Source: Enterobacteria phage mEp021 | Length of the DNA: 54,655 bases | Sequence record: MH706966 | Strand: one strand, 5' to 3' | Part shown: piece by piece, positions 1 through 54,655 of the stretch | How the letters are laid out: each line of letters begins with the position of its first letter | Numbering within the stretch: the first letter of the stretch is position 1 | Translations under genes and position numbers: made by a program | The notes under the pieces: generated by a model | What the model was told of the DNA's origin: nothing | The model's input: the letters and a program-made list of their open reading frames with translations, nothing else | The model's database searches: none

Positions 1-149
1 TCCAGACAGTAACGATTCGTAGTGTTTAGTTGCGTTCAGACTGGTTAATGGATGATAGAAAATATCATTTAAATTCACTAAGTTACACATCAATCTTCCG
101 CAGATGTGTTTTAATCCGTTCGATGATGTTAATATCCGTTCAGATAAAA

Positions 150-172
150 TTGTGTACCAAATCGTGACCAAA
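150..172. repeat. Candidate attL core: ttgtgtaccaaat-cgt-gaccaaa, matching 54564-54586 at 20 of 23 positions
   Basis: 13-bp exact match plus 7-bp exact match after a 3-nt gap, sited just upstream of the integrase start and just past the last tail-fibre gene. Confidence 0.3.
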
Positions 173-185
173 AAGAGGTGTCATA

Positions 186-1400
186 ATGCTGACGGATACG
201 AAATTACGCGCAATAGCAAACAAGCCATATGACGGCCCGAACGAGATAGCAGATCGCGACGGCTTGTCTGCAAGGGTAAGCCCGAAAGGGAAAATAACTT
301 TCCAGTTCAGGTACAGGTTCAACGGTAAGCCTGTAAGGATGAAGATCGGCGATTACGGCAGCATGACGTTAAAAGATGCACGCTACGCGGTTGCAGAATA
401 CAAAGAGCTATTAGCGAAGGGGAAGAACCCAACTGTTTCAGTAAAGCAAGCGATAAGTTTTGAGCGTGGCAAATTAACGATAAGCGCCATTGTGAGCGAC
501 TATTTATCTCTGCCAAACGTTATTAAGCTGGTTGCATATAATGACGTCAGGAGCGCGCTTAAGCGTCATGTTGTCGATAAATTCGGTGAGTATATTGCCG
601 ATGATGTCAGCACGAAACAATGGATGGATATGTTTGGTGAGATCACTGCGGCGGGCCACGCGGTTACGGCTGGCCTAATACTTAAGCGAATGAAGATTGT
701 TGTGAACAGTGCTATCCGGCGCGGGCTAATGACCAGTACGGCGATAAACAACATCAGGGTTATTGACGTTGGCGAAAATTATGCGGTTGGCGAACGTTAT
801 TTATCATGCGATGAAATAGGCCATTTCTGGCGAACGGTGGATGATTCGCAGATCTACCGTCAGAACAAGATAGCATTAAAGCTATTGTTGCTCACCGGGT
901 GCAGGGTGGGAGAATTGCAGAAAATGCGGAGGGAACACCTCGACCTGGATAACGGTGTGTGGACCGTTCCGGCAGCGGTGGCGAAGACAAGGAGTGAAAT
1001 CAGGCGTGGATTATCTGATCTGTCAATAGAAATGCTCAGGGAGGTATTAGCCTCCCATGAGTATGATTATGTGTTCCCGCCAGTGATTAACGGCGGTAAC
1101 AGGCCAGTAAACGCATCAGTGATAAAAGTAGCTGCAATCTTCGTGCGTAAAAGAATGGGCGGTAAGTCGTGGTCCTGTCACGACCTCCGCCGGACGTGCA
1201 GGACGCACCTGTCAGCCATAGGTGTTCCGGTACATATCGCGGAAAAGATTTTAGGCCACTCACTAAGGGGAATTCTGGCGGTGTACGACAAATATGATTA
1301 TCTTGATGAACAAAAGGATGCGCTAAATAAGTTTGCGGATTATGTATTATCTTTGGCTGACGTCAAACCAATCTCATCAAAGAACCGCATTACATCCTGA
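186..1400 (+). CDS. int: Tyrosine recombinase/integrase, P4-like family
   Basis: 404 aa; N-terminal LTDTKLRA...GLSARVSPKGKITFQFRYRFNGK arm-binding pattern; C-terminal HDLRRT...H and VYDKYDY catalytic region; SD aagagg before the ATG. Confidence 0.9.
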   Translation: MLTDTKLRAIANKPYDGPNEIADRDGLSARVSPKGKITFQFRYRFNGKPVRMKIGDYGSMTLKDARYAVAEYKELLAKGKNPTVSVKQAISFERGKLTISAIVSDYLSLPNVIKLVAYNDVRSALKRHVVDKFGEYIADDVSTKQWMDMFGEITAAGHAVTAGLILKRMKIVVNSAIRRGLMTSTAINNIRVIDVGENYAVGERYLSCDEIGHFWRTVDDSQIYRQNKIALKLLLLTGCRVGELQKMRREHLDLDNGVWTVPAAVAKTRSEIRRGLSDLSIEMLREVLASHEYDYVFPPVINGGNRPVNASVIKVAAIFVRKRMGGKSWSCHDLRRTCRTHLSAIGVPVHIAEKILGHSLRGILAVYDKYDYLDEQKDALNKFADYVLSLADVKPISSKNRITS

Positions 1401-1570
1401 TAGCGATACATGACGCCACGCCCGGTCCCCAACACATCAACCGGGTCCGGGAATGGAGTTCCGTTTTCCTCCCACTTTTTACGCCATGAATAAAACGTTC
1501 CCCTGCTAATTCCGCCCAGCATACGGCAGATGGCAGGGCGACTAAGAAGAATTGTTGCCGTCTTATCCAT
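1340..1570 (-). CDS. AlpA-like excisionase / small DNA-binding regulator
   Basis: 76 aa; LSRPAICRMLGGISRGTFYSWRKK HTH pattern typical of AlpA/Xis partners of P4-like integrases; 3' end overlaps the int 3' end convergently. Confidence 0.6.
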   Translation of the reverse strand: MDKTATILLSRPAICRMLGGISRGTFYSWRKKWEENGTPFPDPVDVLGTGRGVMYRYQDVMRFFDEIGLTSAKDNT

Positions 1571-1573
1571 TAT

Positions 1574-2227
1574 TTACCCCCCCGTGTATTCAACGTGTGC
1601 GATACAGCCATCAATAATTGCTTGTGCCATGTTGCGATAATCGCACGAAAAATCATTGTCATGGTTAAAGTCAATCTCTTTTGCCGCGTCTTCACCAATC
1701 ACCTTAGTAGCCAGCGCAAACGCAATTTGTGACAGTGCTTTTTCTTTTGGATCTATCCATCTGCGATATTTAAACCCATTCCATCTGGCTGTTTCTTCGT
1801 GTTTACCATCCTTTCTAACAAAGATCCCTAACTCATCGCCAGTAAAAATATATTTAGCTACGCAGTACATAGGGGCAAATTCCCCTGGGTAAAATTCTAG
1901 CCATACATTTAACGGCGGTCTTTCTCCTGGCTGCCATTCCTCGACTTTCTGCTTATCGCAATCATGGCGCTCATCTTCGATTAATTCATCAATGATTTCA
2001 CTTTCTTTATTCATGCCGTCATCATCCTTATTCGATAAATCATCGTATTTTTCAAATTTCCAGCCTGAAGCCATAGCCGAATAAGTGCTGCCATTGTCAG
2101 CACGGATACCTAATAAATAGTATGTTCCGAAATTATATTCTGTGCGGCATGTTGCCACCTCAAACGATGGGTAACACTCAGGGTTAGCGCGATGACTAAT
2201 CACGCCAATTGCTTTAAGTTTATTCAT
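1574..2227 (-). CDS. Hypothetical protein (217 aa)
   Basis: Long ORF with SD gaggat upstream; no recognisable motif. Confidence 0.5.
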   Translation of the reverse strand: MNKLKAIGVISHRANPECYPSFEVATCRTEYNFGTYYLLGIRADNGSTYSAMASGWKFEKYDDLSNKDDDGMNKESEIIDELIEDERHDCDKQKVEEWQPGERPPLNVWLEFYPGEFAPMYCVAKYIFTGDELGIFVRKDGKHEETARWNGFKYRRWIDPKEKALSQIAFALATKVIGEDAAKEIDFNHDNDFSCDYRNMAQAIIDGCIAHVEYTGG

Positions 2228-2241
2228 TTGCTTATCCTCAA

Positions 2242-2403
2242 TTACGCCACAGCTACATTGTCAACTTTGATAAAATATTCAGGGTGATTTTCTATTTCGT
2301 GCTGAAAGTGAGCGTGACATAATCGCCAATCACGCGCCTGGTTGTGAAAGTAATAAACGTATTCGCCATCAACCTTATACAAAATGCCTGTAGGTTTAGC
2401 CAT
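2242..2403 (-). CDS. Hypothetical small protein (53 aa)
   Basis: Fills the gap between NinB and the 217-aa ORF; below the 60-aa cut-off of the ORF track; weak SD. Confidence 0.3.
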   Translation of the reverse strand: MAKPTGILYKVDGEYVYYFHNQARDWRLCHAHFQHEIENHPEYFIKVDNVAVA

Positions 2404-2417
2404 GTAATAACTAACCA

Positions 2418-2849
2418 TTATTGCCCCCAGCGTTTTATAAATTCCTCGTTCAACTTAGTGTCACCAGACCATTGAACATTATGTTCAGCGCCGAACGAGT
2501 AGATCAGTTCGATTAGTTCGCTAAATTCTGCTTTACTCATCCGGCTGGTTGACGTACCCAGCACAACAAAACCTGATTTATCCAGGTTAGGGACAACGCC
2601 ATATTTCTTAAGTCCGGCAGTAAATACCGCCTTCCAGTCTTCCGGCGACAGCTTTTTTCCGTACCAATTAACCTGATCGCTAATGTCGGTTAACAGCGCC
2701 CATAAAAGGCTATTTTGACTAAGCGAGCGGGTTTTCTCCTGGATGGTAATTATCAGCGGGCTTTTGCTATCAGACTGGATCTCTCTTATCTGCCTGATAG
2801 CGTTTTCTTTTACGGCGTCGTTTACTATTTCAAATCTAATTTGCCTCAT
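2418..2849 (-). CDS. ninB: NinB-like recombination protein
   Basis: 143 aa; resemblance to the lambda NinB (Orf) family as recalled; sits in a nin-like context next to a methyltransferase. Confidence 0.65.
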   Translation of the reverse strand: MRQIRFEIVNDAVKENAIRQIREIQSDSKSPLIITIQEKTRSLSQNSLLWALLTDISDQVNWYGKKLSPEDWKAVFTAGLKKYGVVPNLDKSGFVVLGTSTSRMSKAEFSELIELIYSFGAEHNVQWSGDTKLNEEFIKRWGQ

Positions 2850-3573
2850 GGTTAGATAACGCCTCGTTTATTCTATTTGATGCAATTTCGAAATATTTTT
2901 CATCCTTTTCTATGCCGATAAAACGTCGGTTAGTATTAATGCAGGCAACGCCTGTAGTTCCGCTGCCCATAGTAAAATCGAGAACCGTTTCCCCTTCGTT
3001 AGTGTATGTCTTAATTAGGTATTCCATCAGTGCGACAGGCTTTTGTGTTGGGTGTACCTTGCCTTTCTGGTTTGCGTTACTTATCTCTATAATGCTTTTA
3101 GGGTGCTTATCCTTATAAGTCCTTAAATCACCATAATTAATTATGCGGTTTGCCTCCCCAGCAGAATATGTTTTACCCGTCCTTTCCTTTTGCGGAGTTT
3201 TTATTGGGTAATATTTGACAGCGCCTTTAGAAAAAACAACAACATCCTCATGCACCCTATAAGGTTGCCATTTGAGGACTTGCATGTTACCGCCTTTCTT
3301 CTTGTCCCATACCCAGCAATATTTAAACATGCTTATGTTGCTTGCAATTAGTGTTGTAGTGAACGGCTGACTTGCAGTCATCACAATGGCGCAATTCGGC
3401 TTAACTATGCGCTTTAATTGCTCCCACATTGGATTAAGAGGAATGACGGAATCCCATTTGCAGGCCGTTGTGCCGTAAGGCGGATCAGCCATTACCATAT
3501 CAACGCTACCGCCTGGGATAGAGTTCATGACCTCCAGACAATCACCCAACAATAATGTAACATCTTTATTCAT
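2836..3573 (-). CDS. DNA methyltransferase, N6-adenine or N4-cytosine type
   Basis: 245 aa; DPPY catalytic motif (MADPPYGT) near the N-terminus and AdoMet motif FTMGSGTTGVA near the C-terminus (motif IV before motif I). Confidence 0.75.
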   Translation of the reverse strand: MNKDVTLLLGDCLEVMNSIPGGSVDMVMADPPYGTTACKWDSVIPLNPMWEQLKRIVKPNCAIVMTASQPFTTTLIASNISMFKYCWVWDKKKGGNMQVLKWQPYRVHEDVVVFSKGAVKYYPIKTPQKERTGKTYSAGEANRIINYGDLRTYKDKHPKSIIEISNANQKGKVHPTQKPVALMEYLIKTYTNEGETVLDFTMGSGTTGVACINTNRRFIGIEKDEKYFEIASNRINEALSNHEAN

Positions 3574-3582
3574 TATGTTGCC

Positions 3583-3780
3583 TCATGATACACCGTTACT
3601 ATTTTTCCACTGTGACCGCGCATACATGATCGCCCACAGAGAAATAAGCCTTGAGCTAGACATATAATCGTTTTTGAGTTTTTTCATATCAATAATAACA
3701 GGACTATCAGGATCGTCACCTCGCATGTATTCCGCAATCGTGCTCAAGTCTTCCACGGTCAAATCTAATTCCCTATTCAT
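3583..3780 (-). CDS. Hypothetical protein (65 aa)
   Basis: ORF in a tightly packed leftward operon. Confidence 0.35.
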   Translation of the reverse strand: MNRELDLTVEDLSTIAEYMRGDDPDSPVIIDMKKLKNDYMSSSRLISLWAIMYARSQWKNSNGVS

Positions 3781-3789
3781 GGTCGCCCC

Positions 3790-3996
3790 TTACACAATCC
3801 GCATTGTGTTTCGTAATTCACCGCGCAACGCCTGCAAAGCGTAATGAATCGGCACAAAAGCACGGTTAAATTTTACGTGCTTATACTTGCGCATTAGTGG
3901 CGGCGTATAAACCATCGTGCCGCAAGGATCGCATGTGAATTTAAAGTGAGATTCGTCAATAAACGTTTCAACTGAATAAAAAATTACCCGTCTCAT
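3790..3996 (-). CDS. Hypothetical protein (68 aa)
   Basis: ORF in a tightly packed leftward operon; overlaps the upstream gene by 4 nt. Confidence 0.35.
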   Translation of the reverse strand: MRRVIFYSVETFIDESHFKFTCDPCGTMVYTPPLMRKYKHVKFNRAFVPIHYALQALRGELRNTMRIV

Positions 3997-4586
3997 AATT
4001 CCAACCCCGTTTCCACGTTGAGTTTTTCAATCTCAAATACTGGTTTATCAGGAAGCAGCCCGTTATTTTTACGGTATTCGTTCAGGCGGCTGTCAAAGTC
4101 AAACGCCAAATCATTAGCGTGACCGAATCGCCCAGGTTTAAACAGTGAGTAAAAGTTAACCCCGTGCCTATTTGGATCAACGCAAAGCGTTTCATCAATC
4201 ACCATTAGGCGAAGAGTACGAGAAAGATAATTCCACGGGATACCAGTCTCCGCACTAATGTCACGCATACGCTTTTTAACGCTGTAGTCACCAAATAACG
4301 ACGCAACACGCTCACGACGTTCAGCATATAACTGTTTAATACGATAGCCCAGCAGACGGCGGCGGCGTCCAAAACATGTATATACGCGCTCGACGATACC
4401 GTTTTTTATTAAGTGTTTAATTGTCTCAGGAAGTAACCCATCTTTATCATATCCAGCTAATAACCCCGTTTTATTGCGCAACTGGTGCATTGTTGCGATG
4501 CCATCAAGTTCAAGGATATTGATAACTTTTGTTTCAAGTTCAGCGCTCATTGTTTTTAGCCTCGTTTTAAACGCGATAACAGCCAC
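3993..4586 (-). CDS. Hypothetical protein (197 aa) downstream of the helicase
   Basis: Long ORF; no Walker motif seen, so not called as a helicase loader. Confidence 0.5.
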   Translation of the reverse strand: MAVIAFKTRLKTMSAELETKVINILELDGIATMHQLRNKTGLLAGYDKDGLLPETIKHLIKNGIVERVYTCFGRRRRLLGYRIKQLYAERRERVASLFGDYSVKKRMRDISAETGIPWNYLSRTLRLMVIDETLCVDPNRHGVNFYSLFKPGRFGHANDLAFDFDSRLNEYRKNNGLLPDKPVFEIEKLNVETGLEL

Positions 4587-4629
4587 CAGAAAGCGGTAAA
4601 CTTTCCGGTAAGCCGTTTGCTCATATTGA

Positions 4630-6045
4630 TTAAAAAGATGCGTTATTCTGGTTGTTTCGTTGGTTAAATCTGCCTGTGCGGTGATTCATAGACTGAATAC
4701 ACGCAGCAGCCGCGCGTGCCTGGTCGCATGGTAAAATGTTGCCGTTATCATCAAACCGCTGGTAAACAGTGCCAGATTTACCATGACGGTTTTTCGATAC
4801 AATGATTTCCATATATTCGCGGGCTACAGACTGCTCATCGTAATATCCATCGCGGTAAACCATGATGATCCTGTCAGCATCTTGTTCAAGGTTCCCGGAA
4901 TCGCGCAGATCTGAATTGTTAGGACGCTTGTTCGGTCGCTCCTCAACGCGGCGTGACAACTGCGCCAGCGCTAACACTGGAACGCGCAATTCTTTTGCCA
5001 TCATCTTCAACGACCATGACAATTGCCCAACAGCGAGATCATGACGTTCAGCCTTAGCCAGCTTCATCAACCCGATGTAGTCAATCATTACCATACCCAG
5101 GTTAGGATGTTCCTGTTTCATCCGTTCCGTGGTGGCGCGTATTTCCTCAACCGTTAACTGCGACGCGTCAACGATCCACACATCAAGATTAGCAAGTGCG
5201 CTCATACCCTTGCCGACATGCGCCCACCCCTCATCATCAAGTTTTACCGGATTACGCAGGCAGTCTGTTGATAAATTACCAGCGCCAGCTATAGCGCGTT
5301 CAGTCATCTGATCGAGTGACATTTCAAGCGTGAAGAACAAAACGCCAACCCGCTGATCTTTACTGCCAGGGTAAGGGCGCTCAGCGGCAGCGCGGGCAAT
5401 TGTCAGCGCCAACGCAGATTTACCAGACCCAGGGCGTCCAGCTAAAAGCACCAAATCAGTAGCGTTAATGCCTCCCAACATCTCATCGAGTGGATCTATC
5501 CCTGTTTTGATGTTGTCAGAATTAACACCGCATTCCATGCGCTTGCTTAAAACGTCCGTATATTCCTGTACCGCATCACGCAACAGAACAGGAATGATCT
5601 TATCTTTCGTTACCTTTAATTTTGAATACCGGGAATCAAAATCTTTCATCGTCTCTTTGACGACCTCAAGCGTCCCCGTCTCCAGTTTGTAGCGCATATC
5701 GTCGATGAGTTCCAACATCTGCCGCCGCTGGTGCTCTTCACGTAGTAGCTGTGCGTATCCCTTCAGGTTGGCAGCAGACGGGCACGATCTCGCCGTTTGC
5801 ATTAGCGGTACAAAGTTTTCGTTGCCAATCTCATCGCCAACCAATAACGCGTCAATAAGATTCCTGTTTCTGGCTTGCGCCCTGATAATTTCAAACGCAC
5901 GTTTATACAGCGGAATCGTGAACACTTCAGGATCAAGAGTGGCGAGAACATCTTGCGCGTTAGGAGTAAGGCCGCCCAACAGCAGCCCACCGATAACTGA
6001 CGCCTCACGTTCCTGCCGTAGTGAGTTTATTTGCTCAGTTACCAT
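4630..6045 (-). CDS. dnaB: Replicative DNA helicase, DnaB family
   Basis: 471 aa; Walker A GRPGSGKSALALTIA; DnaB-like N-terminal domain and overall pattern. Confidence 0.85.
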   Translation of the reverse strand: MVTEQINSLRQEREASVIGGLLLGGLTPNAQDVLATLDPEVFTIPLYKRAFEIIRAQARNRNLIDALLVGDEIGNENFVPLMQTARSCPSAANLKGYAQLLREEHQRRQMLELIDDMRYKLETGTLEVVKETMKDFDSRYSKLKVTKDKIIPVLLRDAVQEYTDVLSKRMECGVNSDNIKTGIDPLDEMLGGINATDLVLLAGRPGSGKSALALTIARAAAERPYPGSKDQRVGVLFFTLEMSLDQMTERAIAGAGNLSTDCLRNPVKLDDEGWAHVGKGMSALANLDVWIVDASQLTVEEIRATTERMKQEHPNLGMVMIDYIGLMKLAKAERHDLAVGQLSWSLKMMAKELRVPVLALAQLSRRVEERPNKRPNNSDLRDSGNLEQDADRIIMVYRDGYYDEQSVAREYMEIIVSKNRHGKSGTVYQRFDDNGNILPCDQARAAAACIQSMNHRTGRFNQRNNQNNASF

Positions 6046-6079
6046 TATGTTATTACCTCCGGTTTACAAAATGGAAAAT

Positions 6080-6586
6080 TCAGGGTAAAGAAATACCGTG
6101 ATTGCTATGAAAGTTATACATTCTTTCAGCTTCTTTTCTTGCTTTTACGGCATCATCAAATGAGTCACCGTAATAAACGTACATTGTTTTCTTTTTCCCA
6201 TCAGACCCCCTTATACCTATTTGCGCCCGCCATTTATGGGTTTTCTTGTTCCACGTAACGCCAACGCATCCGCTAGTATTACTTGATGGCATTGTTTTGT
6301 TTCTGTTATTCTCCTTCCTTGTCACTATCCTTAAGTTTTCGATTCTATCGTCACCAGGTACATGATTTATGTGATCTATTTCCATTCCATCAGGAATAGG
6401 GCCGTTAAACATTTCCCAGATAATGCGGTGACGCCATGTGCAACAAATACCATTAACGCGTATAGTCCAATATCCGCGATAATGTTTACATCCAGCCACG
6501 CTACCTGCTTTTATTTTGTTATTTGCACGGTTACAAGACCAATATAGAACGCCGTCGCTATATGTAAATAAATCATCCCACATCAT
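6080..6586 (-). CDS. HNH homing endonuclease with AP2-like domain
   Basis: EIDHINHVPGDDRIENLRIVTRKENNRNK HNH motif; start taken at the internal ATGATG (6586) that overlaps the stop of the upstream gene; paralog of 45958-46524. Confidence 0.65.
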   Translation of the reverse strand: MMWDDLFTYSDGVLYWSCNRANNKIKAGSVAGCKHYRGYWTIRVNGICCTWRHRIIWEMFNGPIPDGMEIDHINHVPGDDRIENLRIVTRKENNRNKTMPSSNTSGCVGVTWNKKTHKWRAQIGIRGSDGKKKTMYVYYGDSFDDAVKARKEAERMYNFHSNHGISLP

Positions 6587-7703
6587 GACACCCAACCATT
6601 TCAGGCCTATATACAAAGCGACCAATTTCGCCATAATCAGGGCTGTAAATGATAACCGCCGCGCAACGTTGCGATCTCCAGCCTCCATTAGTTGAATAAG
6701 CGTCTTTTCCCGCTAACGTGCCGTGGTGTTCAACTATGCCTATAGATGATTCTGTTACTGATTTATGGTGCAAATGTCCGACATGGACGTAAACATATTT
6801 CGACTTGCCAAAATCCTCACGCCAGTCAGCTACGCAAGCAGACAATAAATTTTCAGGCTTTTTGATAGTGTGCCCGTGGTGGTAAGCAAGGAATGTTTTT
6901 CCGTACTGTGTGTGGTGGACGATGGCAGGGGACACATCAACCGTCACGCGCGGTTCATCTTCGTAAAAAGCCGCCAGCGCCGCACGTAGCCAGATCATTC
7001 CTGACTGGTCGTGATTGCCGGATAACACCTGGATTTCAACATCCTTATGATTTAATAACATCTTCCCTACCGCCCGCCGGACAGACCGGATCGCTACATA
7101 AACAAGTTTTGCGTAGCGACTATCTTGATCAAGAATGTGCCCGCTTGTTGGTGTCACCGGGACCATACCGTCAGAATGAAGTAGATCGCCACCGAGGAGC
7201 AGTACTGCTTTTTCAGACATAGGAGCAGCGCCAACCGCGTAGTCAAAGAAGTCATTCAACACGCGCTCAGCGATCCCAGTATCGTAGCTCTCACCGCATT
7301 CAGCTTTATGAGCAAGTGCCCCGATATGCAGGTCAAACACCGGATAAAGAGCCAGGCTTTTTTGAAAATCAATTTCCGGCACTGGCACTGCCTCCGCGCG
7401 TGGTATTTCTTCCGTGAATGCGTCGCGGGCGGCTTCCATTAGCCTTTCCATTTCATCGCGATCACGGGCTGTTTTAATCCAGCGCATGACCGTATTACCA
7501 GCCTTATCGACAAGAACAGATTCACCAGTAACGCCAAAACCCGGTGCGCGGCGCGTTGATAATAAACCGCGTTTCGCCAGCTTTGCGCCAAGCCGCTCGA
7601 CGTTGCGTTTTGACATGCCATATTTTTCGGCGATCTGTTTATACGTTAAACCGTTGTTATATTCAGCGATCAATTGCTCATCGCTTATCTTTCTTTGCGA
7701 CAT
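6573..7703 (-). CDS. HTH domain fused to calcineurin-like metallophosphoesterase (Mre11/SbcD or lambda-PPase-like)
   Basis: 376 aa; N-terminal LTYKQIAEKYGMSKRNVERL HTH; phosphoesterase motifs LLGGDLLHSDG, LSGNHDQ, HHGH, HVGHLHH. Confidence 0.6.
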   Translation of the reverse strand: MSQRKISDEQLIAEYNNGLTYKQIAEKYGMSKRNVERLGAKLAKRGLLSTRRAPGFGVTGESVLVDKAGNTVMRWIKTARDRDEMERLMEAARDAFTEEIPRAEAVPVPEIDFQKSLALYPVFDLHIGALAHKAECGESYDTGIAERVLNDFFDYAVGAAPMSEKAVLLLGGDLLHSDGMVPVTPTSGHILDQDSRYAKLVYVAIRSVRRAVGKMLLNHKDVEIQVLSGNHDQSGMIWLRAALAAFYEDEPRVTVDVSPAIVHHTQYGKTFLAYHHGHTIKKPENLLSACVADWREDFGKSKYVYVHVGHLHHKSVTESSIGIVEHHGTLAGKDAYSTNGGWRSQRCAAVIIYSPDYGEIGRFVYRPEMVGCHDVG

Positions 7704-7736
7704 AATGTTACTTCCTCATGTTTACGTTTTGTATAT

Positions 7737-9224
7737 TCATTGGCAGAAAACAATCTCTTTAAATGCTTTTTCTACCATGTCGAATACTTCCGGCCTGTAA
7801 TAGAAAAACTCATTGCTTCCATCAAATTTCACAGGAAAATTGATTTTATAATTACTAAAAGCCTTATGCATCGTGTTTTCTAGTTTATGTATACTTTCGG
7901 TTGGCCCTTCTAACGTTTTCACGACACACAAATCAGGGATTCTAACACCTGCTTTATGTGCGCTTTTTAATATCCGATTTCTTCGCTCGTTCTCCTTAAC
8001 ACTTACGCCGATTTTCATTTGTGTAGGTAATTCCAGATCATCAACCATGATGTAAAGTTTGCCATAATCATAACGAAAGAAACCGTATTTAGCGCATTTT
8101 TGGCAACCCCTACCGCGCTTAAGTTCTCTAGGTCTAACCGACCACTTATGATTACAAACCTTACAGCGGCATGATACTTTTTTATTTACGTTCGTTATTT
8201 CTCCCAGCACTTCAACATCAGGATTAACCTTAGCAATAGCTAAAACATGTTCTTCGTGCGTTATAATCTTCCCAGCACATTTTGGGCAACCCTTCCCGCG
8301 TTTAAGGTTGCTAGGAGTAACCGACCACTTATGATTACAAACCTTACAGCGGCATGATACTTTTTTATCTACGTTCGTTATTTCTCCCAGCACTTCAACA
8401 TCAGGATTAACCTTAGCAATAGCTAAAACATGTTCTTCGTGCGTTATAATCTTCCCAGCACATTTTGGGCAACCCTTACCGCGCTTAAGGTGGTTAGGTC
8501 TAACTGACCATTCATGATCACAAACCTTGCAGCGGCATAATACTTTTTTGTCGCCACCTGTAATTTCACCCAGCACTTCAACATCAGGATTAACCTTCGC
8601 AATGGCAGCAATTTGTTTATAATGTGATAGTCTTAGTTTTTGTGCAATTTTCACACATTTACATTTCGGGCAACCGCTCCCGTGTTTAAGGGCGTCAGGC
8701 GTAGCCGACCATACACGATCACAAATCTTGCAGCGGCATAATACTTTTGTTCTGCTATTAACAATTTTCCCCAGCACTTCAACATCAGGATTAATTCTTG
8801 AGATGGCGGCGATCTGTTCTTCGTGTGATAATCTTTTTGGCCCTTGCTTTAACATTGCGCATTTCGGGCAACCATTCCCGCGTTTAAGGTTGCTAGGAGT
8901 AACCGACCACTCATGATCACAAACCTTGCAGCGGCATAATACTTTTGTGCTGTTATTTATTATTTCCCCCAACACTTCAACATCAGGATTAATTTTAGCA
9001 ATAGCCGCAATTTGTTCTTCGTGGGATAGCCTTGCGTTCCCAGCGCATTTTGGGCAACCTTTACCGTGTTTAAGGTTGCTAGGAGTAACCGACCATTCAT
9101 GATCACAAACCTTGCAGCGGCATAATACTTTTTCCCGGCTTCCAGTAATTTCTCCCATCACTTCAACATCAGGATTAACTTTCGCAATAGCTGCAACCTG
9201 TTCTTCGTGTGTTAGCTTGCACAT
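7737..9224 (-). CDS. Protein with six tandem Zn-ribbon modules and a C-terminal GIY-YIG-like (T5orf172-type) domain
   Basis: 495 aa; six ~55-aa repeats HEEQVAAIAKVNPDVEVLGEI...C.C..C.H.W...P..L..G.GCPKC; C-terminal GKLYIMVDD...KIGVS...RRNRIL pattern; repeats 5 and 6 are near-identical at DNA level. Confidence 0.55.
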   Translation of the reverse strand: MCKLTHEEQVAAIAKVNPDVEVMGEITGSREKVLCRCKVCDHEWSVTPSNLKHGKGCPKCAGNARLSHEEQIAAIAKINPDVEVLGEIINNSTKVLCRCKVCDHEWSVTPSNLKRGNGCPKCAMLKQGPKRLSHEEQIAAISRINPDVEVLGKIVNSRTKVLCRCKICDRVWSATPDALKHGSGCPKCKCVKIAQKLRLSHYKQIAAIAKVNPDVEVLGEITGGDKKVLCRCKVCDHEWSVRPNHLKRGKGCPKCAGKIITHEEHVLAIAKVNPDVEVLGEITNVDKKVSCRCKVCNHKWSVTPSNLKRGKGCPKCAGKIITHEEHVLAIAKVNPDVEVLGEITNVNKKVSCRCKVCNHKWSVRPRELKRGRGCQKCAKYGFFRYDYGKLYIMVDDLELPTQMKIGVSVKENERRNRILKSAHKAGVRIPDLCVVKTLEGPTESIHKLENTMHKAFSNYKINFPVKFDGSNEFFYYRPEVFDMVEKAFKEIVFCQ

Positions 9225-9365
9225 CGTTTCAACTCCTTAAAACGCCTCAGACACTCTACAACGCAAAAACACACCGCGTAATCCACTTGTAATGGTGCAG
9301 TGTCTTTTTTGCGCCAGAATCGCAATCAGGTGGCTAATTTTTTGATTTACAGACTGGTATGAAGG

Positions 9366-9467
9366 TTATGGATTTACTAGAAGGAACAAGCCGCCGAACA
9401 AAGCGACGTTAACAGCGATTGCAGCGGCGATGGCAAAAGCCAGGGCGAAAACGTGTTTACCGTCCAT
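9366..9467 (-). CDS. Small hydrophobic peptide (33 aa, single predicted TM helix)
   Basis: MDGKHVFALAFAIAAAIAVNVALFGGLFLLVNP; SD agagagga upstream; below the ORF-track cut-off. Confidence 0.35.
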   Translation of the reverse strand: MDGKHVFALAFAIAAAIAVNVALFGGLFLLVNP

Positions 9468-9600
9468 TTTAAAATCCTCTCTAAAACGCTCTCTAACGAG
9501 CTAAACCGCTAAAGGTATGCAAGTGTAGCACCCAATGCTTTTTAGCTCGCTTATGGGCTTGTTTTGTTGGTAATTTTTGATTTTTGCGTATTGTGGTTGG

Positions 9601-10608
9601 TCAAATAGCGCCTGCGCGTGTATCGCGTAGCGTTTTTGGTTTAAGCAGGAAATCAAGTGTCGCAGTGAAGCCATTGCCGAAGTAAAAGTCTGAAGCCGTG
9701 TTTTTAAACGCCTCAAAGTAAGCAATAAAGCCAGTGATGCTTTTGTCTTTCAGGTAGTCAGTGAACGCATAGATCTTGCGTTCAAGATCCCGATCCAGTT
9801 CAGCAGGTGGCAACAGGCCATCAAACGTGCTGTTAAATGCTTCCACTACGTCGGCAGCGTTTGCAGTGACTGACAGTTTGCTCCATTGTTCAGCATCAGC
9901 CAGATACCCATCGAATTTAGTTACCCGGCAAATGTTAACAGGCTTAGGCACTCCACCACGGCCACGCCATTGCGTTAAAGCCCACTCAATCACTAATGTG
10001 ATCTCACCCTCCGTATACGCTTTGCGTGTTTTTGTTTCTGTCAGTAGTTCTACGAATGGCTTTGCATCACGACATTTGCATCCTGCCTTGTCGTTGTAGA
10101 AGGACAGGCAACGCAATGCCGCCAGATTAACCTCCCGATCTTCTTCGCTGATAGACTCGTCTTTTTCCAATACACGAAGTGTATTGTTTTTAATGTTCTC
10201 TTTACTGGTTATATATGACTGATTAGGGTTGCTCTCTGCCACTACCCCCGGTTGCTTTGTGCCACTACCCTGGTTGCTCTCTGCCACTACCCCCGGTTGC
10301 TTTGTGCCACTACCTGACAGTGAAGGTAAAACGATTACATAGAAATTGCTCGTTTGTTCTTTCCCTCCTATTAAATATCGAGGCTGTTTTAGTAATAAAC
10401 CTTTTTTGCAAAGAGCCTCGATTGCTCTCATTGCCGTACTTTTGTTTATTTCGCATTGCTTTGCTATGTGCTGGTAAGAAGGGTAGCACTCTCCGTTATC
10501 GTTAGCGTTATCAGCCAACTTTAACAGCACAAGTTTGTGCATTGGGTTGCCGACTTCAGTATGAAAGACTTCAACCATTAGCCGCATACTCATAAGCATT
10601 AACCTCAT
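9601..10608 (-). CDS. Replication initiator, phage O-like
   Basis: N-terminal winged-HTH pattern KLVLLKLADNANDNGECYPSYQHIAKQCEINKSTAMRAIEALCKKGLL; iterons embedded in the coding sequence; true start probably the internal ATG at 10593 with a gaggt SD. Confidence 0.7.
   Translation of the reverse strand: MRLMLMSMRLMVEVFHTEVGNPMHKLVLLKLADNANDNGECYPSYQHIAKQCEINKSTAMRAIEALCKKGLLLKQPRYLIGGKEQTSNFYVIVLPSLSGSGTKQPGVVAESNQGSGTKQPGVVAESNPNQSYITSKENIKNNTLRVLEKDESISEEDREVNLAALRCLSFYNDKAGCKCRDAKPFVELLTETKTRKAYTEGEITLVIEWALTQWRGRGGVPKPVNICRVTKFDGYLADAEQWSKLSVTANAADVVEAFNSTFDGLLPPAELDRDLERKIYAFTDYLKDKSITGFIAYFEAFKNTASDFYFGNGFTATLDFLLKPKTLRDTRAGAI
10227..10314. repeat. Four tandem ~22-bp iterons (ggttgctYtSTgccactaccc), candidate replication origin
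   Basis: Direct repeats at 10227-10249, 10250-10271, 10272-10294, 10295-10314, inside the O-like gene (encoding SGTKQPGVVAESN twice). Confidence 0.6.
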
Positions 10609-10614
10609 GACGAA

Positions 10615-10860
10615 CTAAAACATTAACTGATAAACACAGAAGAAGCCTGGAAGCTGGCTAATCAGGCCGCTTCTTTTCAGTTGATGCAGTGCAGAGATAG
10701 TGTCACGTAACGAAATTTCGCACATTTCCGCGATCTCTTCCGGAGTTACTTCGCTTTTGCCGTTGCATCCGGCCTTTGTTGCCAGTGCAATTAAGATAAG
10801 TTTTTGCACATGATCATTGTTATTCAGGCGAATATCAAAAGCCTTGCGAACGTAATACAT
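10615..10860 (-). CDS. Small winged-helix DNA-binding protein, first gene of the leftward operon (Cro-like by position)
   Basis: 81 aa; KLILIALATKAGCNGKSEVTPEEIAEMCEISLRDTISALHQLKRSGLI resembles the N-terminal domain of the O-like protein; divergent from cI; SD aggaga. Confidence 0.45.
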   Translation of the reverse strand: MYYVRKAFDIRLNNNDHVQKLILIALATKAGCNGKSEVTPEEIAEMCEISLRDTISALHQLKRSGLISQLPGFFCVYQLMF

Positions 10861-11166
10861 GTTTCTTTCTCCTATGGTTAGAGTGAACGCGCGGGCGGGT
10901 ATCCAATTAGCATTAGATAGCAGTGACTGACCGCTGAACAGATCCCGCCGTTGCGTGATATTTGTTTTTCGCTTCGCAGCGACACCGGATTTTTAAAGAG
11001 CTTTTAAGGTATGTACCTTTTGTGCTTTCCCTTATCTTTTTTCTTGCATCATTGCAACTATGGCCTTACCTTGTCAGCAAGTTTACAGAATGGAGCTTTA
11101 AGATCAAGGCTTGAAAAATACGTTTTGTGACTTGCATCAAAATTTTTTAGGTTATAGGGTAGCGAT
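10861..11166. promoter_or_regulatory. Divergent promoter/operator region between the Cro-like gene and cI
   Basis: 306-bp non-coding spacer with a 14-bp palindrome aaggtatgtacctt (11007-11020), an inverted repeat ttgcatcattgcaa (11044-11057) and a second cttgcatca (11129-11137). Individual operators not assigned. Confidence 0.5.
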
Positions 11167-11814
11167 ATGAAAACAAAATGGTATGACTTAGCAAAACAAC
11201 TCATGCGGGCGCAGGGCATGAGCCAGGATTCATTGGCTGATCTTATGGGGATCACAAAAGGCGGCCTTTCTCACTGGCTGAACGGTAGACGTGAGCCAAA
11301 TCTTGAAGATATTGCGCGTATCATGCGGGCGCTTGGGCGTCGGCAGTTCACTGTCACACATGATGGAATGGTCATTGATGATTCTGTTTCTAACACGTTG
11401 CCGGGAGCGCCGCCGCGTGATTTAGGTAGTTACCCGGTTGTTGACTGGAAGGATGTAGTAAACAATATGGAAGATGCAAGGCGATCAACATTACCACACG
11501 TTACGACTAGCGTTATTTGTTCAGATGATAGTTATTGGCTGGTAGCTAAAGGCGAATCAATGAACGCGCCGCAAGGATTGAGTATACCAGCGGGGACGAT
11601 GATACTTGTCGATCCGCACGCGCCAGCTATTGACGGCAAACTGGTTATAGCCCAATTGGAGGAGGGGCAGGTACCGACGTTTAAACAGTTGATTATTGAT
11701 GGAGGTCAAAGACTTTTGCGTTCGCTCAATCCGCTGTATCCGCCAATCCCTATGAATCCAGAATCAAAAATTATAGGCGTGGTGGTTGATGCGAAGATCG
11801 TAAACCTGCCATAA
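11167..11814 (+). CDS. cI: CI-type repressor (HTH plus S24 LexA-like peptidase domain)
   Basis: 215 aa; N-terminal HTH QDSLADLMGITKGGLSHWLNGRREP; C-terminal AKGESM...DGKLVIAQL S24 autocleavage pattern. Confidence 0.85.
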   Translation: MKTKWYDLAKQLMRAQGMSQDSLADLMGITKGGLSHWLNGRREPNLEDIARIMRALGRRQFTVTHDGMVIDDSVSNTLPGAPPRDLGSYPVVDWKDVVNNMEDARRSTLPHVTTSVICSDDSYWLVAKGESMNAPQGLSIPAGTMILVDPHAPAIDGKLVIAQLEEGQVPTFKQLIIDGGQRLLRSLNPLYPPIPMNPESKIIGVVVDAKIVNLP

Positions 11815-11818
11815 ACAT

Positions 11819-11845
11819 TAGCCGCCGGATGGCGGCTTTTCTTTG
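11819..11845 (+). terminator. Rho-independent terminator after cI
   Basis: Hairpin gccgcc-ggat-ggcggc followed by ttttctttg. Confidence 0.7.
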
Positions 11846-12223
11846 CCGTAAAAACACCAAAACGTAAACAGAAAACATGTTTTATCATTTAAATATCAAT
11901 GAGATAGAAAATTTTTTAAAAAAGTATACAAAATGGATTGACTCTGTATATCACGGGGCGTATATTGCGAATCAAAGGAAGGAGGCAGGAAACAAAAAAG
12001 CACCTTCCAGGCACTTTAAAAAATCAGGCTTAACACCTTGTCAACCGTGGAGTAACTCCCCGATGGGGGACCGAAAGCGGCACTGATAACAAGGCGCATG
12101 GGGTGTTTAAAGCGTTACACCCCCCACGAAACCGCACGCAAGGCGACGAGTCAGCTTGCTTGGAGTGAGCAAGGTCACACCGGAAACGGCGATGATTGCG
12201 GGATTAGTTGAAAGATGTTAAGC

Positions 12224-12261
12224 CGCTCATTAACAATCTGGTCAGCCGCTGGAAGTGCGGC
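12224..12261 (+). promoter_or_regulatory. nutL-like site: boxA-like cgctcattaacaa plus boxB-like hairpin gccgc-tggaagt-gcggc
   Basis: Matches the boxA consensus cgctctttaacaa at 11 of 13 positions; hairpin 8 nt downstream; lies just upstream of the N-like gene. Confidence 0.45.
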
Positions 12262-12317
12262 AATTAACGAAGATGATTTTTTATTAAGTATCATCAAGGA
12301 TATAAGGAGATCAGATC

Positions 12318-12608
12318 ATGACAGTTACAATCATGTATGGCAAATGTGACAGTAAACTGAATGCCAGGGAACGCAGAAGAATAAAAAGAGAAAACGAAAG
12401 AAAATCATCACCTGCAATTAATAAAACGGACAATGTGGATAAAGCCATTCGCTTTGCAAACGAGGAAAGATGCAAACCCAATGGCATTAAAGAACGTCGC
12501 AAAGGAGCGGTAAAATGGTATACGGAAAATGAAAGCGGCAACTACTACCACGCAACGCAACCACGCCAGTTAGGGGAAAAACCCCTTGATAAAGTCCGCT
12601 ACCATTAA
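12318..12608 (+). CDS. N-like transcription antiterminator (arginine-rich motif protein)
   Basis: 96 aa; N-terminus MTVTIMYGKCDSKLNARERRRIKRENERK resembles the P22 gene 24 / lambda N arginine-rich RNA-binding motif as recalled; SD aaggaga. Confidence 0.55.
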   Translation: MTVTIMYGKCDSKLNARERRRIKRENERKSSPAINKTDNVDKAIRFANEERCKPNGIKERRKGAVKWYTENESGNYYHATQPRQLGEKPLDKVRYH

Positions 12609-12638
12609 TACAAAATGTAAATAATCGGAGGTGACATT

Positions 12639-12761
12639 ATGGTTATCGAGGCGCTCAAATTCAAACTTGCGGTAGCGGAAATGCTTCATGATGCCGAAAT
12701 GTGGAGCGCCGCGAATAAAGCCTTATACGTAGTGTTAACAGCGAAGGAGATCAAAGAGTGA
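12639..12761 (+). CDS. Hypothetical small protein (40 aa)
   Basis: Strong SD ggaggtga; stop overlaps the erf start. Confidence 0.35.
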   Translation: MVIEALKFKLAVAEMLHDAEMWSAANKALYVVLTAKEIKE

Positions 12762-13399
12762 AAACAGAGTTACACAAAAAGCTGTGGACGATTCAACAAA
12801 CGTTGAATGCGCCGAAAAATCAGCGTAATAATTTCGGTGGGTACAATTACAGGTCGGCGGAGGATATTTTAGAGGCGGTTAAGCCACTGCTTCAAAATAT
12901 CACGCTGACTGTTAGCGATGAAATCGTCCTGATCGGCAATCGCTATTATGTGAAGGCCACAGCTACGCTAAGCGACGGTGAAGATGAAATTGCGGTAACT
13001 GCTTACGCCAGGGAAGAAGAAAGCAAGAAGGGAATGGACGCAAGCCAGTTAACTGGCGCGACATCAAGTTATGCGCGGAAATACGCGTTGAACGGATTGT
13101 TCTGTATTGATGATGCGCGAGATCCTGATACTGACGCATACGCGAAGCAGACTGGCCAGCAGCCTCGCCAGCAGAAAAACACACCAAAACAACAACCACA
13201 GCAGCAGAAAGCGCCGCCAAATCCTGACGAGGTGTTAGCGCGTTTCTGTGATGCAGCAGCGAAAGCGCCTGACGCTAACAAGTTGCGCGAGATATTCGGG
13301 AAGTGCTGGAAGCTACTTCCTAAAGATTCAGAACAGCAACAGAAAGCTAAAGACGTTTATGATATTCGCTTAAAAGAGCTTAACGGGGAGATCGGTTAA
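12758..13399 (+). CDS. erf: Erf-family single-strand annealing protein
   Basis: 213 aa; N-terminus LNAPKNQRNNFGGYNYRSAEDILEAVKPLL resembles P22 Erf as recalled; GTG start with SD gaaggaga. Confidence 0.75.
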   Translation: MKTELHKKLWTIQQTLNAPKNQRNNFGGYNYRSAEDILEAVKPLLQNITLTVSDEIVLIGNRYYVKATATLSDGEDEIAVTAYAREEESKKGMDASQLTGATSSYARKYALNGLFCIDDARDPDTDAYAKQTGQQPRQQKNTPKQQPQQQKAPPNPDEVLARFCDAAAKAPDANKLREIFGKCWKLLPKDSEQQQKAKDVYDIRLKELNGEIG

Positions 13400-13809
13400 T
13401 GAGCTTAAATTCAATTACGCTTGGCGGTAACGTTGGGAATGATTGCGAAACGAGATTTACATCAAACGGGAAAGCAATCGGTAGTTTCTCACTTGCTGTA
13501 CAACAAGGTTACGGTGATAACAAACGTGCAATGTGGGTAACGTGTTTAATATTAGGTGATAGAGCAACAAAATTAGCCGAACATATTAGGAAGGGGGATC
13601 ACCTGGTTGTAAGTGGTCGGTTGGATGTTAGGGATTGGGAAGGGCAGGACGGAAGAAAAAACAAATCAGTTGAGGTTATCGTGTCAGATATTGAATTTAT
13701 GAGCGGAAATAAACGCAGCGACCAAAACCAAAACAGACAACGCGAACAGCAACAACAATATAACCAGGATAACGGCGGGCAGGACTGCGACCAAGATATC
13801 CCATTTTAG
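13399..13809 (+). CDS. ssb: Single-stranded DNA-binding protein
   Basis: 136 aa; OB-fold pattern, glutamine-rich linker and C-terminal acidic tail ending DIPF. Confidence 0.85.
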   Translation: MSLNSITLGGNVGNDCETRFTSNGKAIGSFSLAVQQGYGDNKRAMWVTCLILGDRATKLAEHIRKGDHLVVSGRLDVRDWEGQDGRKNKSVEVIVSDIEFMSGNKRSDQNQNRQREQQQQYNQDNGGQDCDQDIPF

Positions 13810-13838
13810 CGAATATAATCAATTAGTTAGGTGTTATT

Positions 13839-14363
13839 ATGAGTAATGCCGAACCATTGAAAATATGTTGTACTTGCGGGGCACTATTGCCCCTTTCTTG
13901 TTTTCATAACGATAAGGGCAAGAAAGACGGCAAATCATGTAGATGTAAAGAGTGCGCCAAAAAAGCCACTAGAGAATGGAGTGAAGCGAATAAAGAAAGA
14001 AAAAAGAAAAATGATAGCGAATACGCAAAAACAGATAAAGCCAAAAAGAAAAGGGAAGAATACAGAAAATCGCAAAGAGGTAAAGAGATCGCGGCTGAAT
14101 CAAGAAAAAAATGGAATGAGAAAAACCCTAAAAAATACCACGCCCAAGTGATGGCACATAACGCTATCCGCGACGGCAAATTAATTAAACAACCTTGCGA
14201 AGTATGCGGCAGAGATGACCGCGTACACGCGCACCATTGCGATTATGATAAGCCGCTCGATGTTATGTGGCTTTGCCCGATATGCCATCGAGAGTGGCAC
14301 AACGAACACGGTGAAGGAGCTAATGCACACGACGAGGTATTAAGTGGTGAGCGAATATCTTAA
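13839..14363 (+). CDS. Zinc-binding protein with HNH-like C-terminal motif and lysine-rich centre
   Basis: 174 aa; CCTCG...C.C.EC then HAHHCDYDKPLDVMWLCPICHREWH. Confidence 0.5.
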   Translation: MSNAEPLKICCTCGALLPLSCFHNDKGKKDGKSCRCKECAKKATREWSEANKERKKKNDSEYAKTDKAKKKREEYRKSQRGKEIAAESRKKWNEKNPKKYHAQVMAHNAIRDGKLIKQPCEVCGRDDRVHAHHCDYDKPLDVMWLCPICHREWHNEHGEGANAHDEVLSGERIS

Positions 14364-14628
14364 AGCACCGCCACCGCCACCGCGAACAAAAGAACAAGTA
14401 TTAAAAGAAGCCCGTGATCATATCGATCATGGGCTTTTTTTATGCGGAACGGCGGCGGATCGAATGGCGAAAAGATTTAGTGACCTGTACGCAAAACAAA
14501 TATGGTTCGACAACTGGCAGGCAAGTTTTTACCCACTGCAAAGAAAACCGGATATGCATTGGCCTGAATATGTCGATCCACGTATGCGCAAATATCGCGG
14601 GCGTATGGGCCAGGTTATTAACGATTAA
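14344..14628 (+). CDS. Hypothetical protein (94 aa)
   Basis: ORF in the rightward early operon. Confidence 0.4.
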   Translation: MVSEYLKAPPPPPRTKEQVLKEARDHIDHGLFLCGTAADRMAKRFSDLYAKQIWFDNWQASFYPLQRKPDMHWPEYVDPRMRKYRGRMGQVIND

Positions 14629-14642
14629 TGAGGTATTAAATC

Positions 14643-14867
14643 ATGATCGAAGATAAAGAAGTTGACGTAGAAATTCCTGACAGCGCTGATGAGCTTATCA
14701 CTTTCGGCGGCGGCCTGTATGAGTTCGATACATCGGCTGGGTGGGTTGATAAGTGGCCTCAGCCTACTCGCCAGGAATTAATTAACCGCAAATCATTCGG
14801 CGAAGATGCAGAACGCCTTGCTAATAACAAGTGGCTTAACAAGTTCATTGCGGAGGGTGATAAATGA
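14643..14867 (+). CDS. Hypothetical acidic protein (74 aa)
   Basis: ORF with SD; D/E-rich. Confidence 0.45.
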   Translation: MIEDKEVDVEIPDSADELITFGGGLYEFDTSAGWVDKWPQPTRQELINRKSFGEDAERLANNKWLNKFIAEGDK

Positions 14868-14977
14868 ACCTTGCAAAAATTGCCGCATTGCTTGCGGCTT
14901 TGTCTATCGCTGTGCTGTATCTCAGCGTATCGCTTTATATAACGGTAGCGATCATTAAACTCATTGCTAACATGTGA
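14864..14977 (+). CDS. Small membrane peptide (37 aa)
   Basis: MNLAKIAALLAALSIAVLYLSVSLYITVAIIKLIANM; ATGA overlap with the upstream stop; SD ggaggg. Confidence 0.45.
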   Translation: MNLAKIAALLAALSIAVLYLSVSLYITVAIIKLIANM

Positions 14978-14985
14978 GGTTAATC

Positions 14986-15105
14986 ATGAAAGTCGGTAAG
15001 GATATTGTGACGGTCGCGTTTTGCATTATTTGCTTCCTATTTGTGGTTGTGTTTTGTGGCGGATTTGCAGCGCTGGTTAGCTTTATTTTCAGGGGATTGT
15101 TGTGA
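14986..15105 (+). CDS. Small membrane peptide (39 aa)
   Basis: MKVGKDIVTVAFCIICFLFVVVFCGGFAALVSFIFRGLL; SD tgaggt; overlaps the next gene start. Confidence 0.45.
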   Translation: MKVGKDIVTVAFCIICFLFVVVFCGGFAALVSFIFRGLL

Positions 15106-15377
15106 TGAAAACATGGGATGCAAAGACTGGTGATCTTGTTGTATTGCCTGAATATCGTGATGACCCTGGCCTGGTTGTACTGAATAAGATGTATAACGAT
15201 CTAGATCGCCCGCTAGTGGTTAAATACCTGGACGGAACAATCATAGAACCGCGCTACTTTGATGATATTGAACTGAAGGCCCGCAACGTTCGCGTTAAGC
15301 CGTTCCGGGCTTATGTTGAGGACCACTGGCGGAAATTGTTCGCCGGACTGAATGGGATGTACGGCGTATGGCTATAA
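15102..15377 (+). CDS. Hypothetical protein (91 aa)
   Basis: ORF in a tightly packed operon. Confidence 0.45.
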   Translation: MMKTWDAKTGDLVVLPEYRDDPGLVVLNKMYNDLDRPLVVKYLDGTIIEPRYFDDIELKARNVRVKPFRAYVEDHWRKLFAGLNGMYGVWL

Positions 15378-15559
15378 AGGAAGTAAAGGTCAAAGACCTG
15401 AAAGGCGGTGAGCGATTAAAGGCGTGGTGGGGTCGCGAGTTTACAGCCGCTGCCTTCATGATCATGCAGGGCGGGGAGGTCGTTATATACGATGAAGACC
15501 TGAAGGAAGTCGGCAGGTGGCATCTTGAGCAATATATCGAGGTGTTAGATGAAAATTAA
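15368..15559 (+). CDS. Hypothetical protein (63 aa)
   Basis: ORF in a tightly packed operon. Confidence 0.4.
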   Translation: MAIKEVKVKDLKGGERLKAWWGREFTAAAFMIMQGGEVVIYDEDLKEVGRWHLEQYIEVLDEN

Positions 15560-15881
15560 ATTCCATAAAGGTTATGATTCGGTCACTAACAAGTTATCGC
15601 TATTTATTGAGTTCGAGCGCCGGATCGTGGTTGTTCCTTATTCTCGGCGCTTTAATGATGCGGCAGGGCGGCGGCAATTCGCGTTAGACATGTTGTTACG
15701 TGGCTGCGGCCTTATGCGCCCGCTATCTGATTTGAAACGGATGATGCCGGGATCGTTCGGTCAGATTGATGAAATAGAAATAAGCCCGGAAGAACTGAAG
15801 CGGGAGCGTGATTTATTCCTTTCAAGCGAAGGAAACCCGTTTAATTCAGAAACAGAAATGAAATGGCATCACCCACTATAA
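15549..15881 (+). CDS. Hypothetical protein (110 aa)
   Basis: ORF in a tightly packed operon. Confidence 0.45.
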   Translation: MKIKFHKGYDSVTNKLSLFIEFERRIVVVPYSRRFNDAAGRRQFALDMLLRGCGLMRPLSDLKRMMPGSFGQIDEIEISPEELKRERDLFLSSEGNPFNSETEMKWHHPL

Positions 15882-15894
15882 AAGGATAAATATC

Positions 15895-16515
15895 ATGAAC
15901 GACATTAAAACAGCTTATTCACTAGGCAGCGATGGCATGTTAATCACTCGCTACACTGAAGACGCAAGTTTTCATGAAGTGGAAACGAAGGATTATCACG
16001 AAGTATTAAAAGATATGGAAGCTGGCGCGTATGACGCAGATTTGAATCTGGCTTTACAGATTGTTGATATTATGATGGACGCGTCGATCCGCGATTATGT
16101 GTCTTTAAACGCTGAAGAAAAAACGGCTGTGGCTCGTTATGTCTTCTGCCTAACTTTCGTGAAACGAATGGAAGAGGAATATGGGCGCGTGCCAGTGCCG
16201 GAAGAAATTGACCCGCTGGCGTTCGGAAGCGCTGTTATTTTCCCGTTAGATGAAAATCATACTGGTAGCGTTGCGCTGCATTCTATGCGCGGCGTAATGA
16301 AATGCATCTTTGAGGCTAAAGCGCTACAGAAGTGCATTGATGAAGGGCATGACGAAGAAGACGTAAAAGCGATCATGCCGTTGTTTTATGGCGAAATGGT
16401 TGGGAACAACATGCGCGCAAATGATTTAGGTGTGCAGGCTGCCATAACTGTACTTAACGAAGCGCGGAAAATGTCGCAGCCAATGCCGGAACCTGAAAAA
16501 CGTGTACTGCATTAA
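15895..16515 (+). CDS. Hypothetical acidic protein (206 aa)
   Basis: Long ORF with SD; markedly D/E-rich. Confidence 0.5.
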   Translation: MNDIKTAYSLGSDGMLITRYTEDASFHEVETKDYHEVLKDMEAGAYDADLNLALQIVDIMMDASIRDYVSLNAEEKTAVARYVFCLTFVKRMEEEYGRVPVPEEIDPLAFGSAVIFPLDENHTGSVALHSMRGVMKCIFEAKALQKCIDEGHDEEDVKAIMPLFYGEMVGNNMRANDLGVQAAITVLNEARKMSQPMPEPEKRVLH

Positions 16516-16614
16516 CATCGTGATTGCGATCACATAAATATACATTTTGTGTTGTGATCGCATATCCGTTTTGTAAACTGAAATCAAAAGGTTTACGGCA
16601 CGGAGGAAAACAAG

Positions 16615-16833
16615 ATGGCAAGCGAATTAATGCTTTATTGTGTTGAAGGTGGCGTGGGACATGATGCCTACGTCGCCGGGAAAAGCTATCCAGCAGATGA
16701 AGTGCTTTCTAATATGCACTTCCGGGAAAATGAAAACCAGGTGTCTGTGTGGAAGCGATGCGTTGATGGCATTGAGGTAGTTAGCCTCGAAAGATATTTG
16801 GGTAAATTTGACTACGCATTGATCGAGGCTTAA
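16615..16833 (+). CDS. Hypothetical protein (72 aa)
   Basis: SD cggagg upstream. Confidence 0.45.
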   Translation: MASELMLYCVEGGVGHDAYVAGKSYPADEVLSNMHFRENENQVSVWKRCVDGIEVVSLERYLGKFDYALIEA

Positions 16834-16931
16834 CTATGGACGAAACATTGCTATTCATGTGCATTTGCTGGGGTTTTATTGCCTTATGCCTGTTTATCAG
16901 GTGGTTTATTGAATACCATATGAGGTGATAT

Positions 16932-17126
16932 ATGGAACAGAAAACTGATTATAGAATACCTGACAACCTGAAGTTAGTTGGCATTGGTTTTGGTTGTCGT
17001 TTTGTATCTGACGCAAACGGGGCGATTTATTTAGTGCGCATCATTGATGGCGTTCAACATATAAGAAGGCTAGGACTTTACATCAAAGCATTTAGAAGAG
17101 GTTATTTGAAAACTCATGAAATTTAA
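16932..17126 (+). CDS. Hypothetical protein (64 aa)
   Basis: ORF with SD gaggtga. Confidence 0.4.
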   Translation: MEQKTDYRIPDNLKLVGIGFGCRFVSDANGAIYLVRIIDGVQHIRRLGLYIKAFRRGYLKTHEI

Positions 17127-17319
17127 ACAGTATAAAGAATGGAAGATTCCAGAAGAAGCGACAAAGGCAGCGCCCGGAATTTTTTCGGGCGTTTATTTTT
17201 ATATGGGCGGTAAATGGTATTTCGGCAGCAGGCCGGATCACTATTATCAAGAATTATGCAAATCTCACACATGGGACATTAATGAACGCGTGCAAGGCGG
17301 TGTAATAGACGAGGTTTAA
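17116..17319 (+). CDS. Hypothetical protein (67 aa)
   Basis: ORF overlapping its neighbours by a few nt. Confidence 0.4.
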   Translation: MKFKQYKEWKIPEEATKAAPGIFSGVYFYMGGKWYFGSRPDHYYQELCKSHTWDINERVQGGVIDEV

Positions 17320-17320
17320 A

Positions 17321-17557
17321 ATGATTAATGGTTTTTTAAGCTGGTTAAGAGTGTGGTTTTTTGCCACGCTTTTCGTTTTTTTGGCGTTCAGCGGTGTCAT
17401 TGTCATATTTACGCTGGCGATGATGTTCATTACATGGTCAGTACCTGAATTTAACAATCTTGGAAGTATTTTTGCTGTCGCCCGCGCCATGTTTGCTTGT
17501 AGCGCATTTGTTGGTTTTTGTTGGAGTGTTTCGCCTGATTGGGATGATGAATGGTGA
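17321..17557 (+). CDS. Small membrane protein (78 aa, two predicted TM helices)
   Basis: Hydrophobic segments FFATLFVFLAFSGVIVIFTLAMMFI and FACSAFVGFCW. Confidence 0.45.
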   Translation: MINGFLSWLRVWFFATLFVFLAFSGVIVIFTLAMMFITWSVPEFNNLGSIFAVARAMFACSAFVGFCWSVSPDWDDEW

Positions 17558-17561
17558 TCCT

Positions 17562-17795
17562 ATGGCCTTGTTCAATATGTCAGAACTGCAATTCAACGCC
17601 GTAAAAGCTGCCGCCCGCGCTGCACTTTCTGCTTGCAAAGCGGAGGTAGAGAAAAACGGCTACAGCGATAAAGCCACGCGGCTGATATTAGAAAAGCATT
17701 ATCGCAAGGTCGCCCCACTAATCAGCATTGAGCGCTTTGTGTGGTTGGTGGGGTATTTAAACAACCGTTGGGGGACGGAACAAGATTATTTCTAA
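17562..17795 (+). CDS. Hypothetical protein (77 aa)
   Basis: Internal ATG start chosen to avoid overlap with the upstream membrane-protein ORF. Confidence 0.4.
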   Translation: MALFNMSELQFNAVKAAARAALSACKAEVEKNGYSDKATRLILEKHYRKVAPLISIERFVWLVGYLNNRWGTEQDYF

Positions 17796-17804
17796 GGGGG
17801 CGTA

Positions 17805-18344
17805 ATGAAAAATGATTTTGGAGGCAGCCACACTCCTAAGGAAATTAAAGATCTATGGCAGACGCCTAAACCAGTTTTCAGAGGAATGGACCGCGAATTT
17901 GAATTTGTCGCTGACGTGGCGGCAAACAAGGAAAATGCGCTAGTTCCTCGGTATATAACCGAAGAAATGGACACGTTGCATTATCCGTGGGGAGCTGTGG
18001 CAATGCCTGGTGAGTATGTCTGGCTTAATCCGCCATATTCTAAACCGGGGCCATTCGTTGAGAAGGCGGCATTAGAACATCAACGAAATCACATTGGCTG
18101 TGTAATGCTGTTGCCCGCTGACATTTCTGTTAGCTGGTTTATGAACGGCGTGGATACGGCAAACGAATGCCGATTAATCACGCGCGGGCGGCTGGCGTTT
18201 ATCAATGCTGCGACTGGTAAGCCAGTAAGCGGAAACAATAAAGGGAGCTTGTTTTTGATCTGGCATCCACGGTGCAGACATGAATGTATTTTTACACACA
18301 TAACACGTAAAGAGCTATACGCAAGAGGTGCAGATAATGACTAG
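17805..18344 (+). CDS. dam: Phage-type DNA N6-adenine methyltransferase (Dam-like)
   Basis: 179 aa; WQTPKPVF...DVAANKENALVPRYIT...WLNPPYS pattern of the phage Dam family; SD aaggggg. Confidence 0.75.
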   Translation: MKNDFGGSHTPKEIKDLWQTPKPVFRGMDREFEFVADVAANKENALVPRYITEEMDTLHYPWGAVAMPGEYVWLNPPYSKPGPFVEKAALEHQRNHIGCVMLLPADISVSWFMNGVDTANECRLITRGRLAFINAATGKPVSGNNKGSLFLIWHPRCRHECIFTHITRKELYARGADND

Positions 18345-18834
18345 TGCAGCAGATTTACTACGAATCGCAGCGGAAACAATTGAGCAAAGAGGTAAACAAA
18401 ACGGCTACGACAGAAAAGAGGAAAAATCAGCGCCAAAAATAGCCACTATATACAACGCTAAGAAGGGCGCAAATTTAACCCCACTTGATGTATGGGATCT
18501 GATGATTTGTCTTAAGGAGGCGCGTTTAGAGGCTATTTTGGTTAATGGCAGCGATCCCACTGACACTTTGGTTGACCTAATCAGCTACAGCGCACTAAAA
18601 GCTGAGCAAATATTGAATGATCTGGATGAAGAGTTAAAGAAAAATCAGTTCACTGCCGCCAATATTAATGATGGAATAATAAATGACGCAGCAATAACAA
18701 GCTGTAAGGGATTGCCGCCTTCAATGCTTAAACCTCAGTGTGGCTGTATTTCAAATCGGCTTGATTTGAGTTTTGACAGATCTGAAGCTATTCGCGACAA
18801 GAGGTATGACCCAAATGAAAAAGGTGACAATTGA
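18337..18834 (+). CDS. Hypothetical protein (about 165 aa)
   Basis: ORF with SD aagagg; no motif recognised. Confidence 0.45.
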   Translation: MTSAADLLRIAAETIEQRGKQNGYDRKEEKSAPKIATIYNAKKGANLTPLDVWDLMICLKEARLEAILVNGSDPTDTLVDLISYSALKAEQILNDLDEELKKNQFTAANINDGIINDAAITSCKGLPPSMLKPQCGCISNRLDLSFDRSEAIRDKRYDPNEKGDN

Positions 18835-19318
18835 CAGGTTATTGGCCTGCGTTTATGTCGCCGTTTTCGTGATCATCAACCTAATTGTTAACCATTGCGG
18901 CCCGTGGGTGATTCCTATCACTACGGTAGCCGCTGTGTGTGTCAATATGATGATCCGCGACTTCCTGTTATATGACGGCGGTATCAAGTGGTCGGCGACA
19001 ACATGCGCCGCCGCTGGCGCAATCACTGTGCTGATAAATTACGACGCCGGAATGGTAGCGATCGCGTCATTTGTTGCGGTTGTTTCCGGTGCACTTATTT
19101 CTGGCGGCGTTTACCGGGTTTTACCTGGTGACTTTGATTCAAAACGATGGCCTGCAAATATAGCGTCAGCAATAGGCGATGCGTTGATTTTCCCTACGCT
19201 ATCGTTTATGGCATTCATGCCGGAAATATCAGCAATGCAATTCATATCCAAAATGGCGGCGGTAACGGTGATCACTATCATCATGCGCCGCTATTTTACG
19301 TTTGAGGGTAGAAAATGA
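18806..19318 (+). CDS. Multi-pass membrane protein (possibly VUT/YhhQ-like transporter; start uncertain)
   Basis: Four or five hydrophobic segments; loose resemblance to YhhQ-type proteins from memory only. Confidence 0.4.
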   Translation: MTQMKKVTIDRLLACVYVAVFVIINLIVNHCGPWVIPITTVAAVCVNMMIRDFLLYDGGIKWSATTCAAAGAITVLINYDAGMVAIASFVAVVSGALISGGVYRVLPGDFDSKRWPANIASAIGDALIFPTLSFMAFMPEISAMQFISKMAAVTVITIIMRRYFTFEGRK

Positions 19319-20073
19319 GCAGGGGTAAACATTGGTTTAATAATTGGCTTAGAAATTGGGTCGTTTGGTCGTTGTACGACGGCAGCGGGTACGCCGTCAA
19401 AGATTGGGCGGAAGCAGGATATAAGTGCTATTGCTTCAACTATGACGGCGCAAATCACGGCGATTATGAAGGCGTTAAAATCATTCATCCAAATATTGAA
19501 TACGTTAACGTATGGATTGACAGTCACTTCCTGGTGATGTTCTCGCCTGAACTGTCAGTTTACCCAGATCCTGATATTATCCTGGGCTTCCCGCCGTGCG
19601 ACGATCTCGCCGTGTCTGGCGCTCGCTGGTTCGCTGATAAACGGAAAAAAGATCCTGACTTCCAGGTGAAGGCGGCGAATAGCGCAAAACTGGTAGAAAA
19701 ACTGGCGGATATGCACAACGTGCCGTGGATGGTGGAAAATCCGGTGGGAGCACTGTCAACGCTATGGCGCAAACCTGATTTTATTTTCAACCCTTGCGCT
19801 TACGGTGGCTACCTGCCGGAAGACGACAAACATCCTGCTTTCCCTGATGTTTACCCTGCGCGCGACGCGTATACAAAGAAAACTTGCATATGGTGCGGCA
19901 ACGGATTCAAACAGCCGCTTTTTAGACCTGTAGATCTTAACTCTGGCGATAACCCTGGGTGGGCGAAAACAGGAGGCAGGACGAAACGAACAAAGATGAT
20001 ACGCTCACTAACTCCGCGCGGCTTTGCCCGTGCTGTATTCATGGCTAACCATGACCGCGTTTTACCGGACTGA
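19315..20073 (+). CDS. Small DNA C5-cytosine methyltransferase-like protein
   Basis: 252 aa; LYDGSGY (motif I-like), GFPPCDDLAVSG (PC motif, with PCD rather than PCQ), MVENPVG (ENV motif). Confidence 0.45.
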   Translation: MSRGKHWFNNWLRNWVVWSLYDGSGYAVKDWAEAGYKCYCFNYDGANHGDYEGVKIIHPNIEYVNVWIDSHFLVMFSPELSVYPDPDIILGFPPCDDLAVSGARWFADKRKKDPDFQVKAANSAKLVEKLADMHNVPWMVENPVGALSTLWRKPDFIFNPCAYGGYLPEDDKHPAFPDVYPARDAYTKKTCIWCGNGFKQPLFRPVDLNSGDNPGWAKTGGRTKRTKMIRSLTPRGFARAVFMANHDRVLPD

Positions 20074-20170
20074 AATTTACAAAATGGCGTCATTGCGTGA
20101 TGTGGATCACATAATGGCGCTATTCACCTTGTTCTGATGTATCCATTTTGTATACTTCAAACAAGCAAAA

Positions 20171-20183
20171 TGCTCTTTAAAAA
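20171..20183 (+). promoter_or_regulatory. Second boxA-like element (tgctctttaaaaa)
   Basis: 12 of 13 match to the boxA consensus tgctctttaacaa; intergenic, upstream of the nin-like genes and Q; no clear boxB hairpin. Confidence 0.3.
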
Positions 20184-20232
20184 TCCGGCAGCGCTGAAAT
20201 GCGTAGAAATCACCTGAAAAGGAGAGAGCATT

Positions 20233-20409
20233 ATGCCTTTTAATAATTACCAATGGCATGACGACTATGAACGAGAAAGCGTCATGCGTGCAATGTGCAA
20301 TGTATGCAGCACGAAGAAAGGAGACTGCAACGAGTGCAACGAATGTTTAGATCATTGGCTAAGGGCCGGACACGCCGAAAGGCTGAACGAAACAGAAAAT
20401 CAAAAATAA
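20233..20409 (+). CDS. Small Cys-rich protein (58 aa), possibly NinF-like
   Basis: Strong SD aaaaggagagag; CNVCSTKKGDCNECNEC; same size and position as lambda NinF; below the ORF-track cut-off. Confidence 0.45.
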   Translation: MPFNNYQWHDDYERESVMRAMCNVCSTKKGDCNECNECLDHWLRAGHAERLNETENQK

Positions 20410-20423
20410 TCGGGGTGATTTTT

Positions 20424-21029
20424 ATGCAGAACCCTAAAAAACCAATACGACGCCGTTGCAAATGCTGCGGCGTTTTTTTTGAGCCTAAATATCACAATCA
20501 AACGTGGTGCAGTGATGAATGTCTGGAAGAACTGAAGTTTGACCAGCTATGCCGCGACCGAGAAAAGGCTATGAAGGCTATGGAACGGAAGAAACGCCGC
20601 GACAGCCAGCGTGAGGAACGCAACCGGAAACGTAAACAGTTAAATCCGCGCAGCTACTGGATTAAACAGGCGCAAAACGTGTTTAACGCATATATTCGCG
20701 AACGTGACGCAGGACAGCCGTGTATATCTTGCGGGACTTATTATTACGAACAATGCGGCGCTGATGCTGGACACTGGCGCACAGTAGCGGCAGCCGGACA
20801 CCTTCGCTTTAACGAGGATAACGTAAACCTACAATGCCGACATTGCAATCAGGTATTAGACGGCAATGTAGAGTTATACAGAATAAATTTAATAAAAAAA
20901 ATAGGATTAGAAAGGGTGGAGGCATTAGAAAATAATAACGAGACTCACAAATGGACGATAGAAGAATGTAAGGAAATCATAAAAGTCTATCAGGCTAAAT
21001 TGGACGCCTTAAGGAGAAAGGCGGCATGA
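20424..21029 (+). CDS. ninG: NinG/Rap-family recombination protein
   Basis: RSYWIKQAQNVFNAYIRERD...PCISCGT...AGHWRT...LRFNEDNVNLQCRHCNQ...WTIEECKEI closely parallels lambda NinG as recalled; start at the internal ATG with SD cggggtga. Confidence 0.85.
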   Translation: MQNPKKPIRRRCKCCGVFFEPKYHNQTWCSDECLEELKFDQLCRDREKAMKAMERKKRRDSQREERNRKRKQLNPRSYWIKQAQNVFNAYIRERDAGQPCISCGTYYYEQCGADAGHWRTVAAAGHLRFNEDNVNLQCRHCNQVLDGNVELYRINLIKKIGLERVEALENNNETHKWTIEECKEIIKVYQAKLDALRRKAA

Positions 21030-21433
21030 ATGAATATTCTTTTAGCCTGCCTTACCCGCCATCGAACAATCGCTATTACCGACATTCTCGCGGTTTTCAC
21101 TATATTAGCAAAGTGGGGAAGGAATACAGGGAACAAGTAAGAGACATCATCGAGCTATTAAATTTAAACATCAACCTATCTTGCCGACTGGCAATAACTA
21201 TTCATGCCGCGCCGCCTGATAACCGGATCAGAGATCTGGATAATATCCCAAAATGCCTTTTTGATAGCCTTACTTACGCCGGATTCTGGACCGACGACGG
21301 ACAAATCGATTCTATAAAAATTGTTCGCTGCCGGAAGGTGAAAGGCGGGCGATTGTTTATTAAGGTGCGCGAGCGCGGCGACCTGTTACCGGATATTGGC
21401 GAATACGAAACTAATATATGGGGTGAGAAATGA
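21026..21433 (+). CDS. rusA: RusA-family Holliday junction resolvase
   Basis: 135 aa; LPYPPSNNRYYR N-terminal signature and conserved acidic residues. Confidence 0.8.
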   Translation: MNEYSFSLPYPPSNNRYYRHSRGFHYISKVGKEYREQVRDIIELLNLNINLSCRLAITIHAAPPDNRIRDLDNIPKCLFDSLTYAGFWTDDGQIDSIKIVRCRKVKGGRLFIKVRERGDLLPDIGEYETNIWGEK

Positions 21434-21612
21434 AAAACGAAATTAAAGATCTGCAAATAGATATTCAGCGCGACGAGCTTGATTTAGCTACAGTCAGGCA
21501 AATCCAGGCTTTCCACATGAGAGAATTGCTTGCGCTGAAAGAGCTTGAAAGAAAGTTGGTCCAGTCAATATCTGATCGCAAAAGACTGGTTGCGCGTTAC
21601 GGGGGTAAATAA
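21430..21612 (+). CDS. Hypothetical small protein (60 aa)
   Basis: ORF between rusA and Q. Confidence 0.35.
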   Translation: MKNEIKDLQIDIQRDELDLATVRQIQAFHMRELLALKELERKLVQSISDRKRLVARYGGK

Positions 21613-22334
21613 TGAATTTGGAATCTATTCTTAAATTCCATTTCCCAAAGTCACCGCGTTTGTCAGATGAAAGCCGTGGAACATCACCTGATGCACTTAA
21701 TACTACTGATGCACTAACCGCCGCAGGTATGGCGCAATCTCGCGTAGAGCTTGGATATAGCGCTTTTTTAGGGAAGATGGAACTATCACAAGCCGAAAAA
21801 CATAAGGCCGTAGTTTTGCTTATAGAGCGTTTAAAGGCTATGGCAAAAGATTATAAATACGTTATGGAACTGGACGAGGCACAACGCAATGATCTCATTA
21901 TTCTTGTTGCCGTTTTTGCGTTTCGGGATTATTGCCAGAGTGCCGCGACGGAAAAAACTTGCATGGAGTGCGGCGGATATAAATTTACGTTTGACGAATA
22001 CGGTGAAAAACACCTTTGTAAAAAATGCAAGGGGCATGGGACAGTTCGCAATCATTGTAAACAATGCAAGGGCCGTGGCGAAGTACCGGACAAAGCAGCC
22101 AGCGAAGCGACGGAAATGCCAGTATTCAAAACGTGCCAGCATTGCGGCGGGCGCGGTTACTCGCGTTTCCCAGTAGATCTTGTTCGGCAGGCGGTTAATC
22201 AGCTTGTTTTCCCTGTAAGCCGATCAACATGGTGGAAGAAATACAGGGTTTTCTATGAAGACGCCATAGTGGAGCTATTCAAAGAAGAATCTCGCGCGGA
22301 AAGCGAAATCAAACGAGTGACACGGGGTGAATAA
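21612..22334 (+). CDS. Q: Late-gene antiterminator Q (lambda Q family)
   Basis: 240 aa; N-terminus LESILKFHFPKSPRLSDESRG...AAGMAQS and Zn-finger CxxC...CxxC region parallel lambda Q as recalled. Confidence 0.7.
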   Translation: MNLESILKFHFPKSPRLSDESRGTSPDALNTTDALTAAGMAQSRVELGYSAFLGKMELSQAEKHKAVVLLIERLKAMAKDYKYVMELDEAQRNDLIILVAVFAFRDYCQSAATEKTCMECGGYKFTFDEYGEKHLCKKCKGHGTVRNHCKQCKGRGEVPDKAASEATEMPVFKTCQHCGGRGYSRFPVDLVRQAVNQLVFPVSRSTWWKKYRVFYEDAIVELFKEESRAESEIKRVTRGE

Positions 22335-22564
22335 TGGAGCTAAAAATCTGGCAGGCTATCGACGTTGTTGATAATGAATTGTCTATGTTCGCCACTAACG
22401 GGAAACGCGTTGTGATCGCTACATGGACTCGTAACCATGATGATATTGCTTTTCGTCGCGCGGCGGCGGAATTGCTTTTCTCTGATGGCGGCTACACGAT
22501 GAACATCGACCAGCTTGCAAGAATGAAAGATGAAAAACTGGTTGATAGCTACACAACTGCTTAA
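22334..22564 (+). CDS. Hypothetical protein (76 aa)
   Basis: ORF directly after Q. Confidence 0.4.
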   Translation: MELKIWQAIDVVDNELSMFATNGKRVVIATWTRNHDDIAFRRAAAELLFSDGGYTMNIDQLARMKDEKLVDSYTTA

Positions 22565-22574
22565 CGGGGTGAAT

Positions 22575-22808
22575 ATGCGTATCTATGAACACAAGCGGGA
22601 TAAAACCCGCTTTTTTGTTCGTGCTGGAGTGGCGTACCAGTATCACGAATGCGGTTACATTGAGGCGCTTGCTTACGATCTGGACTTCGAGCAAGAAAAG
22701 GAATGGTTCGATTTTAAAATTTACCGGAAGCGCAAACCAACGCGCGACGAGCGACACGCTATCCGTGACTTTTTAATCAGCATTGAACGTTGGGAGACAG
22801 AGGAATGA
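22575..22808 (+). CDS. Hypothetical protein (77 aa)
   Basis: Internal ATG with SD acggggtga. Confidence 0.4.
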   Translation: MRIYEHKRDKTRFFVRAGVAYQYHECGYIEALAYDLDFEQEKEWFDFKIYRKRKPTRDERHAIRDFLISIERWETEE

Positions 22809-23032
22809 AGGTAAAATTCTTGCACGATCACGGTTATCCGTCATTGAAACAGGTTGTTGGTAAGGTCGTTGATGTCGTTCATAGCGATGATGTCACTTGC
22901 ATGATTAACGGTGCTGATCTAATTGCCGCTGGTGCTGATGACCATTACATAAATCCAGCGTGGTCGTATACGTTTAGCCTGGGCGACTTCGTTGGCGACA
23001 AGGGGCGCGGGCTGGAAGTGGTCGAGGGTTAA
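22805..23032 (+). CDS. Hypothetical protein (75 aa)
   Basis: ATGA overlap with the upstream stop. Confidence 0.4.
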   Translation: MKVKFLHDHGYPSLKQVVGKVVDVVHSDDVTCMINGADLIAAGADDHYINPAWSYTFSLGDFVGDKGRGLEVVEG

Positions 23033-23036
23033 CATC

Positions 23037-23285
23037 ATGGACGTTTACGAAGATCTATACCTCCAGACAAACACCAACACTTTTTATTTTCTTAAAAACG
23101 GCGTCGTGTATCGCAGTGACGACGGGGTGATAATGAAAGAGTGGTTATTTAAGCGTGAAGACCTACTCGACGATCTGGTTTTTGCCGGTGTATTTCGTAA
23201 ACGTCCGGCTAACCTGGAAGAAGAAATGTTGATTGAGGTTATTAAAAATGAAAATCAGGGTAAGTTATTTCCGGGCGAAAGATAA
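23037..23285 (+). CDS. Hypothetical protein (82 aa)
   Basis: SD gaggg 8 nt upstream. Confidence 0.4.
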   Translation: MDVYEDLYLQTNTNTFYFLKNGVVYRSDDGVIMKEWLFKREDLLDDLVFAGVFRKRPANLEEEMLIEVIKNENQGKLFPGER

Positions 23286-23499
23286 GGCAACAGGAAAGCA
23301 GGTGGCGATCCTGGTTAACGAGGCGCAGTACATGTTTGTCCTTCAGCCGTGGTGTATGGCTGACTATAGCAGTGATTATCGCCGTCATGCTGCGCGGAGT
23401 GCGGTAGGGATGAAGGGATGGCAACCGCGCGACATGGAAAACTATTGTGAATGGAAATTAGTAGCAAAATACACGGTCGATTATAAAGGGGTTTTCTGA
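23248..23499 (+). CDS. Hypothetical protein (83 aa)
   Basis: SD gaggt upstream. Confidence 0.4.
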   Translation: MKIRVSYFRAKDKATGKQVAILVNEAQYMFVLQPWCMADYSSDYRRHAARSAVGMKGWQPRDMENYCEWKLVAKYTVDYKGVF

Positions 23500-23571
23500 T
23501 TAATGTCACTTTCCTGGACGATGCGCGAAACAGGGGCCAAATGGCCCCATTAAACCAGAAGGGGTGGGATC

Positions 23572-23871
23572 ATGAAAAGCGATAAATTCATTGCGTGCTG
23601 TTTTGTCGAAGTTCCTAATGATGATGTTTTCTACAATTATGAATTTAAAGACAGTTGGGGCGGATCTCATGTTGTAGTTGGCAAGCGCGGCGACTGGTTA
23701 TATATCACTGATGGTGACAGGATCTTCACTAAAAACCAGTTGTTAAGAATAAAGGCAGAAAATAATGAAATACCAGTTGGTAATATGGGGATTATGAACT
23801 ACCACGCCTGCCTATGTTTAAAGCAAGATGCGGTAAATAAAGCGCGTAGCTTACCTGGTGCGGAGTTTTAA
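23572..23871 (+). CDS. Hypothetical protein (99 aa)
   Basis: SD aaggggtggga upstream. Confidence 0.45.
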   Translation: MKSDKFIACCFVEVPNDDVFYNYEFKDSWGGSHVVVGKRGDWLYITDGDRIFTKNQLLRIKAENNEIPVGNMGIMNYHACLCLKQDAVNKARSLPGAEF

Positions 23872-23873
23872 TT

Positions 23874-24047
23874 ATGGTTGTGTTCAGGCTATGGCGCGGT
23901 GTTAGTCGTACCGATGGCACGTACAGCCGCGTGATTGAAGATGTAAATCGTGGGCGTTTTTATGAACTGGCATACAATGAGGGAATGGGAAATACATATT
24001 TTGATGAATCTATCCATATGTGGCGGAAGATGGCTGGTGAAGGTTAG
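23874..24047 (+). CDS. Hypothetical small protein (57 aa)
   Basis: Read by eye; below the ORF-track cut-off. Confidence 0.3.
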   Translation: MVVFRLWRGVSRTDGTYSRVIEDVNRGRFYELAYNEGMGNTYFDESIHMWRKMAGEG

Positions 24048-24053
24048 CGACCT

Positions 24054-24230
24054 ATGAACGAGATTGAAGACGGTATCTATTTACACAAGGTATTTAACAT
24101 CACCTATTTACTTAGAGGTGAATCGGTGATGATAAGACCTGATGATGATCCGTATTGGGAATCAAGCGACATGGATCGGTGGCATATGCAAACATTACTA
24201 AATAATGGCCTGATATATAGAAAGCCGTAA
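24054..24230 (+). CDS. Hypothetical small protein (58 aa)
   Basis: Read by eye; below the ORF-track cut-off. Confidence 0.3.
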   Translation: MNEIEDGIYLHKVFNITYLLRGESVMIRPDDDPYWESSDMDRWHMQTLLNNGLIYRKP

Positions 24231-24295
24231 AGCCGTATTTGTAGAGCGTAAACAAACAGATTAAAATATTACCTAACAATGCGAAATTGTAATTA

Positions 24296-24322
24296 CCCGG
24301 CCCCGCGCCGGGTTTTTGCTTT
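24296..24322 (+). terminator. Rho-independent terminator immediately upstream of the lysis cassette (tR'-like by position)
   Basis: Hairpin cccgg-ccccgcg-ccggg followed by tttttgctttg; the holin SD and ATG follow within 20 nt. Confidence 0.6.
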
Positions 24323-24337
24323 GTTGGAGGTAAATCT

Positions 24338-24538
24338 ATGTTCGACAGAATACGGGAGGCGTGTGCGTATGTGACTGGGGCCGTAACTGCTTTTTTCGGC
24401 GCTATAACCATCAATGACGTCGCTGTTTTCGTTGGTATCTTATCAACCATAGGCACATTTGCCGTTAATTATTACTTCAAATCACAGGAGAACAAGCGGG
24501 CGCAAGAGGAACACGACGCGCGAATGGGGAATAAGTAA
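24338..24538 (+). CDS. Holin, pinholin-like (two TM segments)
   Basis: 66 aa; hydrophobic segments and a charged C-terminus; directly upstream of a SAR endolysin. Confidence 0.6.
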   Translation: MFDRIREACAYVTGAVTAFFGAITINDVAVFVGILSTIGTFAVNYYFKSQENKRAQEEHDARMGNK

Positions 24539-25030
24539 ATGATTAGCCAATCGCTGAAAAACAAGATTGTTGCGGCGGCGGCTGGTGGGGCGATCGCTAT
24601 TGCGGCGGTGATGATTAAGCCATTAGAGGGCGTGGAATACGATCCTTATCGTGATGTTGTTGGCGTATGGACTGTTTGCTACGGTCACACCGGAAAAGAC
24701 ATCATGCTTGGGAAGACTTACACGCAATCAGAATGCGATGCTTTGTTGAACAAAGATCTACATAAGACCGCAAAAGCGATTGACCCATATATCAAAGTCG
24801 AAATATCAGATTTTACCCGCGCTGCACTTTATTCATTCGCCTATAACGTAGGCGCAACCAACTTCAAAACATCAACCTTATTAAAGCTACTCAATGACGG
24901 CAAGAAATCAGAGGCGTGCGCACAGCTTAAGCGCTGGGTATACGCTGGCGGTAAGAAGTGGCAAGGCCTGGTTAACCGCCGCGAGGTTGAATATGCCGTT
25001 TGCGAATGGGGTGAGAAATGGACAAGGTGA
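24539..25030 (+). CDS. SAR endolysin (GH24 lysozyme with N-terminal signal-anchor-release segment)
   Basis: 163 aa; N-terminal weakly hydrophobic [15 protein letters not shown]; catalytic region [22 protein letters not shown]. Confidence 0.85.
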
Positions 25031-25488
25031 AGACGTTAATCATCGCCGTTGTTGTTTGCATTATTGCCGGACTGATCGCCGTAACGTGTTATTACCAGGG
25101 TGAAACGGCAAGGTTACAGGAAGAAGTCACGGTGACGAAAGGCGCACTGAAGACAGCAAGTAACACTATTCAGCAGATGAAGGAGCGAAACGCCGAACTG
25201 TCAAAACTTGATAAGAGGTATCACGATGAGATTAAAGCTATCAGATCTGACATTGCCGATCTGCGCACTGGCATTGATAACGGTACTATCAGGCTGCGCG
25301 TCAACGCCGTGCCAATGCGAACAGACAGTAATACCGGAACCTCCAGCCGCATTGATGGAGCCACCTGCGAACCTACTGCCGACGCTAAATCGGCTTATCT
25401 ATCCCTCAGAGAACAACTAAAAATAAAAGACGCACAGATCACTGGCCTACAGGACTACATCAAAACGCAGTGCTTACGCAAAGAATAA
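25018..25488 (+). CDS. Rz: i-spanin Rz
   Basis: 156 aa; N-terminal TM segment then coiled-coil periplasmic domain; position after the endolysin. Confidence 0.65.
25226..25420 (+). CDS. Rz1: o-spanin Rz1, embedded in the +1 frame of Rz
   Basis: Lipobox LSGC after a signal peptide; proline-rich mature part; SD aagagg 7 nt upstream of the ATG. Confidence 0.6.
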   Translation: MRLKLSDLTLPICALALITVLSGCASTPCQCEQTVIPEPPAALMEPPANLLPTLNRLIYPSENN

Positions 25489-25824
25489 CAGCGCGTGGAC
25501 GTGTCGCCGTTTCCGCCAGCCAGCCATAACCGGGCCAATCCTTCCCGCGAGCGACGGCAGAAATTCAAAAACACGTAATACCGGATCAACAGTCCCATTA
25601 ACAGGTCAGGCGCTACCTGGGTAGAAGAAAGCGTCATTACTCACCTGCCATGCGTAGGACGAGCGCCCGGATCTGTTTATCAGAGATGTTAAGCAGGTCC
25701 AGATTTATAAAATTCTGGAAACGGTACTCATGCAGCGCCGTTTTCAGTGTTTTATAGCTGTTTTCACTCCCTGCGGTGTCCAGTTTTGCGGGGGTTATAT
25801 TTTTCAGGATAGAGGAATATTCTG

Positions 25825-26409
25825 ATGGCTAAGGGTAAAGGCATTAAGTTGCCTCAATTCAAAGTTCCGCTCTTTGAGCATACAACAGTTTTCTTCTGCC
25901 CGACCCGCGACATGTTTTATGAATTTTGCGAAAGGGCCGGAATACCAATCGAACCTGATTTCGAACTGGCAGGAGGATTAACGCTTACTTGTACTGGTGA
26001 GAAAGGCGGTAATTTCTATGTGATCGCAGTATTCGACAATGAGTTAGGTACGCTGGTACACGAATGCGCTCACACTACATTCCACGTTCTAAGCGATGTA
26101 GGTGTCGTGGCAACCACTGATCCAACTCATCCGGCAAACGAGACATATGCTTACATGGTAGGCCGTATCTTTGACGCATTCTTCCCAATCCTGGCAGAGT
26201 CAAACGAAGCACAGATTGCAGCAATGCAGGCGGCTGAAGTTGTCGAGAAGGCATTAGATCAGGCAGAAAAGGCGACTGATGCAGCAGAGCAAGCAGTAAA
26301 ACAGGCAGAGGAACCGAAAGAAGAGAAAAAACCAGTTAAGAAAGGCAAACGTAAGCCTAAAGCAAAAGAGGCGCTTGTGCCGCGTGTTATGAGATTTAAA
26401 CGGGGGTGA
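25825..26409 (+). CDS. Zincin-like HExxH protein with lysine-rich basic C-terminal tail
   Basis: 194 aa; LVHECAHTTFH; C-terminal KEEKKPVKKGKRKPKAKEA; SD agagga. Confidence 0.5.
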   Translation: MAKGKGIKLPQFKVPLFEHTTVFFCPTRDMFYEFCERAGIPIEPDFELAGGLTLTCTGEKGGNFYVIAVFDNELGTLVHECAHTTFHVLSDVGVVATTDPTHPANETYAYMVGRIFDAFFPILAESNEAQIAAMQAAEVVEKALDQAEKATDAAEQAVKQAEEPKEEKKPVKKGKRKPKAKEALVPRVMRFKRG

Positions 26410-26411
26410 TT

Positions 26412-26486
26412 ATGATTGACCCGCTCATTATCCTTTCTGCCTGTGTCGCTGTATGGCTGGCGATCATGATATTCATCGAAAGCTGA
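26412..26486 (+). CDS. Mini-ORF 1 of a tandem array: 24-aa single-TM peptide
   Basis: MIDPLIILSACVAVWLAIMIFIES; SD cgggggtga directly upstream. Confidence 0.4.
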   Translation: MIDPLIILSACVAVWLAIMIFIES

Positions 26487-26496
26487 AGGTGTTCAC

Positions 26497-26577
26497 ATGA
26501 ACGCATACGAAATGCTATTGCTGGTGGCTGTAGTTGTAGTCATTGCCGTTGATTTCTATCGAGGGTTTAAAAGATGA
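26497..26577 (+). CDS. Mini-ORF 2: 26-aa single-TM peptide
   Basis: MNAYEMLLLVAVVVVIAVDFYRGFKR; SD aaggtg 5 nt upstream. Confidence 0.4.
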   Translation: MNAYEMLLLVAVVVVIAVDFYRGFKR

Positions 26578-26645
26578 AAGAAGCAGACTTCTTTTGCATG
26601 ATTGTAGTGATCGTCATCATTGCGGTGATTTTAAACCTTAGTTGA
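26574..26645 (+). CDS. Mini-ORF 3: 23-aa single-TM peptide
   Basis: MKEADFFCMIVVIVIIAVILNLS; ATGA overlap with mini-ORF 2; SD gaggg. Confidence 0.4.
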   Translation: MKEADFFCMIVVIVIIAVILNLS

Positions 26646-26662
26646 ATCGCAGGGGGTTGAAA

Positions 26663-26731
26663 ATGAAATGGCTTGATTTCTTTTTCCTGATTGTTGCGAT
26701 TGTTCTAACCATGACCGCGCTTGCTCAATAG
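26663..26731 (+). CDS. Mini-ORF 4: 22-aa single-TM peptide
   Basis: MKWLDFFFLIVAIVLTMTALAQ; SD aggggg 6 nt upstream. Confidence 0.4.
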   Translation: MKWLDFFFLIVAIVLTMTALAQ

Positions 26732-26800
26732 GTTATGGCTTGGACGCGCATTTTATGCGCTTCCTAAACTTAGTAAGCCAAAGAAAGAGAATGGCAAACA

Positions 26801-26884
26801 ATGAAATATCTATCCAGTTGGTTTGGTGTATCAATATACTTCGCAACATTAATCGAGTGTTTATATATAGTGAATAAATTTTAA
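26801..26884 (+). CDS. Mini-ORF 5: 27-aa hydrophobic peptide (start less certain)
   Basis: MKYLSSWFGVSIYFATLIECLYIVNKF; weaker purine-rich SD (aaagaga) about 10 nt upstream. Confidence 0.3.
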   Translation: MKYLSSWFGVSIYFATLIECLYIVNKF

Positions 26885-26894
26885 GAGGTGAATT

Positions 26895-27380
26895 ATGGCC
26901 CGCACTAAAAAGGCAAAGGCTGACGATAAAAAGACAGCCGCAAAAAGGGTGGGCCGTCCGCATGGTTATACCGAAGAAAAGGCATTAGAGATCTGTGAGC
27001 TGGTGGCGGACGGTCAAAGTATTAACAAGATTTCGAAGATGCCTGATATGCCTGCGCGTTCAACAATCCTTAAATGGTTCAGAGACGTGCCAGAGTTCTC
27101 GGACATGTACATACGCGCGAAGGAGATCGGTTTTGAGGTATTGGCTGATGAGATCATAGATATAGCAGATGCAGCGGAGAACATTGATAAAGACGAATGC
27201 CGCCGCCATCAACTGATGATTGAAACGCGTAAATGGCTATTGGCAAAACTGCAACCGCGTAAATATGGTGAACGCGTCACGCAGGAAATCGTTGGTAACA
27301 GGGAGGAAGCACCCGTCCAGGTAGAAGTCACGAAAGAAGAGATCGCCCGCATCGTCCAGGAAGTAGAAGACGAGGTGTGA
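26895..27380 (+). CDS. Terminase small subunit
   Basis: 161 aa; HTH-like N-terminal domain, position immediately upstream of the large subunit; SD aagaggtga. Confidence 0.6.
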   Translation: MARTKKAKADDKKTAAKRVGRPHGYTEEKALEICELVADGQSINKISKMPDMPARSTILKWFRDVPEFSDMYIRAKEIGFEVLADEIIDIADAAENIDKDECRRHQLMIETRKWLLAKLQPRKYGERVTQEIVGNREEAPVQVEVTKEEIARIVQEVEDEV

Positions 27381-27382
27381 TT

Positions 27383-28861
27383 ATGTTGACAATCAAAGAA
27401 CGAGTTATTCAGTCCAAATGTGAAAACGATGGCCTGTTTTTCAATCGCTATTTCTATAAACAAGCGAATGGAACGAAGATGTTAATCTCAGGCCATCATT
27501 TAGCTATCCGTGATGCACTACAACGCGTTATTAATGGTGAGATAACCCGCCTCATCATTAACATTCCCCCAGGGTACGGTAAAACCATGATCGCAACTAT
27601 CAACATGATGGCGCGGTCCCTCGCAATAAATCCCCGCACAAGATTCCTTCACGTTTCCTATTCCAACAACCTGGCGCTACTCAATTCCTCTACTGTAAGA
27701 AACATGATCTGTACGCCTGAATATCAGGCAATGTGGCCCATGAAGATCCGCAACGATGCAAACTCCAAATCGATGTGGTGGACCGAATACGGTGGCGGCG
27801 TGTATGCAACGTCATCACTTGGTCAGGTGACTGGGTTCCGTGCGGGGTACATGGAATCAGGATTTAACGGCGCGTTAATCATCGACGACCCATTAAAACC
27901 CGCTGACGCTTACTCTGACGTGGTGAGAAAGCAGGTAAACACCAACTATAACGACACACTTGCTTCACGTCTGGCAGTGCAAACAACGCCTGTTATCGTC
28001 ATCATGCAGCGCATCCACTACGATGATTTGTCCGGCTACCTGCTACGCGGTGGGAGCGGTGAAAAGTGGTATCACCTTAACCTGCCAGTGAAGATCGACA
28101 ACAGCATCGACTACTGGGATCTGTACCCTGAAAACGAGTTCGCCATCCCTATCGCTCACAACCTGCCAGATGGCTGGCTATGGCCTAAAAAGCACAATGA
28201 CAACCACGAAGCAGGACTGAAGGCACACAGAAGGTCATTCGAGGCCCAGTACATGCAGCGCCCGCGTAAATTCGACGAAGAGGGTGCATTGTGGACTGAA
28301 GCGATGATAACCGCCGCGCACCGGATGCAGATAACGCAGGAGAAAATTCGCACTGTGATAGCCATCGACCCGGCGACAACGTCATCTGATGAATCAGACG
28401 AAACAGGGATCGTGGCGTGTTCCGCTTATGGTGGCGGTAAGAATGCTCAGTATTCTGTTGATGGCGACTACTCAGGCCGCATGTCTCCTAACGACTGGGC
28501 GCAAGCCTCAATGAACGCCTACAACATCCATGAAGCTGACGCGATAGTTATCGAAACAAACCAGGGCGGCGAAATGGCAGAGGCCACGCTACGCAATGCA
28601 GGATTTAAAGGCCGCATTGTTAAGGTGCACGCAAGTAAAGGTAAATTCGCCCGCGCCGAACCAATATCAGCACTATATGCACAGGGCAGAGTAGCCCACA
28701 CTGGCAGCCTGTACACGCTGGAAAATCAAATGATGGAATACGTGCCAGCTACCGCTAAAAAATCCCCTGACCGTATGGACGCTATGGTGTGGGGCATCAC
28801 TGAACTAAGCCAACCACAGGCAATGGGCCTCATGTTACCGAAGCGCCTGCGCGGATTTTAA
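27383..28861 (+). CDS. Terminase large subunit
   Basis: Walker A-like INIPPGYGKT ATPase motif and C-terminal nuclease-like region; start set at ATG 27383 overlapping the terS stop. Confidence 0.85.
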   Translation: MLTIKERVIQSKCENDGLFFNRYFYKQANGTKMLISGHHLAIRDALQRVINGEITRLIINIPPGYGKTMIATINMMARSLAINPRTRFLHVSYSNNLALLNSSTVRNMICTPEYQAMWPMKIRNDANSKSMWWTEYGGGVYATSSLGQVTGFRAGYMESGFNGALIIDDPLKPADAYSDVVRKQVNTNYNDTLASRLAVQTTPVIVIMQRIHYDDLSGYLLRGGSGEKWYHLNLPVKIDNSIDYWDLYPENEFAIPIAHNLPDGWLWPKKHNDNHEAGLKAHRRSFEAQYMQRPRKFDEEGALWTEAMITAAHRMQITQEKIRTVIAIDPATTSSDESDETGIVACSAYGGGKNAQYSVDGDYSGRMSPNDWAQASMNAYNIHEADAIVIETNQGGEMAEATLRNAGFKGRIVKVHASKGKFARAEPISALYAQGRVAHTGSLYTLENQMMEYVPATAKKSPDRMDAMVWGITELSQPQAMGLMLPKRLRGF

Positions 28862-28918
28862 AATCTGCCTCACAATCACCCGCAAGTTTTTCTATTTTTC
28901 GCGTAGCAACGCGTAAAC

Positions 28919-30310
28919 ATGTATTCAGGAGTAAACATTATATTGCGTTTATTAGATTTGGCGGTTAATGCTGCCTTGTCACAACGTCAGGCGGCCTATG
29001 CCCGCTATGCAGCCGCCAACCCATTCACTATGGGGATAGATGCCAAACGAGATACTGCATGGAGTGAATACGGATTCAAGGAAGAAATCACGTATGACGA
29101 CCTGTACAAACTGTATAGACGCGGTGGTATTGCTCACGGTGCTATTGAGAAAATCATCACGACTTGCTGGCGCACCAGGCCAACGATGATCGAGGGAACA
29201 GAAGACGAGAAAGCGGAAACGGAAACACCCTGGGAAAGAGACATCAAGAAACAGTTTGATAACAGATTTTGGCGCACCATTGCCGAATGTGACCGCCGCC
29301 GCCTCATTGGTCGTTATGCTGGCCTGTTGATTCATGTCAGAGATAGCAAGCCGTGGGATCAGCCAGTGACAAAAGGCGTGGGTATTGCCAAATTTACCCC
29401 GGTATGGGCTGGCGCTCTCACACCGAAGGAGTTCGAAGAAGACCCTAACAGTGAAAACTATGGCCTGCCTACATGGTGGGAATACAAAGAGCGCATAAAC
29501 AGCAAGACCATTGCCAGAAAGATCCACCCTGACCGCATATTTATCTTTGGTGACTATTCTGATGATGCCATCGCCTTCCTTGAACCGTCCTATAACGCCT
29601 TTGTGTCACTTGAGAAAGTGGAAGGCGGTAGCGGTGAATCATTCCTGAAAAACGCTGCCCGCCAGTTAGCTATCTCGTTCGATAAAGAGATTGACTTCCG
29701 CTCCCTTGCTGCAACATACGGATGCGACGTCACAGAGCTACGCGAAAGATTCAATGAGGCTGCGGCTGAAATGAATAAGGGTAACGATGTGATGATGGCA
29801 TTACAGGGGGCGACAGTAAGCCCGCTGGTGACTGCCGTATCTGACCCGTCGGCAACCTATGACGTCAACCTGCAAACCGCCGCCGCTGGTATTGATATTC
29901 CAACCCGCATCCTGGTTGGGAACCAGCAGGGGGAACGCGCATCAACCGAAGACCTCCGCTACTTCAACAGTCGCTGCATGACCCGCAGGGAGGAAATCGG
30001 GGGTGAGCTTGAAGATCTGTTTCGCAAGATGGCAGATCTCCGCCTTATCAGTATGCCAGTCGATGTATCAGTTTTATGGGACGACCTGAACGCCATGACC
30101 AAAGCCGAACTACTGGAAGCGGCATACAAAATGGCACAAATCAATCAGGCTTGTCTGGCTACTGGTGAAGAAATATTTAGCGGTGATGAGATCCGCGAGG
30201 CTGCCGGATACGATGGCCCTGCCAGTGTAGTAGAAACGGAAGAGGAAAACGATGATGAAGGTGAAGAAGATAATCAGGCGAATACCTCCAGCCGCGATAA
30301 TGCCATCTAA
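28919..30310 (+). CDS. Portal protein (start uncertain)
   Basis: 463 aa; position after the terminase, acidic C-terminus; no SD at the annotated ATG, which lies inside a conserved 31-bp element. Confidence 0.65.
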   Translation: MYSGVNIILRLLDLAVNAALSQRQAAYARYAAANPFTMGIDAKRDTAWSEYGFKEEITYDDLYKLYRRGGIAHGAIEKIITTCWRTRPTMIEGTEDEKAETETPWERDIKKQFDNRFWRTIAECDRRRLIGRYAGLLIHVRDSKPWDQPVTKGVGIAKFTPVWAGALTPKEFEEDPNSENYGLPTWWEYKERINSKTIARKIHPDRIFIFGDYSDDAIAFLEPSYNAFVSLEKVEGGSGESFLKNAARQLAISFDKEIDFRSLAATYGCDVTELRERFNEAAAEMNKGNDVMMALQGATVSPLVTAVSDPSATYDVNLQTAAAGIDIPTRILVGNQQGERASTEDLRYFNSRCMTRREEIGGELEDLFRKMADLRLISMPVDVSVLWDDLNAMTKAELLEAAYKMAQINQACLATGEEIFSGDEIREAAGYDGPASVVETEEENDDEGEEDNQANTSSRDNAI

Positions 30311-31196
30311 CACAGAAGACCCTACCATGACAGGGAAGTTAAGGTCAGGCGCTATCAAGCGTTTTAAAGCCTGCCTTAAGAAAGTGGCGGATCCATATAT
30401 TGCCATACTGGACAGAATGCAATACAGCCTTGCTGTTAATAAGAAATACACCTTTCAGATCTACATTGACGAATTACATGACTTACTGGAAGACGCCAGC
30501 GACATGATTGATGAGATATTCGAGTTAACAGACCCGGAAAACTTCTGGTTCTGGCAAGAATATGTGAAGGTGGCATATCAACGCGGCACTTCTCAGGAAT
30601 ATGCCAACCTCGCTAATCAGTCAGTCACATATTCCAGGGCTTATCCTGAAGTGTCAGCGGTATTAACCAGCCAGACCTATCGCACGCGTCTTGCCCTGGT
30701 CCGTACCCGTGTATTTGAAGAGATGCGCGGGCTGACGGCACAGATCAAGAAGGATATGGCCCGCCGATTAACTGAAGGCATGGCCCGTGGTTTAAACCCG
30801 CTTGAAATAGCGCGTACATTGCAGCAGGAAACGCAATTACCGCTATACAGGTGCAAACGTATTGCCCGTACTGAAATATGCACAGCGTTACGCACAGCGC
30901 GTATGGATGAGGCAGAAGCGGCGACGGAAGAGCTTAACTTGCGCACTATGCAAATGCACATTTCGGCATTGTCACCGACTACCAGGCTATCACACGCACA
31001 GCGACACGGGAAAACATACACCATAGAAGAGCAGCGCGAATGGTGGAGTAGATCCCCTAATTCAATTAACTGCAAATGTAGCACTATTACCGTGATGGTT
31101 GATGAGTCTGGTAATATATTAAACAAACGAATATTAGATCGGGCGCAAGAAAACTATAAGGTTGCGCACGCTAAATATGGCGAAGATTGGGAGTAA
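30300..31196 (+). CDS. Head morphogenesis / minor head protein (Mu F / SPP1 gp7-like)
   Basis: Position after portal; start ambiguous between 30252 and 30300. Confidence 0.5.
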   Translation: MPSNTEDPTMTGKLRSGAIKRFKACLKKVADPYIAILDRMQYSLAVNKKYTFQIYIDELHDLLEDASDMIDEIFELTDPENFWFWQEYVKVAYQRGTSQEYANLANQSVTYSRAYPEVSAVLTSQTYRTRLALVRTRVFEEMRGLTAQIKKDMARRLTEGMARGLNPLEIARTLQQETQLPLYRCKRIARTEICTALRTARMDEAEAATEELNLRTMQMHISALSPTTRLSHAQRHGKTYTIEEQREWWSRSPNSINCKCSTITVMVDESGNILNKRILDRAQENYKVAHAKYGEDWE

Positions 31197-32473
31197 TAAC
31201 CGTGAGTAAAGAATTAATTCAGGTTAATACCAAATTAACCGCTAATACCATCCGCCGGGAAACGTATAACGGGCGTGAGCATATTGTTGTTCCGTCTTAT
31301 ACGTTACCCTTCAATATCGTTATGAATCGTGAATATTACCCGGAAGCTGAAATTATCGCTAATTATCAATCTCTGGAAGGCACGCTCGCACCGCTGGGTC
31401 ATCCTACGGTTGACGGTGAATTTGTTTCCGCATTTAGCCCGGAAGGTCTGAATATTGGCTTTTGTGGGGCATGGAACAGAAATGTTGAATTACGCGGCAA
31501 TCGTGTTTATGTGGAAAAATGGGTTGATGTTGAAACAGCCAGCCATTCAGAACAGGGCCGAGAATTATTAAGCCGAATTGAAGCGCTGGAAAAAGGCGAA
31601 AGCAAAGATCCGATCTGGTCATCCGTAGCCGTATATCGTCAGCGTATGCCAGCTACCGAAGAAATGAAAGCCCAGGGTGCTGACAGCGTTGTCAAAATTA
31701 TGTCGATTGACCATGATGCTATCTTACTGCATGAACCGCCAGCCGCATCGCCAGAACAGGGCGTTGGCCTGATGGTTAACACTGACCAGGCGAAGCCGTT
31801 AATGGCGGTGGCAATGAAAGAAAACAGCTATCGCACGCTTGAAAGACAATTGGAAGAAGCTGCGCGTGAACTGTTCCACGATGCAGATTATGTCTATGTT
31901 GTGGACTTCACAGATAAAGAAGTGACGATTGCCACTAATACCGAAAGTGCTCAAGTTTGCACATATGAAAAACAGGCTGATAAAATTATCTCTGATAATG
32001 GCGAGCTTGCAACCAATGAGGAAAGCAAATCCTGGTTTACGCAGTTCGCCGAACACCTTTCTAATCTTTTCTCCCTGAATGAAAAAATAAAGGCCAATAA
32101 ATCGGAGGACGATCCCATGCCTTTGACCAAAGAAGAACGCGCCGAACTGGTAAAAGAAATTAACGAAGGTTTAGCCGCTAATATCGCTAATGCAGTAGCA
32201 GAGGCATTAAAACCAGTACAGGCAAGCGTTGAAGAATTACAGACCAACCAGAAAGCGATTAAAGAAGAGATCGCAGCAAACGCAAATAAAGAAGTAGCAG
32301 AAAAACGCGCCGCAGTAGCAAAAGTTCACGGCGAAATTGTTGCTAACGCTTTAAGCGGTGAAGCGTTAGAAGCAATGTTTAAATCCCTGGGTAAAGCAGC
32401 ACCAATGGCAGCAAACTCAGCCGCTGGTGGAAATAAACCTGCCACCCCTGACATTAACAACTATTTCGCATAA
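31187..32473 (+). CDS. Scaffold-like head protein with coiled-coil C-terminus
   Basis: 428 aa; alanine/lysine/glutamate-rich helical C-terminal half; position before the capsid genes; possible GTG start at 31202. Confidence 0.45.
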   Translation: MGVITVSKELIQVNTKLTANTIRRETYNGREHIVVPSYTLPFNIVMNREYYPEAEIIANYQSLEGTLAPLGHPTVDGEFVSAFSPEGLNIGFCGAWNRNVELRGNRVYVEKWVDVETASHSEQGRELLSRIEALEKGESKDPIWSSVAVYRQRMPATEEMKAQGADSVVKIMSIDHDAILLHEPPAASPEQGVGLMVNTDQAKPLMAVAMKENSYRTLERQLEEAARELFHDADYVYVVDFTDKEVTIATNTESAQVCTYEKQADKIISDNGELATNEESKSWFTQFAEHLSNLFSLNEKIKANKSEDDPMPLTKEERAELVKEINEGLAANIANAVAEALKPVQASVEELQTNQKAIKEEIAANANKEVAEKRAAVAKVHGEIVANALSGEALEAMFKSLGKAAPMAANSAAGGNKPATPDINNYFA

Positions 32474-32484
32474 GAGGTGAAATT

Positions 32485-32886
32485 ATGGCCCGTTTTCGTC
32501 GTGTAAATATTGACGGTAAATCCGTTACTGAAACCGCAGTATCTGCCGCAGCACTTAAGCCTGGCACCCCGGTAAAAATGGCGTCTGGTAAATTCGCTGC
32601 CGCAACTGATACCACAGGACGTATTTATGTTGTTAATCCGGCATACCATGAAGGTTTAGGCATTGAAGATGCGATCCCGGTTGGTCATTCCGTGGTTGCT
32701 GACTACGCAGAAGAAGGACGCGAATTTGCAATTCTGCTTCCTGAAGGTACTTACACCAAAGACGCTGCCATCACCATCGGTGAAGGTGGGTTCAAATTGG
32801 TAGCATCTGATGAACCGGTTTTCGCTTTCTGCCAGGAAACTGTAACCCTTGAAGCGGCTGATTTTGTACGTGTCCGCGTTGCATAA
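32485..32886 (+). CDS. Head accessory protein (possible decoration or cement protein)
   Basis: 133 aa; strong SD; sits between the scaffold and the major capsid gene. Confidence 0.4.
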   Translation: MARFRRVNIDGKSVTETAVSAAALKPGTPVKMASGKFAAATDTTGRIYVVNPAYHEGLGIEDAIPVGHSVVADYAEEGREFAILLPEGTYTKDAAITIGEGGFKLVASDEPVFAFCQETVTLEAADFVRVRVA

Positions 32887-32905
32887 TAATAAGAGGTGAA
32901 AAACT

Positions 32906-33958
32906 ATGTTGTTTAATAAACACAACCTTGCTACCAACAGCCGCATTCGTGCTCAGTGGGATCACCTTTGGGCGCAGCGCAACATGTTCAATGATCGTGA
33001 CGGCGCTCTTATTGCCGCAAATATGGCAAACATGACCGCTGACATCCTGGCATGTAATGCCGTTGGCGGCTTCGATCAGGAATTCTGGAAAGCTATCGAT
33101 AACCAGATTATCGAAATGAGCACCGAAGAGACTGGCATCGAAATTGTAAACGACCTGATGGCTGTTCAAACCGTATTACCAATCGGTAAAACCGAGAAAA
33201 TGTACAGCGTATCCGGTGATATTAACGATGAAGTTGTCGTTAGTATTGATGGTCAAGCGCCACACGGCTTTGATCACACCGAATACGGTAGCGATGGCGA
33301 CCCGATCCCGATGTTCACAGCGGGTTACGGTGTCAACTGGCGTCATTCCGAAGGTCTGAAAACTGCGGGTATTGACCTTGCACTGGATAGCCAGCGCCTG
33401 AAACTGCAAAAATTCAACAAAGCCCGCGTTGATTATTACCTTAACGGTAACGCAAAAATCAACGTCAACGGTAAACCGGGCCAGGGTATTAAAAATCACC
33501 GTAATACCCAACAGCTGGTAATGACCTCCGAAGACCTCACCACTGACGGATTTGACGATCTCATCAAATTCTTCACCACTGGTGCATTCGGTGTAATGGC
33601 CCGCAATAACCGTGTTGATCAGTATGACATCATGTGGGTGTCCCCTGAAATTATGGCTAACATGGCGGCGCCGCACATTGCTAACGGTACTGTTGTTGGT
33701 ACTGTACTGAATATCGTTAAACCGTTCATTCCGGTTAAAGAAATCCGTCAGACCTTTGCACTGAAAGGCAACGAGTTCATTGCTTACCAACGCCGTCGCA
33801 ACGTCATTACCCCGCTGGTTGGTATGACCACTGGTGTTGTCCCAATGCCGCGCTTTATGCCTACCGATAACTACAACTTCAAAATCATGTCTGCCGAAGG
33901 CTTACAAATCACCTGCGACATGCTGGGCCGTTCCGGTGTTGTTTACGGTCACAAATAA
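32906..33958 (+). CDS. Major capsid protein
   Basis: 350 aa; strong SD; position; followed by a strong terminator, as expected for a highly expressed gene. Confidence 0.55.
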   Translation: MLFNKHNLATNSRIRAQWDHLWAQRNMFNDRDGALIAANMANMTADILACNAVGGFDQEFWKAIDNQIIEMSTEETGIEIVNDLMAVQTVLPIGKTEKMYSVSGDINDEVVVSIDGQAPHGFDHTEYGSDGDPIPMFTAGYGVNWRHSEGLKTAGIDLALDSQRLKLQKFNKARVDYYLNGNAKINVNGKPGQGIKNHRNTQQLVMTSEDLTTDGFDDLIKFFTTGAFGVMARNNRVDQYDIMWVSPEIMANMAAPHIANGTVVGTVLNIVKPFIPVKEIRQTFALKGNEFIAYQRRRNVITPLVGMTTGVVPMPRFMPTDNYNFKIMSAEGLQITCDMLGRSGVVYGHK

Positions 33959-33977
33959 TTTCCTTATTTCCTGTAAC

Positions 33978-34008
33978 TCCCCGGCGCAATGCCGGGGATT
34001 TTTTTTGT
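33978..34008 (+). terminator. Rho-independent terminator after the major capsid gene
   Basis: Hairpin tccccggc-gcaat-gccgggga followed by a T-run of 9. Confidence 0.75.
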
Positions 34009-34024
34009 ATGTGGAGCAAACAAA

Positions 34025-34411
34025 ATGGTCACTACAGAACAGGCGCGGGAATATCTTGAAAGCCAGGGTATTGACCTGCCAGACATTATCTTATCCTTGC
34101 TGGTGGAGCAGGCAAACAGCGTTAACGAATGCCTTGATGCCAACTATCCGGCCTCCACTGCAACATTAATTCAACTTTATCTGATTGGCCTGTCAGGACT
34201 AACCCAGGCTAACAAATACGTTTCCTCGCAGACTGGTCCGAACGGTGCAAGCCAGTCATACCGCTATGTCGATTTTAATAAAAAATGGAAGGCGGCCTAT
34301 TCGTTGCTTTATTCCCTGGACAAACATCACTGTACAGCAGAACTAATTCCACCAGATCCAGAAAACACCGCGCACGCCGGGCTGTGGATAGGTAAAAGCG
34401 GGAGGATGTAA
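34025..34411 (+). CDS. Head-tail joining / head completion protein (by position)
   Basis: Start at the internal ATG downstream of the terminator. Confidence 0.4.
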   Translation: MVTTEQAREYLESQGIDLPDIILSLLVEQANSVNECLDANYPASTATLIQLYLIGLSGLTQANKYVSSQTGPNGASQSYRYVDFNKKWKAAYSLLYSLDKHHCTAELIPPDPENTAHAGLWIGKSGRM

Positions 34412-34413
34412 CA

Positions 34414-34599
34414 ATGTGGAATGACCTGACATTACCGAATCCGTTATTACCGAAACCGTTTACCCGCGTATGGGTGCAGACTGATACCGGGAGGCAGGTG
34501 GCGGCATATCTTAATGACGCTGGCGAATGGGTGATTCTATGCCCGCGCGTGGCGAAAACCCATCCGAAAATCATCAAATGGAGTTGCGGATATGAGTAA
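34414..34599 (+). CDS. Hypothetical structural protein (61 aa)
   Basis: ORF in a packed structural operon. Confidence 0.35.
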   Translation: MWNDLTLPNPLLPKPFTRVWVQTDTGRQVAAYLNDAGEWVILCPRVAKTHPKIIKWSCGYE

Positions 34600-34960
34600 G
34601 ATCGCGAGATTCAGCTATAAGGCATTAGCCACCATTTACCCCGTGACGCGTGACGACTGGACAAACTCCGACGTATACGGAACGCCATACCTGATTGATT
34701 GTGCATGGGAACGCACTGACGGAACCGCAACAGACGCAAACGGGAATGAGGTTAGCAACACAATAACCGTATATACCGAACTGCTTCACAAGATGCAGCC
34801 AGTACAGCGCCCGGAAAAAGGGTGGATGCTTGCCACTGGTGACACTACTGCTATTGCTGACCCGCTGGCGGCTGGGGCCAACTTTATAACCGGGATCGTT
34901 GAATGGGACATGAGCATGTTTAACGACACGCCGGACTATAAGATCGTCACAGGAGGTTAA
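34592..34960 (+). CDS. Head-tail connector protein (by position)
   Basis: 122 aa; packed operon. Confidence 0.4.
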   Translation: MSKIARFSYKALATIYPVTRDDWTNSDVYGTPYLIDCAWERTDGTATDANGNEVSNTITVYTELLHKMQPVQRPEKGWMLATGDTTAIADPLAAGANFITGIVEWDMSMFNDTPDYKIVTGG

Positions 34961-34962
34961 TT

Positions 34963-35403
34963 ATGCCTATTAGGGGCGTCAAACGTGTCAGGGAGCGATT
35001 AAAGCAGGAGCTAAAGGAAATCACAGATAAGAAAACTTATGAGGTGTTATGGCGAGTAGGGATGCTGGCTGGTGGCTTCGCAGCGAACATGACCCCAGTT
35101 GACACGGGTTTTTTAATTAACAGTCAATTTCAGTATATAGGTAACACGGCGGAGGGTATGCAATTACGACTGGGGTATACGGCCCGTTACGCTGAATGGG
35201 TGCATGACATGCCGGGTAAATTAAAAGGCCAGCCGCGTAAACATTTCGGCAAAACCAGAGAAGGCGTAGAATTTGGCGGCGGTACTGGTAAGGGTAATTA
35301 TTGGGACCCAAACGCGGAGCCGGAATTTTTGCGTAATGCATTTGAAGATCCAAACAACGCTGACGATATTTATAAAACGATTATAGAAGGTTACAAAACA
35401 TGA
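34963..35403 (+). CDS. Head-tail connector / tail completion protein (by position)
   Basis: 146 aa; packed operon. Confidence 0.4.
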   Translation: MPIRGVKRVRERLKQELKEITDKKTYEVLWRVGMLAGGFAANMTPVDTGFLINSQFQYIGNTAEGMQLRLGYTARYAEWVHDMPGKLKGQPRKHFGKTREGVEFGGGTGKGNYWDPNAEPEFLRNAFEDPNNADDIYKTIIEGYKT

Positions 35404-35786
35404 AACGCAGCGAGGTTTACGACGAAATAAGGGATTGGATTAAATCCCACGGGTACGACGAAGGTTATATTTTGCAGGCCCGTTTCTGGAATGAGCGATC
35501 CAATTCGAATAACAGCAGATATATTGTCATACAGCAAAACGGCGGAGCGGCGGGAGAAGAGGCGATAACCCGCGACTATTTCCGCATCCTGGTTATTTCG
35601 GCGCGTAATGACGCAAATATCAGTGAAGTGGAAGATCTCGCCGATGCAATACGGCAAAGTATGATAACAGAGTATAAAACTGATAAAATTACATACATGA
35701 AGCCAGTAGGCGCTATTCCTGCAATGCAGACAAGAGAAGGGCGCTTTATTTTTACCGTAGCTTTTCAAACCATCATATCAAGATAA
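35400..35786 (+). CDS. Tail completion protein (by position)
   Basis: 128 aa; packed operon. Confidence 0.4.
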   Translation: MKRSEVYDEIRDWIKSHGYDEGYILQARFWNERSNSNNSRYIVIQQNGGAAGEEAITRDYFRILVISARNDANISEVEDLADAIRQSMITEYKTDKITYMKPVGAIPAMQTREGRFIFTVAFQTIISR

Positions 35787-35799
35787 GAGGTAACTAAAC

Positions 35800-36276
35800 A
35801 TGTCTCAGACTTGTGATAAAGGTTCGTTCTTAGGCCGCGACGTTGCCGTATTTTACGCTATCGCTTGCCCTAATGCGAAACCTGAAGAAAGCGCTTATAA
35901 AGCGTTAGGCATGATGCGTGGCAAATCTCTTTCCGTAGAATGGGAAACCGCAGACGCCACCGCTGATAAATCAGCAGACTACACCAAAGAATCACTGGTA
36001 ACTTACAAATCTGTTGCCTTCTCAGGTGACGGCGTATCACGCACCGAAGAGATCTACAATCAGAAAGCACTTAAACGCCACGTTATTAACCCTGGCGAAA
36101 CAACTGGTGCGCAGCCTTACGTCTGGTTGAAACTCGTTTCCCCGCTCGACGTAACAGAAGGCCCGTTTCTTTGCACCTCCTTTAAAGAAGAGGATCCGCA
36201 CGACGATGTGTCCACTTGGTCCATTGAATGCGAAAGCGCTGGCAAAGTCACGGTAGGTGACGTTCCGTCAGTGTAA
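35800..36276 (+). CDS. Major tail protein (by position and size)
   Basis: 158 aa; strong SD; followed by a terminator hairpin. Confidence 0.45.
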   Translation: MSQTCDKGSFLGRDVAVFYAIACPNAKPEESAYKALGMMRGKSLSVEWETADATADKSADYTKESLVTYKSVAFSGDGVSRTEEIYNQKALKRHVINPGETTGAQPYVWLKLVSPLDVTEGPFLCTSFKEEDPHDDVSTWSIECESAGKVTVGDVPSV

Positions 36277-36293
36277 CAATAAATATTAACATC

Positions 36294-36320
36294 GGGGCCA
36301 TTTGGCCCCTTTATTTTTTA
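36294..36320 (+). terminator. Rho-independent terminator after the major tail gene
   Basis: Hairpin ggggcc-attt-ggcccc followed by tttatttttta. Confidence 0.7.
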
Positions 36321-36331
36321 TGGTGACAGTT

Positions 36332-37012
36332 ATGATTCATGTTCGAACCGGACAATTTGCGGTCGTTGTTGATGGCAGACGTTACGAGTTCAACCCATGC
36401 TTTGCTGCAATGGCTAAGATCGGCAGTGACAGGGAACTGGTTGAATATTTCGCAACTGTGCACGGTGGCAAATACCCACAGCGTTTGCCAACGGATCCAG
36501 ACCTCCGCAATCGCATTATGGCGCGTTGTTATGGTGAGTTAGTGCAAACGTCCATCCACGTCCTGAAATGTTGCTCAGAATGCGAAATAGGCCAGTTATT
36601 GGGCGAATGCAGCTTTACTCCTTCGGGTAAGTTGAGACTGAAACCTGGGTTGATGCCCACCAGCGACGTTATCACACTGGCGCAACACTGCATGTATCAC
36701 GGTTTGATTGGTGACGGACCAGATGAGGACACTGGCGAGGAGCAGGAAGGAGACTATAAACAGACGTTTGACATCCTTGAATACGTTTACTCCGCTGTTG
36801 CTCACCTGGGATTGTCTGAATCTGAAGCATGGGGCATGACAATGACCGGATACAGGGCCGCTGTACGCGCTAAAACGCCACCAGACGAAAGAAACGAGAA
36901 ACGTAAGCCAAACGTTCATATAAATAAACGTGATTATGATGAGCAAATGGAGGCAGCTAAAAGGGTGCTGGAATTGATGAAAAAACGCGAGCAAGAAAAA
37001 GCCCGGGGTTAG
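36332..37012 (+). CDS. Tail assembly chaperone (G/GT-like by position)
   Basis: Position between the major tail gene and the tape measure gene; start moved downstream of the terminator. Confidence 0.4.
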   Translation: MIHVRTGQFAVVVDGRRYEFNPCFAAMAKIGSDRELVEYFATVHGGKYPQRLPTDPDLRNRIMARCYGELVQTSIHVLKCCSECEIGQLLGECSFTPSGKLRLKPGLMPTSDVITLAQHCMYHGLIGDGPDEDTGEEQEGDYKQTFDILEYVYSAVAHLGLSESEAWGMTMTGYRAAVRAKTPPDERNEKRKPNVHINKRDYDEQMEAAKRVLELMKKREQEKARG

Positions 37013-37052
37013 CCGGGCGTTATATGTCGATGATGCTTTTTGATGGTGCCAA

Positions 37053-37469
37053 TTATCTGAACCTTGCTATTTCAATTCTGCCGTTGCCCAAGTCAATGAT
37101 GGCATGATTTTTTATACCCGCGCCGCCTTCGTTAAATATTCTTTCAGCAAATGCGGCTTTATCAGCGTTACACTCATTGGCTATTCTGTTTCTTATTTCA
37201 TCGTTGCCTTCGAATACGACGCCTACAGCAGCCTCCTTCACAAGTCCCCAGTTAAACCATCTTGCGTAAACCGGTTTACCTTCGAAATGATCGTCAATTG
37301 CTTTATAAAAAACCTTGATAGCTGCGGGTTCCTTCTTGAAGATTTTGTGGTATTCGGCAACATTATTAGCTACATCATCGCAGTTTATATTCATCACATC
37401 GTTTGCGTTGGCGTTGAATGCTAAACCTACCATTACCGCCATCACTGCCGCTTTGATTAGCCGTTTCAT
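37053..37469 (-). CDS. Secreted/periplasmic protein of unknown function (moron)
   Basis: 138 aa; N-terminal signal peptide MKRLIKAAVMAVMVGLAFNANA; two Cys; opposite strand to the tail genes; SD gggggtgggg. Confidence 0.55.
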   Translation of the reverse strand: MKRLIKAAVMAVMVGLAFNANANDVMNINCDDVANNVAEYHKIFKKEPAAIKVFYKAIDDHFEGKPVYARWFNWGLVKEAAVGVVFEGNDEIRNRIANECNADKAAFAERIFNEGGAGIKNHAIIDLGNGRIEIARFR

Positions 37470-37482
37470 ACCCCACCCCCGC

Positions 37483-37569
37483 TTATTTTTTGTTTTTAAG
37501 TGCCTTCAGCATTTCTTCGATAAAGTCGGCATAGTGCTCATGCTCGTTGGGTCGGTAGTAGTTTTTCAT
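37483..37569 (-). CDS. Small hydrophilic protein (28 aa), first gene of a two-gene moron operon
   Basis: MKNYYRPNEHEHYADFIEEMLKALKNKK; SD aagagga 7 nt upstream. Confidence 0.35.
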   Translation of the reverse strand: MKNYYRPNEHEHYADFIEEMLKALKNKK

Positions 37570-37725
37570 TTTCTTATCCTCTTTGCTTCCTCCGGTTAAT
37601 CCGACCTTCTAAATCCCTTTACTCTATCCCTTTCCTTTAGCCTCTTTATACAAAATGTATTCGTTGAAGTGAAGCCATTTTGTATAAAATAGAGATCAGT
37701 ATCACACTTTTTACGAGGTTAAATC

Positions 37726-40071
37726 ATGTCCACCAGTTTAGGTACAATTTATTACGAAGTTGATGCAAAAACTGGTCAACTTCTAGTCGCTCAGAGACAG
37801 GCGGATCAGGCTTTTGACAGTATCGAGCGTGGCGCAAAACGCGCTGACCGCCAGGTTAACACGCTTAAAACTTCAATCAAAGCACTATCCAGGGTTATAC
37901 ATCTGCTACTTGCTGCGGAGGCTGTGCGCCAGTTTATTGACATGGCGGAGCAAGCAAAAATGCTTCGTGTCAAAATTAAAATGCTCACAGGTGACGCAGA
38001 GGCCGCAGGACGTGTTTTTGACGGCCTGAAAAAAATATCAAAGGAAACCGGGCAAAGCCTTAAAGACACTGGCGAATTGTGGCAAGGCCTGGCTATTTCA
38101 CTAAAGAATACTTCCGCTACGGAAGGCCAATTGCTCAACCTGGTTGGCACTATTCAGAAGATGGGGGCGTTAGGAGGCGCGTCAGCGGAACAGATGTCTA
38201 ATTCTATGCGCCAGTTCCGCCAGTCTATAGACGGCGGCGTGCTGCGTGCTGAAGAGTTTAACAGCCTGTTAGAGAACACGCCGACCATCGTACAGACAAT
38301 GGCCCGCCATATGGGGTTGTCAATGGGCCAGTTCCGCGCCGAAATGCTGGACGGCAAGATCACGGCTGAAAGGATGGTTAACGCGATTCAGGCAGCTACA
38401 CAGGAAACAAACGAGAAGTTTGCACAGTTGCCGCGCACGTCCGGCAAGGCTATCAATGAGCTTAAAGTTGAGGTGATGGGGCTTGTCGAACAACTTGACG
38501 ATCTTTTCGGCATATCAGATGGCGTTGTATCAGCTATCGACTTAATAACTGGCGGCGTTGAGGGATTAGGTAAAGGCGCTAAATTCGCCGCAACCTGTTT
38601 TAATACACTCAAAACGGCTGGCAGTGAGTTCATAGACATGTTTGACGACGTGGCTGTTAAGGCTGGCGAGGTGGCGGAAGAAATCATTAGAATGGTAACG
38701 CCAATCAAGGCGCTAATGGATGGCTACAAATGGATGAAGGAGATTGTAGGAAAGCAAACAGAAGAATATAACACCAATTATGAGAAGAAATACGGTAAAA
38801 GACTTGGTAAGGGAATGCAATTTTGGGATGATTGGCAGGCCGTACTTAACCAAACAAAAGAAAACAAGGGAACCGACACCGCTGACGACGGCAAGATCAC
38901 CGGATTCGAGCCACCAGTAGATAAGCCAGGAAAACCGAAAAAAGGAAAAAAAGACAAGAAATCTGAAGCTGATCGGCTTGGTGATGAAGGTATAAAAGTG
39001 TCCGACCAGTACAACAAGGACGCCGCCGCTATGCGCAAAGCATTAGAGAACGGCAAGGCCATTGATGCTGCATTCGCCCAGGGCAAAATCACCCTCCTTG
39101 AGTACAAGGCCGCGCAAAAGGGGATAGGCAAGGAACTGAAGGACGAATTGGCACAAATCCCGGTGGAAGAATTGCAAGATAAATGGGCGCACATAGTAAG
39201 CCCAATGGATCAGCTTAAGGGCGAAATTGACCCAATCAAACAGGCGCAGAATGAGTGGGCTGTCAGAAAACAAATGCTATTAGACCTGGGAGCTACAGAA
39301 GCGCAACAGAGACAGGCGCAGTTAGAATATGAGCAACAGATCAGGGATCTGAAGTGGGAGCAATGGCAGGCGCAAAGCGACACAAACAGCCTGATTGGTG
39401 CTTGTGTTAGCGGCCTCAAGGGTGGCATGGGTAATGCGCTTACTGGCCTGTTAAACGGTACTCAATCATTAAGCGAGGTTTTTGCCAACCTGGGAAGCAG
39501 CATACTTAACACCGTAGGCAATAAACTTTCGGAAATAGCCGCTAACTGGATAGCAGATCAATTGATGATGGAAACGCAAAGCAAGGCTACACAGGCAAGT
39601 ACAGCGGCTGGCGCTGTGGCAGCGCAGGGCGAGATTGCTGCGGCAGCGGCCCCGGCAGCGGCTGCGACGGCGGCATCAACTGGCGGTAGCTGGGCGGCGG
39701 CTGGTGCTGCGGCGCTTTCTGCTATCATGTCGCTGGCAACGTCAATTTTTGGCGGCGGTCGTTATAATGGTGGTTCTGTGAATGGTGGCAGTCTGTATCG
39801 CGTAGGGGAACACGGAATACCGGAGCTATTCCAGACGAGCAACGGGCGTCAGTATATGATTCCTGGGGAAAATGGCAGGGTTATTCCTGGCCGCGATCTT
39901 TTCAGTGGTGGCAGCATCAGTATGCCTGTTAACATTACCGTTCAGACCACAAACGGGTTTAGCGAAGAGGACAGTCGCAGATTGCAAGACGCCATGAAAC
40001 GCGTTGCAATGGGAGTAATTAAAGAGCAAAGTTCAAGGCCCGGAGGTCTTATCCAACCACGAAGAAAATAA
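37726..40071 (+). CDS. Tail tape measure protein
   Basis: 781 aa; helical N-terminal two-thirds, glycine/alanine-rich segment, position in the tail module; SD gaggt. Confidence 0.85.
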   Translation: MSTSLGTIYYEVDAKTGQLLVAQRQADQAFDSIERGAKRADRQVNTLKTSIKALSRVIHLLLAAEAVRQFIDMAEQAKMLRVKIKMLTGDAEAAGRVFDGLKKISKETGQSLKDTGELWQGLAISLKNTSATEGQLLNLVGTIQKMGALGGASAEQMSNSMRQFRQSIDGGVLRAEEFNSLLENTPTIVQTMARHMGLSMGQFRAEMLDGKITAERMVNAIQAATQETNEKFAQLPRTSGKAINELKVEVMGLVEQLDDLFGISDGVVSAIDLITGGVEGLGKGAKFAATCFNTLKTAGSEFIDMFDDVAVKAGEVAEEIIRMVTPIKALMDGYKWMKEIVGKQTEEYNTNYEKKYGKRLGKGMQFWDDWQAVLNQTKENKGTDTADDGKITGFEPPVDKPGKPKKGKKDKKSEADRLGDEGIKVSDQYNKDAAAMRKALENGKAIDAAFAQGKITLLEYKAAQKGIGKELKDELAQIPVEELQDKWAHIVSPMDQLKGEIDPIKQAQNEWAVRKQMLLDLGATEAQQRQAQLEYEQQIRDLKWEQWQAQSDTNSLIGACVSGLKGGMGNALTGLLNGTQSLSEVFANLGSSILNTVGNKLSEIAANWIADQLMMETQSKATQASTAAGAVAAQGEIAAAAAPAAAATAASTGGSWAAAGAAALSAIMSLATSIFGGGRYNGGSVNGGSLYRVGEHGIPELFQTSNGRQYMIPGENGRVIPGRDLFSGGSISMPVNITVQTTNGFSEEDSRRLQDAMKRVAMGVIKEQSSRPGGLIQPRRK

Positions 40072-40126
40072 TTTATTGATTTAATCTTACGCCCGCAAGA
40101 TAATGACGTATCCTTGCGGGCTTTGC

Positions 40127-41461
40127 TTACGCGGCTTTTATAATTTCTTTATACTTATCTTCCACCATGTTAAAAACCTCTGGTCTGTAGTAGAAAAATT
40201 CGCAACTACCATCAAATTTTACTGGGAAGTTAATTTTGTAATTATTAAGGGTTTTGTGTATCGCGCCTTCTAGTTCATAGATATTTTGTGTCGGACCTTC
40301 TAATGTTTTTACGATATGCAAATCAGGAATCGTTACACCCGCTTTATGTGCGCTACTTAGTATTCTATTTCTTCGTTCGTTTTCCTTAACACTTACCCCT
40401 ACTTTCATTAGCGTTGGTACTTCCAGATCGTCAACCATGATATAAAGTTTGCCGCGTTCGTAGGATAAAAAACCCTTTTTAGCACATTTAGAACAGCCGC
40501 TACCTTCCTTAAGTTTTTGCGGCGTGGTTCGCCACTTATAACCACACACTTTACATAAACACGATACTTTGTTTTTATTCCCTGTTATTTTACCTACCAC
40601 TTTGATATTAGGGTTGATGTTGGCAATGGCTTTTACTTGCTCATCATGTGATATTCTTCGTGCTTGCGATCCTTTTCGTTTCGCACACTTCGGGCAACCA
40701 GTACCTTTTTTAAGGCTGGCTGGAGTAGTTAACCACTCATGACTGCAAGACTTACAGCGGCATAACGTTCTCGTAGTATTGTTAATAATTTTTTCTAATA
40801 CCTCAACGCTAGGACTGGTTTTCGCAATAACTGCAATTTGTTCTTCATGTGATAGTTTGGTGTGTCCGCTACATTTCGGGCAGCCAGTACCATGCTTGAT
40901 GTTGTTGGGAGTTGCTGGCCATTCATGATTGCAAATCTTACATTTGCATAATACTTTTTTTAAACTCGCAGATTAAAAGGGGTTTTATTCAATATTGCTG
41001 TTAACCTTCGCAATAGCTGCAACTTGTTCTTCATGCGTTAATCTTCTATCTGCGCATTTTGGGCAACCTTGCCCGATTTTAAGTGTTTCAGGTCTAGCCA
41101 ACCATTCATGATCACAAACTTTGCAATGGCATAATACCTTTGTTTTATTATTAATAATTACCCCTAACACCTTAATATCAGGATTAACTTTAGCAATAAT
41201 TGCAACCTGTTCTTCGTGTGGTAATGCCCGTTTTTGTGCTCTTTTTAACGCCGCACATTTAGGGCAACCAACACCGCGCTTAAGATCAGCAGGTCTACCA
41301 AACCATTCGTGATTACAAGTTTTGCAGCAGCATGATACTTTTTCCATATTCCCGGTAATTACCCCTATCACCTCGATATTGGGGTTAACTTTTGCAATAG
41401 CGGCAACTTGTTCTTCGTGTGTTAATTTTTTTGTCATAATACCGCTCCTACAATCTTCCAT
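40127..41461 (-). pseudogene. Disrupted paralog of the Zn-ribbon/GIY-YIG-like gene at 7737-9224
   Basis: A single reading frame of about 445 codons carries about five Zn-ribbon modules and an intact C-terminal GIY-YIG-like domain but is interrupted by two in-frame TAA stops (+ strand 40985-40987 and 40973-40975). Confidence 0.55.
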
Positions 41462-41547
41462 TCCGTCCTACATAACTCCTGCCGAACATTACCAACCAGA
41501 TGCTCCAGATCTCCCGCCATGTGTATTTCTCATTCTTCATACCCGCC

Positions 41548-41802
41548 TCACTTATGAGCGCCTTTTACGCCACATAACTTGTTATAAAAATGGTGCTCAA
41601 CGATTAACCAAACCCTCAGATCTTCACTGAACAGCCGCCAATCAGGATTAATGTCAAACTTCCAGCCATAACCATCGCGTAACTTTTTGGGGTTGGCCTC
41701 TTTCTTCAGGAAAGCATTTAATAAGGCTTTTCCCTTTTTGATGATCCGGTCCTGTGCGTTTTTCTGTGCTTTCAGGTTTTTACCAATCGCCACCAATTTC
41801 AT
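41548..41802 (-). CDS. Small protein (84 aa), possibly RelE/YafQ-like toxin fold
   Basis: Lysine-rich N-terminal helices then GYGWKFDINPDWRLFSEDLRVWLIVEHHFYNKL, loosely resembling the YafQ PDW-L-Y pattern from memory; SD gcggggtgg. Confidence 0.3.
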   Translation of the reverse strand: MKLVAIGKNLKAQKNAQDRIIKKGKALLNAFLKKEANPKKLRDGYGWKFDINPDWRLFSEDLRVWLIVEHHFYNKLCGVKGAHK

Positions 41803-41820
41803 AATCCACCCCGCAATCAA

Positions 41821-41976
41821 TTAGTTGACCACTTTCAGGAAGAAATCACAGTATTCATCTTCTTTTGCATTCATCATGAACTGACCGTATTTGAATGCGT
41901 CATCAAAGCCTTTTACAATCGCCACTTCCACCTGTTCGAATGCGTTGTTCAGCATTACCACTACATAGCGTTTCAT
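41821..41976 (-). CDS. Small protein (51 aa), upstream partner of the 84-aa gene
   Basis: MKRYVVVMLNNAFEQVEVAIVKGFDDAFKYGQFMMNAKEDEYCDFFLKVVN; strong SD aaaggagggg 4 nt upstream of the ATG. Confidence 0.4.
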   Translation of the reverse strand: MKRYVVVMLNNAFEQVEVAIVKGFDDAFKYGQFMMNAKEDEYCDFFLKVVN

Positions 41977-42146
41977 GATGCCCCTCCTTTGTTGGTACTG
42001 CTTTCTCTTCTTGCCTCCTATATACATCTTGTTACGTCATGTGTGAAGCCATTTTGTAAACTGGGTATAATTCTTGTGACGAAGTTCTCATTTTTCGCGT
42101 AGAAGCGCGTAAAGATGTATGCAATATGTAACTTATAGGGGGAATC

Positions 42147-42500
42147 ATGCCTGAAGTTTTCAGATGGACGCCGCAAAGAAGCTACAGCGTGACCAGGGAA
42201 CCAAATGTGTCGGTCGTTAAACTTGGTGATGGTTATGAACAGCGCCAGGCTAAAGGGATTAACACGTTGCTTGATAGCTACACCCTGGTTTTTAAAGGCA
42301 GTAGCGCAGGATGCGGTGATAGTGGGAACGTGGCGATCCAGGCAGAAGCATTCTTGAGGGCGCGCGGCGCTGTCGAGGCTTTTTACTGGTCGCCGTCTAT
42401 GGATGGTGTGCAAAGGCTTTTTGTTTGCCGTAGCTGGAGTATGACAAAGGACGGGCCTGTATACACGCTAAACGCAACATTTGAGCAAGTTGTCAGTTAG
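42147..42500 (+). CDS. M: Minor tail protein M
   Basis: 117 aa; size and position as lambda gpM, immediately before gpL-like; SD taggggga. Confidence 0.65.
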   Translation: MPEVFRWTPQRSYSVTREPNVSVVKLGDGYEQRQAKGINTLLDSYTLVFKGSSAGCGDSGNVAIQAEAFLRARGAVEAFYWSPSMDGVQRLFVCRSWSMTKDGPVYTLNATFEQVVS

Positions 42501-42697
42501 TGGGGGTTAATATGTACGGGACTTGTGTAGTGGACAAAACTGACGCTTTTACATTGTTTGACGACTACGAGATCAACGACCTTACTGTAAAGGCTGACAA
42601 TGGCGATACATGGTATCTTCATGATGTTGGTGATGGTTATGTGGGATGCAGATCCAGAGAAGGCAAGGAGGTTTTATTTTTGGTTGATGGCGTATAA
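42500..42697 (+). CDS. Hypothetical protein (65 aa)
   Basis: ORF overlapping the gpM stop. Confidence 0.35.
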   Translation: MGVNMYGTCVVDKTDAFTLFDDYEINDLTVKADNGDTWYLHDVGDGYVGCRSREGKEVLFLVDGV

Positions 42698-42876
42698 TAA
42701 CAACCCCGCTTCGCGCGGGGTTTTCTTGTCAGTAGTTAATGTACATCAAACTCATTGGGTGAGCGTGCGCCATATTATTGGCTATCGCCGCCCAGTCCCA
42801 ATCGGCAGCATGAACGCCAAATACTATCAGTCCCATTATTATTAGCGCCAAAACTTCTATTTTCATAATCTGTCAC

Positions 42877-43191
42877 CTATAAGTTATCACGCAGGTAATT
42901 AACGCCCTTATCAGTGACGAATGAATGGTTTACCTGGTTTTCATCCGTCATGATGATGAATAACTTTTCCTGTAGGTATTTCGCTTTCGGGTACAGTGTT
43001 AAACAGACCTGGTACAGTATCCCGCGCTCAATCAGCAAATCAATAAATTCGTGCTCATGATAACCGATAAGGCGGGCGGCCTGTTTCAACGTGTACACAT
43101 AGTCACCGTGATTACGCCGTGCCATGATTTTATTCTCACATATCAAAAAATAGCATGTCAGGTATAAAAGTATCGCCGCAAGAATTTCCAT
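42877..43191 (-). CDS. Hypothetical protein, possible HTH DNA-binding protein (start ambiguous)
   Basis: YTLKQAARLIGYHEHEFIDLLIERGIL HTH-like segment; alternative start at 43125. Confidence 0.4.
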   Translation of the reverse strand: MEILAAILLYLTCYFLICENKIMARRNHGDYVYTLKQAARLIGYHEHEFIDLLIERGILYQVCLTLYPKAKYLQEKLFIIMTDENQVNHSFVTDKGVNYLRDNL

Positions 43192-43369
43192 ATCCTTTTA
43201 CCGTACTACCATCAATATCAATCACTGTGAGCGGCACAAAATTTAAACAGTCATCGACAGTGAAACGGCTGCCAGAAGGTGTAATGAATAATGGGTATCT
43301 ATTTTTTATATTAAAATCATCATTTTTGTTAGATGTAACAACGAGTTTGATAACACCTATCATCTTCAT
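43136..43369 (-). CDS. Hypothetical protein (77 aa)
   Basis: ORF in the opposite-strand island. Confidence 0.35.
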   Translation of the reverse strand: MKMIGVIKLVVTSNKNDDFNIKNRYPLFITPSGSRFTVDDCLNFVPLTVIDIDGSTVKGYGNSCGDTFIPDMLFFDM

Positions 43370-43384
43370 ATATCGGCCTACACT

Positions 43385-43738
43385 TTATTTGCCATTAAAA
43401 CAGCCCAGGTTATCTATGCAGAAGTCTTTTGCCGCTTTTTCGTATTCGCGTTTTGCTTCCGGATCGTCAGCTGGAAAACCTTTTGCGTGTATTTCTCCAG
43501 GGCAAGATTGATCCATAGAATCAGCAAATTCAACATTGACGTTAAAGTTAATATCTTTCGGGTTCATCTCTTCCACCTTATCCGGTACTTGGACCGGAGT
43601 AATATCAAAATCACGATAGTTAAACCCACAGCGAAGTAATTCACGACCTTCATCACGCGCCGCAGCATATGTGTCAAATAGGCCCATGCGTTCCCATCCG
43701 CATTTATTAGTAAACACGTCTAAACTGTATTTTTGCAT
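43385..43738 (-). CDS. Hypothetical protein (117 aa)
   Basis: ORF in the opposite-strand island. Confidence 0.45.
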   Translation of the reverse strand: MQKYSLDVFTNKCGWERMGLFDTYAAARDEGRELLRCGFNYRDFDITPVQVPDKVEEMNPKDINFNVNVEFADSMDQSCPGEIHAKGFPADDPEAKREYEKAAKDFCIDNLGCFNGK

Positions 43739-43750
43739 TTTGTTAACCTC

Positions 43751-43981
43751 TCATTTGACGGGTTCGATCTCGTACCCCAAAACGCGTTCGTCTTCAGCAA
43801 GTAAAAGCGCGTCAACCAGCGCATCGCCTTCATCTTTATACAGGGCCACAAGCATTTCCCTGCCATCAGCCAGGAACACCGTCAACCTCCACACCTTATC
43901 ATCCATCGCACACCTCCGCGCCATTTTGTTAACCCTGCTTCCTTTTGAGTACAATATACATATTGTAAAAAGCGCTATCAA
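43751..43981 (-). CDS. Hypothetical protein (57-76 aa)
   Basis: First gene of the opposite-strand island; acidic. Confidence 0.35.
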   Translation of the reverse strand: MIALFTICILYSKGSRVNKMARRCAMDDKVWRLTVFLADGREMLVALYKDEGDALVDALLLAEDERVLGYEIEPVK

Positions 43982-44033
43982 CCGTTTTGGTATGATTTAG
44001 CGTGACGTAGATCACAAATTGCAAGGTGATAAA

Positions 44034-44738
44034 ATGCGCAGCATACCTACAGAAATGATTATTGATTCCGTGGATGCCGGAGTCGGCGCGGTAATTGACT
44101 TGTTTGAATTAGACCTCACGCCCCTGGGTGGCGAGGTTATCCGCTTCCATTCCGGCGCGAATGGCTATTACGGCCCGGTTATCTGGAAGGGGGTGGCCTA
44201 CAACAGCTACCCAATCGAGGCGACTGGCTTCGAAATGAAAAACGAAGGCGTTTACTCACGCCCACAAATGGTAGTAGCCAACATCGGCGGGCTAATCACC
44301 GGGATGAATAACGATTTTAACGACCTGCGAGGAATGAAGGTTACGCGCCGCCAGGTGGAGGTAAAATACCTGGACGCCGTTAATTTCCCCAACGGCAACC
44401 CGGATGCAGATCCATCTATTGAGGCTGTGTCTTTTTACGTCGTTGAAGCGATGAGTGAAGAAACAGCCGACCAGGTGCAATATGAACTGTCAACGCCAAT
44501 TGATGCTGATAAGGCGGTTATCCCTGGGCGCACAATTCTCGCTGACGTTTGCCAGTGGCAATATCGCGGCGACGGTTGCGGATACAGTGGCGGCCCTGTA
44601 GCTACAGATAAAGACGAATCGACCAGCGATCCAAAACTGGATAGATGCAGCCACCGCCTGAGCGGTTGCCGTTTGCGTTTTCCGCGCCCCAACCCGTTAC
44701 CAATTTCCTGTTTCCCGGGATCAAGCAAGGTGGGTTGA
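44034..44738 (+). CDS. L: Minor tail protein L
   Basis: Closely parallels lambda gpL as recalled, including the C-terminal Cys cluster CQWQYRGDGCGYSG...CSHRLSGC; SD aaggtg. Confidence 0.85.
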   Translation: MRSIPTEMIIDSVDAGVGAVIDLFELDLTPLGGEVIRFHSGANGYYGPVIWKGVAYNSYPIEATGFEMKNEGVYSRPQMVVANIGGLITGMNNDFNDLRGMKVTRRQVEVKYLDAVNFPNGNPDADPSIEAVSFYVVEAMSEETADQVQYELSTPIDADKAVIPGRTILADVCQWQYRGDGCGYSGGPVATDKDESTSDPKLDRCSHRLSGCRLRFPRPNPLPISCFPGSSKVG

Positions 44739-44740
44739 TT

Positions 44741-45472
44741 ATGGCGCTTGAAGATAAAATGATTCGCTATGCCGCAGCACACCCGGAAGAGGAGGTGTGC
44801 GGGCTGGTGATAGATAACGATTATTTTTACCCGTGCTTAAACGTGTCTGAAACGCCGCACAACAGCTTTAAAATATCGCCTGACGATTATATCAAAGCTG
44901 ACGAATTAGGCGTTATAACCGCCGTTTTTCACTCCCATACTGACAATTCGTTGATATTGTCAGCACGGGATCGACAACAGCAGGTTATTTCCGGCCTGCC
45001 GTGGTATTTGTGTTCCGGCGGCAGGGTTAGAAAGTTCCGCCCGGTGGCGCACCTGTTGGGCCGTAAATTTGAACACGGTAAAACAGATTGTTACTCGCTT
45101 TTCCGTGACGCATATCACCTATGCGGCGTGGATCTGCCCGACTTTGAGCGCCACGATGGGTGGTGGCTGCGTGGGGAAAACCTGTACATAAAAAACCTGC
45201 CATTGAACGGGTTTTTCATGGTTGACGCGCAAAGCATTCAGCCAGGTGATGTGATTATTCGCCAGCCTTTTAAAGGCGCTGACCCATGTCACGCGATGAT
45301 TTACCTGGGCGATAACACCGTTTTGCATCATGACAATGCCGGACTGTTAAGCCGCCGCGAGCAAATGCGGCCAGCTTATGTTAGGCAAACGCATTCAATA
45401 TGGAGATCTGACAAATGCTCAAATTTAGATTTACGGGCAATCTTCGAAGATATTACGGCAAGGTGTGTTTAA
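44741..45472 (+). CDS. K: Tail assembly protein K (JAB/MPN plus NlpC/P60-like domains)
   Basis: Closely parallels lambda gpK as recalled (EEVCGLV, HSH, FEHGKTDCYSLFRDAYHL). Confidence 0.85.
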   Translation: MALEDKMIRYAAAHPEEEVCGLVIDNDYFYPCLNVSETPHNSFKISPDDYIKADELGVITAVFHSHTDNSLILSARDRQQQVISGLPWYLCSGGRVRKFRPVAHLLGRKFEHGKTDCYSLFRDAYHLCGVDLPDFERHDGWWLRGENLYIKNLPLNGFFMVDAQSIQPGDVIIRQPFKGADPCHAMIYLGDNTVLHHDNAGLLSRREQMRPAYVRQTHSIWRSDKCSNLDLRAIFEDITARCV

Positions 45473-45945
45473 ACGTTGATACGCCAGCGCAGGGACTTCG
45501 CTTATTGACCGCACAGAATCAGGAGTTCAAGAAGGCTTTTTTAAACACCCCATTGCGCTTGCGAATTGCCGGAAAAGATTACGACGAAAAGACCGCACCC
45601 GCAGCGGTTAACAGTAAATACCAGGATGGTACTACCGTCATTGTTGCGCCAGTGGTGGAAGGCGGTATTGCAGGGATTGGCGTTGTAGGCTGGATTTTGA
45701 TCGGTGTTTCGGTTGTTAGCGTTGCGTTCTCAAGAGTTGTGTCACGCAACATGAAGATAAAAACATCAGCAGAAAGCGCACAAGATAACACCATATCTAA
45801 CAACACATACACCAGCGTTGAAAACAAGGTTGGCCAGGGTAGACCAGTGCCGATCCTGTTGGGTGAAATGAAAATAGGTTCAAACGTCGGATCGTTAGGC
45901 ATAGACACAAGTAATAACAAAGACGCCTTAGACGTTGTAAGTTAA
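45415..45945 (+). CDS. I: Tail assembly protein I
   Basis: 176 aa; N-terminal ubiquitin-like region and C-terminal glycine-rich hydrophobic segment as in lambda gpI; overlaps the gpK end. Confidence 0.7.
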   Translation: MLKFRFTGNLRRYYGKVCLNVDTPAQGLRLLTAQNQEFKKAFLNTPLRLRIAGKDYDEKTAPAAVNSKYQDGTTVIVAPVVEGGIAGIGVVGWILIGVSVVSVAFSRVVSRNMKIKTSAESAQDNTISNNTYTSVENKVGQGRPVPILLGEMKIGSNVGSLGIDTSNNKDALDVVS

Positions 45946-45957
45946 TAGGGGGTTACA

Positions 45958-46524
45958 GTGAACTGGTCTGAATTGTTTGTTTATGATGAAGATTCTCCTT
46001 CATGTTTAAGGTGGAAAGTCACCGCTAACAGCAGAACGGCGAGGACTGGCGATGCGGCAGGAAAAATAGTAGCGGCAAAAAGCGGCAATAAGTACTGGAA
46101 AATCACATGGAAGGGCCGTCGCTATTATGCTCACCGGATTGTTTACGAATTATGCAGTGGCAGAAAATTAAAACGCAGTGAGATCATCGATCACATTGAT
46201 GGTAATGGGCTTAATAATAAATTCAATAACATACGCGTAACAGATAAAAAAGGTAACGCCAGAAATATGACCATAGGTCGCGCGACAAGGGAGAGCGGAT
46301 TGCCATTTGGGATATGTTGGCACGCAGAAGGGAGATCTATTAGAGCACGTATCACCGCTGATAACGACAAAAGAGTTAGTAAATCATTTAGCGTTATAGC
46401 GTGCGGTGGACTTGAAATGGCTATTAATGCCGCCGTCGCGTGGCGGTCATTCATGATTGAAGAGCTAAATAAAGCTGGCGCAGGATACACGAAATTACAC
46501 GAAACAGGGGGTTTATATGTCTAG
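45958..46524 (+). CDS. HNH homing endonuclease with AP2-like domain, inserted between I and J
   Basis: 188 aa; SEIIDHIDGNGLNNKFNNIRVTDKKGNARN HNH motif; GTG start with SD aggggg; paralog of 6080-6586. Confidence 0.7.
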   Translation: MNWSELFVYDEDSPSCLRWKVTANSRTARTGDAAGKIVAAKSGNKYWKITWKGRRYYAHRIVYELCSGRKLKRSEIIDHIDGNGLNNKFNNIRVTDKKGNARNMTIGRATRESGLPFGICWHAEGRSIRARITADNDKRVSKSFSVIACGGLEMAINAAVAWRSFMIEELNKAGAGYTKLHETGGLYV

Positions 46525-49500
46525 TGGCGGCGGTAAAGCAAAAACGCCAACTTTGCTTAATGATAATTTGTTTCATAAACAATTTTATCGGGTTTTAGAT
46601 ATTCTAAGTGAAGGACCAATTTTTGGAGTAGTTAACCAAACAGCGCCATTAAACAGCGTAATGCTTAATGACACGCCTATCACTGACGCAAGCGGAAACA
46701 CATCAGTCCCTGGCGTTAGCTTAGCGTGGCGTAATGGTACGGCTGACCAGTCACCAATCAACGGCTTCAACGCTATTGAGTCAACCGTTATTGTCAACGC
46801 AAAAGTAACTCACGACACACCAATAATCAGGACCATTTCAGATCCCAACGTTAACCGCGTAAGGCTGAATCTTGGCGTTGACTCTTTGGTAAGGTCAGAT
46901 GACAAGGGCAATCAATACAATACATCCGTTATGTTGATGGTTGATGTCAAACCTTCATCGTCATCAACGTGGTCACTGGTTAAAGATATTACTATTGGCC
47001 CAGGCAAACAAAGCGGTGAGTATCTAGAAGCCCACATTATCAACGCGCCGGATGAAAAACCGTTTGATATTCGCGTTCGTCGCGTAACGCCAGACAGCAC
47101 GGGAGATCTTCTTCACAATGATACCAGGTGGAGCAGTTACAGCGAGATAATCGATGATAATTTGTCTTATCCCCATACCGCTGTTGCTGGCGCGGTAATT
47201 GACCACGATCAGTATACTGATACGCCTACCCGCACCTATCATCTGCGTGGGCTGATTGTTGATGTTCCTGATAACTACGACCCGGAAACGCGCACGTATT
47301 CAGGATTATGGCTTGGTGGCTTTAAAAAGGCGTATACCAATAACCCTGCATGGCTTTTCCGGTATCTGGTTAAAAATGAACGTTTCGGGCTTGCCCGTCA
47401 TGCTGGTTACATTGATGTTGACGACGGCGCATTATATACGCTTTCTCAATACTGCGACCAGTTGGTTAGCGACGGATACGGCGGCTTTGAACCTCGCATG
47501 ACGCTTAATGCTTACATCACGGAGCAAATGAGCGCACGCGACTTACTTGATAACATTGCAGGCATGTTCCGTGGTATCGCGTTATGGGACGGGCAACGCC
47601 TTACCGTGATGATTGATGCACCACAAGATCCGATCGCCACCATTACAAATGCAAACGTCGTTGATGGCGCGTTTACTCGTTCAAGTATTGCCCGCGCAGA
47701 ATCTTACAACGCCGTGATTGTGTCATGGACTGACCCAGAAAACGGCTGGGAGCAATCAAAAGAATACGTGGCAGATGATGAATTGATCGCCCGCGACGGT
47801 TATAACGAAACAACGCTAGAGGCGTTCGGTTGCACGTCACGCGGGCAAGCGTACCGCGCTGGCAAATGGCTGATAGAAACGGCAAAACGCGAGCCATCAA
47901 AATTCACGTTTAAAATGGCCCGTGACGCAATTCACTTCACCCCCGGGGATATTATCGAGATACTCGACAATAACCGCGCTGGCGCTCGTTTAGGCGGCCG
48001 CATCGTGGCGAACAGTGGGAAGGTGATAACGGTAGACAAGGTTGATTCTGAATATATCGCGGCTGGTGACACTATCAGTTTACTTGATAGTGATGGCAAG
48101 TTTAAAAAACACCAGATCACCGGAGTTAACGGAAACAACATCACCCTTGCAACCGCCCCCGCATGGATTCGTAACGGGACCGTATTCGCTGTGTCAACTG
48201 AAGCGGCAAAACCTGTTCTGTGTCGAATTATCAGCGTAGCAGAAACAGAAAATAACAGCGTGTACACCATCGAGGCAGCACAACATGACCCACACAAACA
48301 GGCTGTAGTTGATGAAGGCGCAATCTTCGAGGTAAACAACGACACGCTTAATCACTTCCGCGTGCCGAACATTGAAAATCTGAAGGTGTTAAACGTTGGT
48401 TCTGAAACTGTTCAATGTCGCGCTACATGGGAAACACAGACGACAACGCATCGCCTGACCTTTGAAATACGCGTATATAACGCCGAAGGCCGCGTGGTGG
48501 CAGCTTATGAAACAACGAATTACCGCTATGATTTTTATGGCCTCGATGCTGGCAGCTACACACTTGGTATTCGCGGTCGTAATGACACTGGCATGAAGGG
48601 GGCGGAAAGTATTGTTGACCTGGTTATTGGCGCGCCAGCGGCCCCAATTGGAGTTAATTGGGTTCCCGGCGTTTTCCAGGCAACAGTATACCCGATCAGC
48701 AAAACAACACTGACAACTGATACAGCATACGAGTTCTATTTCTCAGGTGAAAATCAGATCACTGACCCATCAAAAGTAACAACTTTGGCGCAGTTTACCG
48801 GGCGCGGCTATCAGTGGACTTTTGGCGGAATGAACACGGGCCATACCTATTACGTTTATGTCCGCACACGTAACGCTTTTGGTGTGTCAGATTTCGTTGA
48901 GTCATCAGGAAAACCAACTGAAAACTTCGATGAAATTAGCGACTACGTCACCAAAGACGTGATTAACTCAGAACAGTTTAAAGGGATGATTAGCGACATT
49001 AAAGATCTTGGCGACCGCGCCGACCTTATCGAAAGCGCTACAAATGACCTTAAAACTGCTACCGACAACCTCAAAACTGCAACTGATAACCTGACAAACA
49101 TCACTGACGATTTAATGGTTGACACTGACAACCTGACAAACATCACTGACGAATTGAGGACTGATACGGACGGCTTAATCACAGAAACAGGGGCCATAAA
49201 AGCTGATACGGACACACTGAAAAAACAAACGGAAGATCTTTATAAAAAGGTTGGGGAAAACGCCGATGATATTGGACAGCATGAGGCAAGAATAGATTCA
49301 CTGGAGGTATCTAGCGAAAAAGTTGGCAGTGAACTTGCGCAAGCAAAAGCAAGCCTGCAAAACGCGTCATTGGCGCTTATCAATAACTCACTTGCACAGA
49401 CTAACACTCGCGTAACTCTTACCGCTCAGTATAAGAAAGGCAGGACAGAGACGAAGGCTGAAATTGACCGTATTGACAACGTTATTGCTGAAGAGAAAAA

Positions 49501-51700
49501 GGCAACGGCTGAATCACTGGAAACCATCACGGCAGAAATGAACACGATGGATTCTAACCTTAAAGGTCAGATCTCAAGCGTGGAACGCGCAGTGGCTGAC
49601 GAGGCCAGCGCACGCGCAGAAGCCATTAACGGTGTGAACGCATCAATAAGCAATCTAGACAAGAAAACAGACGCCAGCATCAATAGACTTGATCAAGCTA
49701 TTGCAGACGAAACGAACGCCCGCACACAGGCAGTCAGTGACGTTAACGCGAGTATCTCATCGCTAGACAAGAAAACTGACGCCAGCGTTAAACGCTTGGA
49801 TCAAGCAATTGCAGACGAAACCAGTGCAAGAACTGAAGCTATCAGCGGCGTGAACGCATCAATTTCCACTCTTGATAGCAAGGTAACAAGCAATGTAACG
49901 CGCATAGATAAAGCTATTGCAGACGAAACGAAGGCACGCACTGACGCAATCAGCGGCGTTAATGCAAGTATTAGCACACTCGAAGGCAACACCAATTCAG
50001 AAGTGAAACGCCTTGATCAAGCAATAGCTGACGAGACTAGTGCCCGCACACAGGCTATCAGCGGTGTAAATGCTTCGATAAGCAATCTTGAAAGCAAAAC
50101 TGACGCGAGCGTTTCCCGTCTTGATAAAGCAATATCAGATGAAACGCAGGCAAGAAGTGCCGCAATAACAGAGGTTAAAGCTGATTTGTCAACGCTCGAA
50201 AATAGCACAAACGCCAGCGTTAAACGCCTTGATCAGGCGATTGCCGACGAATCAAGCGCACGCGCTGAAGCAATATCGGGCATCAACGCAGAGATTGGCA
50301 ACATTGAAAATAATGTTGACAAAAACAGCGATGATATAAATCAGACAAAAGCAAGCCTGCAAAACGCGTCTATCGCGCTTATTAACAACTCAATCGCTCA
50401 AACAAACACGCGTGTTACGCTTACGGCCCAATACAAGAAAGGCCGCAAAGAAACCAACGCGCAAATTGACCGTATTGACAATGTTATCGCTGAAGAGAAA
50501 AAGGCTACAGCGGAAGCGGTTAGCGTGGTAAAAGCATCGATCACGGATCTTGATAAGAAGACTGACGCGAGTGTTTCCCGTCTCGACAAGGCTATCGCAG
50601 ACGAAACAAGCGCACGCAGCGAGGCTATTAGCGGAGTAAATGCCTCAGTGTCAGCGCTAGACAAGAAAACGGATTCAAACATAAGCCGTCTTGATAAAGC
50701 CATTGCAGATGAGACAAGCGCAAGAACTGAAGCTATCAGTGGAGTGAATGCAAGTATTATCACTCTTGAAAGCAACACTGAATCTGAAGTTGGCAGGCTG
50801 GATCAGGCAATTGCCGACGAATCAAGTGCCCGCGCCCAGGCTATAAGCGGAGTGAACGCATCAATTTCCACTCTTGATAGTAAGGTGACAAGTAACGTAA
50901 CCCGTATTGATAAGGCTATTGCAGACGAAACGAAGGCACGCACTGACGCGATAAGTAGCCTTAATTCATCGCTTACCAGTACGATTAATTCGAAAGTGTC
51001 TGAAGTATCAACGGCACTTTCTACGCATGAAGCATCAAGCGCTGAAAAATTTAGCCAGATCTCTGCGTCTTTCGAATCTGTAAACTCAAGTATTACAGAA
51101 TGGTCACAATCTATGGCAACGGCTGACGAGGCATTGTCAACCAAAATTGATCAGTTAACAGTAACCGTTAACGGTAACAAAACGGCGATCGAGACGACAT
51201 CGAATGCGCTAACCGATTTCAAGGGTAACGTTGATGCGTCATATTCAATCAAGCTCGCCACCGATAACAACGGCATGAAGTACGCGACAGGTATGTCGCT
51301 TGGCCTGACTGGTAACGGCACAAACTTTCAATCGCAGTGTATTTTCCTCGTTGACCGCTTCGTGTTAATGACCTCAGCAAACGGCACATATACAACACCT
51401 TTCTATGTCACCAATGGTGCGATGTATGTGAAAGAAGCGTTTATTAAAGACGGATCGATCGATACTGCAAAAATAGCGCAGCAAATCCAGTCAACTGTAT
51501 TTGTTCAAGACTCAAAAGGTTGGATGATTAACAAAGATGGATGGGCGCAATTCAACGAAGTTACTGTAAGGGGTAACGTCATTGTTAAAGGCAATCAAAA
51601 TTTCGATGTACGCAATAGTGACGGACGGGTAATTATTAACAATAATGGCATTACAGTAAATCTTCCTAGTGGTGGTAAAATTATTATCGGTGTTTGGTAA
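46517..51700 (+). CDS. J: Central tail fibre / host specificity protein J, expanded by internal repeats
   Basis: 1727 aa; N-terminal about 800 aa parallels lambda J as recalled; about 13 copies of a 33-aa repeat in the centre; lambda-J-like distal region retained. Confidence 0.9.
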   Translation: MSSGGGKAKTPTLLNDNLFHKQFYRVLDILSEGPIFGVVNQTAPLNSVMLNDTPITDASGNTSVPGVSLAWRNGTADQSPINGFNAIESTVIVNAKVTHDTPIIRTISDPNVNRVRLNLGVDSLVRSDDKGNQYNTSVMLMVDVKPSSSSTWSLVKDITIGPGKQSGEYLEAHIINAPDEKPFDIRVRRVTPDSTGDLLHNDTRWSSYSEIIDDNLSYPHTAVAGAVIDHDQYTDTPTRTYHLRGLIVDVPDNYDPETRTYSGLWLGGFKKAYTNNPAWLFRYLVKNERFGLARHAGYIDVDDGALYTLSQYCDQLVSDGYGGFEPRMTLNAYITEQMSARDLLDNIAGMFRGIALWDGQRLTVMIDAPQDPIATITNANVVDGAFTRSSIARAESYNAVIVSWTDPENGWEQSKEYVADDELIARDGYNETTLEAFGCTSRGQAYRAGKWLIETAKREPSKFTFKMARDAIHFTPGDIIEILDNNRAGARLGGRIVANSGKVITVDKVDSEYIAAGDTISLLDSDGKFKKHQITGVNGNNITLATAPAWIRNGTVFAVSTEAAKPVLCRIISVAETENNSVYTIEAAQHDPHKQAVVDEGAIFEVNNDTLNHFRVPNIENLKVLNVGSETVQCRATWETQTTTHRLTFEIRVYNAEGRVVAAYETTNYRYDFYGLDAGSYTLGIRGRNDTGMKGAESIVDLVIGAPAAPIGVNWVPGVFQATVYPISKTTLTTDTAYEFYFSGENQITDPSKVTTLAQFTGRGYQWTFGGMNTGHTYYVYVRTRNAFGVSDFVESSGKPTENFDEISDYVTKDVINSEQFKGMISDIKDLGDRADLIESATNDLKTATDNLKTATDNLTNITDDLMVDTDNLTNITDELRTDTDGLITETGAIKADTDTLKKQTEDLYKKVGENADDIGQHEARIDSLEVSSEKVGSELAQAKASLQNASLALINNSLAQTNTRVTLTAQYKKGRTETKAEIDRIDNVIAEEKKATAESLETITAEMNTMDSNLKGQISSVERAVADEASARAEAINGVNASISNLDKKTDASINRLDQAIADETNARTQAVSDVNASISSLDKKTDASVKRLDQAIADETSARTEAISGVNASISTLDSKVTSNVTRIDKAIADETKARTDAISGVNASISTLEGNTNSEVKRLDQAIADETSARTQAISGVNASISNLESKTDASVSRLDKAISDETQARSAAITEVKADLSTLENSTNASVKRLDQAIADESSARAEAISGINAEIGNIENNVDKNSDDINQTKASLQNASIALINNSIAQTNTRVTLTAQYKKGRKETNAQIDRIDNVIAEEKKATAEAVSVVKASITDLDKKTDASVSRLDKAIADETSARSEAISGVNASVSALDKKTDSNISRLDKAIADETSARTEAISGVNASIITLESNTESEVGRLDQAIADESSARAQAISGVNASISTLDSKVTSNVTRIDKAIADETKARTDAISSLNSSLTSTINSKVSEVSTALSTHEASSAEKFSQISASFESVNSSITEWSQSMATADEALSTKIDQLTVTVNGNKTAIETTSNALTDFKGNVDASYSIKLATDNNGMKYATGMSLGLTGNGTNFQSQCIFLVDRFVLMTSANGTYTTPFYVTNGAMYVKEAFIKDGSIDTAKIAQQIQSTVFVQDSKGWMINKDGWAQFNEVTVRGNVIVKGNQNFDVRNSDGRVIINNNGITVNLPSGGKIIIGVW
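49560..50960 (+). repeat. Coding tandem repeats within J (about 99-bp units) plus a roughly 1-kb segmental duplication
   Basis: Repeat unit ...DASVxRLDxAIADETSARTEAISGVNASISxLDxKT...; the linker gcaagcctgcaaaacgcgtc... occurs at about 49345 and again at about 50350. Confidence 0.8.
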
Positions 51701-51740
51701 CCACTGTTGCCCCGCCAAATGGTTGGGGCAACTAATTTTA

Positions 51741-52685
51741 TTAATAAATTACTGGCAAATAAGGAAGATTCATACCTATACAGAAATCCGGCCTGTTACC
51801 TATTTCATACCTGACAATCCTTGATCCTGTTCCGCTTTTCACCTGCCCGTTGTACATCATAATGCCTTTGTATCTTAGTTCCTTGTATGCTGATATAGCT
51901 CTAGTATTAAAGCCGCATCTCAATATTGGGAAGAACGCGTCACCTATTGTCTGGTAACTATTCGATAACGCTATAAATCCCTTAACAACCAATGGCCTTT
52001 GTTTTGTTGAAAACACGCATTGATTATTTTTATTAATGATGGTTATTCCGTCGCCAGGTGATGGCGGTGATTTGCTAAAAATAGCCAAATTCATCGTTAC
52101 CGATCCATATGTGTCACCAGTTGCAGAAGTGTTTGTGTTTGTACAGATCAATTTATTGTTTCCGTCAAACTCAACTGAAACACCGCTATTGCTCCAGTTA
52201 CCGAAAGGAACACCGGCAACTGGCATAGTGTAAGAACCATTAAAGCTAACACTCCCAACCCATAAACATGACATCAATGTATCGTTAGTCGTTATCGATG
52301 CAAAATCTGTGCTATCTGCAACTAATATACCCTCACCAGTAGACGCCTTTGCTATCTCAAACACGCTACCGCTAAAATTAGTGATCCTATCAGAATATGC
52401 GTTCTCACCACTAATTGAAATCCTTGCCGTGCCACCAGAAGCACTAAAGCCTGATATAAAATATGTTTCAACACCCCTGTCAAGCTCAAACGCGTAAGCG
52501 CCTACCTTTGGGATTAGAAACTTATCGCCGCCAGTTAAATCCTTTATGGAAAAACTTTGCGAAAACCCAGCATTTTGAATATTGAAATCTCCAGCGTGTG
52601 AGAACGCACGCAACCCGCTTGTTATTTCCATTGCAGGGCGTCCGTCATTCAGCCCAATATATATACCCGCCCCCATTAGTACCAC
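51741..52685 (-). CDS. Hypothetical Gly/Ser/Thr/Asn-rich protein (314 aa), opposite strand after J
   Basis: Long ORF; beta-rich composition; no motif recognised. Confidence 0.5.
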   Translation of the reverse strand: MVLMGAGIYIGLNDGRPAMEITSGLRAFSHAGDFNIQNAGFSQSFSIKDLTGGDKFLIPKVGAYAFELDRGVETYFISGFSASGGTARISISGENAYSDRITNFSGSVFEIAKASTGEGILVADSTDFASITTNDTLMSCLWVGSVSFNGSYTMPVAGVPFGNWSNSGVSVEFDGNNKLICTNTNTSATGDTYGSVTMNLAIFSKSPPSPGDGITIINKNNQCVFSTKQRPLVVKGFIALSNSYQTIGDAFFPILRCGFNTRAISAYKELRYKGIMMYNGQVKSGTGSRIVRYEIGNRPDFCIGMNLPYLPVIY

Positions 52686-52894
52686 TCCTTACTTCCGCAA
52701 TCTCTAGTCTTGCCACTATGACCATCAGTGCCATCATAAACGCGACAGATCTCACCGGACGGAACCTTAGCCCCGTCAACCCATCTTTCATAGCAGACAC
52801 CGTATGCGCTAGTTGCACAATGGCCGTTGTGTCGATTAGTGTCAGCGCAACCAACCAGAATAGCCGCAACAGCGATAATTGTTACCATTTTCAT
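52676..52894 (-). CDS. Small Cys-rich lipoprotein (72 aa), moron
   Basis: MKMVTIIAVAAILVGCADTN... signal peptide with lipobox LVGC; six Cys; SD ggggtg. Confidence 0.55.
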   Translation of the reverse strand: MKMVTIIAVAAILVGCADTNRHNGHCATSAYGVCYERWVDGAKVPSGEICRVYDGTDGHSGKTRDCGSKEWY

Positions 52895-53028
52895 TAGTAC
52901 ACCCCACTCAGATTGTGTGTATTTGTTGCTTTGTTTATTATAATATACATTTTGTATAAGCATAAAATGCAACATAGATCACAAAATGGTAGAATTATTC
53001 CGTTAATTAACATAATGGAGTCATTGCG

Positions 53029-54378
53029 ATGATTTACACAACTGGAACAATTGCCATCAATGGCAACACTGTTACAGGCACGGGTACAAACTTTTCCGCG
53101 CCGCTTTCTCTCATTCGTGTAGGTTGCACGCTCATTACCATCGGCAATCCGGTGCAGATCTTTACCATCACAGAAAGGCCCAGCGGTACTGAACTGTCAG
53201 TAACGCCAGCGGCTAACCCTGCGATCCCCGCCGGAACAAAATTTAGCATTCTGCTTTCTGACTCGATCTCAGTAGATGGTCTTGCTCAGGACGTAGCTGA
53301 AACGCTGCGTTACTACCAGGGTAAGGAAACTGAAATTGCAGAAGCAATTGAATTTTTCCATGAATTTGATTTCAATGCACTTACAACGCTGGCTAACCAG
53401 GTTCACACTGATTCAGCGCAAGTAAGCGCAGATAAAGCGATAGTTCAGCAATATAAAACAGATTCCGAATCAGCCAAATCAGCAGCAGAAGCTGCAAAAG
53501 GTCAGGCGGTGTTAGCTCAAACCGCCGCAGAGACAGCTAATACCAACGCGCAAGCCGCCAGCACTGCAGCGCAGGGATTTTGCGATCGGGCCGAAGAATG
53601 GGCGCAAAGCGTAAACCCCGACAACCTGCTAACTAAAGCCGGCAACCTGGCAGGGTTGACAGATAAATCGGCGGCGAGGTCCAATCTTGGGGTTGGAGAT
53701 AATAGTTTAGTTAAGTTAGGTGCGCTGCACCTGAATGGTGGTGAGTCATTAGTGTTAAGGGGCGCAGAGTCTAACGAGTTAAGGTTGTCAAACTCTTTAT
53801 ACGGGGCTGATAGCTGGGTTGGGATGACGATGCATAAGTGGTACGAGGATTGGACGCGGGCTGGCTTGGTAAGGGGAGGTGGTACCAAATTATCAGACTA
53901 CCGCATCCATGTGTGGAAAGATGGTATATCTGATGCTTTATTCCGATTTTTGCCCGACCAAAGGCTTATTAGCGGCAACAGTGACAACCCGGCGGTTAAC
54001 GAGTTCCAGAAAGCGCCGCTATCGGACCGCGACCATAAAAAAGAAATCCAATACACGGACGGCGAGGAAAGCTACAACCGCGTTCGCCAATGGCTTCCGG
54101 TAATGTTTAAGTATAAAGAGTCGGATGTACAGCGATACGGCCTTATCGCGCAGGACCTGGTAAGGATTGACCCGGAATACGTGCATTTGCTGCCGGGCTA
54201 CGCCATCTATGAGGACGTCAAGGGGGTGGACGAGGAAGGGAACGAGGTAGTAGTAGACCGGAAGGAGATCGGGTATACAGACGATGTGCTGTCTCTAGAC
54301 AGTAATGTGCTGTTGATGGATCTGTGTGCCGCCTTCGTTCATCTGTTGCATAAAGTGGAGAAGCTGGAAGGTAAGTAA
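53029..54378 (+). CDS. Side tail fibre protein with C-terminal intramolecular-chaperone (S74-like) domain
   Basis: 449 aa; N-terminal MIYTTGTIAINGNTVTGTGTNF; Ala/Gln-rich coiled-coil centre; C-terminal ...YGLIAQDL... segment typical of autoproteolytic chaperone domains. Confidence 0.7.
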   Translation: MIYTTGTIAINGNTVTGTGTNFSAPLSLIRVGCTLITIGNPVQIFTITERPSGTELSVTPAANPAIPAGTKFSILLSDSISVDGLAQDVAETLRYYQGKETEIAEAIEFFHEFDFNALTTLANQVHTDSAQVSADKAIVQQYKTDSESAKSAAEAAKGQAVLAQTAAETANTNAQAASTAAQGFCDRAEEWAQSVNPDNLLTKAGNLAGLTDKSAARSNLGVGDNSLVKLGALHLNGGESLVLRGAESNELRLSNSLYGADSWVGMTMHKWYEDWTRAGLVRGGGTKLSDYRIHVWKDGISDALFRFLPDQRLISGNSDNPAVNEFQKAPLSDRDHKKEIQYTDGEESYNRVRQWLPVMFKYKESDVQRYGLIAQDLVRIDPEYVHLLPGYAIYEDVKGVDEEGNEVVVDRKEIGYTDDVLSLDSNVLLMDLCAAFVHLLHKVEKLEGK

Positions 54379-54384
54379 GGAAAA

Positions 54385-54411
54385 GGGGCCATACGGCCCC
54401 TTCTTTAGTTT
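54385..54411 (+). terminator. Rho-independent terminator after the tail fibre gene
   Basis: Hairpin ggggcc-atac-ggcccc followed by ttctttagttt. Confidence 0.7.
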
Positions 54412-54536
54412 GAGTTTTCCCAGCCCATTTTACGCCGCACCAACGAGATTTCGTAGTATTCCTTGCCTTCTACCTCCACCAACGGCCAATCGTTAATAAT
54501 CACGTATATCTCCGCTATACCTCAATCACGCCGCGC

Positions 54537-54566
54537 GAAACGAGGCTAACGCCTCGTTTCTTTTTG
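54537..54566 (+). terminator. Terminator-like hairpin immediately before the candidate attR core
   Basis: aaacgaggc-taac-gcctcgttt followed by ctttttgtg. Confidence 0.5.
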
Positions 54567-54586
54567 TGTACCAAATAGAGACCAAA
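54564..54586. repeat. Candidate attR core: ttgtgtaccaaat-aga-gaccaaa
   Basis: 20 of 23 match to 150-172. Confidence 0.3.
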
Positions 54587-54655
54587 TATCCAAAACAAAA
54601 AGCAAAAGCACTGTAACATACTGTTTTATAAATGATTATTCACAACACTAATCAT

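Follow-up and report, generated by a model that had tools for sequence, protein, structure and literature searches.

The early region of the temperate coliphage mEp021 is probably (about 85%) best read as a set of lambda and P22 gene families with one block inverted, the layout of the immunity switch unchanged and the cascade from N through Q to the late genes kept. In P22 and lambda the order is int, xis, erf, N, repressor, cro, initiator, helicase, ninB, ninG and Q. The permutation in mEp021 is better described as this order in which one block, erf…N–cI–O–helicase–ninB, lying between xis and ninG, is turned round. A first-pass annotation of the DNA had reported a module order permuted relative to lambda. 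The permutation is real: the same order and orientation recur in all scorable loci, comprising 43 of 43 IMG/VR loci, phage mEp515 and the integrated WCHEC025970 prophage. The gene identities and strands that the annotation had proposed are borne out by family searches.

The window, meaning the whole 54,655-bp stretch of DNA that was analysed, is the genome published for mEp021, the archetypal mEpimmI phage. It encodes an exact match to mEp021 protein AXN54131.1 and matches the mEp021 fragment JQ072023 at 100% and mEp515 at 98.1%. The phage and its group are described by Negrete-Mendez et al. 2025 (PMC11893012) and Valencia-Toxqui et al. 2023 (Arch Virol 168:92). One architecture is common to 48 genomes, and the group is classed as non-lambdoid by its authors, structural genes and whole proteome placing it outside the lambdoid clades (PMC11893012). 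Experiments established that the repressor Rep021 confers immunity, and ydaM is the mEp021 integration site (PMC11893012). Gp17 antiterminates at nutL, nutR1 and nutR2, and its Nus dependence is published, according to PMC11893012, which cites Valencia-Toxqui et al. 2023. The repressor gp15, N-like Gp17, three nut sites, ydaM integration and conserved architecture of the published accounts all match the window. The early-gene arrangement is a stable, already described feature of mEpimmI phages rather than an assembly error. The main text of PMC11893012 contains no word starting with 'inver', and its authors do not present the order as the lambda/P22 early block turned round; nor do they take up what the first leftward gene is or where the late promoter lies.

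The left end of the record (1..19, no strand) is a prophage/host junction, the att region in dgcM/ydaM. It was located by alignment to the WCHEC025970 prophage, where window bases 1–24 align with the left junction beside the dgcM pseudogene of that strain. A tyrosine integrase with a P4-type arm-binding domain (186..1400, plus strand; PF00589 and PF13356, each E 2.6e-21) is encoded next and transcribed inward from the att end. Integration in ydaM (dgcM) with a type I integrase, as expected of mEpimmI phages, is found here. A small HTH protein (1340..1570, minus strand; HTH_23, E 6e-7; phrog_4745 DNA-binding protein, E 5e-11) is encoded last on the leftward arm, the 3' end of its gene overlapping that of int by 61 bp. 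It is called Xis-like, an excisionase role being assigned from position only. The integrase gene and xis lie on opposite strands, a feature that one inversion alone leaves unaccounted for.

The remainder of the leftward arm, all on the minus strand, is a replication module. NinB (2418..2849; PF05772, E 1.5e-46) shares 51% identity with NinB of both lambda and P22 and lies on the replication arm, where the annotation had put it. Upstream are a DnaB-type replicative helicase (4630..6045; DnaB_C, E 9e-76; 57% identity to P22 gp12) and a conserved 376-aa replication-arm protein (6573..7703; phrog_704 'DNA repair exonuclease', E 2e-144), which is found in all loci that reach that far. The O-like replication initiator (9601..10608; phrog_428/8540/391; HTH_36, E 1e-14) is 36% identical to P22 gp18 in its C-terminus. 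Four iterons of approximately 22 bp at 10227–10314, adjoined by an AT-rich stretch, lie within its gene and probably mark the replication origin. The arm would be transcribed from a predicted leftward early promoter (11048..11077; CTGACA-18-AATGAT with a TG), identified by consensus scan and conservation. The nutL site (10965..11001), read from the sequence and its conservation, consists of boxA GCTCTTTAA followed by a boxB hairpin. It is highly conserved, most columns being invariant in 43 loci, and fits the published position of nutL upstream of gp15 (PMC11893012). The strand change at the switch fits a sign change in GC skew at approximately 11 kb.

The first leftward gene (10615..10860, minus strand) encodes an 81-aa winged-helix (wHTH) protein that resembles the N-terminus of O-type initiators. 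The initiator, helicase and NinB are transcribed leftward toward the Xis-like gene as the annotation had it, but its Cro-like starting point does not hold. Searches against families of the Pfam and PHROG type returned no Cro-family match for this protein. Identity among its alleles is only 30–36%, against at least 93.5% for cI, and the allele varies in strict step with that of the initiator. Two loci (L013 and L042) lack the gene. On these grounds a Cro identity is not supported, namely the missing family match, co-variation with the initiator and not with immunity, and absence from two loci. The gene occupies Cro's place but appears to belong to the replication module, and is not a demonstrable Cro. 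Of the elements of a lambdoid cI/Cro switch, a cI-type repressor and a divergent promoter region are present, and no Cro-family gene was found.

Rightward of the switch, on the plus strand, lies the gene for the cI-type repressor Rep021 (gp15; 11167..11814), which carries HTH_3 and Peptidase_S24 domains and shares 40% identity with P22 c2. Across the 40 related loci scored it is 93.5–98.6% identical, and it is of the highly conserved repressor type expected of the mEpimmI group. A conserved intrinsic terminator found by scan directly follows cI (11820..11837; fold -13.8 kcal/mol, z -3.3). Beyond it is a predicted rightward early promoter (11938..11966; TTGACT-17-TATATT), the best plus-strand match between 9 and 25 kb. 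Across 44 loci its -10 hexamer is invariant, as is the -35 hexamer except for one position conserved at approximately 90%. Because cI has its own terminator and a separate promoter lies beyond it, cI probably forms a separate unit and the rightward early unit would begin 3' of cI. The annotation was right to place NinG, RusA and Q on the strand and side of cI and N; its single unit beginning with cI is contradicted by the terminator and the conserved promoter.

The rightward unit opens with nutR1 (12225..12262), where a conserved boxA-like GCTCATTAACAA, read from the sequence, is followed by a hairpin; the site fits the published position upstream of gp17 (PMC11893012). The boxB hairpins are too short to exceed shuffled sequence in a fold test. 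The N-like antiterminator Gp17 (12318..12608; phrog_271, E 1e-10) has exactly the sequence AXN54136.1. Its translation has arginines at positions 17, 19, 20, 21 and 24, the published conserved set being 17, 19, 20 and 24, and these together with the three nut sites agree with the definition of the mEpimmI group. Erf recombinase (12758..13399; PF04404, E 3e-42; 53% identity to P22 Erf) and SSB (13399..13809; PF00436, E 7e-23) follow. Approximately 6 kb of accessory early genes (13839..20073) encode an endonuclease, two methyltransferases and many small ORFs, and several terminator-like hairpins lie among them.

A conserved non-coding junction (20074..20171, no strand) with an inverted pair of TACAAAATGG motifs separates the accessory genes from nutR2 (20172..20205, plus strand). 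The boxA and spacer of nutR2 are identical to those of nutL over 17 nt, the site is near-invariant in 45 loci, and it fits the published position downstream of gp32 (PMC11893012). NinG (20424..21029; PF05766, E 8e-65; 52% identity to lambda NinG and 49% to that of P22) and RusA (21026..21433; PF05866, E 8e-15) come next on the plus strand. The scan also placed a terminator-like hairpin at 20454–20472, within the start of NinG. The late antiterminator Q (21612..22334, plus strand; PF03589, E 1e-29; phrog_127, E 3e-78) is a full-length Q-family homologue, 34.9% identical to lambda Q over 99% of its length (tblastn, E 8e-33) and 34% identical to P22 gp23 over 99%. The annotation had counted Q within the span 1340–21612; Q starts at the last base of that span and so lies just outside it.

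Lysis genes and then structural genes continue rightward 3' of Q. The late genes start with holin and endolysin (24338..25030, plus strand), recognized by a phrog_20 holin match (E 2e-19) and the lysozyme annotation in mEp515 and the prophage. A single conserved block lies between Q and the holin gene (24239..24313, plus strand), and it holds a candidate late promoter, Q-utilisation site and terminator: TTGTAG-17-TAAAAT, then AACAAT, then a hairpin. The hairpin, at 24295–24313, is strong (z -3.2), and the geometry resembles that of the lambda and P22 late promoters; the promoter itself scores only 8/12 against consensus. The late promoter is likely to lie in this block, just before the holin gene. 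The candidate is approximately 1.9 kb beyond the Q gene in mEp021 and 3.1–5.4 kb beyond it in relatives.

From these elements a scheme of regulation can be proposed. (i) After infection, the predicted leftward promoter at approximately 11048–11077 would transcribe nutL, the initiator gene with its internal origin, helicase, NinB and lastly the Xis-like gene. (ii) The predicted rightward promoter at 11938–11966 would transcribe nutR1, Gp17 (N), Erf, SSB and the accessory genes. (iii) Gp17 and host Nus factors carry RNA polymerase past the terminators on both arms, a published step. (iv) The nutR2 site, directly before NinG, RusA and Q, may act as a second loading point for polymerase. (v) As Q sits on the N operon behind nutR2, its expression would depend on a working N, the gene lying approximately 9.7 kb downstream of the promoter. 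(vi) Q would then act at the putative late promoter (24239–24313) just upstream of the holin gene. All promoters in this scheme, including the late promoter and qut site, are sequence predictions. Locally, the switch layout seems unchanged: the repressor gene points away from the replication operon and ends in a terminator of its own, and an early promoter that would drive N lies beyond it. The timing cascade from N to Q to late genes is probably that of lambda. The annotation's suggestion of a different logic for late timing was therefore too strong, the cascade being kept while the early operon that carries Q differs and an extra site, nutR2, is added. What distinguishes mEp021 from lambda is the operon to which Q belongs, the N/recombination operon and not the cro/replication one, together with the lack of a recognizable Cro homologue.

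The unusual order could be spurious or transient, and both possibilities carry next to no weight. Nothing was found in favour of misassembly, in which a segment near the immunity region or at 20–21.6 kb would have been joined the wrong way round. Independent assemblies of 43 viral contigs, of mEp515 and of a closed chromosome with the prophage all show this order and orientation, and the architecture is conserved in 48 genomes (PMC11893012). In addition, 35 complete E. coli genomes match window positions 9300–13800 as one joined place on a single strand, collinear across the switch, and 45 loci are collinear over 20074–20424. The misassembly or inversion at the immunity region on which the annotation had let its claim depend is thus absent from the 43 loci, mEp515, the prophage and the 35 E. 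coli genomes, and assembly error is ruled out by these independent assemblies. Formally, the mEp021 order is a one-block inversion of the canonical one, and the block might, like the G segment of Mu, be programmed to flip between a lambda-like and the present orientation. It is exceedingly improbable that it does, as the opposite orientation occurs in 0 of 45 related loci, the breakpoints show no significant inverted repeats, and a flip would part the promoters from their nut sites. No invertase family was recognized among the 41 distinct proteins scanned in 186–24538, a set covering all but a few small ORFs such as 14344–14628 and 16615–17319. Invariance in the scored loci and collinearity of the 35 E. 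coli genomes across the switch exclude misassembly and switchable inversion alike. That the modules came together independently, as a mosaic, is less favoured but considerably more credible, and would make 'lambda with one block flipped' a description and not a history. The two breakpoints show no inverted repeats or other scars, int is opposite to xis, unlike in lambda, many genes lack a lambdoid counterpart, and structural genes and whole proteome fall outside the lambdoid clades. Against this, at least six homologous genes keep their relative order and polarity within the block, and likewise outside it, and one event is simpler than several. As the breakpoints carry no scars, an actual inversion event is no more than likely.

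The wiring of Q admits an unlikely variant, in which a third early promoter in the junction 20074–20171 mainly drives NinG, RusA and Q in place of read-through from 11938–11966, with nutR2 as its own nut site. The junction comprises approximately 100 bp of non-coding DNA conserved in 45 loci, most strongly at the two inverted TACAAAATGG motifs, and in lambda nutL is close to its promoter. One junction 18-mer recurs exactly beside the -35 of the rightward early promoter, but it has the opposite orientation at the junction, and the TACAAAATGG motif is also seen in several unrelated places between genes and at some start codons. Weak hexamers do lie 10–50 nt upstream of nutR2 (TTGTTC-16-TATACT and CGTCAT-16-CATAAT), yet both fall below the 9/12 scan threshold, and in the published model, as reported, nutR2 belongs to the rightward transcript. 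Should the motif pair mark a separate NinG–RusA–Q promoter, the proposed wiring would change. Transcription of Q by read-through from the rightward early promoter is the preferred reading.

Among known systems, P22 is the best gene-for-gene comparator. Erf (53%), helicase gp12 (57%), NinB (51%), NinG (49%), c2 (40%) and gp23 (34%) all have counterparts in mEp021, and the two phages share an N/nut system, an origin within the initiator gene and, if the candidate late promoter is right, a short terminated transcript after it. They differ in that the P22 block erf…24–c2–cro–18–12–ninB is oppositely oriented relative to int/xis and ninG–23, and gene 23 belongs to the cro/replication operon, with its promoter following immediately. 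Two nut sites serve P22, against three in mEp021, and the Cro, C1 and C3 of P22 have no recognizable homologues in mEp021.

Lambda has the same local layout, its cI being co-oriented with N yet a separate unit. Nus-dependent N/nut and Q antitermination, an initiator with internal iterons, and homologues of NinB (51%), NinG (52%) and Q (35%) are also held in common. No homologue of Cro, CII or CIII was found in mEp021; Erf and SSB replace Red, and a DnaB-type helicase replaces P. The block orientation is opposite, int is convergent with xis, Q lies on the N operon with a third nut site, and the Q gene is 2–5 kb from its likely target promoter. Judged by lambda module order, the property that allows viable hybrids, mEp021 departs from the lambdoid phages in having its early block inverted relative to int/xis and ninG–Q. 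Judged by N/nut and Q antitermination it conforms to them, with an N-like protein, nut sites and Q homology, the function and Nus dependence of Gp17 being published. In the Stenotrophomonas phages vB_SmeS_BUCT708/709, an initiator 42% identical over 95% of its length is likewise followed by a replicative helicase, but the module is in the canonical place, running rightward from the Cro/CI switch and away from int.

The arrangement of early genes in mEp021 is already known from the published phage, and its repressor, its N-like protein and its three nut sites have been the subject of experiments. The mEpimmI group, whose archetype is mEp021, comprises temperate coliphages that are Nus-dependent and 'non-lambdoid', and within it 48 genomes share a single conserved architecture (Negrete-Mendez et al. 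2025, PMC11893012). When bases 1-22000 were compared with phage genomes by megablast, six related coliphages were returned, the best being mEp515 (98.1% identity, same first base), and a 1450-bp GenBank fragment of phage mEp021 matched the window at 100%. Exact-sequence matches identify the 495-aa protein at 7737-9224 as AXN54131.1 of Enterobacteria phage mEp021, and the protein at 12318-12608 as AXN54136.1. The attachment site is the point of linearisation: the first bases of the record align with the junction between dgcM and a related prophage in strain WCHEC025970. The gene order is neither an artefact nor a new system: the first-pass annotation had correctly read a published genome.

Profile searches agree with its gene calls and strands. 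The minus strand encodes an Xis-like HTH protein (1340-1570), NinB (2418-2849), a DnaB-type helicase (4630-6045), an O-like initiator (9601-10608) and an 81-aa winged-helix protein (10615-10860). Integrase (186-1400), a cI-type repressor (11167-11814), the N-like protein (12318-12608), Erf (12758-13399), SSB (13399-13809), NinG (20424-21029), RusA (21026-21433) and Q (21612-22334) are encoded on the plus strand. Q starts at the last base of the span that had been annotated, 1340-21612, and so lies just outside it. The initiator gene contains four iterons of ~22 bp (10227-10314) with an adjoining AT-rich stretch, a likeness to lambda O. GC skew changes sign at ~11 kb. An Rfam scan of the whole window gave nothing at gathering thresholds. 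The int and Xis-like genes converge, with a 61-bp overlap of their 3' ends (1340-1400), so that antiterminated leftward early transcription would run antisense into int. Two endonuclease genes, 6080-6688 and 7737-9224, interrupt the replication arm, and both look like mobile insertions. The first, which the WCHEC025970 prophage lacks, codes for an HNH endonuclease. The product of the other is the 495-aa protein, which combines zinc-ribbon repeats with a T5orf172 domain and belongs to a 90% cluster of only three members. The early region also holds three DNA methyltransferases (2836-3573, 17805-18344 and 19315-20073), of N6/N4, Dam-like and cytosine type.

The claim that module order is permuted relative to lambda is borne out. 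Synteny was followed by tblastn in 43 IMG/VR contigs recovered via the N-like protein, in mEp515 and in the WCHEC025970 prophage. Wherever a locus reached far enough, a single order and orientation was found: int+, xis-, NinB-, helicase-, exonuclease-like-, initiator-, wHTH- (the 81-aa gene), cI+, N+, Erf+, SSB+, methyltransferase+, NinG+, RusA+, Q+. Bases 9300-13800 gave a single joined match on one strand in 35 complete E. coli genomes, collinear through the switch between the early arms, and 20074-20424 is collinear in 45 loci. Misassembly at the immunity region is ruled out by this uniform orientation and by the collinear complete genomes. A switchable inversion is likewise ruled out: none of the related loci compared has the opposite orientation, and no significant inverted repeats were found at the block breakpoints.

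Once flipped, the local layout of the switch is lambda-like. The cI gene is followed by its own strong terminator (11820-11837; z -3.3), and downstream of this lies TTGACT-17-TATATT (11938-11966), the best plus-strand promoter match within 9-25 kb. In 44 loci the hexamers of this predicted rightward promoter are essentially invariant, the -10 entirely so and one -35 position at ~90%. It is followed by nutR1 (12225-12262) and then the N-like gene. The rightward early unit therefore starts past cI, and not with cI as had been proposed; cI and N are encoded on one strand and transcribed separately, an arrangement also found in lambda. On the leftward side a predicted promoter (11048-11077) precedes nutL (10965-11001), and the intergenic region holding both is highly conserved across 43 loci. 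Repeats in the two promoter regions identified no repressor operators with confidence. The ORF at 11877-12086 was rejected as Cro or another regulator: it has no family match, starts upstream of the promoter and is partly missing in ~30% of loci. The cI start codon has no clear Shine-Dalgarno sequence (11132-11169), and a weak promoter-like pair, TTGCAT-17-TAGGGT, would initiate transcription at or near the cI ATG, a hint of a leaderless mRNA comparable to the PRM transcript of lambda. In the interval separating the rightward early promoter from the N-like gene, the minus strand carries a strand-specific terminator-like hairpin (11997-12017), which could terminate a small antisense RNA covering nutR1 and the leader of N. 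Promoter-like sites on that strand lie at 12192-12221 and 12315-12343. The stretch 12010-12215 is missing from ~30% of related loci.

The first leftward gene had been labelled Cro-like. Its 81-aa product has no Cro-family match and resembles the DNA-binding N-terminus of O-type initiators, including the product of the adjoining gene. Among 40 related loci scored, it occurs as two allele types with 30-36% mutual identity, each strictly paired with one initiator type (HTH_36/O-like, or Lin1244/Lin1753 as named by PGAP), while the repressor is 93.5-98.6% identical throughout. In two related loci, L013 and L042, the gene is absent and the initiator comes first. The pairing, the near-constant repressor and the two absences together indicate that the gene behaves as a member of the replication module and not of the immunity module, a point that goes beyond the 2025 paper (PMC11893012). 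Its identification as Cro was rejected on family matches and on co-variation with the initiator. No homologues of Cro, CII or CIII were found.

The location of Q on the N side is confirmed. The rightward early promoter lies ~9.7 kb from Q, with several terminator-like hairpins between and a second nut site immediately upstream. This site, nutR2 (20172-20205), occupies the non-coding gap between the cytosine methyltransferase gene and NinG, and was published as 'downstream of gp32' (PMC11893012). Over boxA and spacer it is identical to nutL for 17 bases, and it hardly varies among 45 loci. A terminator-like hairpin lies ~250 nt further downstream, inside the start of NinG. The N-like protein, Gp17, acts at all three nut sites (PMC11893012). 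The suggestion of a different logic for timing late expression was overstated: the cascade from N to Q to the late genes is kept, and what has changed is the early operon that carries Q.

Q and the holin gene are 2.0 kb apart in mEp021 and 3.1-5.4 kb apart in 21 related loci. The only conserved block between them is the ~110 nt preceding the holin gene, which contains TTGTAG-17-TAAAAT, seven bases, AACAAT and then a strong U-run hairpin (24295-24313; z -3.2). The late promoters of lambda and P22 read TTGACT-17-TAAATT, six bases, AACGAT and then a terminator. From this likeness we infer a predicted late promoter, Q-utilisation site and terminator; the promoter matches consensus at only 8/12 positions. 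A likely late promoter directly before holin, kilobases from the Q gene, is a further point beyond the 2025 paper (PMC11893012). A candidate directly after Q, 22348-22375 (terminator-like hairpins 22451-22471 and 22593-22612), was rejected, the region being coding and unconserved in relatives; another, 24179-24206, was set aside for its only moderate conservation. Translation of a 76-aa ORF (22334-22564) is coupled to that of Q, and its N-terminal paralogue lies at 15549-15881. The interval 22334-24230, as in related loci L049-L093, is a variable cassette of small genes.

Immediately before nutR2 lies a conserved non-coding junction (20074-20171), in which conservation peaks at two inverted copies of TACAAAATGG. 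One 18-mer of the junction recurs, inverted and without mismatch, directly against the -35 of the rightward early promoter. With at most one mismatch, the 10-mer TACAAAATGG occurs 21 times in the genome against 5.8 +/- 2.3 expected, with copies at 11927-11936, 20078-20087, 20143-20152 (-), 37649-37684, 42049-42058 (-) and 52947-52989, among others. Intergenic copies immediately 5' of promoter-like hexamers are frequent, several of them in the late half of the genome; copies sometimes form inverted pairs, and some others merely overlap start codons. Family-wide conservation is seen for the copies at the rightward early promoter and at the nutR2 junction. TACAAAATGG may be a promoter-associated or regulator-binding element, and it is a tentative and rather doubtful proposal that the junction holds a third early promoter. 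More broadly, mEpimmI may represent a natural rewiring of the lambda circuit, with the early block inverted, Q dependent on the N/recombination operon and no Cro at all, to which we give a probability of about 0.2. That dependence of Q would rest on a booster nut site or on a regulated promoter of its own at the junction, and the first gene of the replication operon would be a replication-module member, dispensable in some members. If so, the lysis-lysogeny decision and early transcription shut-down would have to differ from lambda, possibly mediated by the over-represented TACAAAATGG, which has copies in the promoter regions flanking cI as well as in the junction.

Local tblastn against P22 and lambda relates the parts to known systems. 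The helicase is 57% identical to P22 gp12 and the repressor 40% identical to P22 c2; Erf shows 53%, NinB 51% and NinG 49-52% identity, and Q 34-35% over 99% of its length. In P22 and lambda the order is int, xis, erf, N, repressor, cro, initiator, helicase, ninB, ninG, Q. mEp021 follows this canonical order except that everything from erf to ninB is inverted as one block, with xis on one side of it and ninG on the other, which is why NinB and NinG lie on different arms. An inverted block is a description of the order; a historical inversion event may have produced it. Independent mosaic assembly of the modules is a live alternative, favoured by breakpoints that carry no scars and by the convergence of int with xis, for which one inversion alone is insufficient. 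Nothing relevant was found in the literature on other phages with such a flipped arrangement. In a Stenotrophomonas phage a 42% identical initiator lies beside a replicative helicase, the module being in its canonical place. With cI, N/nut, Q, an internal-origin initiator and nin genes, mEp021 is a useful natural variant of the lambda circuit, one that combines working lambda-type parts with a flipped early block, a Q gene on the N operon and a third nut site.

Follow-up and report, generated by a model that had tools for sequence, protein, structure and literature searches.

In phage lambda, xis and the 5′ end of int reportedly share about 20 nt. In the SXT/R391 integrative conjugative elements, xis and int are two convergent genes (PMC4344509), and in the KplE1 (CPS-53), HK620, and Sf6 modules and in satellite P4, the int promoter overlaps att and is repressed by both Int and the recombination directionality factor (RDF; TorI, Vis) (PMC2951348). 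The phages mEp515 and mEp554 belong to the Nus-dependent, non-lambdoid mEpimmI group, all members of which have a conserved nutL and an N-like antiterminator, Gp17, and in which the type I integrases use dgcM (ydaM) as their integration site; the description of the group names no excisionase (PMC11893012). The DNA analyzed here, hereafter the window, is the whole 54,655-nucleotide stretch from Enterobacteria phage mEp021 (MH706966). Over its first 2.4 kb it has 99.9% identity with Escherichia phage mEp515 and 91% with mEp554, and by these sequence relationships the window is a temperate coliphage of the mEpimmI group. At its left end a P4-type integrase gene and a small winged-helix gene, which most likely encodes the RDF of the phage, converge and overlap by 61 nt. 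We consider it probable, on balance, that this overlap, which we regard as real and ancestral, represents the run-on of dispensable protein tails in a spacer-less int-RDF module of mEpimmI-type phages.

The gene map of the window has three parts: int at 186-1400 on the plus strand, a leftward block that extends from about 10.6 kb down to 1340, and a rightward block from 11.2 to 54.4 kb. The window begins with the attachment-site core TCCAGACAG (1..9, plus strand), the phage/host crossover sequence in dgcM (ydaM); when the window start is compared with the left prophage junctions of E. coli WCHEC025970 and Ecol_244, the sequence is host dgcM up to the core, with phage homology from there onward. 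A 21-bp repeat, GTGTACCAAATcGtGACCAAA, is found at 152..172 (plus strand), 14 nt upstream of the int ATG, where it overlaps the int leader/promoter, and a second copy, GTGTACCAAATaGaGACCAAA, is located at 54566..54586 (plus strand) on the other attP arm. The repeat pattern occurs exactly twice in the window, with zero occurrences expected in shuffled sequences, and further candidate repeats, ATCCGTTC, are present at 114 and 134. By analogy with KplE1 intS (PMC2951348), the 21-bp repeat is a candidate arm-type binding site for Int (or for the RDF), and the int promoter may be embedded in att and autoregulated, according to the KplE1/P4 pattern.

The 404-aa product of int (186..1400, plus strand) is, by its Pfam and phrog matches and its catalytic residues, a tyrosine recombinase of the P4-type phage integrases. 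It matches the N-terminal arm-binding domain Arm-DNA-bind_3 (PF13356, DUF4102-type) with 76 bits versus a cut-off of 27, Phage_integrase (PF00589) with 76.6 bits versus a cut-off of 27.1, and the phrog_1 integrase at 2e-70, and the catalytic residues R240, K267, H332, R335, H358, and Y367 are invariant in an alignment of 10 integrases that reaches down to 27% identity. In the AF2 model (pLDDT 85.6) the last helix comprises residues 373-391, and residues 394-404 have pLDDT below 50. In the integrase alignment, the tail that follows the W/F-A-D/N-Y motif is between 2 and 21 aa long, depending on the lineage. The TGA stop codon of int at 1398-1400 is immediately followed by a second in-frame stop, TAG, at 1401-1403.

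Facing int is the 76-aa winged-helix gene (1340..1570, minus strand), a probable RDF (excisionase) and/or regulator gene and the final gene of the leftward early operon, ending with a TAA stop at 1342-1340. Directly upstream of this xis gene is a 217-aa gene of unassigned function and with no family match (1574..2227, minus strand), whose TAA stop is separated by 3 nt from the xis ATG. Read on its own strand, the 5′ region of the small gene is GGGGGGG-TAA-ATA-ATG, i.e., a Shine-Dalgarno-like run plus the stop of the upstream gene, the G-rich run just upstream being GGGGGGGTAAATAATG on the minus strand. A word-indexed homologue search gave 15 close relatives only, and distant relatives required a full HMM search, which produced 27 profile matches in 1.84 billion representatives. 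Near-full-length homologues are 72-82 aa long, exhibit 18 invariant residues in a 12-sequence alignment, and possess a motif set of their own, MLGGISR...GTPFP...YRYxxV..F...G. The gene is under purifying selection, with a ratio of diversity at codon positions 1+2 to that at position 3 of 0.12-0.15. The AF2 model of the protein has a mean pLDDT of 82 and a strand-helix-helix-strand-strand-helix topology, in which helix 3 corresponds to residues 57-67; for residues 71-76 the mean pLDDT is 46.

The initial annotation described the small gene as AlpA-like, and that description holds only for the predicted fold, which resembles the excisionase/MerR type, and fails at the level of the family. Membership of the AlpA family (PF05930, Phage_AlpA) was considered and rejected: the window protein has no match to this model even at E≤5, and its type II homologue reaches only 12 bits versus a cut-off of 21; for HTH_17 the score is 14.8 bits versus 27. 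The Pfam match is to the generic HTH_23 (29.5 bits), and the protein matches phrog_4745 (4.8e-11), the phrog_66 excisionase weakly (E 0.0066), and Xis_Gifsy_1 weakly, with 17 bits versus a cut-off of 60. A sequence search of solved structures with the protein gave spurious matches only (E>0.1). When the model was compared with the PDB by Foldseek, the best match was the GIsul2 excisionase 8c3t (probability 0.94), with all E-values >0.1, and the other matches were the gpNu1 DNA-binding domain, BldC, RacA, TorI, and RdfS; all of these are winged helices of the excisionase/MerR type, and none of the matches is statistically significant.

In distant relatives as well as in every mEpimmI type, the Xis-like gene adjoins int, and the segment of the window from 1 to about 1950 swaps as one unit between integrase types. 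The 3′ two-thirds of the 217-aa gene (about 1574-1950) forms part of this exchangeable int module, and DNA homology to the type II phages mEp010 and mEp044 begins at 1950-1955. In line with the initial annotation, which called them the two recombination genes, int and the small gene constitute one recombination module. We count this linkage, and the exchange together with int between integrase types, toward the RDF assignment, and the product of the 76-aa gene, as modeled, is most likely an RDF (excisionase), possibly a regulator too. A caveat on co-variation with int comes from the eut-site elements, which carry an 80-84% identical copy of the gene together with an IntZ that shares only 28% identity with the window Int.

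The Xis-like gene is unannotated in the GenBank record of mEp515, its place is taken in the mEp554 annotation by a wrong-frame ORF (1390..1518), it is omitted by PGAP in E. coli LSU61, and it is missing from the Salmonella phage Oslo annotation; in one genome PGAP assigns it a shorter start, giving 60 aa. These discrepancies would be explained if the overlap were an ORF-calling artefact, with the small ORF either being no gene or ending earlier than called, a prospect already raised in the initial annotation. We judge this very improbable, and effectively refuted. The small ORF never stops before the integrase stop in any of the relatives with a convergent integrase, and it retains its frame, its invariant residues, and its HMM matches; the low ratio of diversity at positions 1+2 to position 3, the Shine-Dalgarno sequence with coupling to the upstream stop, and the confident AF2 model with an excisionase-type fold all argue for a genuine gene. 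Furthermore, in most E. coli prophages PGAP calls both members of the overlapping pair, and a different start codon would leave the 3′ overlap unchanged. The gene has apparently been missed or mis-called because gene callers penalize overlap.

The positions of the two convergent genes given in the initial annotation agree with the ORF list: the dual-coding overlap of int (186..1400, plus strand) and the Xis-like gene (1340..1570, minus strand) occupies 1340..1400 on both strands and is 61 nt long including both stops, with a codon-on-codon overlap of 55 nt in which the codons of Int residues 386-404 are antisense to those of Xis-like residues 57-76. The int codons start at 186+3k and the Xis-like codons end at 1394-3k, and consequently the third positions of the two frames coincide. 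The int stop (cTGAta) is the antisense of the Xis codons TAT-CAG (Y57-Q58), and the Xis-like stop TAA is the antisense of the int codons gaT-TAt (D385-Y386); among these stop-making codons, those for Xis Y57-Q58 are invariant and those for int D385-Y386 are conserved. The low-confidence tail of Int, residues 394-404 (1365-1397), faces helix 3 of Xis, residues 57-67 (1370-1402), and the low-confidence tail of Xis, residues 69-76 (1343-1366), faces the end of the last helix of Int, residues 386-393 (1341-1364). The 61 nt are thus dual-coding, but according to the two models only a single frame encodes structured and conserved protein at any position of the overlap.

The relatives that were sampled comprise integrase types I, II, and III, Proteus phage Pm34, Salmonella phage Oslo, MagusPhagus, and metagenomic homologues. 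The overlap is kept in every sampled relative with a convergent integrase, with integrases down to 40% identity, and its length takes the values 25, 34, 37, 40, 43, 55, 61, and 73 nt, all of which are 1 mod 3. It is 61 nt long in the type Ib and type III modules and in a type I subtype with an integrase ending ...KPIRSKNCITS, and it is 37 nt long in type Ia, where one CGA/TCA-to-TGA change has turned Int codon 397 into a stop, 8 codons early, and Xis residue 66 into Gln. In type II (abgT/ogt site), whose Int and Xis are 51% and 46% identical, respectively, to those of the type I window, the overlap is 43 nt, and it is also 43 nt in MagusPhagus, 25 nt in Proteus phage Pm34, and 55 nt in Salmonella phage Oslo; in distant homologues from metagenomes and other genomes it is 34, 37, 25, 73, and 40 nt. 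The two exceptions, in which there is no facing integrase, are one short contig and one 11-kb CPZ-55-like element at the eut locus. In the latter, a co-directional gene comes after the 76-aa copy (80-84% identity) and IntZ is at the opposite end; because the length of the protein is the same in the eut-site elements that have no facing integrase, the 76-aa length of Xis is native. The arrangement is without exception down to 40% integrase identity, an observation that runs counter to simple run-on and could reflect selection for convergence itself.

A frameshift would spare the structured parts of both proteins only within about 5 nt (around 1362-1367), so that retention of the phase is to be expected. 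The indels at the junction, which include a 15-nt deletion in type II and a 21-nt insertion in the distant homologue L055, are all multiples of three, which we also attribute to the very narrow zone in which a frameshift spares both structured parts. We had considered phase conservation as a sign of selection on the overlap, and set it aside as weak, being expected by descent. Of the 74 genes in the window, 36% have an antisense frame in the int/Xis phase that is open for at least 61 nt, counted from their 3′ end. The 61-nt length is statistically ordinary once the genes abut; the conservation in all relatives is beyond chance.

When 10 distinct type I sequences are compared, diversity at codon positions 1+2 relative to position 3 amounts to 0.38 within the overlap, versus 0.12-0.18 in the single-coding zones next to it. 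The overlap exceeds the flanks in diversity at positions 1+2, and third-position diversity in the overlap, 0.169, is inside the flank range of 0.146-0.296. Constraint in the region is thus lowest in the overlap, contrary to expectation for a sequence-dependent element. The window and mEp554 differ little at synonymous sites of xis, which was at one point a candidate sign of added constraint, and this sign vanished with the 10 type I sequences; the low window/mEp554 value is probably due to recombinational mosaicism.

The lambda Int protein is said to have a regulatory tail, and a possible reading of the overlap is that the C-terminal tail of Int is functional here also, either as a regulatory tail or as an RDF contact, and that the overlap is under selection in both frames. 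This would fit the recurrence of ...KN-ITS in type I, type III, and L055 integrases that are only 40-47% identical overall, the related ending ...QNE(I/M)TS in type II, and the near invariance of P395. However, the conserved residues of the Int tail, K394-P395, N400, and T403-S404, are each opposite invariant Xis residues (G68, F63, and D59-V60/Q58), and constraint on Xis alone suffices to account for them. The tail is absent from type Ia, L058, L051, and L054/Pm34, its pLDDT is below 50, and non-synonymous diversity is raised in the overlap, all of which make a functional tail improbable. The presence of KN-ITS in so distant an integrase as that of L055 is nevertheless an observation that counts against a pure run-on origin, and the tail might have a function of its own.

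Strong intrinsic terminators are present elsewhere in the phage, one at the late operon end upstream of attP (54384..54403, plus strand; fold -19.4 kcal/mol, z = -3.79) and a second just before the right-arm repeat (54537..54565, plus strand; fold -17.2 kcal/mol, z = -4.42). Two weak consensus terminator sites between or within the two genes, at 1448-1463 on the plus strand and 239..221 on the minus strand, were rejected: they fold like shuffled sequences (z 0.10 and -0.40), and the plus-strand site lacks its T-run or stem in close relatives. RNA structure was not found at the int/xis junction (fold z -0.67 and +0.71), and there was no Rfam match in 1-12000. A promoter-like site in the overlap on the antisense strand, TTGACG-16-CATAAT (1366..1339, minus strand), agrees at 10/12 positions, and its -10 element consists of the xis stop and the int D-Y codons; it was treated as chance, because such sites are no commoner than in shuffled sequences and both hexamers degrade in mEp554. 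Since neither gene has a detectable terminator, each transcript is expected to be antisense to at least the 3′ end of its partner, in agreement with the initial annotation, and leftward transcripts, above all those that are antiterminated, probably run antisense into int, and int transcripts into xis.

The absence of a spacer and of a detectable terminator between the two units, in a phage that has strong terminators elsewhere, suggests that selection may have shaped the convergent overlap as a cis-antisense or transcriptional-interference device, one that sets the Int:Xis ratio and through it directionality. On loss of the repressor, early-left transcription, antiterminated by Gp17 at nutL, would proceed through xis and then antisense across int, where it would collide with polymerases from a weak int promoter or generate RNase III-sensitive duplexes, while in the lysogen int would be unopposed. 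A candidate nutL (10969..11001, minus strand), recognized by inspection at the head of the leftward operon of which xis is the last gene, consists of the boxA-like element GCTCTTTAA at 11001-10993 (minus strand) and a hairpin, consistent with the nutL and N-like antitermination reported for the whole group. In the relatives, xis always ends a long co-directional operon facing int, and the retention of the convergent layout at 40% Int identity can be read in the same way; the authors of the SXT/R391 study likewise took convergent xis and int as a hint of further regulation (PMC4344509). We nonetheless consider such a device unlikely. Excision needs both Int and Xis, and silencing of int on induction therefore seems counter-productive; the RDF or Int could act on int at the leader repeat, in the manner of KplE1, and no RNA mechanism would then be needed; and the Xis gene persists with 80-84% identity in eut-site elements that have no facing integrase. 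The proposal in the initial annotation that the overlap provides reciprocal control of integration versus excision is not supported by the sequence: the overlap ranges in length from 25 to 73 nt, Int is truncated in type Ia, shared synonymous positions show no excess conservation in what is the least constrained zone of the region, and RNA structure is lacking.

A more specific form of this idea, that the phase-locked junction is an evolved directionality device in which the early-left transcription that delivers Xis runs antisense across the whole of int and its att-embedded promoter, appears slightly less likely still. If it were true, the supply of Int and that of Xis would be mechanically anti-correlated, in a collision counterpart of lambda sib retroregulation, and the device would be conserved in an enterobacterial phage family found in Escherichia, Salmonella, and Proteus. 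Were convergent transcription regulatory, it would be a means of balancing Int and Xis that differs from those of lambda and KplE1.

We therefore return to run-on of the dispensable tails as the preferred reading. In this reading, int runs inward from attP, with a leader bearing the 21-bp repeat that is also found on the other att arm, and Int might autoregulate through this leader repeat, as the KplE1 analogy suggests. The Xis-like gene closes the long leftward early operon and faces int with no intergenic spacer, and each frame therefore continues into the antisense of its partner until a stop is reached. Because the third positions coincide, stops can arise only opposite Tyr or Gln/His codons of the partner, and the Xis Y57-Q58 codons terminate int as the int D385-Y386 codons terminate xis. 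Point mutations that shift the stops would let the length of the overlap drift between 25 and 73 nt. The int and early-left transcripts would overlap, and some transcriptional interference or RNA duplex may result as a by-product.

The conserved int-RDF layout provides a candidate RDF for a widespread group of gut coliphages, and it suggests a simple rule for finding the RDF gene, namely, to look for a convergent ORF that overlaps int by a number of bases equal to 1 mod 3. It also has a practical consequence for sequence collections, in that prophage-boundary tools end IMG/VR contigs exactly at the Xis-like stop, with the result that the integrase is lost.

With respect to known proteins, the GIsul2 excisionase (8c3t), TorI (1z4h), RdfS (8dgl), AlpA/HTH_17, BldC, and the gpNu1 N-domain have the excisionase/MerR-type winged-helix topology that is also predicted for the Xis-like protein, and it resembles proteins of this type in being of about 75 aa and in being encoded next to an integrase, though it has no significant sequence match to the Phage_AlpA, HTH_17, Xis, or TorI models. 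The window Int has the same architecture as other P4-type integrases, Arm-DNA-bind_3 followed by the catalytic domain. In the KplE1 and P4 systems, as here, the integrase is read inward from att and transcription of Int and the RDF is uncoupled, and the candidate binding sites in the leader here (the 21-bp repeat at 152-172) would correspond to theirs. However, the KplE1 RDF gene is at the other end of the prophage, co-directional across attP, an arrangement that resembles the eut-site element and not the window.

The lambda RDF is produced from an N-antiterminated leftward early operon, as it would be here, and the fate of int expression is set by the 3′ surroundings of that operon. In lambda, xis and int are co-directional, and int is expressed from PL and PI with RNase III control at sib (retroregulation), whereas here the genes are convergent and the leftward transcript cannot make int. 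The SXT/R391 elements are closer in layout, the RDF gene adjoining and facing that of a tyrosine integrase, outside any shared operon and with uncoupled expression. They differ in being integrative conjugative elements under SetCD, compared with a phage early operon with N-like antitermination, and their RDFs have no detectable sequence family in common with the Xis-like protein; the likeness is one of convergence.

Most prokaryotic tail-to-tail overlaps span no more than a few bases, and longer ones frequently reflect errors of annotation. As in such pairs generally, the 3′ ends of int and xis overlap on opposite strands and each stop falls inside codons of the partner, but in contrast to them, the overlap here, of 25-73 nt, is verified in both frames and conserved across the family. 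The present module pairs a P4-type integrase with a family of excisionase fold that is uncurated, and the layout of the two genes is both convergent and physically overlapping.

Within the overlap between the integrase gene (int) and the excisionase-like gene (xis, 1340-1570, minus strand), one position is shared as a hypervariable dual codon, Int codon 397 and Xis codon 66 (1374-1376), which encodes S, L, a stop or R in Int and E, K, Q or R in Xis. The state that combines Q in Xis with a stop in Int defines the type Ia integrases, which are eight amino acids shorter (Ecol_244, L025). The overlap also contains TTGACG-16-CATAAT (1366..1339, minus strand), a promoter-like sequence with 10/12 matches that is directed antisense into int; in the close relative mEp554 it has decayed at both hexamers, and promoter-like sites of this kind are no more frequent than in shuffled sequence.

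Just upstream of the xis start, at the extreme end of the 217-amino acid gene, the plus strand carries a homopolymer (a G-run on the coding strand) that is C7 in the window (1577-1583) but C9 in mEp515 (L001 1577-1585), and the difference shifts the last codons and the stop of the 217-amino acid gene (1574 in the window, 1570 in mEp515). A sequencing error may explain the difference; alternatively, the tract may be prone to slippage and double as the xis Shine-Dalgarno sequence.

The excisionase-like gene is omitted or mis-called in several public records, and an excisionase is not named in the description of the mEpimmI group (PMC11893012). The mEp515 record (PP180003.1) has no CDS at this locus, and the mEp554 record (PP180005.1) places a 42-amino acid ORF in the wrong frame (1390..1518) where the gene belongs. 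In E. coli LSU61 (NZ_CP038336.1) the gene, at L007 2653-2886, was left out by PGAP, and in Salmonella phage Oslo (NC_018279.1) it lies at L062 1771-2022 and is absent from the annotation. Among the IMG/VR prophage contigs that come from isolate genomes, many (L011, L013, L015, L016, L019, L021, L024, L026, L027 and L029) start exactly at the stop codon of this gene and so lack the integrase and attL. The truncation appears to be artefactual, arising where two genes overlap and the prophage boundary is set from gene coordinates.

Each att arm carries one copy of a 21-bp direct repeat, GTGTACCAAATnGnGACCAAA (152-172 and 54566-54586), found nowhere else in the window, and the int leader contains ATCCGTTC at 114-124 and 134-144, with the copies 20 bp apart; both repeats are likely to be binding sites for Int and/or the RDF. 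Two strong intrinsic terminators in tandem on the plus strand, 54384-54403 (z -3.8) and 54537-54565 (z -4.4), stand between the end of the late operon and attP/int.

Inside the leftward operon, 2836-3573 (minus strand) is a variable cargo slot. In the window it holds a 245-amino acid ORF with a DPPY methyltransferase-like motif, which is also present in mEp515, and in mEp554 and several prophages a short 65-amino acid gene takes its place.

A copy of the 76-amino acid excisionase-like gene, 80-84% identical, is found in a CPZ-55-like 11-kb element at the E. coli eutA-eutB locus (L003/L004/L060), the integrase of which, IntZ, lies at the opposite end and is only 28% identical to the Int of the window. 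DNA homology between the element and the window begins at 1379 or 1368, within the int/xis overlap, and there is therefore a mosaic joint within the tail of the 76-amino acid gene.

Follow-up and report, generated by a model that had tools for sequence, protein, structure and literature searches.

The Dam enzymes of Stx phage/VT-2, T1 and HP1 are GATC enzymes. A compact Dcm-like C5-cytosine methyltransferase has been described from phage KarlJaspers (Bas06, Drexlerviridae): the 95%-related enzyme of KarlJaspers strain K42 made 5mC on msDNA, as detected by LC-MS, and triggers retron Ec86 (bioRxiv 10.1101/2023.08.16.553469). Formation of 5mC was lost in the C82A/E128A/K175A/K176A mutant, in which K175 and K176 had been assigned to substrate binding by structural superposition; the CCWGG specificity of the enzyme was an assumption based on host Dcm, its sole test being mutation of the site in msDNA (bioRxiv 10.1101/2023.08.16.553469). 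Homologues of the queuosine-precursor transporter YhhQ occur in phages, where no partner pathway consistently accompanies them (Hutinet et al. 2019, PMC6884629).

mEp021 is a temperate coliphage with a published genome of 54,655 bp (PMC11893012), and the window analysed here is that entire sequence; a 1,450-bp mEp021 fragment matches it with 100% identity. The original prediction had placed three DNA methyltransferase genes of different classes in a prophage. All three open reading frames are present, and the three classes (beta-class amino, phage Dam and C5-cytosine) are correct according to profiles, motifs and fold; it is the setting that has to be changed, from a prophage to the complete genome of a temperate phage. 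The genes are as follows.

2836-3573, minus strand: beta-class N6-adenine/N4-cytosine DNA methyltransferase, 245 aa (PF01555, PADLOC, motif order)
17805-18344, plus strand: phage Dam-family N6-adenine DNA methyltransferase, 179 aa (PF05869, TIGR01712, NPPY)
19315-20073, plus strand: Dcm-like C5-cytosine DNA methyltransferase, 252 aa (phrog_757, invariant motifs, fold, KarlJaspers homologue)

When all long open reading frames were searched with the regular expression (D/N/S)PP(Y/F/W), matches in real genes were confined to the beta-class gene and Dam; consequently, the complement of the phage amounts to two amino-methyltransferases and a single C5 enzyme. Counts of phage records with homologues of the individual proteins are 1,517, 1,878 and 1,644, and the families are widespread in phages. 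Carrying solitary methyltransferase genes is an ordinary phage trait, and all three had previously been annotated by depositors: the second gene carries the annotation 'dam' in JQ072023, and the entry for the identical mEp021 protein names the first a 'putative DNA methyltransferase N-4/N-6'. The reading favored here, which is considered likely, is that these solitary enzymes are made during lytic growth and protect progeny DNA from restriction.

The Dam-family protein matches PF05869 over nearly the full profile (positions 1-166 of 169; E 5.5e-52, 176.3 bits against a cutoff of 28.1) and the phage_N6A_met model TIGR01712 with 142.9 bits (cutoff 97.05). Its catalytic motif, NPPY, lies at aa 75-78 within WLNPPYS (aa 73-79), and PADLOC labels the protein an orphan methyltransferase. 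By analogy with its characterised relatives, the enzyme probably makes m6A at GATC. This target site is an extrapolation, since identity to phage Dams outside its own group is at most 44%.

The assignment of the C5 protein had been the weakest of the three calls. The protein itself has no Pfam, NCBIfam or PADLOC matches, and PF00145 does not match it even at E values up to 1; the same profile is weakly matched by 12 of 26 homologues (best E 1.3e-06). It does match the 'DNA methyltransferase' family phrog_757 (E 8e-87), and a profile search with its family matches only DNMT3B and M.HaeIII. Motif I, the glycine-rich AdoMet-binding loop (FxGxG in the class; LYDGSG here, aa 20-25), aligns to motif I of both these enzymes, with G23, S24 and G25 invariant among the 26 homologues. 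The catalytic cysteine context, chosen beforehand as the point on which the call could fail, is present: in motif IV (GFPPCDD), P93, P94 and C95 are invariant across the 26 diverse homologues, and FPPC aligns to the PC of DNMT3B. Motif VI (VENPVG) likewise contains the invariant residues E141, N142 and P143. At the position of motif VIII, the usual arginines (RxR), which contact the target cytosine, appear to be replaced by the invariant K188 and by K189, which is at least 90% conserved. The AlphaFold model of the protein has a pLDDT of 86.7, and the top 50 Foldseek matches in the PDB are all DNMT3A, DNMT3B, DNMT3C or DNMT1 (E down to 2e-06, TM 0.41-0.54), the best being DNMT3A/3B. The KarlJaspers Dcm-like protein (QXV82308) is 63% identical over 232 aa, and its C82, E128, K175 and K176 align exactly with C95, E141, K188 and K189 of the mEp021 protein.

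Several of these features could be read differently, namely that the 252-aa protein is inactive or has a different substrate, for instance RNA or single-stranded or hairpin DNA. The target-recognition region is very small, PF00145 is silent on the protein itself, TM-scores to DNMT3 are just ~0.45-0.54, two lysines appear to stand in place of the motif VIII arginines, and the published activity of the homologue concerns retron msDNA rather than phage genomic DNA. This reading is nevertheless quite improbable: none of the 26 homologues deviates in motif I, in the cysteine of PPC or in the glutamate of ENP, every profile and fold match is a DNA C5 methyltransferase, and in the 63%-identical protein 5mC formation needed the aligned catalytic residues. 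The identification of the protein as a compact C5-cytosine methyltransferase is now well supported by its motifs, its predicted DNMT fold and a homologue with 5mC activity. Its site is possibly CCWGG-like.

The beta-class protein matches PF01555 (N6_N4_Mtase) over positions 1-220 of 221, with E 4.8e-36 and 125.2 bits against a cutoff of 26.7, and the PADLOC model MTase_II with E 1.4e-79; all NCBIfam equivalog models score far under their cutoffs. Its motifs stand in permuted order, with motif IV (DPPY, in ADPPYG at about aa 29-34) toward the N-terminus and the AdoMet motif I (FxGxG, in DFTMGSGTTG at about aa 199-208) toward the C-terminus. Among solved structures, it is matched best by CcrM, M1.HpyAVI, M.RsrI and M.MboIIA. 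Together with the DPPY motif, these four favor m6A as the product, m4C being less likely; the C-terminus is matched by N4-cytosine enzymes as well. Homologues about 60% identical occur in phages of very different hosts. The surroundings and internal structure of the gene are described by four further features.

2418-2849, minus strand: NinB/Orf recombination mediator (PF05772, E 1.5e-46), directly downstream of the beta-class gene and overlapping it
2841-2850, no strand: 10-bp direct repeat TTGCCTCATG, right copy at the cassette junction, overlapping the start of the minus-strand NinB gene
3578-3587, no strand: 10-bp direct repeat TTGCCTCATG, left copy, bounding the methyltransferase cassette of ~737 bp
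3061-3441, minus strand: central part of the beta-class coding sequence (aa ~45-171), without DNA alignment to the mEp515 allele

The beta-class gene is missing in most relatives, where the flanks are contiguous. Phage mEp554, for example, has a single copy of TTGCCTCATG, and its NinB gene directly abuts the upstream 65-aa open reading frame. The gene is therefore a precise one-gene insertion cassette, accessory in this phage group, and NinB, whose adjacency to the methyltransferase recurs in two other prophage contigs, marks its fixed insertion point. Between mEp021 and mEp515, the flanks of this segment are 99% and 96% identical at the DNA level, whereas 3061-3441 does not align; overall protein identity is 56%, and aa 171-245 hardly differ. 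The central segment is the probable target-recognition part, since it lies between the catalytic DPPY and the AdoMet-binding C-terminus. The centre is mosaic with respect to mEp515, and we propose that it was exchanged by recombination between the two phages.

As originally claimed, no cognate restriction endonuclease is present: a neighbor survey and PADLOC revealed none adjoining any of the methyltransferases. Their neighbors are NinB, small open reading frames, a MarR-like protein, DUF6378, a VUT-like protein and NinG, and the only PADLOC models matched in the genome are those of methyltransferases and homing endonucleases. Nucleases are encoded elsewhere (HNH homing-type, T5orf172/zinc-finger, endonuclease VII-like, NinG and RusA). 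A hidden partnership, of the restriction-modification or the toxin-antitoxin kind, might link at least one of the enzymes to a nuclease that escaped recognition, such as the 495-aa zinc-finger/T5orf172 protein or an unannotated open reading frame. Nuclease-like genes lie at 7737-9224, 6080-6688 and 13839-14363, and some open reading frames have no family match, e.g., 1574-2227 and 15895-16515. Such a pairing is extremely improbable. The families to which the nucleases belong are those of homing endonucleases or recombination proteins, and no nuclease-like gene adjoins a methyltransferase. Since the flanks are unchanged in phages without the cassette, the cassette is a single gene that brought no partner, and the 217-aa frame at 1574-2227 is retained where the beta-class gene is missing. 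The region of the 495-aa frame, in turn, is absent from mEp515, yet mEp515 retains a methyltransferase.

The remaining two enzymes belong to a block whose composition agrees with the original description of a 165-aa gene and a multi-pass membrane protein gene between the Dam and C5 genes.

17169-17193, plus strand: strong hairpin resembling an intrinsic terminator, upstream of the dam-dcm block (with another at 17347-17373)
18337-18834, plus strand: DUF6378 protein, 165 aa (PF19905, E 1.9e-08); its 5' end overlaps the 3' end of dam
18806-19318, plus strand: six-helix membrane protein, divergent VUT/COG1738 (YhhQ) relative (phrog_4899, E 1.7e-46), overlapping both neighbors

The Dam and Dcm-like genes are kept in all seven sequenced phages of the group and in one more distant relative, and downstream of dcm lie the genes for NinG, RusA and a Q-like antiterminator. 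A PDB sequence search with the DUF6378 protein gave no informative match. The membrane protein scores below threshold against PF02592 (Vut_1; 11.9 bits, E 0.29, cutoff 27.2, profile positions 6-149 of 152), although 47 of its 50 remote homologues match this family (best E 1.3e-13); it is therefore called a divergent relative of the VUT family and not a certified member. Its AlphaFold model (pLDDT 94.1) consists of six long helices, and in the PDB its fold comes closest to ECF S-components such as RibU, with weak scores (E ~0.5, TM ~0.5). The conserved dam-DUF6378-YhhQ/VUT-like-dcm block (17805-20073), with its overlapping reading frames, might form one nucleic-acid-modification module instead of four separate early genes. 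More modestly, the beta-class cassette might switch specificity between mEp021-type and mEp515-type centres through intragenic recombination of its central segment; both ideas are regarded as highly improbable. If the module were real, the transporter might bring in a precursor of a base or cofactor, similar to a queuosine precursor, which together with the DUF6378 protein would feed a DNA or tRNA modification, and this modification would act beside the two methyltransferases in a phage without DpdA. No DpdA/TGT or preQ0 synthesis genes were found among the mEp021 open reading frames scanned.

All three methyltransferase genes lie in two early operons downstream of terminators, under N-like Gp17 antitermination. 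They overlap or abut their neighbors, and none has a convincing promoter of its own; in mEp515, terminator T4 is annotated at the position equivalent to the 17169-17193 hairpin. Expression in the lysogen is therefore unlikely, and a methylome comparison of lysogen and cured strain may reveal no difference, given that the operons of all three genes depend on N-like antitermination. The enzymes would be made from the two operons during lytic growth and would methylate the phage DNA as it replicates, which would make the progeny resistant to restriction in the host infected next. The Dam-family enzyme would contribute m6A, probably at GATC, and the Dcm-like enzyme 5mC, possibly at a CCWGG-like site, with Cys95 as the nucleophile in an active site that also holds Glu141 and Lys188/189. 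The beta-class enzyme would add m6A (less likely m4C) from a mobile one-gene cassette with an exchanged central part.

The composition of the genome bears on this proposal. Palindromes of 6 bp are strongly avoided (12 of 64 are absent, compared with 0.35% of other hexamers), and neither GATC (O/E 1.01) nor CCWGG (O/E 0.88) is depleted, non-depletion of 4- and 5-mers being weak evidence. Together, these counts fit a phage under restriction pressure in which those two sites are protected by methylation. E. coli hosts have their own Dam and usually Dcm. Consequently, the added benefit of the phage enzymes is uncertain, unless dam- or dcm- hosts are infected or host methylation is out-replicated.

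The same redundancy lends some weight to a regulatory role, which the original prediction had also raised: Dam and the Dcm-like enzyme are core genes of the group although the host already has both activities, and the Dam of phage P1 controls packaging. The methyltransferases would then mainly be epigenetic regulators, either timing replication, packaging or expression or reprogramming transcription in the lysogen. Their position in early lytic operons behind terminators makes this rather unlikely, as do the dispensability of the beta-class gene in most relatives and the strong avoidance of palindromes, which shows that this genome is indeed subject to restriction pressure. Evasion of host restriction is most likely the function that the three enzymes serve.

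Each component can be compared with a known system. The Dam-family enzyme shares with the PF05869/TIGR01712 family a full-length match, small size, the NPPY motif and a solitary gene in an early or nin-like region; its identity is just ~42% with the Dam of Stx phages and 36-38% with that of T1-like phages, and no solved structure was found within this family. The beta-class protein is small and single-domain like type II beta-class amino-methyltransferases, and both its ends align with the solved enzymes named above, which share its permuted order and have no counterpart to its central 125 residues. Unlike type II beta-class systems, the mEp021 gene has no partner endonuclease and is carried as a phage cassette. 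The membrane protein has six helices and a weak full-length Vut_1 alignment in common with YhhQ/COG1738 transporters, but is shorter than E. coli YhhQ. The Dcm-like enzyme belongs to the same size class as that of KarlJaspers (252 versus 236 aa), differing by a 15-aa N-terminal extension. Both are solitary phage genes, the one in the dam-DUF6378-VUT-dcm block of a temperate phage and the other beside a helicase, and in structure both enzymes resemble DNMT3A most closely.

The mEp021 genome was deposited in 2018 (MH706966) and was described together with five sister phages in 2025 as that of a temperate, Nus-dependent, non-lambdoid coliphage, with a 'DNA cytosine methyltransferase' listed among the conserved genes of the phage group (PMC11893012). 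All three methyltransferase genes are already known: the mEp021 records annotate them, and the 2025 account of the group refers to them. The families involved are also well known, and nothing here is new as a discovery; the finding has small discovery value and modest practical value, and only the mosaicism of the beta-class cassette and the YhhQ-like gene within the methyltransferase block merit more work. The window is this genome in full. A 1,450-bp mEp021 GenBank fragment with 'dam' (JQ072023) is 100% identical to it, and mEp515 is 99.6% identical across 17000-21500. Among 5,426 complete E. coli genomes, 37 carry related prophages. An ORF check and family and PHROG matches confirm three methyltransferase ORFs where they were predicted, and their assignment to different classes is upheld by PF01555, by PF05869, and by C5 motifs and fold, respectively.

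Methyltransferase genes and the genes between dam and dcm
2836-3573, minus strand: beta-class methyltransferase; full-length PF01555 match, E 4.8e-36
17805-18344, plus strand: Dam-family methyltransferase; PF05869, E 5.5e-52; NPPY at residues 75-78
18337-18834, plus strand: DUF6378 protein, 165 aa; DUF6378 in the N-terminal 90 residues
18806-19318, plus strand: membrane protein, divergent YhhQ/VUT relative; overlaps both neighbours; Vut_1 match weak (E 0.29) but full-length
19315-20073, plus strand: C5-like (Dcm-like) methyltransferase; PHROG 757 'DNA methyltransferase', E 8e-87

A search of all long ORFs with the expression (D/N/S)PP(Y/F/W) for further amino-methyltransferases returned the two known genes and antisense noise. 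The predicted lack of a cognate restriction endonuclease was borne out, as none was found when neighbouring and unannotated ORFs were scanned against Pfam, PHROGs, NCBIfam and PADLOC. The nuclease types found (HNH homing, T5orf172/zinc-finger, endonuclease VII-like, NinG and RusA) never adjoin a methyltransferase. Three solitary enzymes with no adjacent nuclease support the original reading of orphan methyltransferases. Three of the nuclease-related genes are the following.

Nuclease-related genes
6080-6688, minus strand: homing-type endonuclease with HNH_3 and AP2 domains; flanked by the genes for the exonuclease and the DnaB helicase
7737-9224, minus strand: protein of 495 aa; five treble-clef zinc fingers (DUF4379), CapR repeats and, at the C-terminus, a T5orf172/MUG113 (GIY-YIG-like) domain
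13839-14363, plus strand: endonuclease VII-like protein, 174 aa; PHROG 'endonuclease' and endonuclease VII families; faint Lar-like match

Of two related prophage contigs, L012 has the homing endonuclease gene and L011 does not, which marks it as a mobile insertion. The 495-aa protein sits in a segment of the replication operon that is missing from mEp515. The same domain types recur in two short ORFs of a tail-region moron cluster (40127-40600 and 40985-41461, both minus strand). The endonuclease VII-like protein, which has no Pfam match, is encoded after Erf and SSB, within the recombination module. A relative has a Lar-type restriction alleviation gene after the Q gene; a Pfam scan of the window gave no such gene. 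Separately, a DUF6453 protein of 314 aa (51741-52685, minus strand, E 1.6e-104) is encoded on the strand opposite to its neighbours, which are the long tail-fibre gene on one side and, on the other, the last fibre gene, with a Peptidase_S74 domain.

The expression context was also considered. No convincing promoter was found ahead of any of the three methyltransferase genes, and the rightward early operon has two strong hairpins a short way upstream of the dam block.

Intrinsic-terminator-like hairpins
17169-17193, plus strand: strong hairpin
17347-17373, plus strand: strong hairpin

Antitermination would thus be needed to reach the Dam and Dcm-like genes. Both early operons require the N-like antiterminator Gp17, which acts at nutL, nutR1 and nutR2 (PMC11893012). 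Consequently, with no promoters of their own, terminators upstream and Gp17-dependent operons, the three methyltransferases are expected to be expressed during lytic growth rather than in the lysogen. The ORF just upstream of dam (17460-17795, plus strand) corresponds to 'ORF4' of JQ072023, annotated in that record as encoding peptides with toxicity to E. coli, among them Ipe, which is associated with a haemolytic phenotype.

The beta-class protein carries ADPPYG near its N-terminus and DFTMGSGTTG near its C-terminus, in the permuted order of the 'beta' class, and each end can be aligned with solved enzymes of that class such as CcrM, M1.HpyAVI, M.RsrI and M.MboIIA. About 740 bp are missing at this site in the other four mEp phages, in MagusPhagus and in all 37 matching E. 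coli prophages. Alignment with mEp554 defines a precise insertion between a 65-aa ORF and NinB, bounded by a 10-bp direct repeat, TTGCCTCATG (copies at 2841-2850 and 3578-3587), which includes the start and ribosome-binding region of the gene that follows. Copies 91-93% identical occupy the same spot in two metagenome-derived prophages of the group. The closest phage homologues, about 60% identical, belong to phages that infect Aeromonas, Pseudoalteromonas, Flavobacterium, Vibrio and Enterococcus, which shows wide horizontal spread. Judged by these comparisons, the beta-class gene is a mobile cassette.

At the same site mEp515 carries a gene whose product is only 56% identical to the mEp021 protein. 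The DNA flanks are 99% and 96% identical between the two phages and the final 75 residues of the protein are near-identical, while 3061-3441 (approximately residues 45-171) gives no alignment at all. The catalytic motif is on one side of this exchanged segment and the AdoMet-binding end on the other, which in beta-class enzymes is the position of the target-recognition region, and the two alleles therefore probably recognise different sites. They form a natural pair for mapping the segment that sets specificity. The mEp515 allele (2838-3569 in that genome) has DLPY in place of DPPY at the catalytic motif, which puts the full activity of the mEp515 enzyme in question.

Site statistics were calculated over the whole window. 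Palindromes of 6 bp are strongly avoided: 12 of 64 are absent, among them AAGCTT, CCGCGG, CCATGG and GGGCCC, vs 0.35% of non-palindromic hexamers; they have a median count of 4.5, vs 12 for other hexamers. GATC (O/E 1.01) and CCWGG (O/E 0.88) are not depleted. The site of the beta-class enzyme did not emerge from target-site depletion. GGCC (O/E 0.66), GANTC (0.74) and ATGCAT (0.36) are depleted; that the latter two are not spared argues weakly against a CcrM-like or YhhdJ-like specificity of the beta-class enzyme. The overall pattern fits passive avoidance combined with methylation of a few frequent sites, and specificities are not assignable from this signal.

Solitary methyltransferases are a textbook form of phage counter-defence. 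In the most likely mechanism, the three enzymes would methylate the phage's own replicating DNA, and DNA marked in this way would escape restriction in the next host. A role in regulation is the lesser alternative. Under self-methylation against restriction, the mEpimmI phages would gain a defined anti-restriction gene set of two core enzymes and one swappable cassette. The core enzymes, Dam and the Dcm-like protein, occur in each of the seven sequenced members of the group, and Dam scores higher than the curated cutoff of NCBI's phage N6-adenine methyltransferase equivalog model.

The four genes at 17805-20073 overlap one another and are therefore probably translated as a unit. The 165-aa gene and the multi-pass membrane protein predicted between dam and dcm are both present, and the former, originally left without a family, is now a DUF6378 protein. 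It has no informative PDB sequence match, and a search of the functional literature was also empty; a distant relative has only a 99-aa version (L013 3209-3508). An exhaustive search with the membrane protein gave 143 remote homologues, and 47 of 50 sampled were clear PF02592 members. Its model has six confident helices, and a PDB fold search led weakly to ECF S-components. The full-length Vut_1 match, the PF02592 homologues and the six-helix model place it among the divergent relatives of the queuosine-precursor transporter YhhQ. Homologues of YhhQ in phages, with no consistent partner pathway, were noted earlier (PMC6884629). A 7-deazaguanine pathway behind the gene was rejected: the window ORFs scanned, a set without some small ORFs, gave no match to TGT/DpdA or the Que family and no DpdA or preQ0-synthesis gene. 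A recurring link between VUT-like genes and methyltransferases in unrelated phages was likewise not upheld by the contigs compared. In one metagenomic phage the second ORF downstream of the VUT-like gene is a PF01555 gene, and a sibling contig has none; no methyltransferase was found near the VUT-like gene of a 128-kb contig, and the neighbourhoods on two further contigs were too short to judge. Among the contigs compared, the entire block was seen only in a distant relative, at 54-67% protein identity; the same NinG-RusA-Q synteny indicates shared descent rather than independent association. It flanks neither the Dcm-like gene of phage KarlJaspers (Bas06) nor the VUT-like genes of the unrelated phages examined.

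The Dcm-like protein itself has no Pfam, NCBIfam or PADLOC match, and its family is very large, with over 7,700 proteins in the database and members in 1,517 phage records. Across 26 diverse members, alignment shows an invariant motif I loop (DGSG), Pro-Pro-Cys (C95, the expected catalytic Cys context), Glu-Asn-Pro (E141), Lys-Lys-Thr-Cys-x-Trp (K188, K189) and a C-terminal SLTPRGFA helix. PF00145 is touched by 12 of the 26. Their profile matched no PDB proteins other than C5 DNA methyltransferases (DNMT3B, M.HaeIII); these matches are weak (E ~0.2) and run from motif I through the catalytic Pro-Cys. For the AlphaFold model (pLDDT 86.7), the top 50 Foldseek matches are all DNMT3A, 3B, 3C or 1.

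Escape mutants of KarlJaspers strain K42 from retron Ec86 led to a 711-bp 'Dcm-like' gene, whose expressed product increased 5mC in retron msDNA and was inactive as a C82A/E128A/K175A/K176A mutant; the CCWGG site was adopted from host Dcm and tested only by mutation of the msDNA hairpin (10.1101/2023.08.16.553469). Work on these homologues also indicates a cost, as retron defences can be set off by the Dcm and Dam activities of phages (10.1101/2023.08.16.553469). The mEpimmI phages, which are temperate gut coliphages, are predicted to be open to sensing by Dcm/Dam-detecting retrons, with Ec86 of E. coli B strains as an example. The KarlJaspers (Bas06) enzyme is 63% identical to the mEp021 protein, and its C82, E128, K175 and K176 align exactly with C95, E141, K188 and K189. 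Consequently, the C5 call, originally ranked as the weakest of the three, is instead the only one with close experimental backing.

Follow-up and report, generated by a model that had tools for sequence, protein, structure and literature searches.

Enterobacteria phage mEp021 carries, between its replication initiator and its replicative helicase, a gene for a helix-turn-helix (HTH)-metallophosphoesterase (MPE) protein, which is a new member of PHROG 704, a catalogued, very common and experimentally uncharacterized phage family. The gene belongs to the early replication operon, in which it is both resident and conserved. We give about an even chance to the reading that its product is a DNA exo- or endonuclease, tethered by the HTH and independent of Rad50, that acts on replication or recombination intermediates. 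The window analyzed is the whole 54,655-nucleotide stretch of sequence record MH706966, and the features discussed below are listed in Table 1.

Table 1. Position of the MPE gene, its encoded domains and its neighbors in the mEp021 window.
Feature	Position	Strand	Description or basis
DnaB-type replicative helicase	4630..6045	-	DnaB_C, E 9.2e-76
Ancestral MPE 3'-end remnant, 25 nt	6064..6088	-	Encodes ...YPEFSIL and stop; exact match to the mEp013/MagusPhagus MPE end
HNH_3 + AP2-like homing endonuclease ORF	6080..6688	-	HNH_3, E 2.9e-21; phrog_99, E 3e-60
HTH-metallophosphoesterase (MPE) gene	6573..7703	-	376 aa; PHROG 704 member
Metallophosphoesterase core, aa 117-370	6594..7355	-	Five motifs
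Beta-hairpin (aa 56-80) and helix (aa 82-97) connecting the HTH to the catalytic core	7413..7538	-	AF2 secondary structure, conserved columns
N-terminal three-helix HTH, aa 1-47	7563..7703	-	Sigma-70 region 4/LuxR-like; third helix basic
Variable-slot gene, 495 aa	7737..9224	-	Six Zn-ribbon (DUF4379/CapR) repeats and a C-terminal T5orf172/MUG113 nuclease-like domain; Pfam, PHROG
O-like replication initiator	9601..10608	-	HTH_36, E 1.1e-14; several replication-initiator PHROGs

The MPE open reading frame is clearly a functional gene and far from a chance one, because dN/dS is 0.08 to 0.13 in comparisons with mEp515, mEp013 and MagusPhagus and because an exhaustive HMMER scan at E≤1e-3 matched homologues in 4645 clusters (50% identity). 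It starts with ATG, and a GAGGA Shine-Dalgarno sequence lies 8 nt 5' of the start. Its nucleotide identity is 96.6% to gene 12 of Escherichia phage mEp515 and 85 to 93% to the genes of mEp010, mEp013, mEp044, mEp554 and MagusPhagus. These relatives are temperate, Nus-dependent "mEp immI" coliphages, and the gene is not discussed in the mEp genome paper. The content of the window is like that of a whole phage genome, with an integrase gene at the left end, a tail fiber gene at the right end, and genes for a cI-type repressor, Erf, SSB, NinB, NinG, Q, terminase, portal and tape-measure proteins between them. No dedicated recombination exonuclease adjoining Erf was found in the window. The MPE gene was also detected in 35 of 5426 complete Escherichia coli genomes, each time as a single, chromosomal copy.

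The first-pass annotation had described the product as an N-terminal HTH joined to a calcineurin-like phosphoesterase core; the reading frame, the HTH and the fold were all confirmed. In the AlphaFold2 model (mean pLDDT 92), the HTH comprises helices at residues 8 to 16, 21 to 28 and 32 to 44 and is followed by a lower-confidence linker (residues 45 to 55), with pLDDT down to 69 to 78 at residues 41 to 60. The target's own Pfam HTH matches are weak (E about 1e-3, under the cutoffs). Despite this, the HTH assignment is solid, because 23 of 51 family members, scanned singly, match HTH models (best, Sigma70_r4_2 at 1.5e-9 and GerE at 2.4e-8) and because three helices are modeled. Furthermore, the HTH region shows no nonsynonymous change compared to mEp515 or mEp013, although pS is 0.25 to 0.50. 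Conserved residues of the hairpin that follows are G69, W75 and K77. Past the MPE sandwich there is no extra domain; after the last beta-strands of the core, the model finishes in a short helix at residue 374.

Pfam Metallophos did not match the target itself at E≤0.1, so the gathering threshold of PF00149 was not reached; when relatives were scanned singly, 18 of 51 matched it. The metallophosphoesterase fold of the target is confirmed by the predicted structure. All four motifs quoted in the first-pass annotation are present in the translation, together with an additional motif I that was not listed there. These are FDLHIG (motif I, D124-x-H126), GDLLHSDG at residues 172 to 179 (motif II, G172-D173-x-x-H176), GNHD at 229 to 232 (motif III, N230-H231-D232), HHGH at 275 to 278 (motif IV, H275/H276) and HVGHLHH at 307 to 313 (motif V, G309-H310-x-H312). 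A family-specific loop, VTPTSGHILDxDSR (residues 183 to 196), lies between motifs II and III. Thus, the target contains every metal ligand expected from the five motifs (D124, H126, D173, N230, H231, H276, H310 and H312). No loss of ligands was seen in an alignment of 51 members that are 31 to 74% identical: D124, H126, G128, E135, G172, D173, T184, R196, N230, H231, H276, G309 and H312 are invariant, and H176, H275 and H310 are nearly so. Since the ligand residues are invariant or nearly invariant among these homologues, the two-metal site is intact family-wide.

It had been argued that the chemistry of the enzyme could not be told from its sequence, the fold being common to lambda protein phosphatase and to Mre11/SbcD nucleases. 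This view held in part: DNA is only a probable substrate, whereas the motifs and the structural ranking point to Mre11, SbcD and DP1 and away from PPP enzymes. In a Foldseek search with the model, the best matches were DP1 (E 5.6e-8) and Mre11 (E 1e-7), and no PPP enzyme was among the top 50 matches. In line with this, the PPP signature GDxHG/GDxVDRG/GNHE is not found in the target, which has FDLHIG, GGDLLHSDG and GNHD at these places. Lambda phosphatase has GDLHG, GDLVDRG and GNHE, and GHT where the target has GHxH. The motif pattern of E. coli SbcD (DWHLG, GDVFD, GNHD and GHIH), on the other hand, is the same as that of the target. Based on the Foldseek ranking and this SbcD-like, non-PPP pattern, we conclude that, within the superfamily, the protein sides with Mre11, SbcD and DP1, yet lies outside those families. 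Profile comparison of Mre11/SbcD with PPP, proposed earlier as a means to separate the two, did not discriminate, since hhalign of the family profile with single sequences gave negligible probabilities for both E. coli SbcD (2.2%) and lambda NinI (1.0%). The match of the family profile to Thermotoga SbcD/Mre11 in the PDB was insignificant (E 0.49 to 1.2), PDB sequence searches yielded HTH matches and otherwise only insignificant SbcD, Mre11 or MPE matches, and NCBIfam gave no SbcD or Mre11 match and nothing informative. Nucleases lead small phosphodiesterases by a modest margin, and therefore we only infer that DNA is the substrate.

The target matches phrog_704 ("DNA repair exonuclease") over its full length (E 2.4e-144; residues 4 to 370 against positions 2 to 389 of the 390-position profile). 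Of 50,697 phage records searched by tblastn, 2037 contained a family member; a related-locus search with a 10-sequence alignment gave close relatives only. The T1 homologue is 58% identical to the target and has the same HTH and MPE architecture and all catalytic residues. Other carriers are Webervirus, Hanrivervirus, Jersey-, Kaguna- and Dhillon-like phages, and phages of Vibrio, Rhizobium and Campylobacter. Database labels for the members are inconsistent and include phosphoesterase, DNA repair exonuclease, oxidoreductase, Rrf2 regulator, DNA polymerase II small subunit and hypothetical protein. A 2026 paper on T1-like phages uses the name "DNA repair exonuclease", lists it as a persistent gene of the Drexlerviridae (508 of 522), and reports that a polynucleotide kinase or dNMP kinase gene is often the next one after it in this group (PMC13164509). 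For PHROG 704 this name is an annotation name only, and the activity is putative. We found no experimental work on the family in the literature, including searches on host DNA degradation by T1 and on phage metallophosphoesterases.

The neighbors named in the first-pass annotation were recovered by Pfam and PHROG searches, with the HNH gene downstream, the Zn-ribbon/T5orf172 gene upstream, and the initiator and helicase genes outside them. The suggestion that the MPE gene is an insertion in the replication arm was reversed by the comparison of related phages. Of 12 mEp-like loci in which genes were re-called, 11 extend into the upstream region, and 10 of these 11 keep the order initiator, variable slot, MPE, DnaB, MarR-like gene. 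In related loci without the HNH gene, DnaB is directly 3' of the MPE gene (in mEp013, 18 nt after it), and in MagusPhagus both flanking nuclease genes are missing. Because the order around the MPE gene is kept in nearly all of these loci and the flanking nuclease genes are variable, it is the MPE gene that is resident. About four 23-nt iterons at positions 10227 to 10314, inside the initiator gene, are a putative origin.

Family-wide, the gene was always found within early DNA- or nucleotide-metabolism modules, beside differing replication machinery. In T1 it follows genes for a helicase, VRR-NUC and Dam and precedes the lysis cassette. On one PolA-type contig it lies after endonuclease VII and before genes for HAD_PNKP and a MazG-like protein; on a second contig of this type it is near PolA and a primase-helicase. 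On a siphovirus-like contig it comes after helicase, primase and RecA-dependent nuclease genes and before Q. It is located between gp62 and regA on a T4-like contig, after a Dda-like helicase gene and before a MazG-like gene at another T4-like locus, and immediately after the DNA ligase gene in Campylobacter phage CP30A.

The HNH reading frame is a mobile cassette and no part of the MPE function. Its start is likely near position 6636, according to the mEp515 annotation, which gives an overlap with the MPE 3' end. Among the mEp relatives, the HNH gene is present only in the window, mEp515 and mEp010; it is absent from mEp013, mEp044, mEp554 and MagusPhagus, and none of the 35 E. coli prophages has it. 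In comparisons with these HNH-free phages and prophages, similarity ends at position 1095 to 1104 of the 1131-nt MPE gene. The ancestral 3' end, TTACCCTGAATTTTCCATTTTGTAA, is kept downstream of the HNH reading frame as a unique 25-nt remnant (0 chance matches expected), which supplies the HNH stop codon. The current MPE tail reads ...RPEMVGCHDVG, in which RPEM resembles the T1-type C terminus. The remnant and the new tail are the traces to be expected from a homing-endonuclease cassette and co-conversion of its flank. The target thus differs from T1-type members in that its 3' end was rewritten by the cassette. The junction was set by exact-match search and alignment of protein C termini, since a MAFFT DNA alignment misplaced the flanks.

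The variable slot on the other side is similarly unstable. In the window, a 183-nt unit that is repeated 5.9 times in tandem (positions 8091 to 9214) encodes its Zn-ribbon repeats, and the T5orf172/MUG113 domain matches barely exceed the cutoffs. The relatives have in its place a Zn-ribbon/T5orf172 protein of 192 to 317 aa, an unrelated protein of 256 to 267 aa, or a lone 51-aa reading frame. Selfish endonucleases commonly settle beside conserved genes, and the two flanking nuclease genes are mobile insertions of the homing-endonuclease type around the MPE gene. In T1, too, a homing endonuclease gene is immediately 3' of the MPE gene, and related HNH genes adjoin it in 8 of 90 loci; therefore, the flanking by two nucleases is incidental.

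Comparison with Mre11, SbcD and T4 gp47 revealed that their C-terminal capping domain is absent from the target, which has the N-terminal HTH in its place. Moreover, the Rad50/SbcC partner of Mre11/SbcD was not found: there was no Rad50/SbcC-like reading frame among the 21 of at least 230 aa in the window (for size reference, T4 gp46 has 560 aa), most of which were scanned and assigned other functions, the scan covering all except four of 236 to 314 aa and a 1727-aa one in the virion-gene region. Among Campylobacter T4-like phages, F371 has a gp47 homologue and CP30A a PHROG 704 member. As this group of related phages carries both, albeit in different records, the two are probably not redundant, and the family is probably not a simple Mre11 replacement. 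Archaeal PolD DP1, a 3'-5' proofreading exonuclease, is 11 to 13% identical to the target. Instead of a full OB fold, the target model has only a beta-hairpin before the MPE core, and there is no DP2 polymerase partner for it. Within PHROG 704, the setting also differs, the gene being upstream of the lysis cassette in T1 and between initiator and DnaB in this temperate mEp-immI phage.

A parallel in setting is Bxb1 gp47 (L5 gp54; PHROG 221), which is likewise a phage MPE amid replication genes and has the same top structural neighbors as the target (Mre11, PolD-DP1, then LpxH). [quoted passage not shown] In contrast to the target, gp47 has 255 aa and no HTH. It is also a recombination directionality factor for a serine integrase, a role with no counterpart here, because the integrase of the window matches tyrosine-integrase PHROG families; that of mEp515 is annotated as a tyrosine recombinase. 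Membership of the target in the gp47 family was rejected: alignment by hhalign with a 20-sequence gp47 alignment gave a probability of 2.5%, with only motifs III to V colinear, and gp47 matches phrog_221 and 20266, not 704 or 284. By these comparisons, gp47 is an analogue of the target and not a family member.

Several other functions were weighed against a nuclease acting on replication intermediates. The enzyme could serve the degradation of the host chromosome to dNMPs for salvage, with the products of neighboring dNMP kinase, HAD phosphatase and MazG-like genes feeding phage DNA synthesis. T1 has classically been reported to degrade host DNA. In addition, a HAD phosphatase gene comes after the MPE gene in 25 of 90 loci and a gene for a dNMP-kinase-like P-loop protein in 16 of 90, HAD_PNKP and MazG-like neighbors are present on metagenomic contigs, and the KanT1 paper interprets the downstream kinases as raising the nucleotide supply (PMC13164509). 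We nevertheless regard salvage as rather unlikely, since mEp021 is a temperate phage, with an integrase and a cI-type repressor, and has the gene in its early replication operon. Expression of this operon would precede the decision between lysis and lysogeny, and a destroyer of host DNA should block lysogeny. Furthermore, no HAD phosphatase or dNMP kinase gene adjoins it in the window, and no escaper or genetic data in the Metis and PUA-Cal-HAD papers tie PHROG 704 to host DNA degradation; these papers deal with bacterial MPE+HAD defense enzymes and T-even denA escapers, not with PHROG 704. The same bacterial enzymes act on NAD+ and dADP, and the target might accordingly be a hydrolase of nucleotides or other small molecules (dNDP/dNTP, NAD+, Ap4A, or a cyclic or signaling nucleotide) with a role in pool control or anti-defense. 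This is distinctly unlikely: the conserved, selected HTH fusion argues for a nucleic acid (or protein) tether, the best structural matches are DNA nucleases, and in phages of several types the genes around it belong to the replisome. PADLOC also identified no defense or counter-defense system, its sole match being Csa3 (E 0.048) on the HTH region.

An end-healing enzyme, i.e., a 2',3'-cyclic phosphodiesterase or 3'-phosphatase that works on broken RNA or DNA with a PNK-type kinase/phosphatase and a ligase, like the Clostridium thermocellum Pnkp MPE, would fit the HAD_PNKP-type phosphatase and "polynucleotide kinase" genes that come next in many phages as well as the position directly after DNA ligase in CP30A. 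End-healing-type activities are described for Pnkp, in its MPE domain, and for lambda phosphatase (PMC2190708). Yet the CthPnkp phosphatase domain is lambda-phosphatase-like, the target is without that signature and structurally far from PPP, and no PNK, HAD or ligase gene adjoins it in the window, which makes end healing improbable. It is highly improbable, given the same lack of PPP signature and of structural proximity to PPP catalytic domains, that the enzyme is a lambda-PP-like Ser/Thr/Tyr protein phosphatase for reprogramming host proteins, even though the superfamily fold and the ligands of a dinuclear metal site are common to lambda NinI, PPP enzymes and the target, and NinI sits in the early region of lambda. 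Very little probability is also left to a helicase loader or non-catalytic initiator-DnaB adaptor, an idea based on the map position, which in the mEp group falls exactly between the O-like initiator and DnaB and is like that of lambda P or SPP1 G39P. We rejected it because the family also occurs in phages without an adjacent DnaB (T1, PolA/T7-type and T4-type) and because the invariant catalytic residues indicate an enzyme; Pfam, PHROGs and NCBIfam gave no match to any loader family (lambda P, DnaC/DnaI, SPP1 G39P or T4 gp59).

We infer a role in replication or recombination for the HTH-tethered nuclease. The MPE domain is predicted to be catalytically competent as a two-metal phosphodiesterase and to have the structural type of Mre11/SbcD/PolD-DP1, with a flexible linker between it and the sigma-r4/LuxR-like HTH; the HTH most likely tethers the enzyme to DNA. 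The MPE domain would act as an Mn2+/Mg2+-dependent exo- or endonuclease and do so without a Rad50/SbcC partner. The probable substrates arise as intermediates of phage replication or recombination, for example ends, 3' tails, flaps or hairpins, and the activity may aid replication and concatemer formation alongside the phage Erf, SSB and DnaB proteins.

PHROG 704 is among the commoner phage genes of no known function, being a core gene in approximately 4% of sequenced phages, and it is a persistent core gene of the Drexlerviridae, a family with candidates for therapy among its members as well as T1, a contaminant of laboratories. The placement on the Mre11/DP1 side and the fixed link to replication genes in a tractable temperate coliphage offer an experimental entry point. 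Tentatively, and with more doubt than we attach to the nuclease itself, we propose that PHROG 704 is a distinct, stand-alone class of phage replication nucleases in which the HTH replaces the Rad50 tether of Mre11 or the OB domain/DP2 tether of DP1. These phages, lytic and temperate alike, might depend on such a class to replicate or to form concatemers, and it would be a functional parallel to Bxb1 gp47 of independent origin. If true, the family would be a new, widespread accessory part of phage replisomes otherwise dependent on the host polymerase.

Comparison of the metallophosphoesterase (MPE) genes of mEp021 and the related temperate coliphage mEp515 revealed a synonymous divergence of approximately 0.50 in codons 1 to 55 (7539-7703) and of 0.066 beyond codon 55. 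No amino acid changes were found in codons 1 to 55. Because of this step in synonymous divergence, the alignment suggests a recombination or co-conversion boundary near the 5' end of the MPE gene, adjoining the variable slot between this gene and the initiator gene.

The gene upstream of the MPE gene (7737-9224, minus strand) contains a tandem repeat array, each copy of which encodes one 61-aa treble-clef Zn-ribbon module (DUF4379/CapR); a T5orf172/MUG113 domain follows the modules. In re-called loci of relatives, the product is shorter (192 to 317 aa), and the proteins annotated at this position comprise 247 aa in mEp515 and 178 aa in mEp013. Since the relatives' versions are shorter, the repeat number may differ from phage to phage. 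Furthermore, direct repeats encoding the repeated peptide SGSGTKQPGVVAESN look like origin iterons within the initiator gene, a placement similar to that of the iterons in lambda O.

Coordinates of features in mEp021 and in comparison loci
Feature	Position	Strand	Remark
Tandem repeat array	8091-9214	-	183-nt unit, 5.9 copies; inside gene 7737-9224
23-nt direct repeats, ~4 (GGTTGCTCTCTGCCACTACCCCC)	10227-10314		Putative iterons; inside initiator gene 9601-10608
Erf-like annealing protein, SSB, EndoVII/HNH-like endonuclease	12758-14363	+	Consecutive genes
DNA methyltransferase	2836-3573	-	phrog_67
DNA methyltransferase	17805-18344	+	phrog_111
DNA methyltransferase	19315-20073	+	phrog_757
'Phosphofructokinase'	18328-18834	+	phrog_474 match
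MPE family member, 383 aa	L094 3523-4674		Metagenomic T4-like contig; HTH-type Pfam match
MPE family member, 482 aa	L097 6001-7449		Metagenomic T4-like contig; HTH-type Pfam match

Both MPE family members from metagenomic T4-like contigs lie within a T4-type replisome gene cluster; one is flanked by the gp62 clamp-loader subunit and regA, and the other is located downstream of a Dda-like helicase. In mycobacteriophage Bxb1 (L093 5098-6788), the gene of the analogous MPE, gp47, is located two genes upstream of gp45, which is 'sigma-K factor'-like (phrog_354). Thus, MPE and sigma-like HTH are separate genes in Bxb1, whereas both are fused in the mEp021 protein, and this proximity may be a coincidence. 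Two genes from gp47, gp49 (L093 6961-7515) shares with an mEp021 ORF the label 'phosphofructokinase'; the label is unlikely for either.

Many lytic relatives encode, after the MPE gene, a HAD/PNKP-type phosphatase and then either a dNMP-kinase-like P-loop protein or an enzyme resembling MazG, an order read from L005 (5192-7361), L006 (6001-8200), and the cluster 0/6 members of L019-L090. The Metis and PUA-Cal-HAD defense operons of bacteria likewise combine MPE with HAD, and salvage, mimicry, and counter-defense are candidate explanations for this pairing in the phages.

Elsewhere, mEp021 harbors three DNA methyltransferase genes in one 54-kb temperate phage. No lambda-Exo/RecE-type exonuclease gene adjoins the row of Erf-like, SSB, and EndoVII/HNH-like genes. 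For resection, mEp021 may rely on a different nuclease, for which the MPE is a candidate, or on enzymes of the host.

Follow-up and report, generated by a model that had tools for sequence, protein, structure and literature searches.

Two HNH-AP2-like genes of a temperate mEpimmI-group coliphage show the sequence signature of independently acquired homing endonuclease genes

The DNA analyzed here, a 54,655-nt stretch of Enterobacteria phage mEp021 (MH706966; hereafter the window), probably represents a temperate coliphage of the mEpimmI group carrying two intact, freestanding HNH-AP2-like homing endonuclease genes (HEGs), independently acquired and each residing in a small cassette. The homing-endonuclease reading of both genes is well supported by sequence comparison: the domains, the catalytic residues, purifying selection, presence or absence at the same site, site fidelity of each clade and recurrent cassette edges were all observed directly. 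From these we infer that both proteins are nucleases, that they would cut at the positions predicted below, and that the nuclease, as opposed to passive transfer, would drive their spread. No description of site-specific HNH clades at the I-J or exonuclease-3' position was found in the literature searched, and the paper on the mEpimmI phages (PMC11893012) makes no mention of homing or HNH.

Results

Genome context

From base 1 on, the window is collinear with mEp515, a phage with a linear genome (99.9% identical around the I-J site). It looks like a complete mEpimmI-group phage genome rather than an integrated prophage, as which it had initially been described. A single immunity type is common to all phages of the group, and this restricts productive co-infection of lysogens.

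Two HNH_3 proteins of one family

6080..6586, minus strand: HNH-1, freestanding HNH_3 + AP2-like endonuclease gene, 168 aa (ORF, Pfam)
45958..46524, plus strand: HNH-2, freestanding HNH_3 + AP2-like endonuclease gene, 188 aa, GTG start (ORF, Pfam)

Both open reading frames are present and intact as the initial annotation had reported, and both match the Pfam HNH_3 profile above its curated cut-off (HNH-1, E=2.1e-21, 75.7 bits against a cut-off of 24.8; HNH-2, E=1.6e-9, 37.7 bits). No third HNH copy was found in the window. The two proteins align over their full length with 27% identity (E=2e-11), and residues H59, D78, H79, N91, N100 and N103 are invariant across 22 family members, HNH-1 included. 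The alignment of HNH-2 to I-HmuI (1u3e) spans the HNH motif and retains the equivalents of D74, H75 and N96; I-HmuI is also the top PDB fold match (probability 0.99) of the HNH-2 AlphaFold (AF2) model (pLDDT 87). At its C-terminus this model has a three-strand sheet and a long helix, forming a beta-beta-beta-alpha unit. The AP2 domain that the initial annotation assigned to both proteins is matched by 17 of the 22 aligned family members (Pfam; best E=2.6e-19), but it scores below the cut-off of 33.3 on HNH-1 (E=5.7e-5, 23.8 bits) and has no Pfam match on the HNH-2 sequence itself; an HNH + AP2-like architecture is thus supported for both proteins by way of their relatives and the predicted structure. 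Both genes are under purifying selection (dN/dS 0.06-0.17), with a dN/dS of 0.08 for HNH-1 against the mEp010 copy and of 0.06-0.17 for HNH-2.

Insertion polymorphism and site fidelity

Both HNH genes are insertion polymorphisms, and the fixed conservation in all relatives that would have spoken against mobility was clearly not seen at either locus. At the I-J site, the window and mEp515 alone carry HNH-2 among the related phages, prophages and IMG/VR contigs surveyed, while the site is empty in five related phages, in 31/31 junction-spanning E. coli prophages and in 36 IMG/VR contigs. At the replication-arm site, HNH-1 is present in the window, mEp515, mEp010 and two IMG/VR contigs, and absent from mEp013, mEp044, mEp554, MagusPhagus, 31/31 E. 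coli prophages and 37 IMG/VR contigs. The two genes assort independently, as HNH-1 occurs without HNH-2 in mEp010 and L075.

Judged by the positions of their relatives, HNH-1 and HNH-2 each belong to a site-faithful clade. All seven checked HNH-2 relatives at 48-92% identity are placed between genes I and J (in this count the 92% cluster, P0001, was not located), in prophages of E. coli, Salmonella, Cronobacter and Atlantibacter; a relative at 41% identity is located elsewhere. The closest HNH-1 relatives outside the mEp phages (61-65% identity) are found in Drexlerviridae (T1-like phages), directly after an exonuclease-like gene that is 56% identical to the 376-aa gene of the window, and this site is also polymorphic, some Drexlerviridae carrying the exonuclease-PNK arrangement without the HNH gene. 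Since the mutual identity of HNH-1 and HNH-2 is 27%, far below that of either to its nearest relatives in other phages, the two genes are separate acquisitions with no duplication within the window genome; the term paralogous, used for them initially, therefore holds at the level of the family and not of this genome.

The replication-arm cassette

6573..7703, minus strand: 376-aa HTH + metallophosphoesterase-like ('DNA repair exonuclease') gene, adjoining HNH-1
6089..6609, minus strand: HNH-1 insertion by alignment, 521 nt missing in HEG-less alleles
6064..6088, minus strand: remnant of the exonuclease-like gene's original 3' end (…TTACCCTGAATTTTCCATTTTGTAA), downstream of the insertion (alignment)
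6609..6801, minus strand: ~190-nt 3' segment of the 376-aa exonuclease-like gene, co-inherited with HNH-1

HNH-1 lies between the exonuclease-like gene, an orthologue of which is named 'metallophosphoesterase family protein' in RefSeq, and a DnaB-type helicase gene. Its protein begins MMWDDLF, and although the frame stays open further, to 6688, the relatives begin M(x)W(D/E)(D/E)LF, which favors a start at 6586 or 6583 over the longer ORF. From this start, the ORF shares 14 nt with the 3' end of the 376-aa gene upstream, stop codon included. Downstream of the insertion, the relic has the same sequence as the end of the exonuclease-like gene, with its stop codon, in HEG-less phages, and the HNH-1 stop falls within it; we read this remnant of the old gene end as an insertion scar.

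Alignment places the HNH-1 cassette at ~6089-6801, comprising the gene and the final ~190 nt of the metallophosphoesterase/exonuclease-like gene that lies upstream. This 3' segment has a sharp boundary directly after GGCAAGTC and codes for the region of the GHLHH motif and for a C-terminus in which RPEMVGCHDVG has taken the place of YPEFSIL. Within the HEG+ genomes compared its identity is 93-98%, against 70-77% to HEG-less alleles. The segment and HNH-1 sort by HEG status; no such sorting is seen in the 900 nt upstream or in the helicase gene, where HEG-less genomes are the nearest neighbors of HEG+ genomes. Among 35 E. coli prophages, the segment was never seen without HNH-1. The target or immunity region of HNH-1 is predicted to lie within it.

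The I-J cassette

45946..45957, plus strand: HNH-2 left junction TAGGGGGTTACA, ribosome-binding site now serving HNH-2
46505..46516, plus strand: HNH-2 right junction CAGGGGGTTTAT, inside the HNH-2 3' end, giving J its ribosome-binding site
46517..46641, plus strand: first ~125 nt of J, co-inherited with HNH-2, encoding MSSGGGKAKTP…SEGPI

The initial annotation placed HNH-2 exactly, between I and J with an 8-nt overlap of its stop and the J start at 46517 (ATGTCTAG), but described it as splitting the tail genes; it occupies the I-J intergenic spacer of the tail operon, with its GTG start 12 nt past the stop of I, and no gene is split. Start/stop overlaps tie both HEGs into their operons: HNH-1 begins within the 3' end of the exonuclease-like gene, and J has its ribosome-binding site and start codon within the 3' end of HNH-2. 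The sequence of the left junction is also found ahead of the J start codon in 'type B' empty sites (for example TAA-TAGGGGGTTACT-ATG GGC GGC, the last being J, in L038). The right junction, an imperfect duplicate of the left one, is common to all eight E. coli-type HEG+ loci, and HEG-less type A alleles have CAGGAGAAAAGCC there. The duplicated ribosome-binding site and start codon around HNH-2 read as an insertion scar.

By the same kind of comparison, the HNH-2 cassette spans ~45946-46641 and consists of the gene and the opening ~125 nt of J, the tail-tip gene. Between the window and mEp010, 30/125 positions mismatch in the first 125 nt of J versus 8.4% further on, while the last 206 nt of I contain no mismatch (Fisher p=2e-5). 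L013 and L015 have the same HEG and show no mismatch over J nt 1-110 but diverge after; L015 and the window differ by 29 mismatches in J nt 1-125 and by one in nt 126-318. A breakpoint at J nt ~110-126 is thus seen in three independent comparisons and recurs at the 3' edge of the segment. The J 5' segments of three HNH-2 lineages are ~25% apart, as far from one another as from empty alleles. No donor was found for the J 5' segment, part of which may result from a constraint at the translation start of J that has been relaxed or altered.

Zinc-ribbon/T5orf172 genes

7737..9224, minus strand: zinc-ribbon repeat (DUF4379/CapR) + T5orf172/MUG113 (GIY-YIG-related) gene, 495 aa (Pfam)
40127..41461, minus strand: second zinc-ribbon + T5orf172 gene, 59% identical to the first, with two in-frame stops

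Both slots vary among relatives. The first holds 247 aa in mEp515 and mEp554, 178 aa in mEp013 and two other genes in mEp044, and is empty in mEp010 and MagusPhagus; an intact 436-aa orthologue of the disrupted second gene is found in mEp013. The earlier count of four selfish nuclease genes is roughly right as a count of HEG-like genes, one T5orf172 copy being broken by stops.

Discussion

If HNH-1 and HNH-2 home, HEG+ and HEG-less genomes would encounter each other in a mixed infection or when a phage meets a prophage, and the enzyme would bind via its N-terminal sheet and AP2-like domain. The HEG-less allele would then be nicked or cut in conserved coding sequence beside the empty site, for HNH-1 near the GH(W)HH-coding region of the exonuclease-like gene and for HNH-2 near J nt ~110-130 (SEGPI-coding region). 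Repair from the HEG+ genome would copy the HEG together with the stretch from the cut to the insertion point, and this co-inherited segment, as a diverged version of the target, would also protect the carrier from its own enzyme.

The two genes might instead be passive accessory genes ('morons') that arrived by a single illegitimate insertion and later moved only by general homologous recombination, the nuclease being uninvolved and maybe inactive on phage DNA. Several observations count in this direction and against homing: the flanks are pervasively mosaic, and given the high mosaicism of mEpimmI-group phages ordinary homologous recombination could shift a small cassette without a nuclease; few of the relatives sampled (0-5%) have a HEG+ allele, unlike efficient drive at equilibrium; and for one pair, the window and L013, dS is similar in the HEG (0.70) and the flanks (0.43-0.70), compatible with long vertical co-inheritance. 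The single immunity type of the group, the ~25% divergence among the J 5' segments and the sub-threshold or missing AP2 match on the two proteins themselves also weigh against homing. However, an inert ORF would lose catalytic residues, and all are kept here, at a dN/dS of 0.06-0.17 across synonymous-saturated lineages. Passive transfer, which we consider unlikely, also leaves unexplained the same neighbor gene per clade across unrelated families of phages and hosts of four genera, and the recurrent breakpoints at the same ~125-nt and ~190-nt distances. An essential role, as a terminase-assisting HNH packaging protein like that of HK97-like phages or as a tail-assembly or regulatory factor for J, is far less plausible still. 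Some siphophages require HNH proteins for packaging, and HNH-2 lies in the tail operon, translationally linked to J; yet neither HNH gene adjoins the terminase genes, and the viability of mEp013, mEp044, mEp554, MagusPhagus and dozens of prophages without both genes effectively refutes this explanation.

The nucleases could also benefit the phage by degrading or excluding rival phages, prophages or satellites with a sensitive allele, with gene conversion as a by-product. The evidence that suggests an active site-specific nuclease would serve this proposal as well as homing, and in close competitors the predicted targets would lie in a tail gene that is essential and in a gene of the replication module. 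Furthermore, both HNH genes occur in virion isolates from one faecal collection and in 0/31 prophages of complete E. coli genomes, and HEG-related domains have been co-opted in phage-satellite conflicts (PMC10448857). Against this stand the HNH-1-positive prophage-derived contigs in IMG/VR, and the cassette structure and insertion scars, which are a specific product of gene conversion. The sequence data do not separate a benefit to the phage from homing, and both are compatible together; as the main explanation, such a benefit seems to us improbable.

Among known systems, the HNH_3 enzymes I-HmuI, I-HmuII, I-BasI and I-TwoI (1U3E) share with HNH-1 and HNH-2 the HNH_3 motif with its conserved Asp-His…Asn, and the I-HmuI type also shares the elongated multi-domain layout with an N-terminal beta-sheet region ahead of the nuclease core. 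By analogy, HNH-1 and HNH-2 are probably strand-specific nickases. Enzymes of the I-HmuI type are, however, encoded within group I introns and have a C-terminal helix-turn-helix domain, whereas HNH-1 and HNH-2 are freestanding, intron-less and have an AP2-like beta-beta-beta-alpha end, and the sequence identity to I-HmuI is only ~16%. An HNH-AP2 homing endonuclease family, with the same order of an N-terminal HNH nuclease and a C-terminal AP2 DNA-binding domain, was reportedly described by Magnani et al. in 2004.

The 'IPA-HNH' HEGs of ICP1-like phages, with an N-terminal HNH nuclease and a C-terminal AP2 domain, are likewise freestanding phage genes beside essential or conserved genes, at places where genetic exchange has its borders (Barth et al. 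2023; PMC10448857). Their HNH domains are too divergent to match HNH_3, which both window proteins match directly, whereas the AP2 signal is weak on the window's own proteins and the carriers are temperate E. coli siphophages. SegB, SegG and MobE of the T4 family and F-CphI of cyanophage S-PM2 are reportedly also freestanding between conserved genes and present or absent among relatives (PMC2790892, PMC2330249, PMC6083498). As in the two cassettes here, the unit of transfer takes in flanking DNA and ends within the neighboring gene, which fits cleavage at some distance from the insertion. In those systems the cleavage sites and over-transmission were measured, whereas for HNH-1 and HNH-2 both are inferred, and the nuclease families partly differ (Seg, GIY-YIG; F-CphI, Endo VII-like). 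The genes at 7737-9224 and 40127-41461 resemble the T5orf172 HEGs with CapR-type repeats (Barth et al. 2023) in combining CapR/DUF4379 with T5orf172 and in occupying variable slots, but the copy at 40127-41461 is disrupted by stop codons. Taken together, site-specific absence in most relatives and a co-travelling piece of the neighboring gene point to the usual sequence signature of selfish HEGs rather than to a new type of system.

HNH-1 and HNH-2 proteins

Two homing endonuclease genes of HNH-AP2 type had been described in the window, and both proved to be real open reading frames with the proposed coordinates. HNH-1 lies in the replication arm, with an exonuclease-like gene on one side and a DnaB-type helicase gene on the other. 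HNH-2 lies between the tail genes I and J, and the 8-nt overlap of its stop with the J start (ATGTCTAG) was confirmed.

Genes at the two loci (coordinates, strand where noted, description)
4630-6045, DnaB-type helicase gene
6080-6586, minus strand, HNH-1, open reading frame of 168 aa, Pfam HNH_3
6573-7703, minus strand, exonuclease-like gene (HTH + metallophosphoesterase-like, 376 aa), annotated 'DNA repair exonuclease' in relatives
45415-45945, tail gene I
45958-46524, plus strand, HNH-2, open reading frame of 188 aa with a GTG start, Pfam HNH_3
46517-51700, tail gene J

In the Pfam profile search, both proteins scored above the curated HNH_3 cut-off of 24.8 bits (HNH-1, 75.7 bits, E=2.1e-21; HNH-2, 37.7 bits, E=1.6e-9), and the HNH part of the assignment therefore stands. 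The AP2 part is weak for the window proteins themselves: AP2 matched HNH-1 at 23.8 bits (E=5.7e-5), under the curated cut-off of 33.3 bits, and gave no match to HNH-2 at E<=0.1, so that by Pfam's own threshold the domain is not established on either protein. AP2 was found in 17 of the 22 collinear family members (best E=2.6e-19). The confident AF2 model of HNH-2, calculated from the 22-member alignment (pLDDT 87, pTM 0.75), begins with a beta region, continues with the nuclease core and ends in a sheet of three strands (119-122, 127-133 and 139-145) and a long helix (152-172), in the beta-beta-beta-alpha order typical of AP2. Therefore, an HNH + AP2-like architecture is supported for the family and, through the predicted structure, for HNH-2.

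The best PDB match of this model in Foldseek was I-HmuI (1u3e_M; probability 0.99, E=1.2e-3), an intron-encoded nicking enzyme; the TM score was only 0.31-0.34 because HNH-2 is elongated and multi-domain. I-HmuI was also the sole meaningful match of HNH-2 among PDB sequences, aligned by phmmer over the HNH motif and covering …DH…N…N. The top-ranked match there, a designed kelch repeat protein, consisted of six weak repeats only and was taken as spurious. HNH-1 matched nothing among the PDB sequences at E<=1. In the 22-member alignment, which includes both window proteins, D78, H79, N91, N100, N103 and the HRIV histidine are invariant, and equivalents of the catalytic and metal-binding residues of I-HmuI (Asp74-His75 … Asn96) are present in both. 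The dN/dS ratios (HNH-1, 0.08 against the copy in the related phage mEp010; HNH-2, 0.17 and 0.06 against its 83% and 71% relatives, respectively) indicate that both genes are under purifying selection.

Presence and absence at the two sites

Comparison with related phages and prophages revealed insertion polymorphism at each locus, and neither gene is fixed in all relatives. Among the related phages compared, only the window and mEp515 carry HNH-2 at the I-J site, which is empty in mEp010, mEp013, mEp044, mEp554 and MagusPhagus, where I and J are 13-14 nt apart. HNH-1 is present in the window, mEp515 and mEp010, and is replaced by 18 nt in mEp013, mEp044, mEp554 and MagusPhagus. In E. coli prophages, HNH-2 was absent from 31 of the 31 that span the I-J junction, drawn from 5,426 complete genomes, and HNH-1 was likewise absent from all 31 that span its site. 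The IMG/VR contigs comprised 35 I-J junctions of the common empty type (type A), one of a second, rarer empty type (type B) and none with HNH-2; at the replication-arm site, two carried HNH-1 and 37 did not. The single IMG/VR contig matching the left junction of alleles with the homing endonuclease gene (HEG+) has an empty site of type B. HNH-1 and HNH-2 assort independently, since mEp010 and the contig L075/L055 carry HNH-1 only.

Insertion of HNH-1 and the co-inherited exonuclease segment

The exonuclease-like gene ends in …GRFVYYPEFSIL before its stop in empty alleles and in …GRFVYRPEMVGCHDVG in HEG+ alleles, and the HNH-1 start (ATGATG) falls within this new end. The old end (…TTACCCTGAATTTTCCATTTTGTAA) is kept as a relic directly after HNH-1, and it supplies HNH-1 with its final codons and stop. 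Furthermore, the final ~190 nt of the exonuclease-like gene, which include the GH(L/W)HH motif, occur in two versions that match HEG status exactly, with the switch directly after GGCAAGTC (window ~6801). The identity of this segment is 93-98% among HEG+ genomes (4 of 5 compared) and 87.5-92% among the four empty genomes, against 70-77% between HEG+ and empty genomes. Over the 900 nt upstream and over the helicase gene, the genomes do not group by HEG status; for instance, the HEG+ phage mEp010 is nearest to the HEG-less mEp044 on both sides of the segment and HNH-1. No HEG-type 3' segment without the HEG was found in 35 E. coli prophages. The GC content is 39.6% in HNH-1, 44% in the 3' segment and ~50% in the flanks. 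The HEG+ segment is nearer to Drexlerviridae proteins than the HEG-less version by 3-4 residues of ~70, a difference that is suggestive and too weak to claim direct import from that family.

Insertion of HNH-2 and the co-inherited J segment

All eight E. coli-type HEG+ I-J loci, which represent three HEG lineages of 71-92% identity, share two junctions: TAA-TAGGGGGTTAC(AG/TA)TG on the left and …CAGGGGGTTTAT-ATGTCTAGTGG on the right. The common empty allele reads TAA-CAGGAGAAAAGCC-ATGAGTAGC, and type B reads TAA-TAGGGGGTTA(C/T)T-ATG GGC GGC, with J beginning MGGGGGK.

Type B empty junctions
L028 (E. coli KKa019 prophage), 1147-1170
L038 (IMGVR_UViG_2778260992_000008), 5208-5250

In type B, J itself uses exactly the ribosome-binding sequence that HNH-2 has in front of it in HEG+ alleles, and the J start follows it. 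Type B is probably the kind of allele that received the HEG first, or else it arose by loss of the HEG. The simplest reading of the junctions is that the HEG entered a type B-like allele at the J start and that a duplication of ~15 nt re-created this start.

Three comparisons point to a breakpoint close to the J start. The window and mEp010 agree over the final 206 nt of I, differ at 30 positions, mostly synonymous, in J nt 1-125, and agree again up to nt 174; the divergence of J is 24% in nt 1-125 versus 8.4% beyond (Fisher p=2e-5). L013 and L015, two contigs with the same HEG, are identical over I, the HEG and J nt 1-110 and diverge thereafter. L015 and the window differ at 29 positions in J nt 1-125 and at one in nt 126-318. 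Therefore, a recombination joint lies at J nt ~110-126, directly past the conserved SEGPI-coding stretch. The J 5' segment is no nearer to type B than to type A. Its GC content of 34% is not diagnostic, as all alleles, HEG-less ones included, have 35-45% GC there, and base composition was dropped as a sign of foreign origin for both genes. The junctions contain GC-rich or G-run motifs (GGCGGCGG at the J start, GGGGG in the spacers); that these are AP2 binding sites is speculation, as they occur in HEG+ and HEG-less alleles alike.

Site fidelity and separate origin

The I-J location is shared by the HNH-2 relatives with 83, 71, 60, 57, 55 and 48% identity and held for all 7 members of the clade checked, from four genera (prophages of E. 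coli, Salmonella enterica, Atlantibacter hermannii and Cronobacter, as well as metagenomic contigs). Within the phage collection, the best HNH-2 match after mEp515 was at 38%. A 41% relative is located away from I-J in an unrelated metagenomic phage (L036, JGI 3300008450 contig of 86.5 kb, 1968-3576), where it overlaps a 348-aa gene at that gene's end; this neighbour, with a faint Metallophos match, is of the HNH-1 type.

The HNH-1 clade follows the exonuclease-like gene both in phages of the mEpimmI group and in Drexlerviridae. Its nearest non-mEp members (61-65% identity) come directly after a homologue of this gene, which in T1-like virulent phages (ACG-M12, AHP42 and contig L029) is 56% identical over its full length. 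The site is polymorphic in the T1-like phages too, some of which have exonuclease-PNK without an HNH gene. A more distant relative of HNH-1, at 48% identity, adjoins ninE in the nin region of lambdoid prophages; on one contig, a second HNH_3+AP2 gene lies across ninE, so that a 56-aa gene is flanked by two HEG-like genes.

Relatives of HNH-1 (48% identity) in the nin region
L033 (Logan SRR23237994 contig), 918-2073
L032 (Enterobacter asburiae prophage), 3501-4192

The relatives of each gene are tied to their own neighbour gene, and thus HNH-1 and HNH-2 were acquired separately. The two had been called paralogous, which is correct at the family level (end-to-end protein alignment, 27% identity, E=2e-11) and incorrect if duplication is meant, as each came from its own neighbour-tied lineage. 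No third HNH copy was found in the window.

Zinc-ribbon/T5orf172 genes

Together with two zinc-ribbon/GIY-YIG-like genes, the initial annotation counted four putative selfish nuclease genes.

Zinc-ribbon + T5orf172 genes
7737-9224, minus strand, first copy, intact, 495 aa, DUF4379/CapR repeats + T5orf172/MUG113
40127-41461, minus strand, second copy, 59% identical to the first, two in-frame stops

The first copy scores 22.3 bits for T5orf172 (cut-off 20), 23.2 for MUG113 (cut-off 22.3), 124.7 for DUF4379 and 96.6 for CapR, with about six CapR/DUF4379 repeats. CapR/zinc-ribbon repeats combined with T5orf172 constitute an architecture described for T5orf172 HEGs (PMC10448857). The slot of the first copy varies strongly between relatives: mEp515 and mEp554 have a 247-aa gene there, mEp013 has one of 178 aa, mEp044 has two different genes, and the slot is vacant in mEp010 and MagusPhagus. 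It is a third presence/absence and repeat-number polymorphism of the replication arm. The mEp013 orthologue of the second copy is intact. Since the window copy has two in-frame stops, a better count is three intact genes and one disrupted. Both stops are inside a stretch of ~21 nt (E*NPF*S, around 40965-40990), where 14 of the first 16 positions of the gene-strand sequence TAAAACCCCTTTTAATCTGCG agree with the mEp013 orthologue ATCTTGGGAAAAATTACTTCA complemented base by base and not reversed. Ordinary mutation does not yield such a stretch; chance, template switching, or an artefact of assembly or editing may account for it.

The genome and its group

The window is a member of the mEpimmI group of temperate coliphages, on which the only paper (PMC11893012) makes no mention of homing or HNH genes. 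The window is collinear with the linear mEp515 genome from the first bases (offsets of 2-20 nt at both loci); the two are 99.9% identical over 44000-48500, and over 4000-10700 the identity is 96.6% in the 68% that matched. Because the coordinates run parallel from base 1, the window looks like a complete phage genome of this group, and the term prophage, in the sense of a chromosome-embedded element, probably does not apply. In the tail region, the homologue of gene K (JAB + NlpC/P60, 44645-45472) has an ATG that overlaps gene L (44019-44738) by 94 nt; K is called from the same ATG in mEp phage records and ~45 codons later (243 aa) in annotations of other related prophages, and its true start is uncertain.

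Discussion

Freestanding HEGs cut a conserved neighbour gene at some remove from where they are inserted, and are then copied into the cut genome together with the DNA in between; examples are SegB, SegG and MobE of T4 and F-CphI of a cyanophage. In mEp021, we found polymorphism at the same site, site specificity of each clade, and flank co-conversion with recombination boundaries at the element, and this combination is the recognised signature of such genes, which HNH-1 and HNH-2 most likely are. HNH-AP2 and T5orf172 HEGs at exchange boundaries are further examples (PMC10448857). The predicted target of HNH-1 is the exonuclease-like gene near the GHxHH-coding region, and HNH-2 would cut J near nt 110-130; the diverged co-inherited segments would then keep each enzyme from attacking its own carrier. 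By analogy with I-HmuI-type enzymes, the two proteins may nick their targets. Expression would proceed through translational coupling, of HNH-1 in an early operon and of HNH-2 in the late tail operon.

Passive spread of the HNH genes appears improbable to us. It is kept alive by the rarity of carriers (0-5%), the general mosaicism of mEp-type phages, a J segment for which no donor was found, and one pair in which the dS of the HEG is similar to that of its flanks. A mainly competitive role, namely exclusion, cannot be separated from homing by sequence, and an essential role in the phage is excluded by viable relatives that live without both genes.

If the homing reading holds, the two cassettes account for two of the "flexible" mEpimmI genes, and each marks a fixed recombination joint, one in a gene of the replication module and the other where the host-range gene J begins. 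They would also offer two well-defined experimental systems for measuring homing in temperate phages and the target specificity of HNH-AP2 enzymes, and cheap ones because natural HEG+ and HEG-less phages are available from one collection on E. coli K-12. Rather tentatively, we consider that the I-J and exonuclease-3' clades might jointly be undescribed, site-dedicated lineages that serve as conduits of gene flow. The I-J part may be an HNH-AP2 clade across lambda-type tail modules of Enterobacteriaceae; as the 5' end of J belongs to the unit that moves, this clade would repeatedly make a recombination joint ~125 nt into J. The other clade may be dedicated to the 3' end of a metallophosphoesterase/exonuclease-like gene common to virulent T1-like phages (Drexlerviridae) and temperate mEpimmI phages, which, if true, would mean HEG-mediated exchange between virulent and temperate phage families via a shared target gene.

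Overall, the earlier interpretation was largely right, with the corrections that the acquisitions were separate, the AP2 evidence on the two proteins themselves is weak, one T5orf172 gene is broken, and the sequence looks like a phage genome and not a prophage. The analysis adds exact cassette boundaries, a reconstruction of both insertions, predicted cleavage sites, and two site-dedicated clades, one of which spans virulent T1-like and temperate mEpimmI phages. Freestanding HEGs are well known in virulent phages, for instance T4, T5, SPO1 and ICP1, and to our knowledge they are much less documented in temperate coliphages. Both elements of mEp021 belong to this already known kind, and the existing understanding of how such elements work is unchanged.
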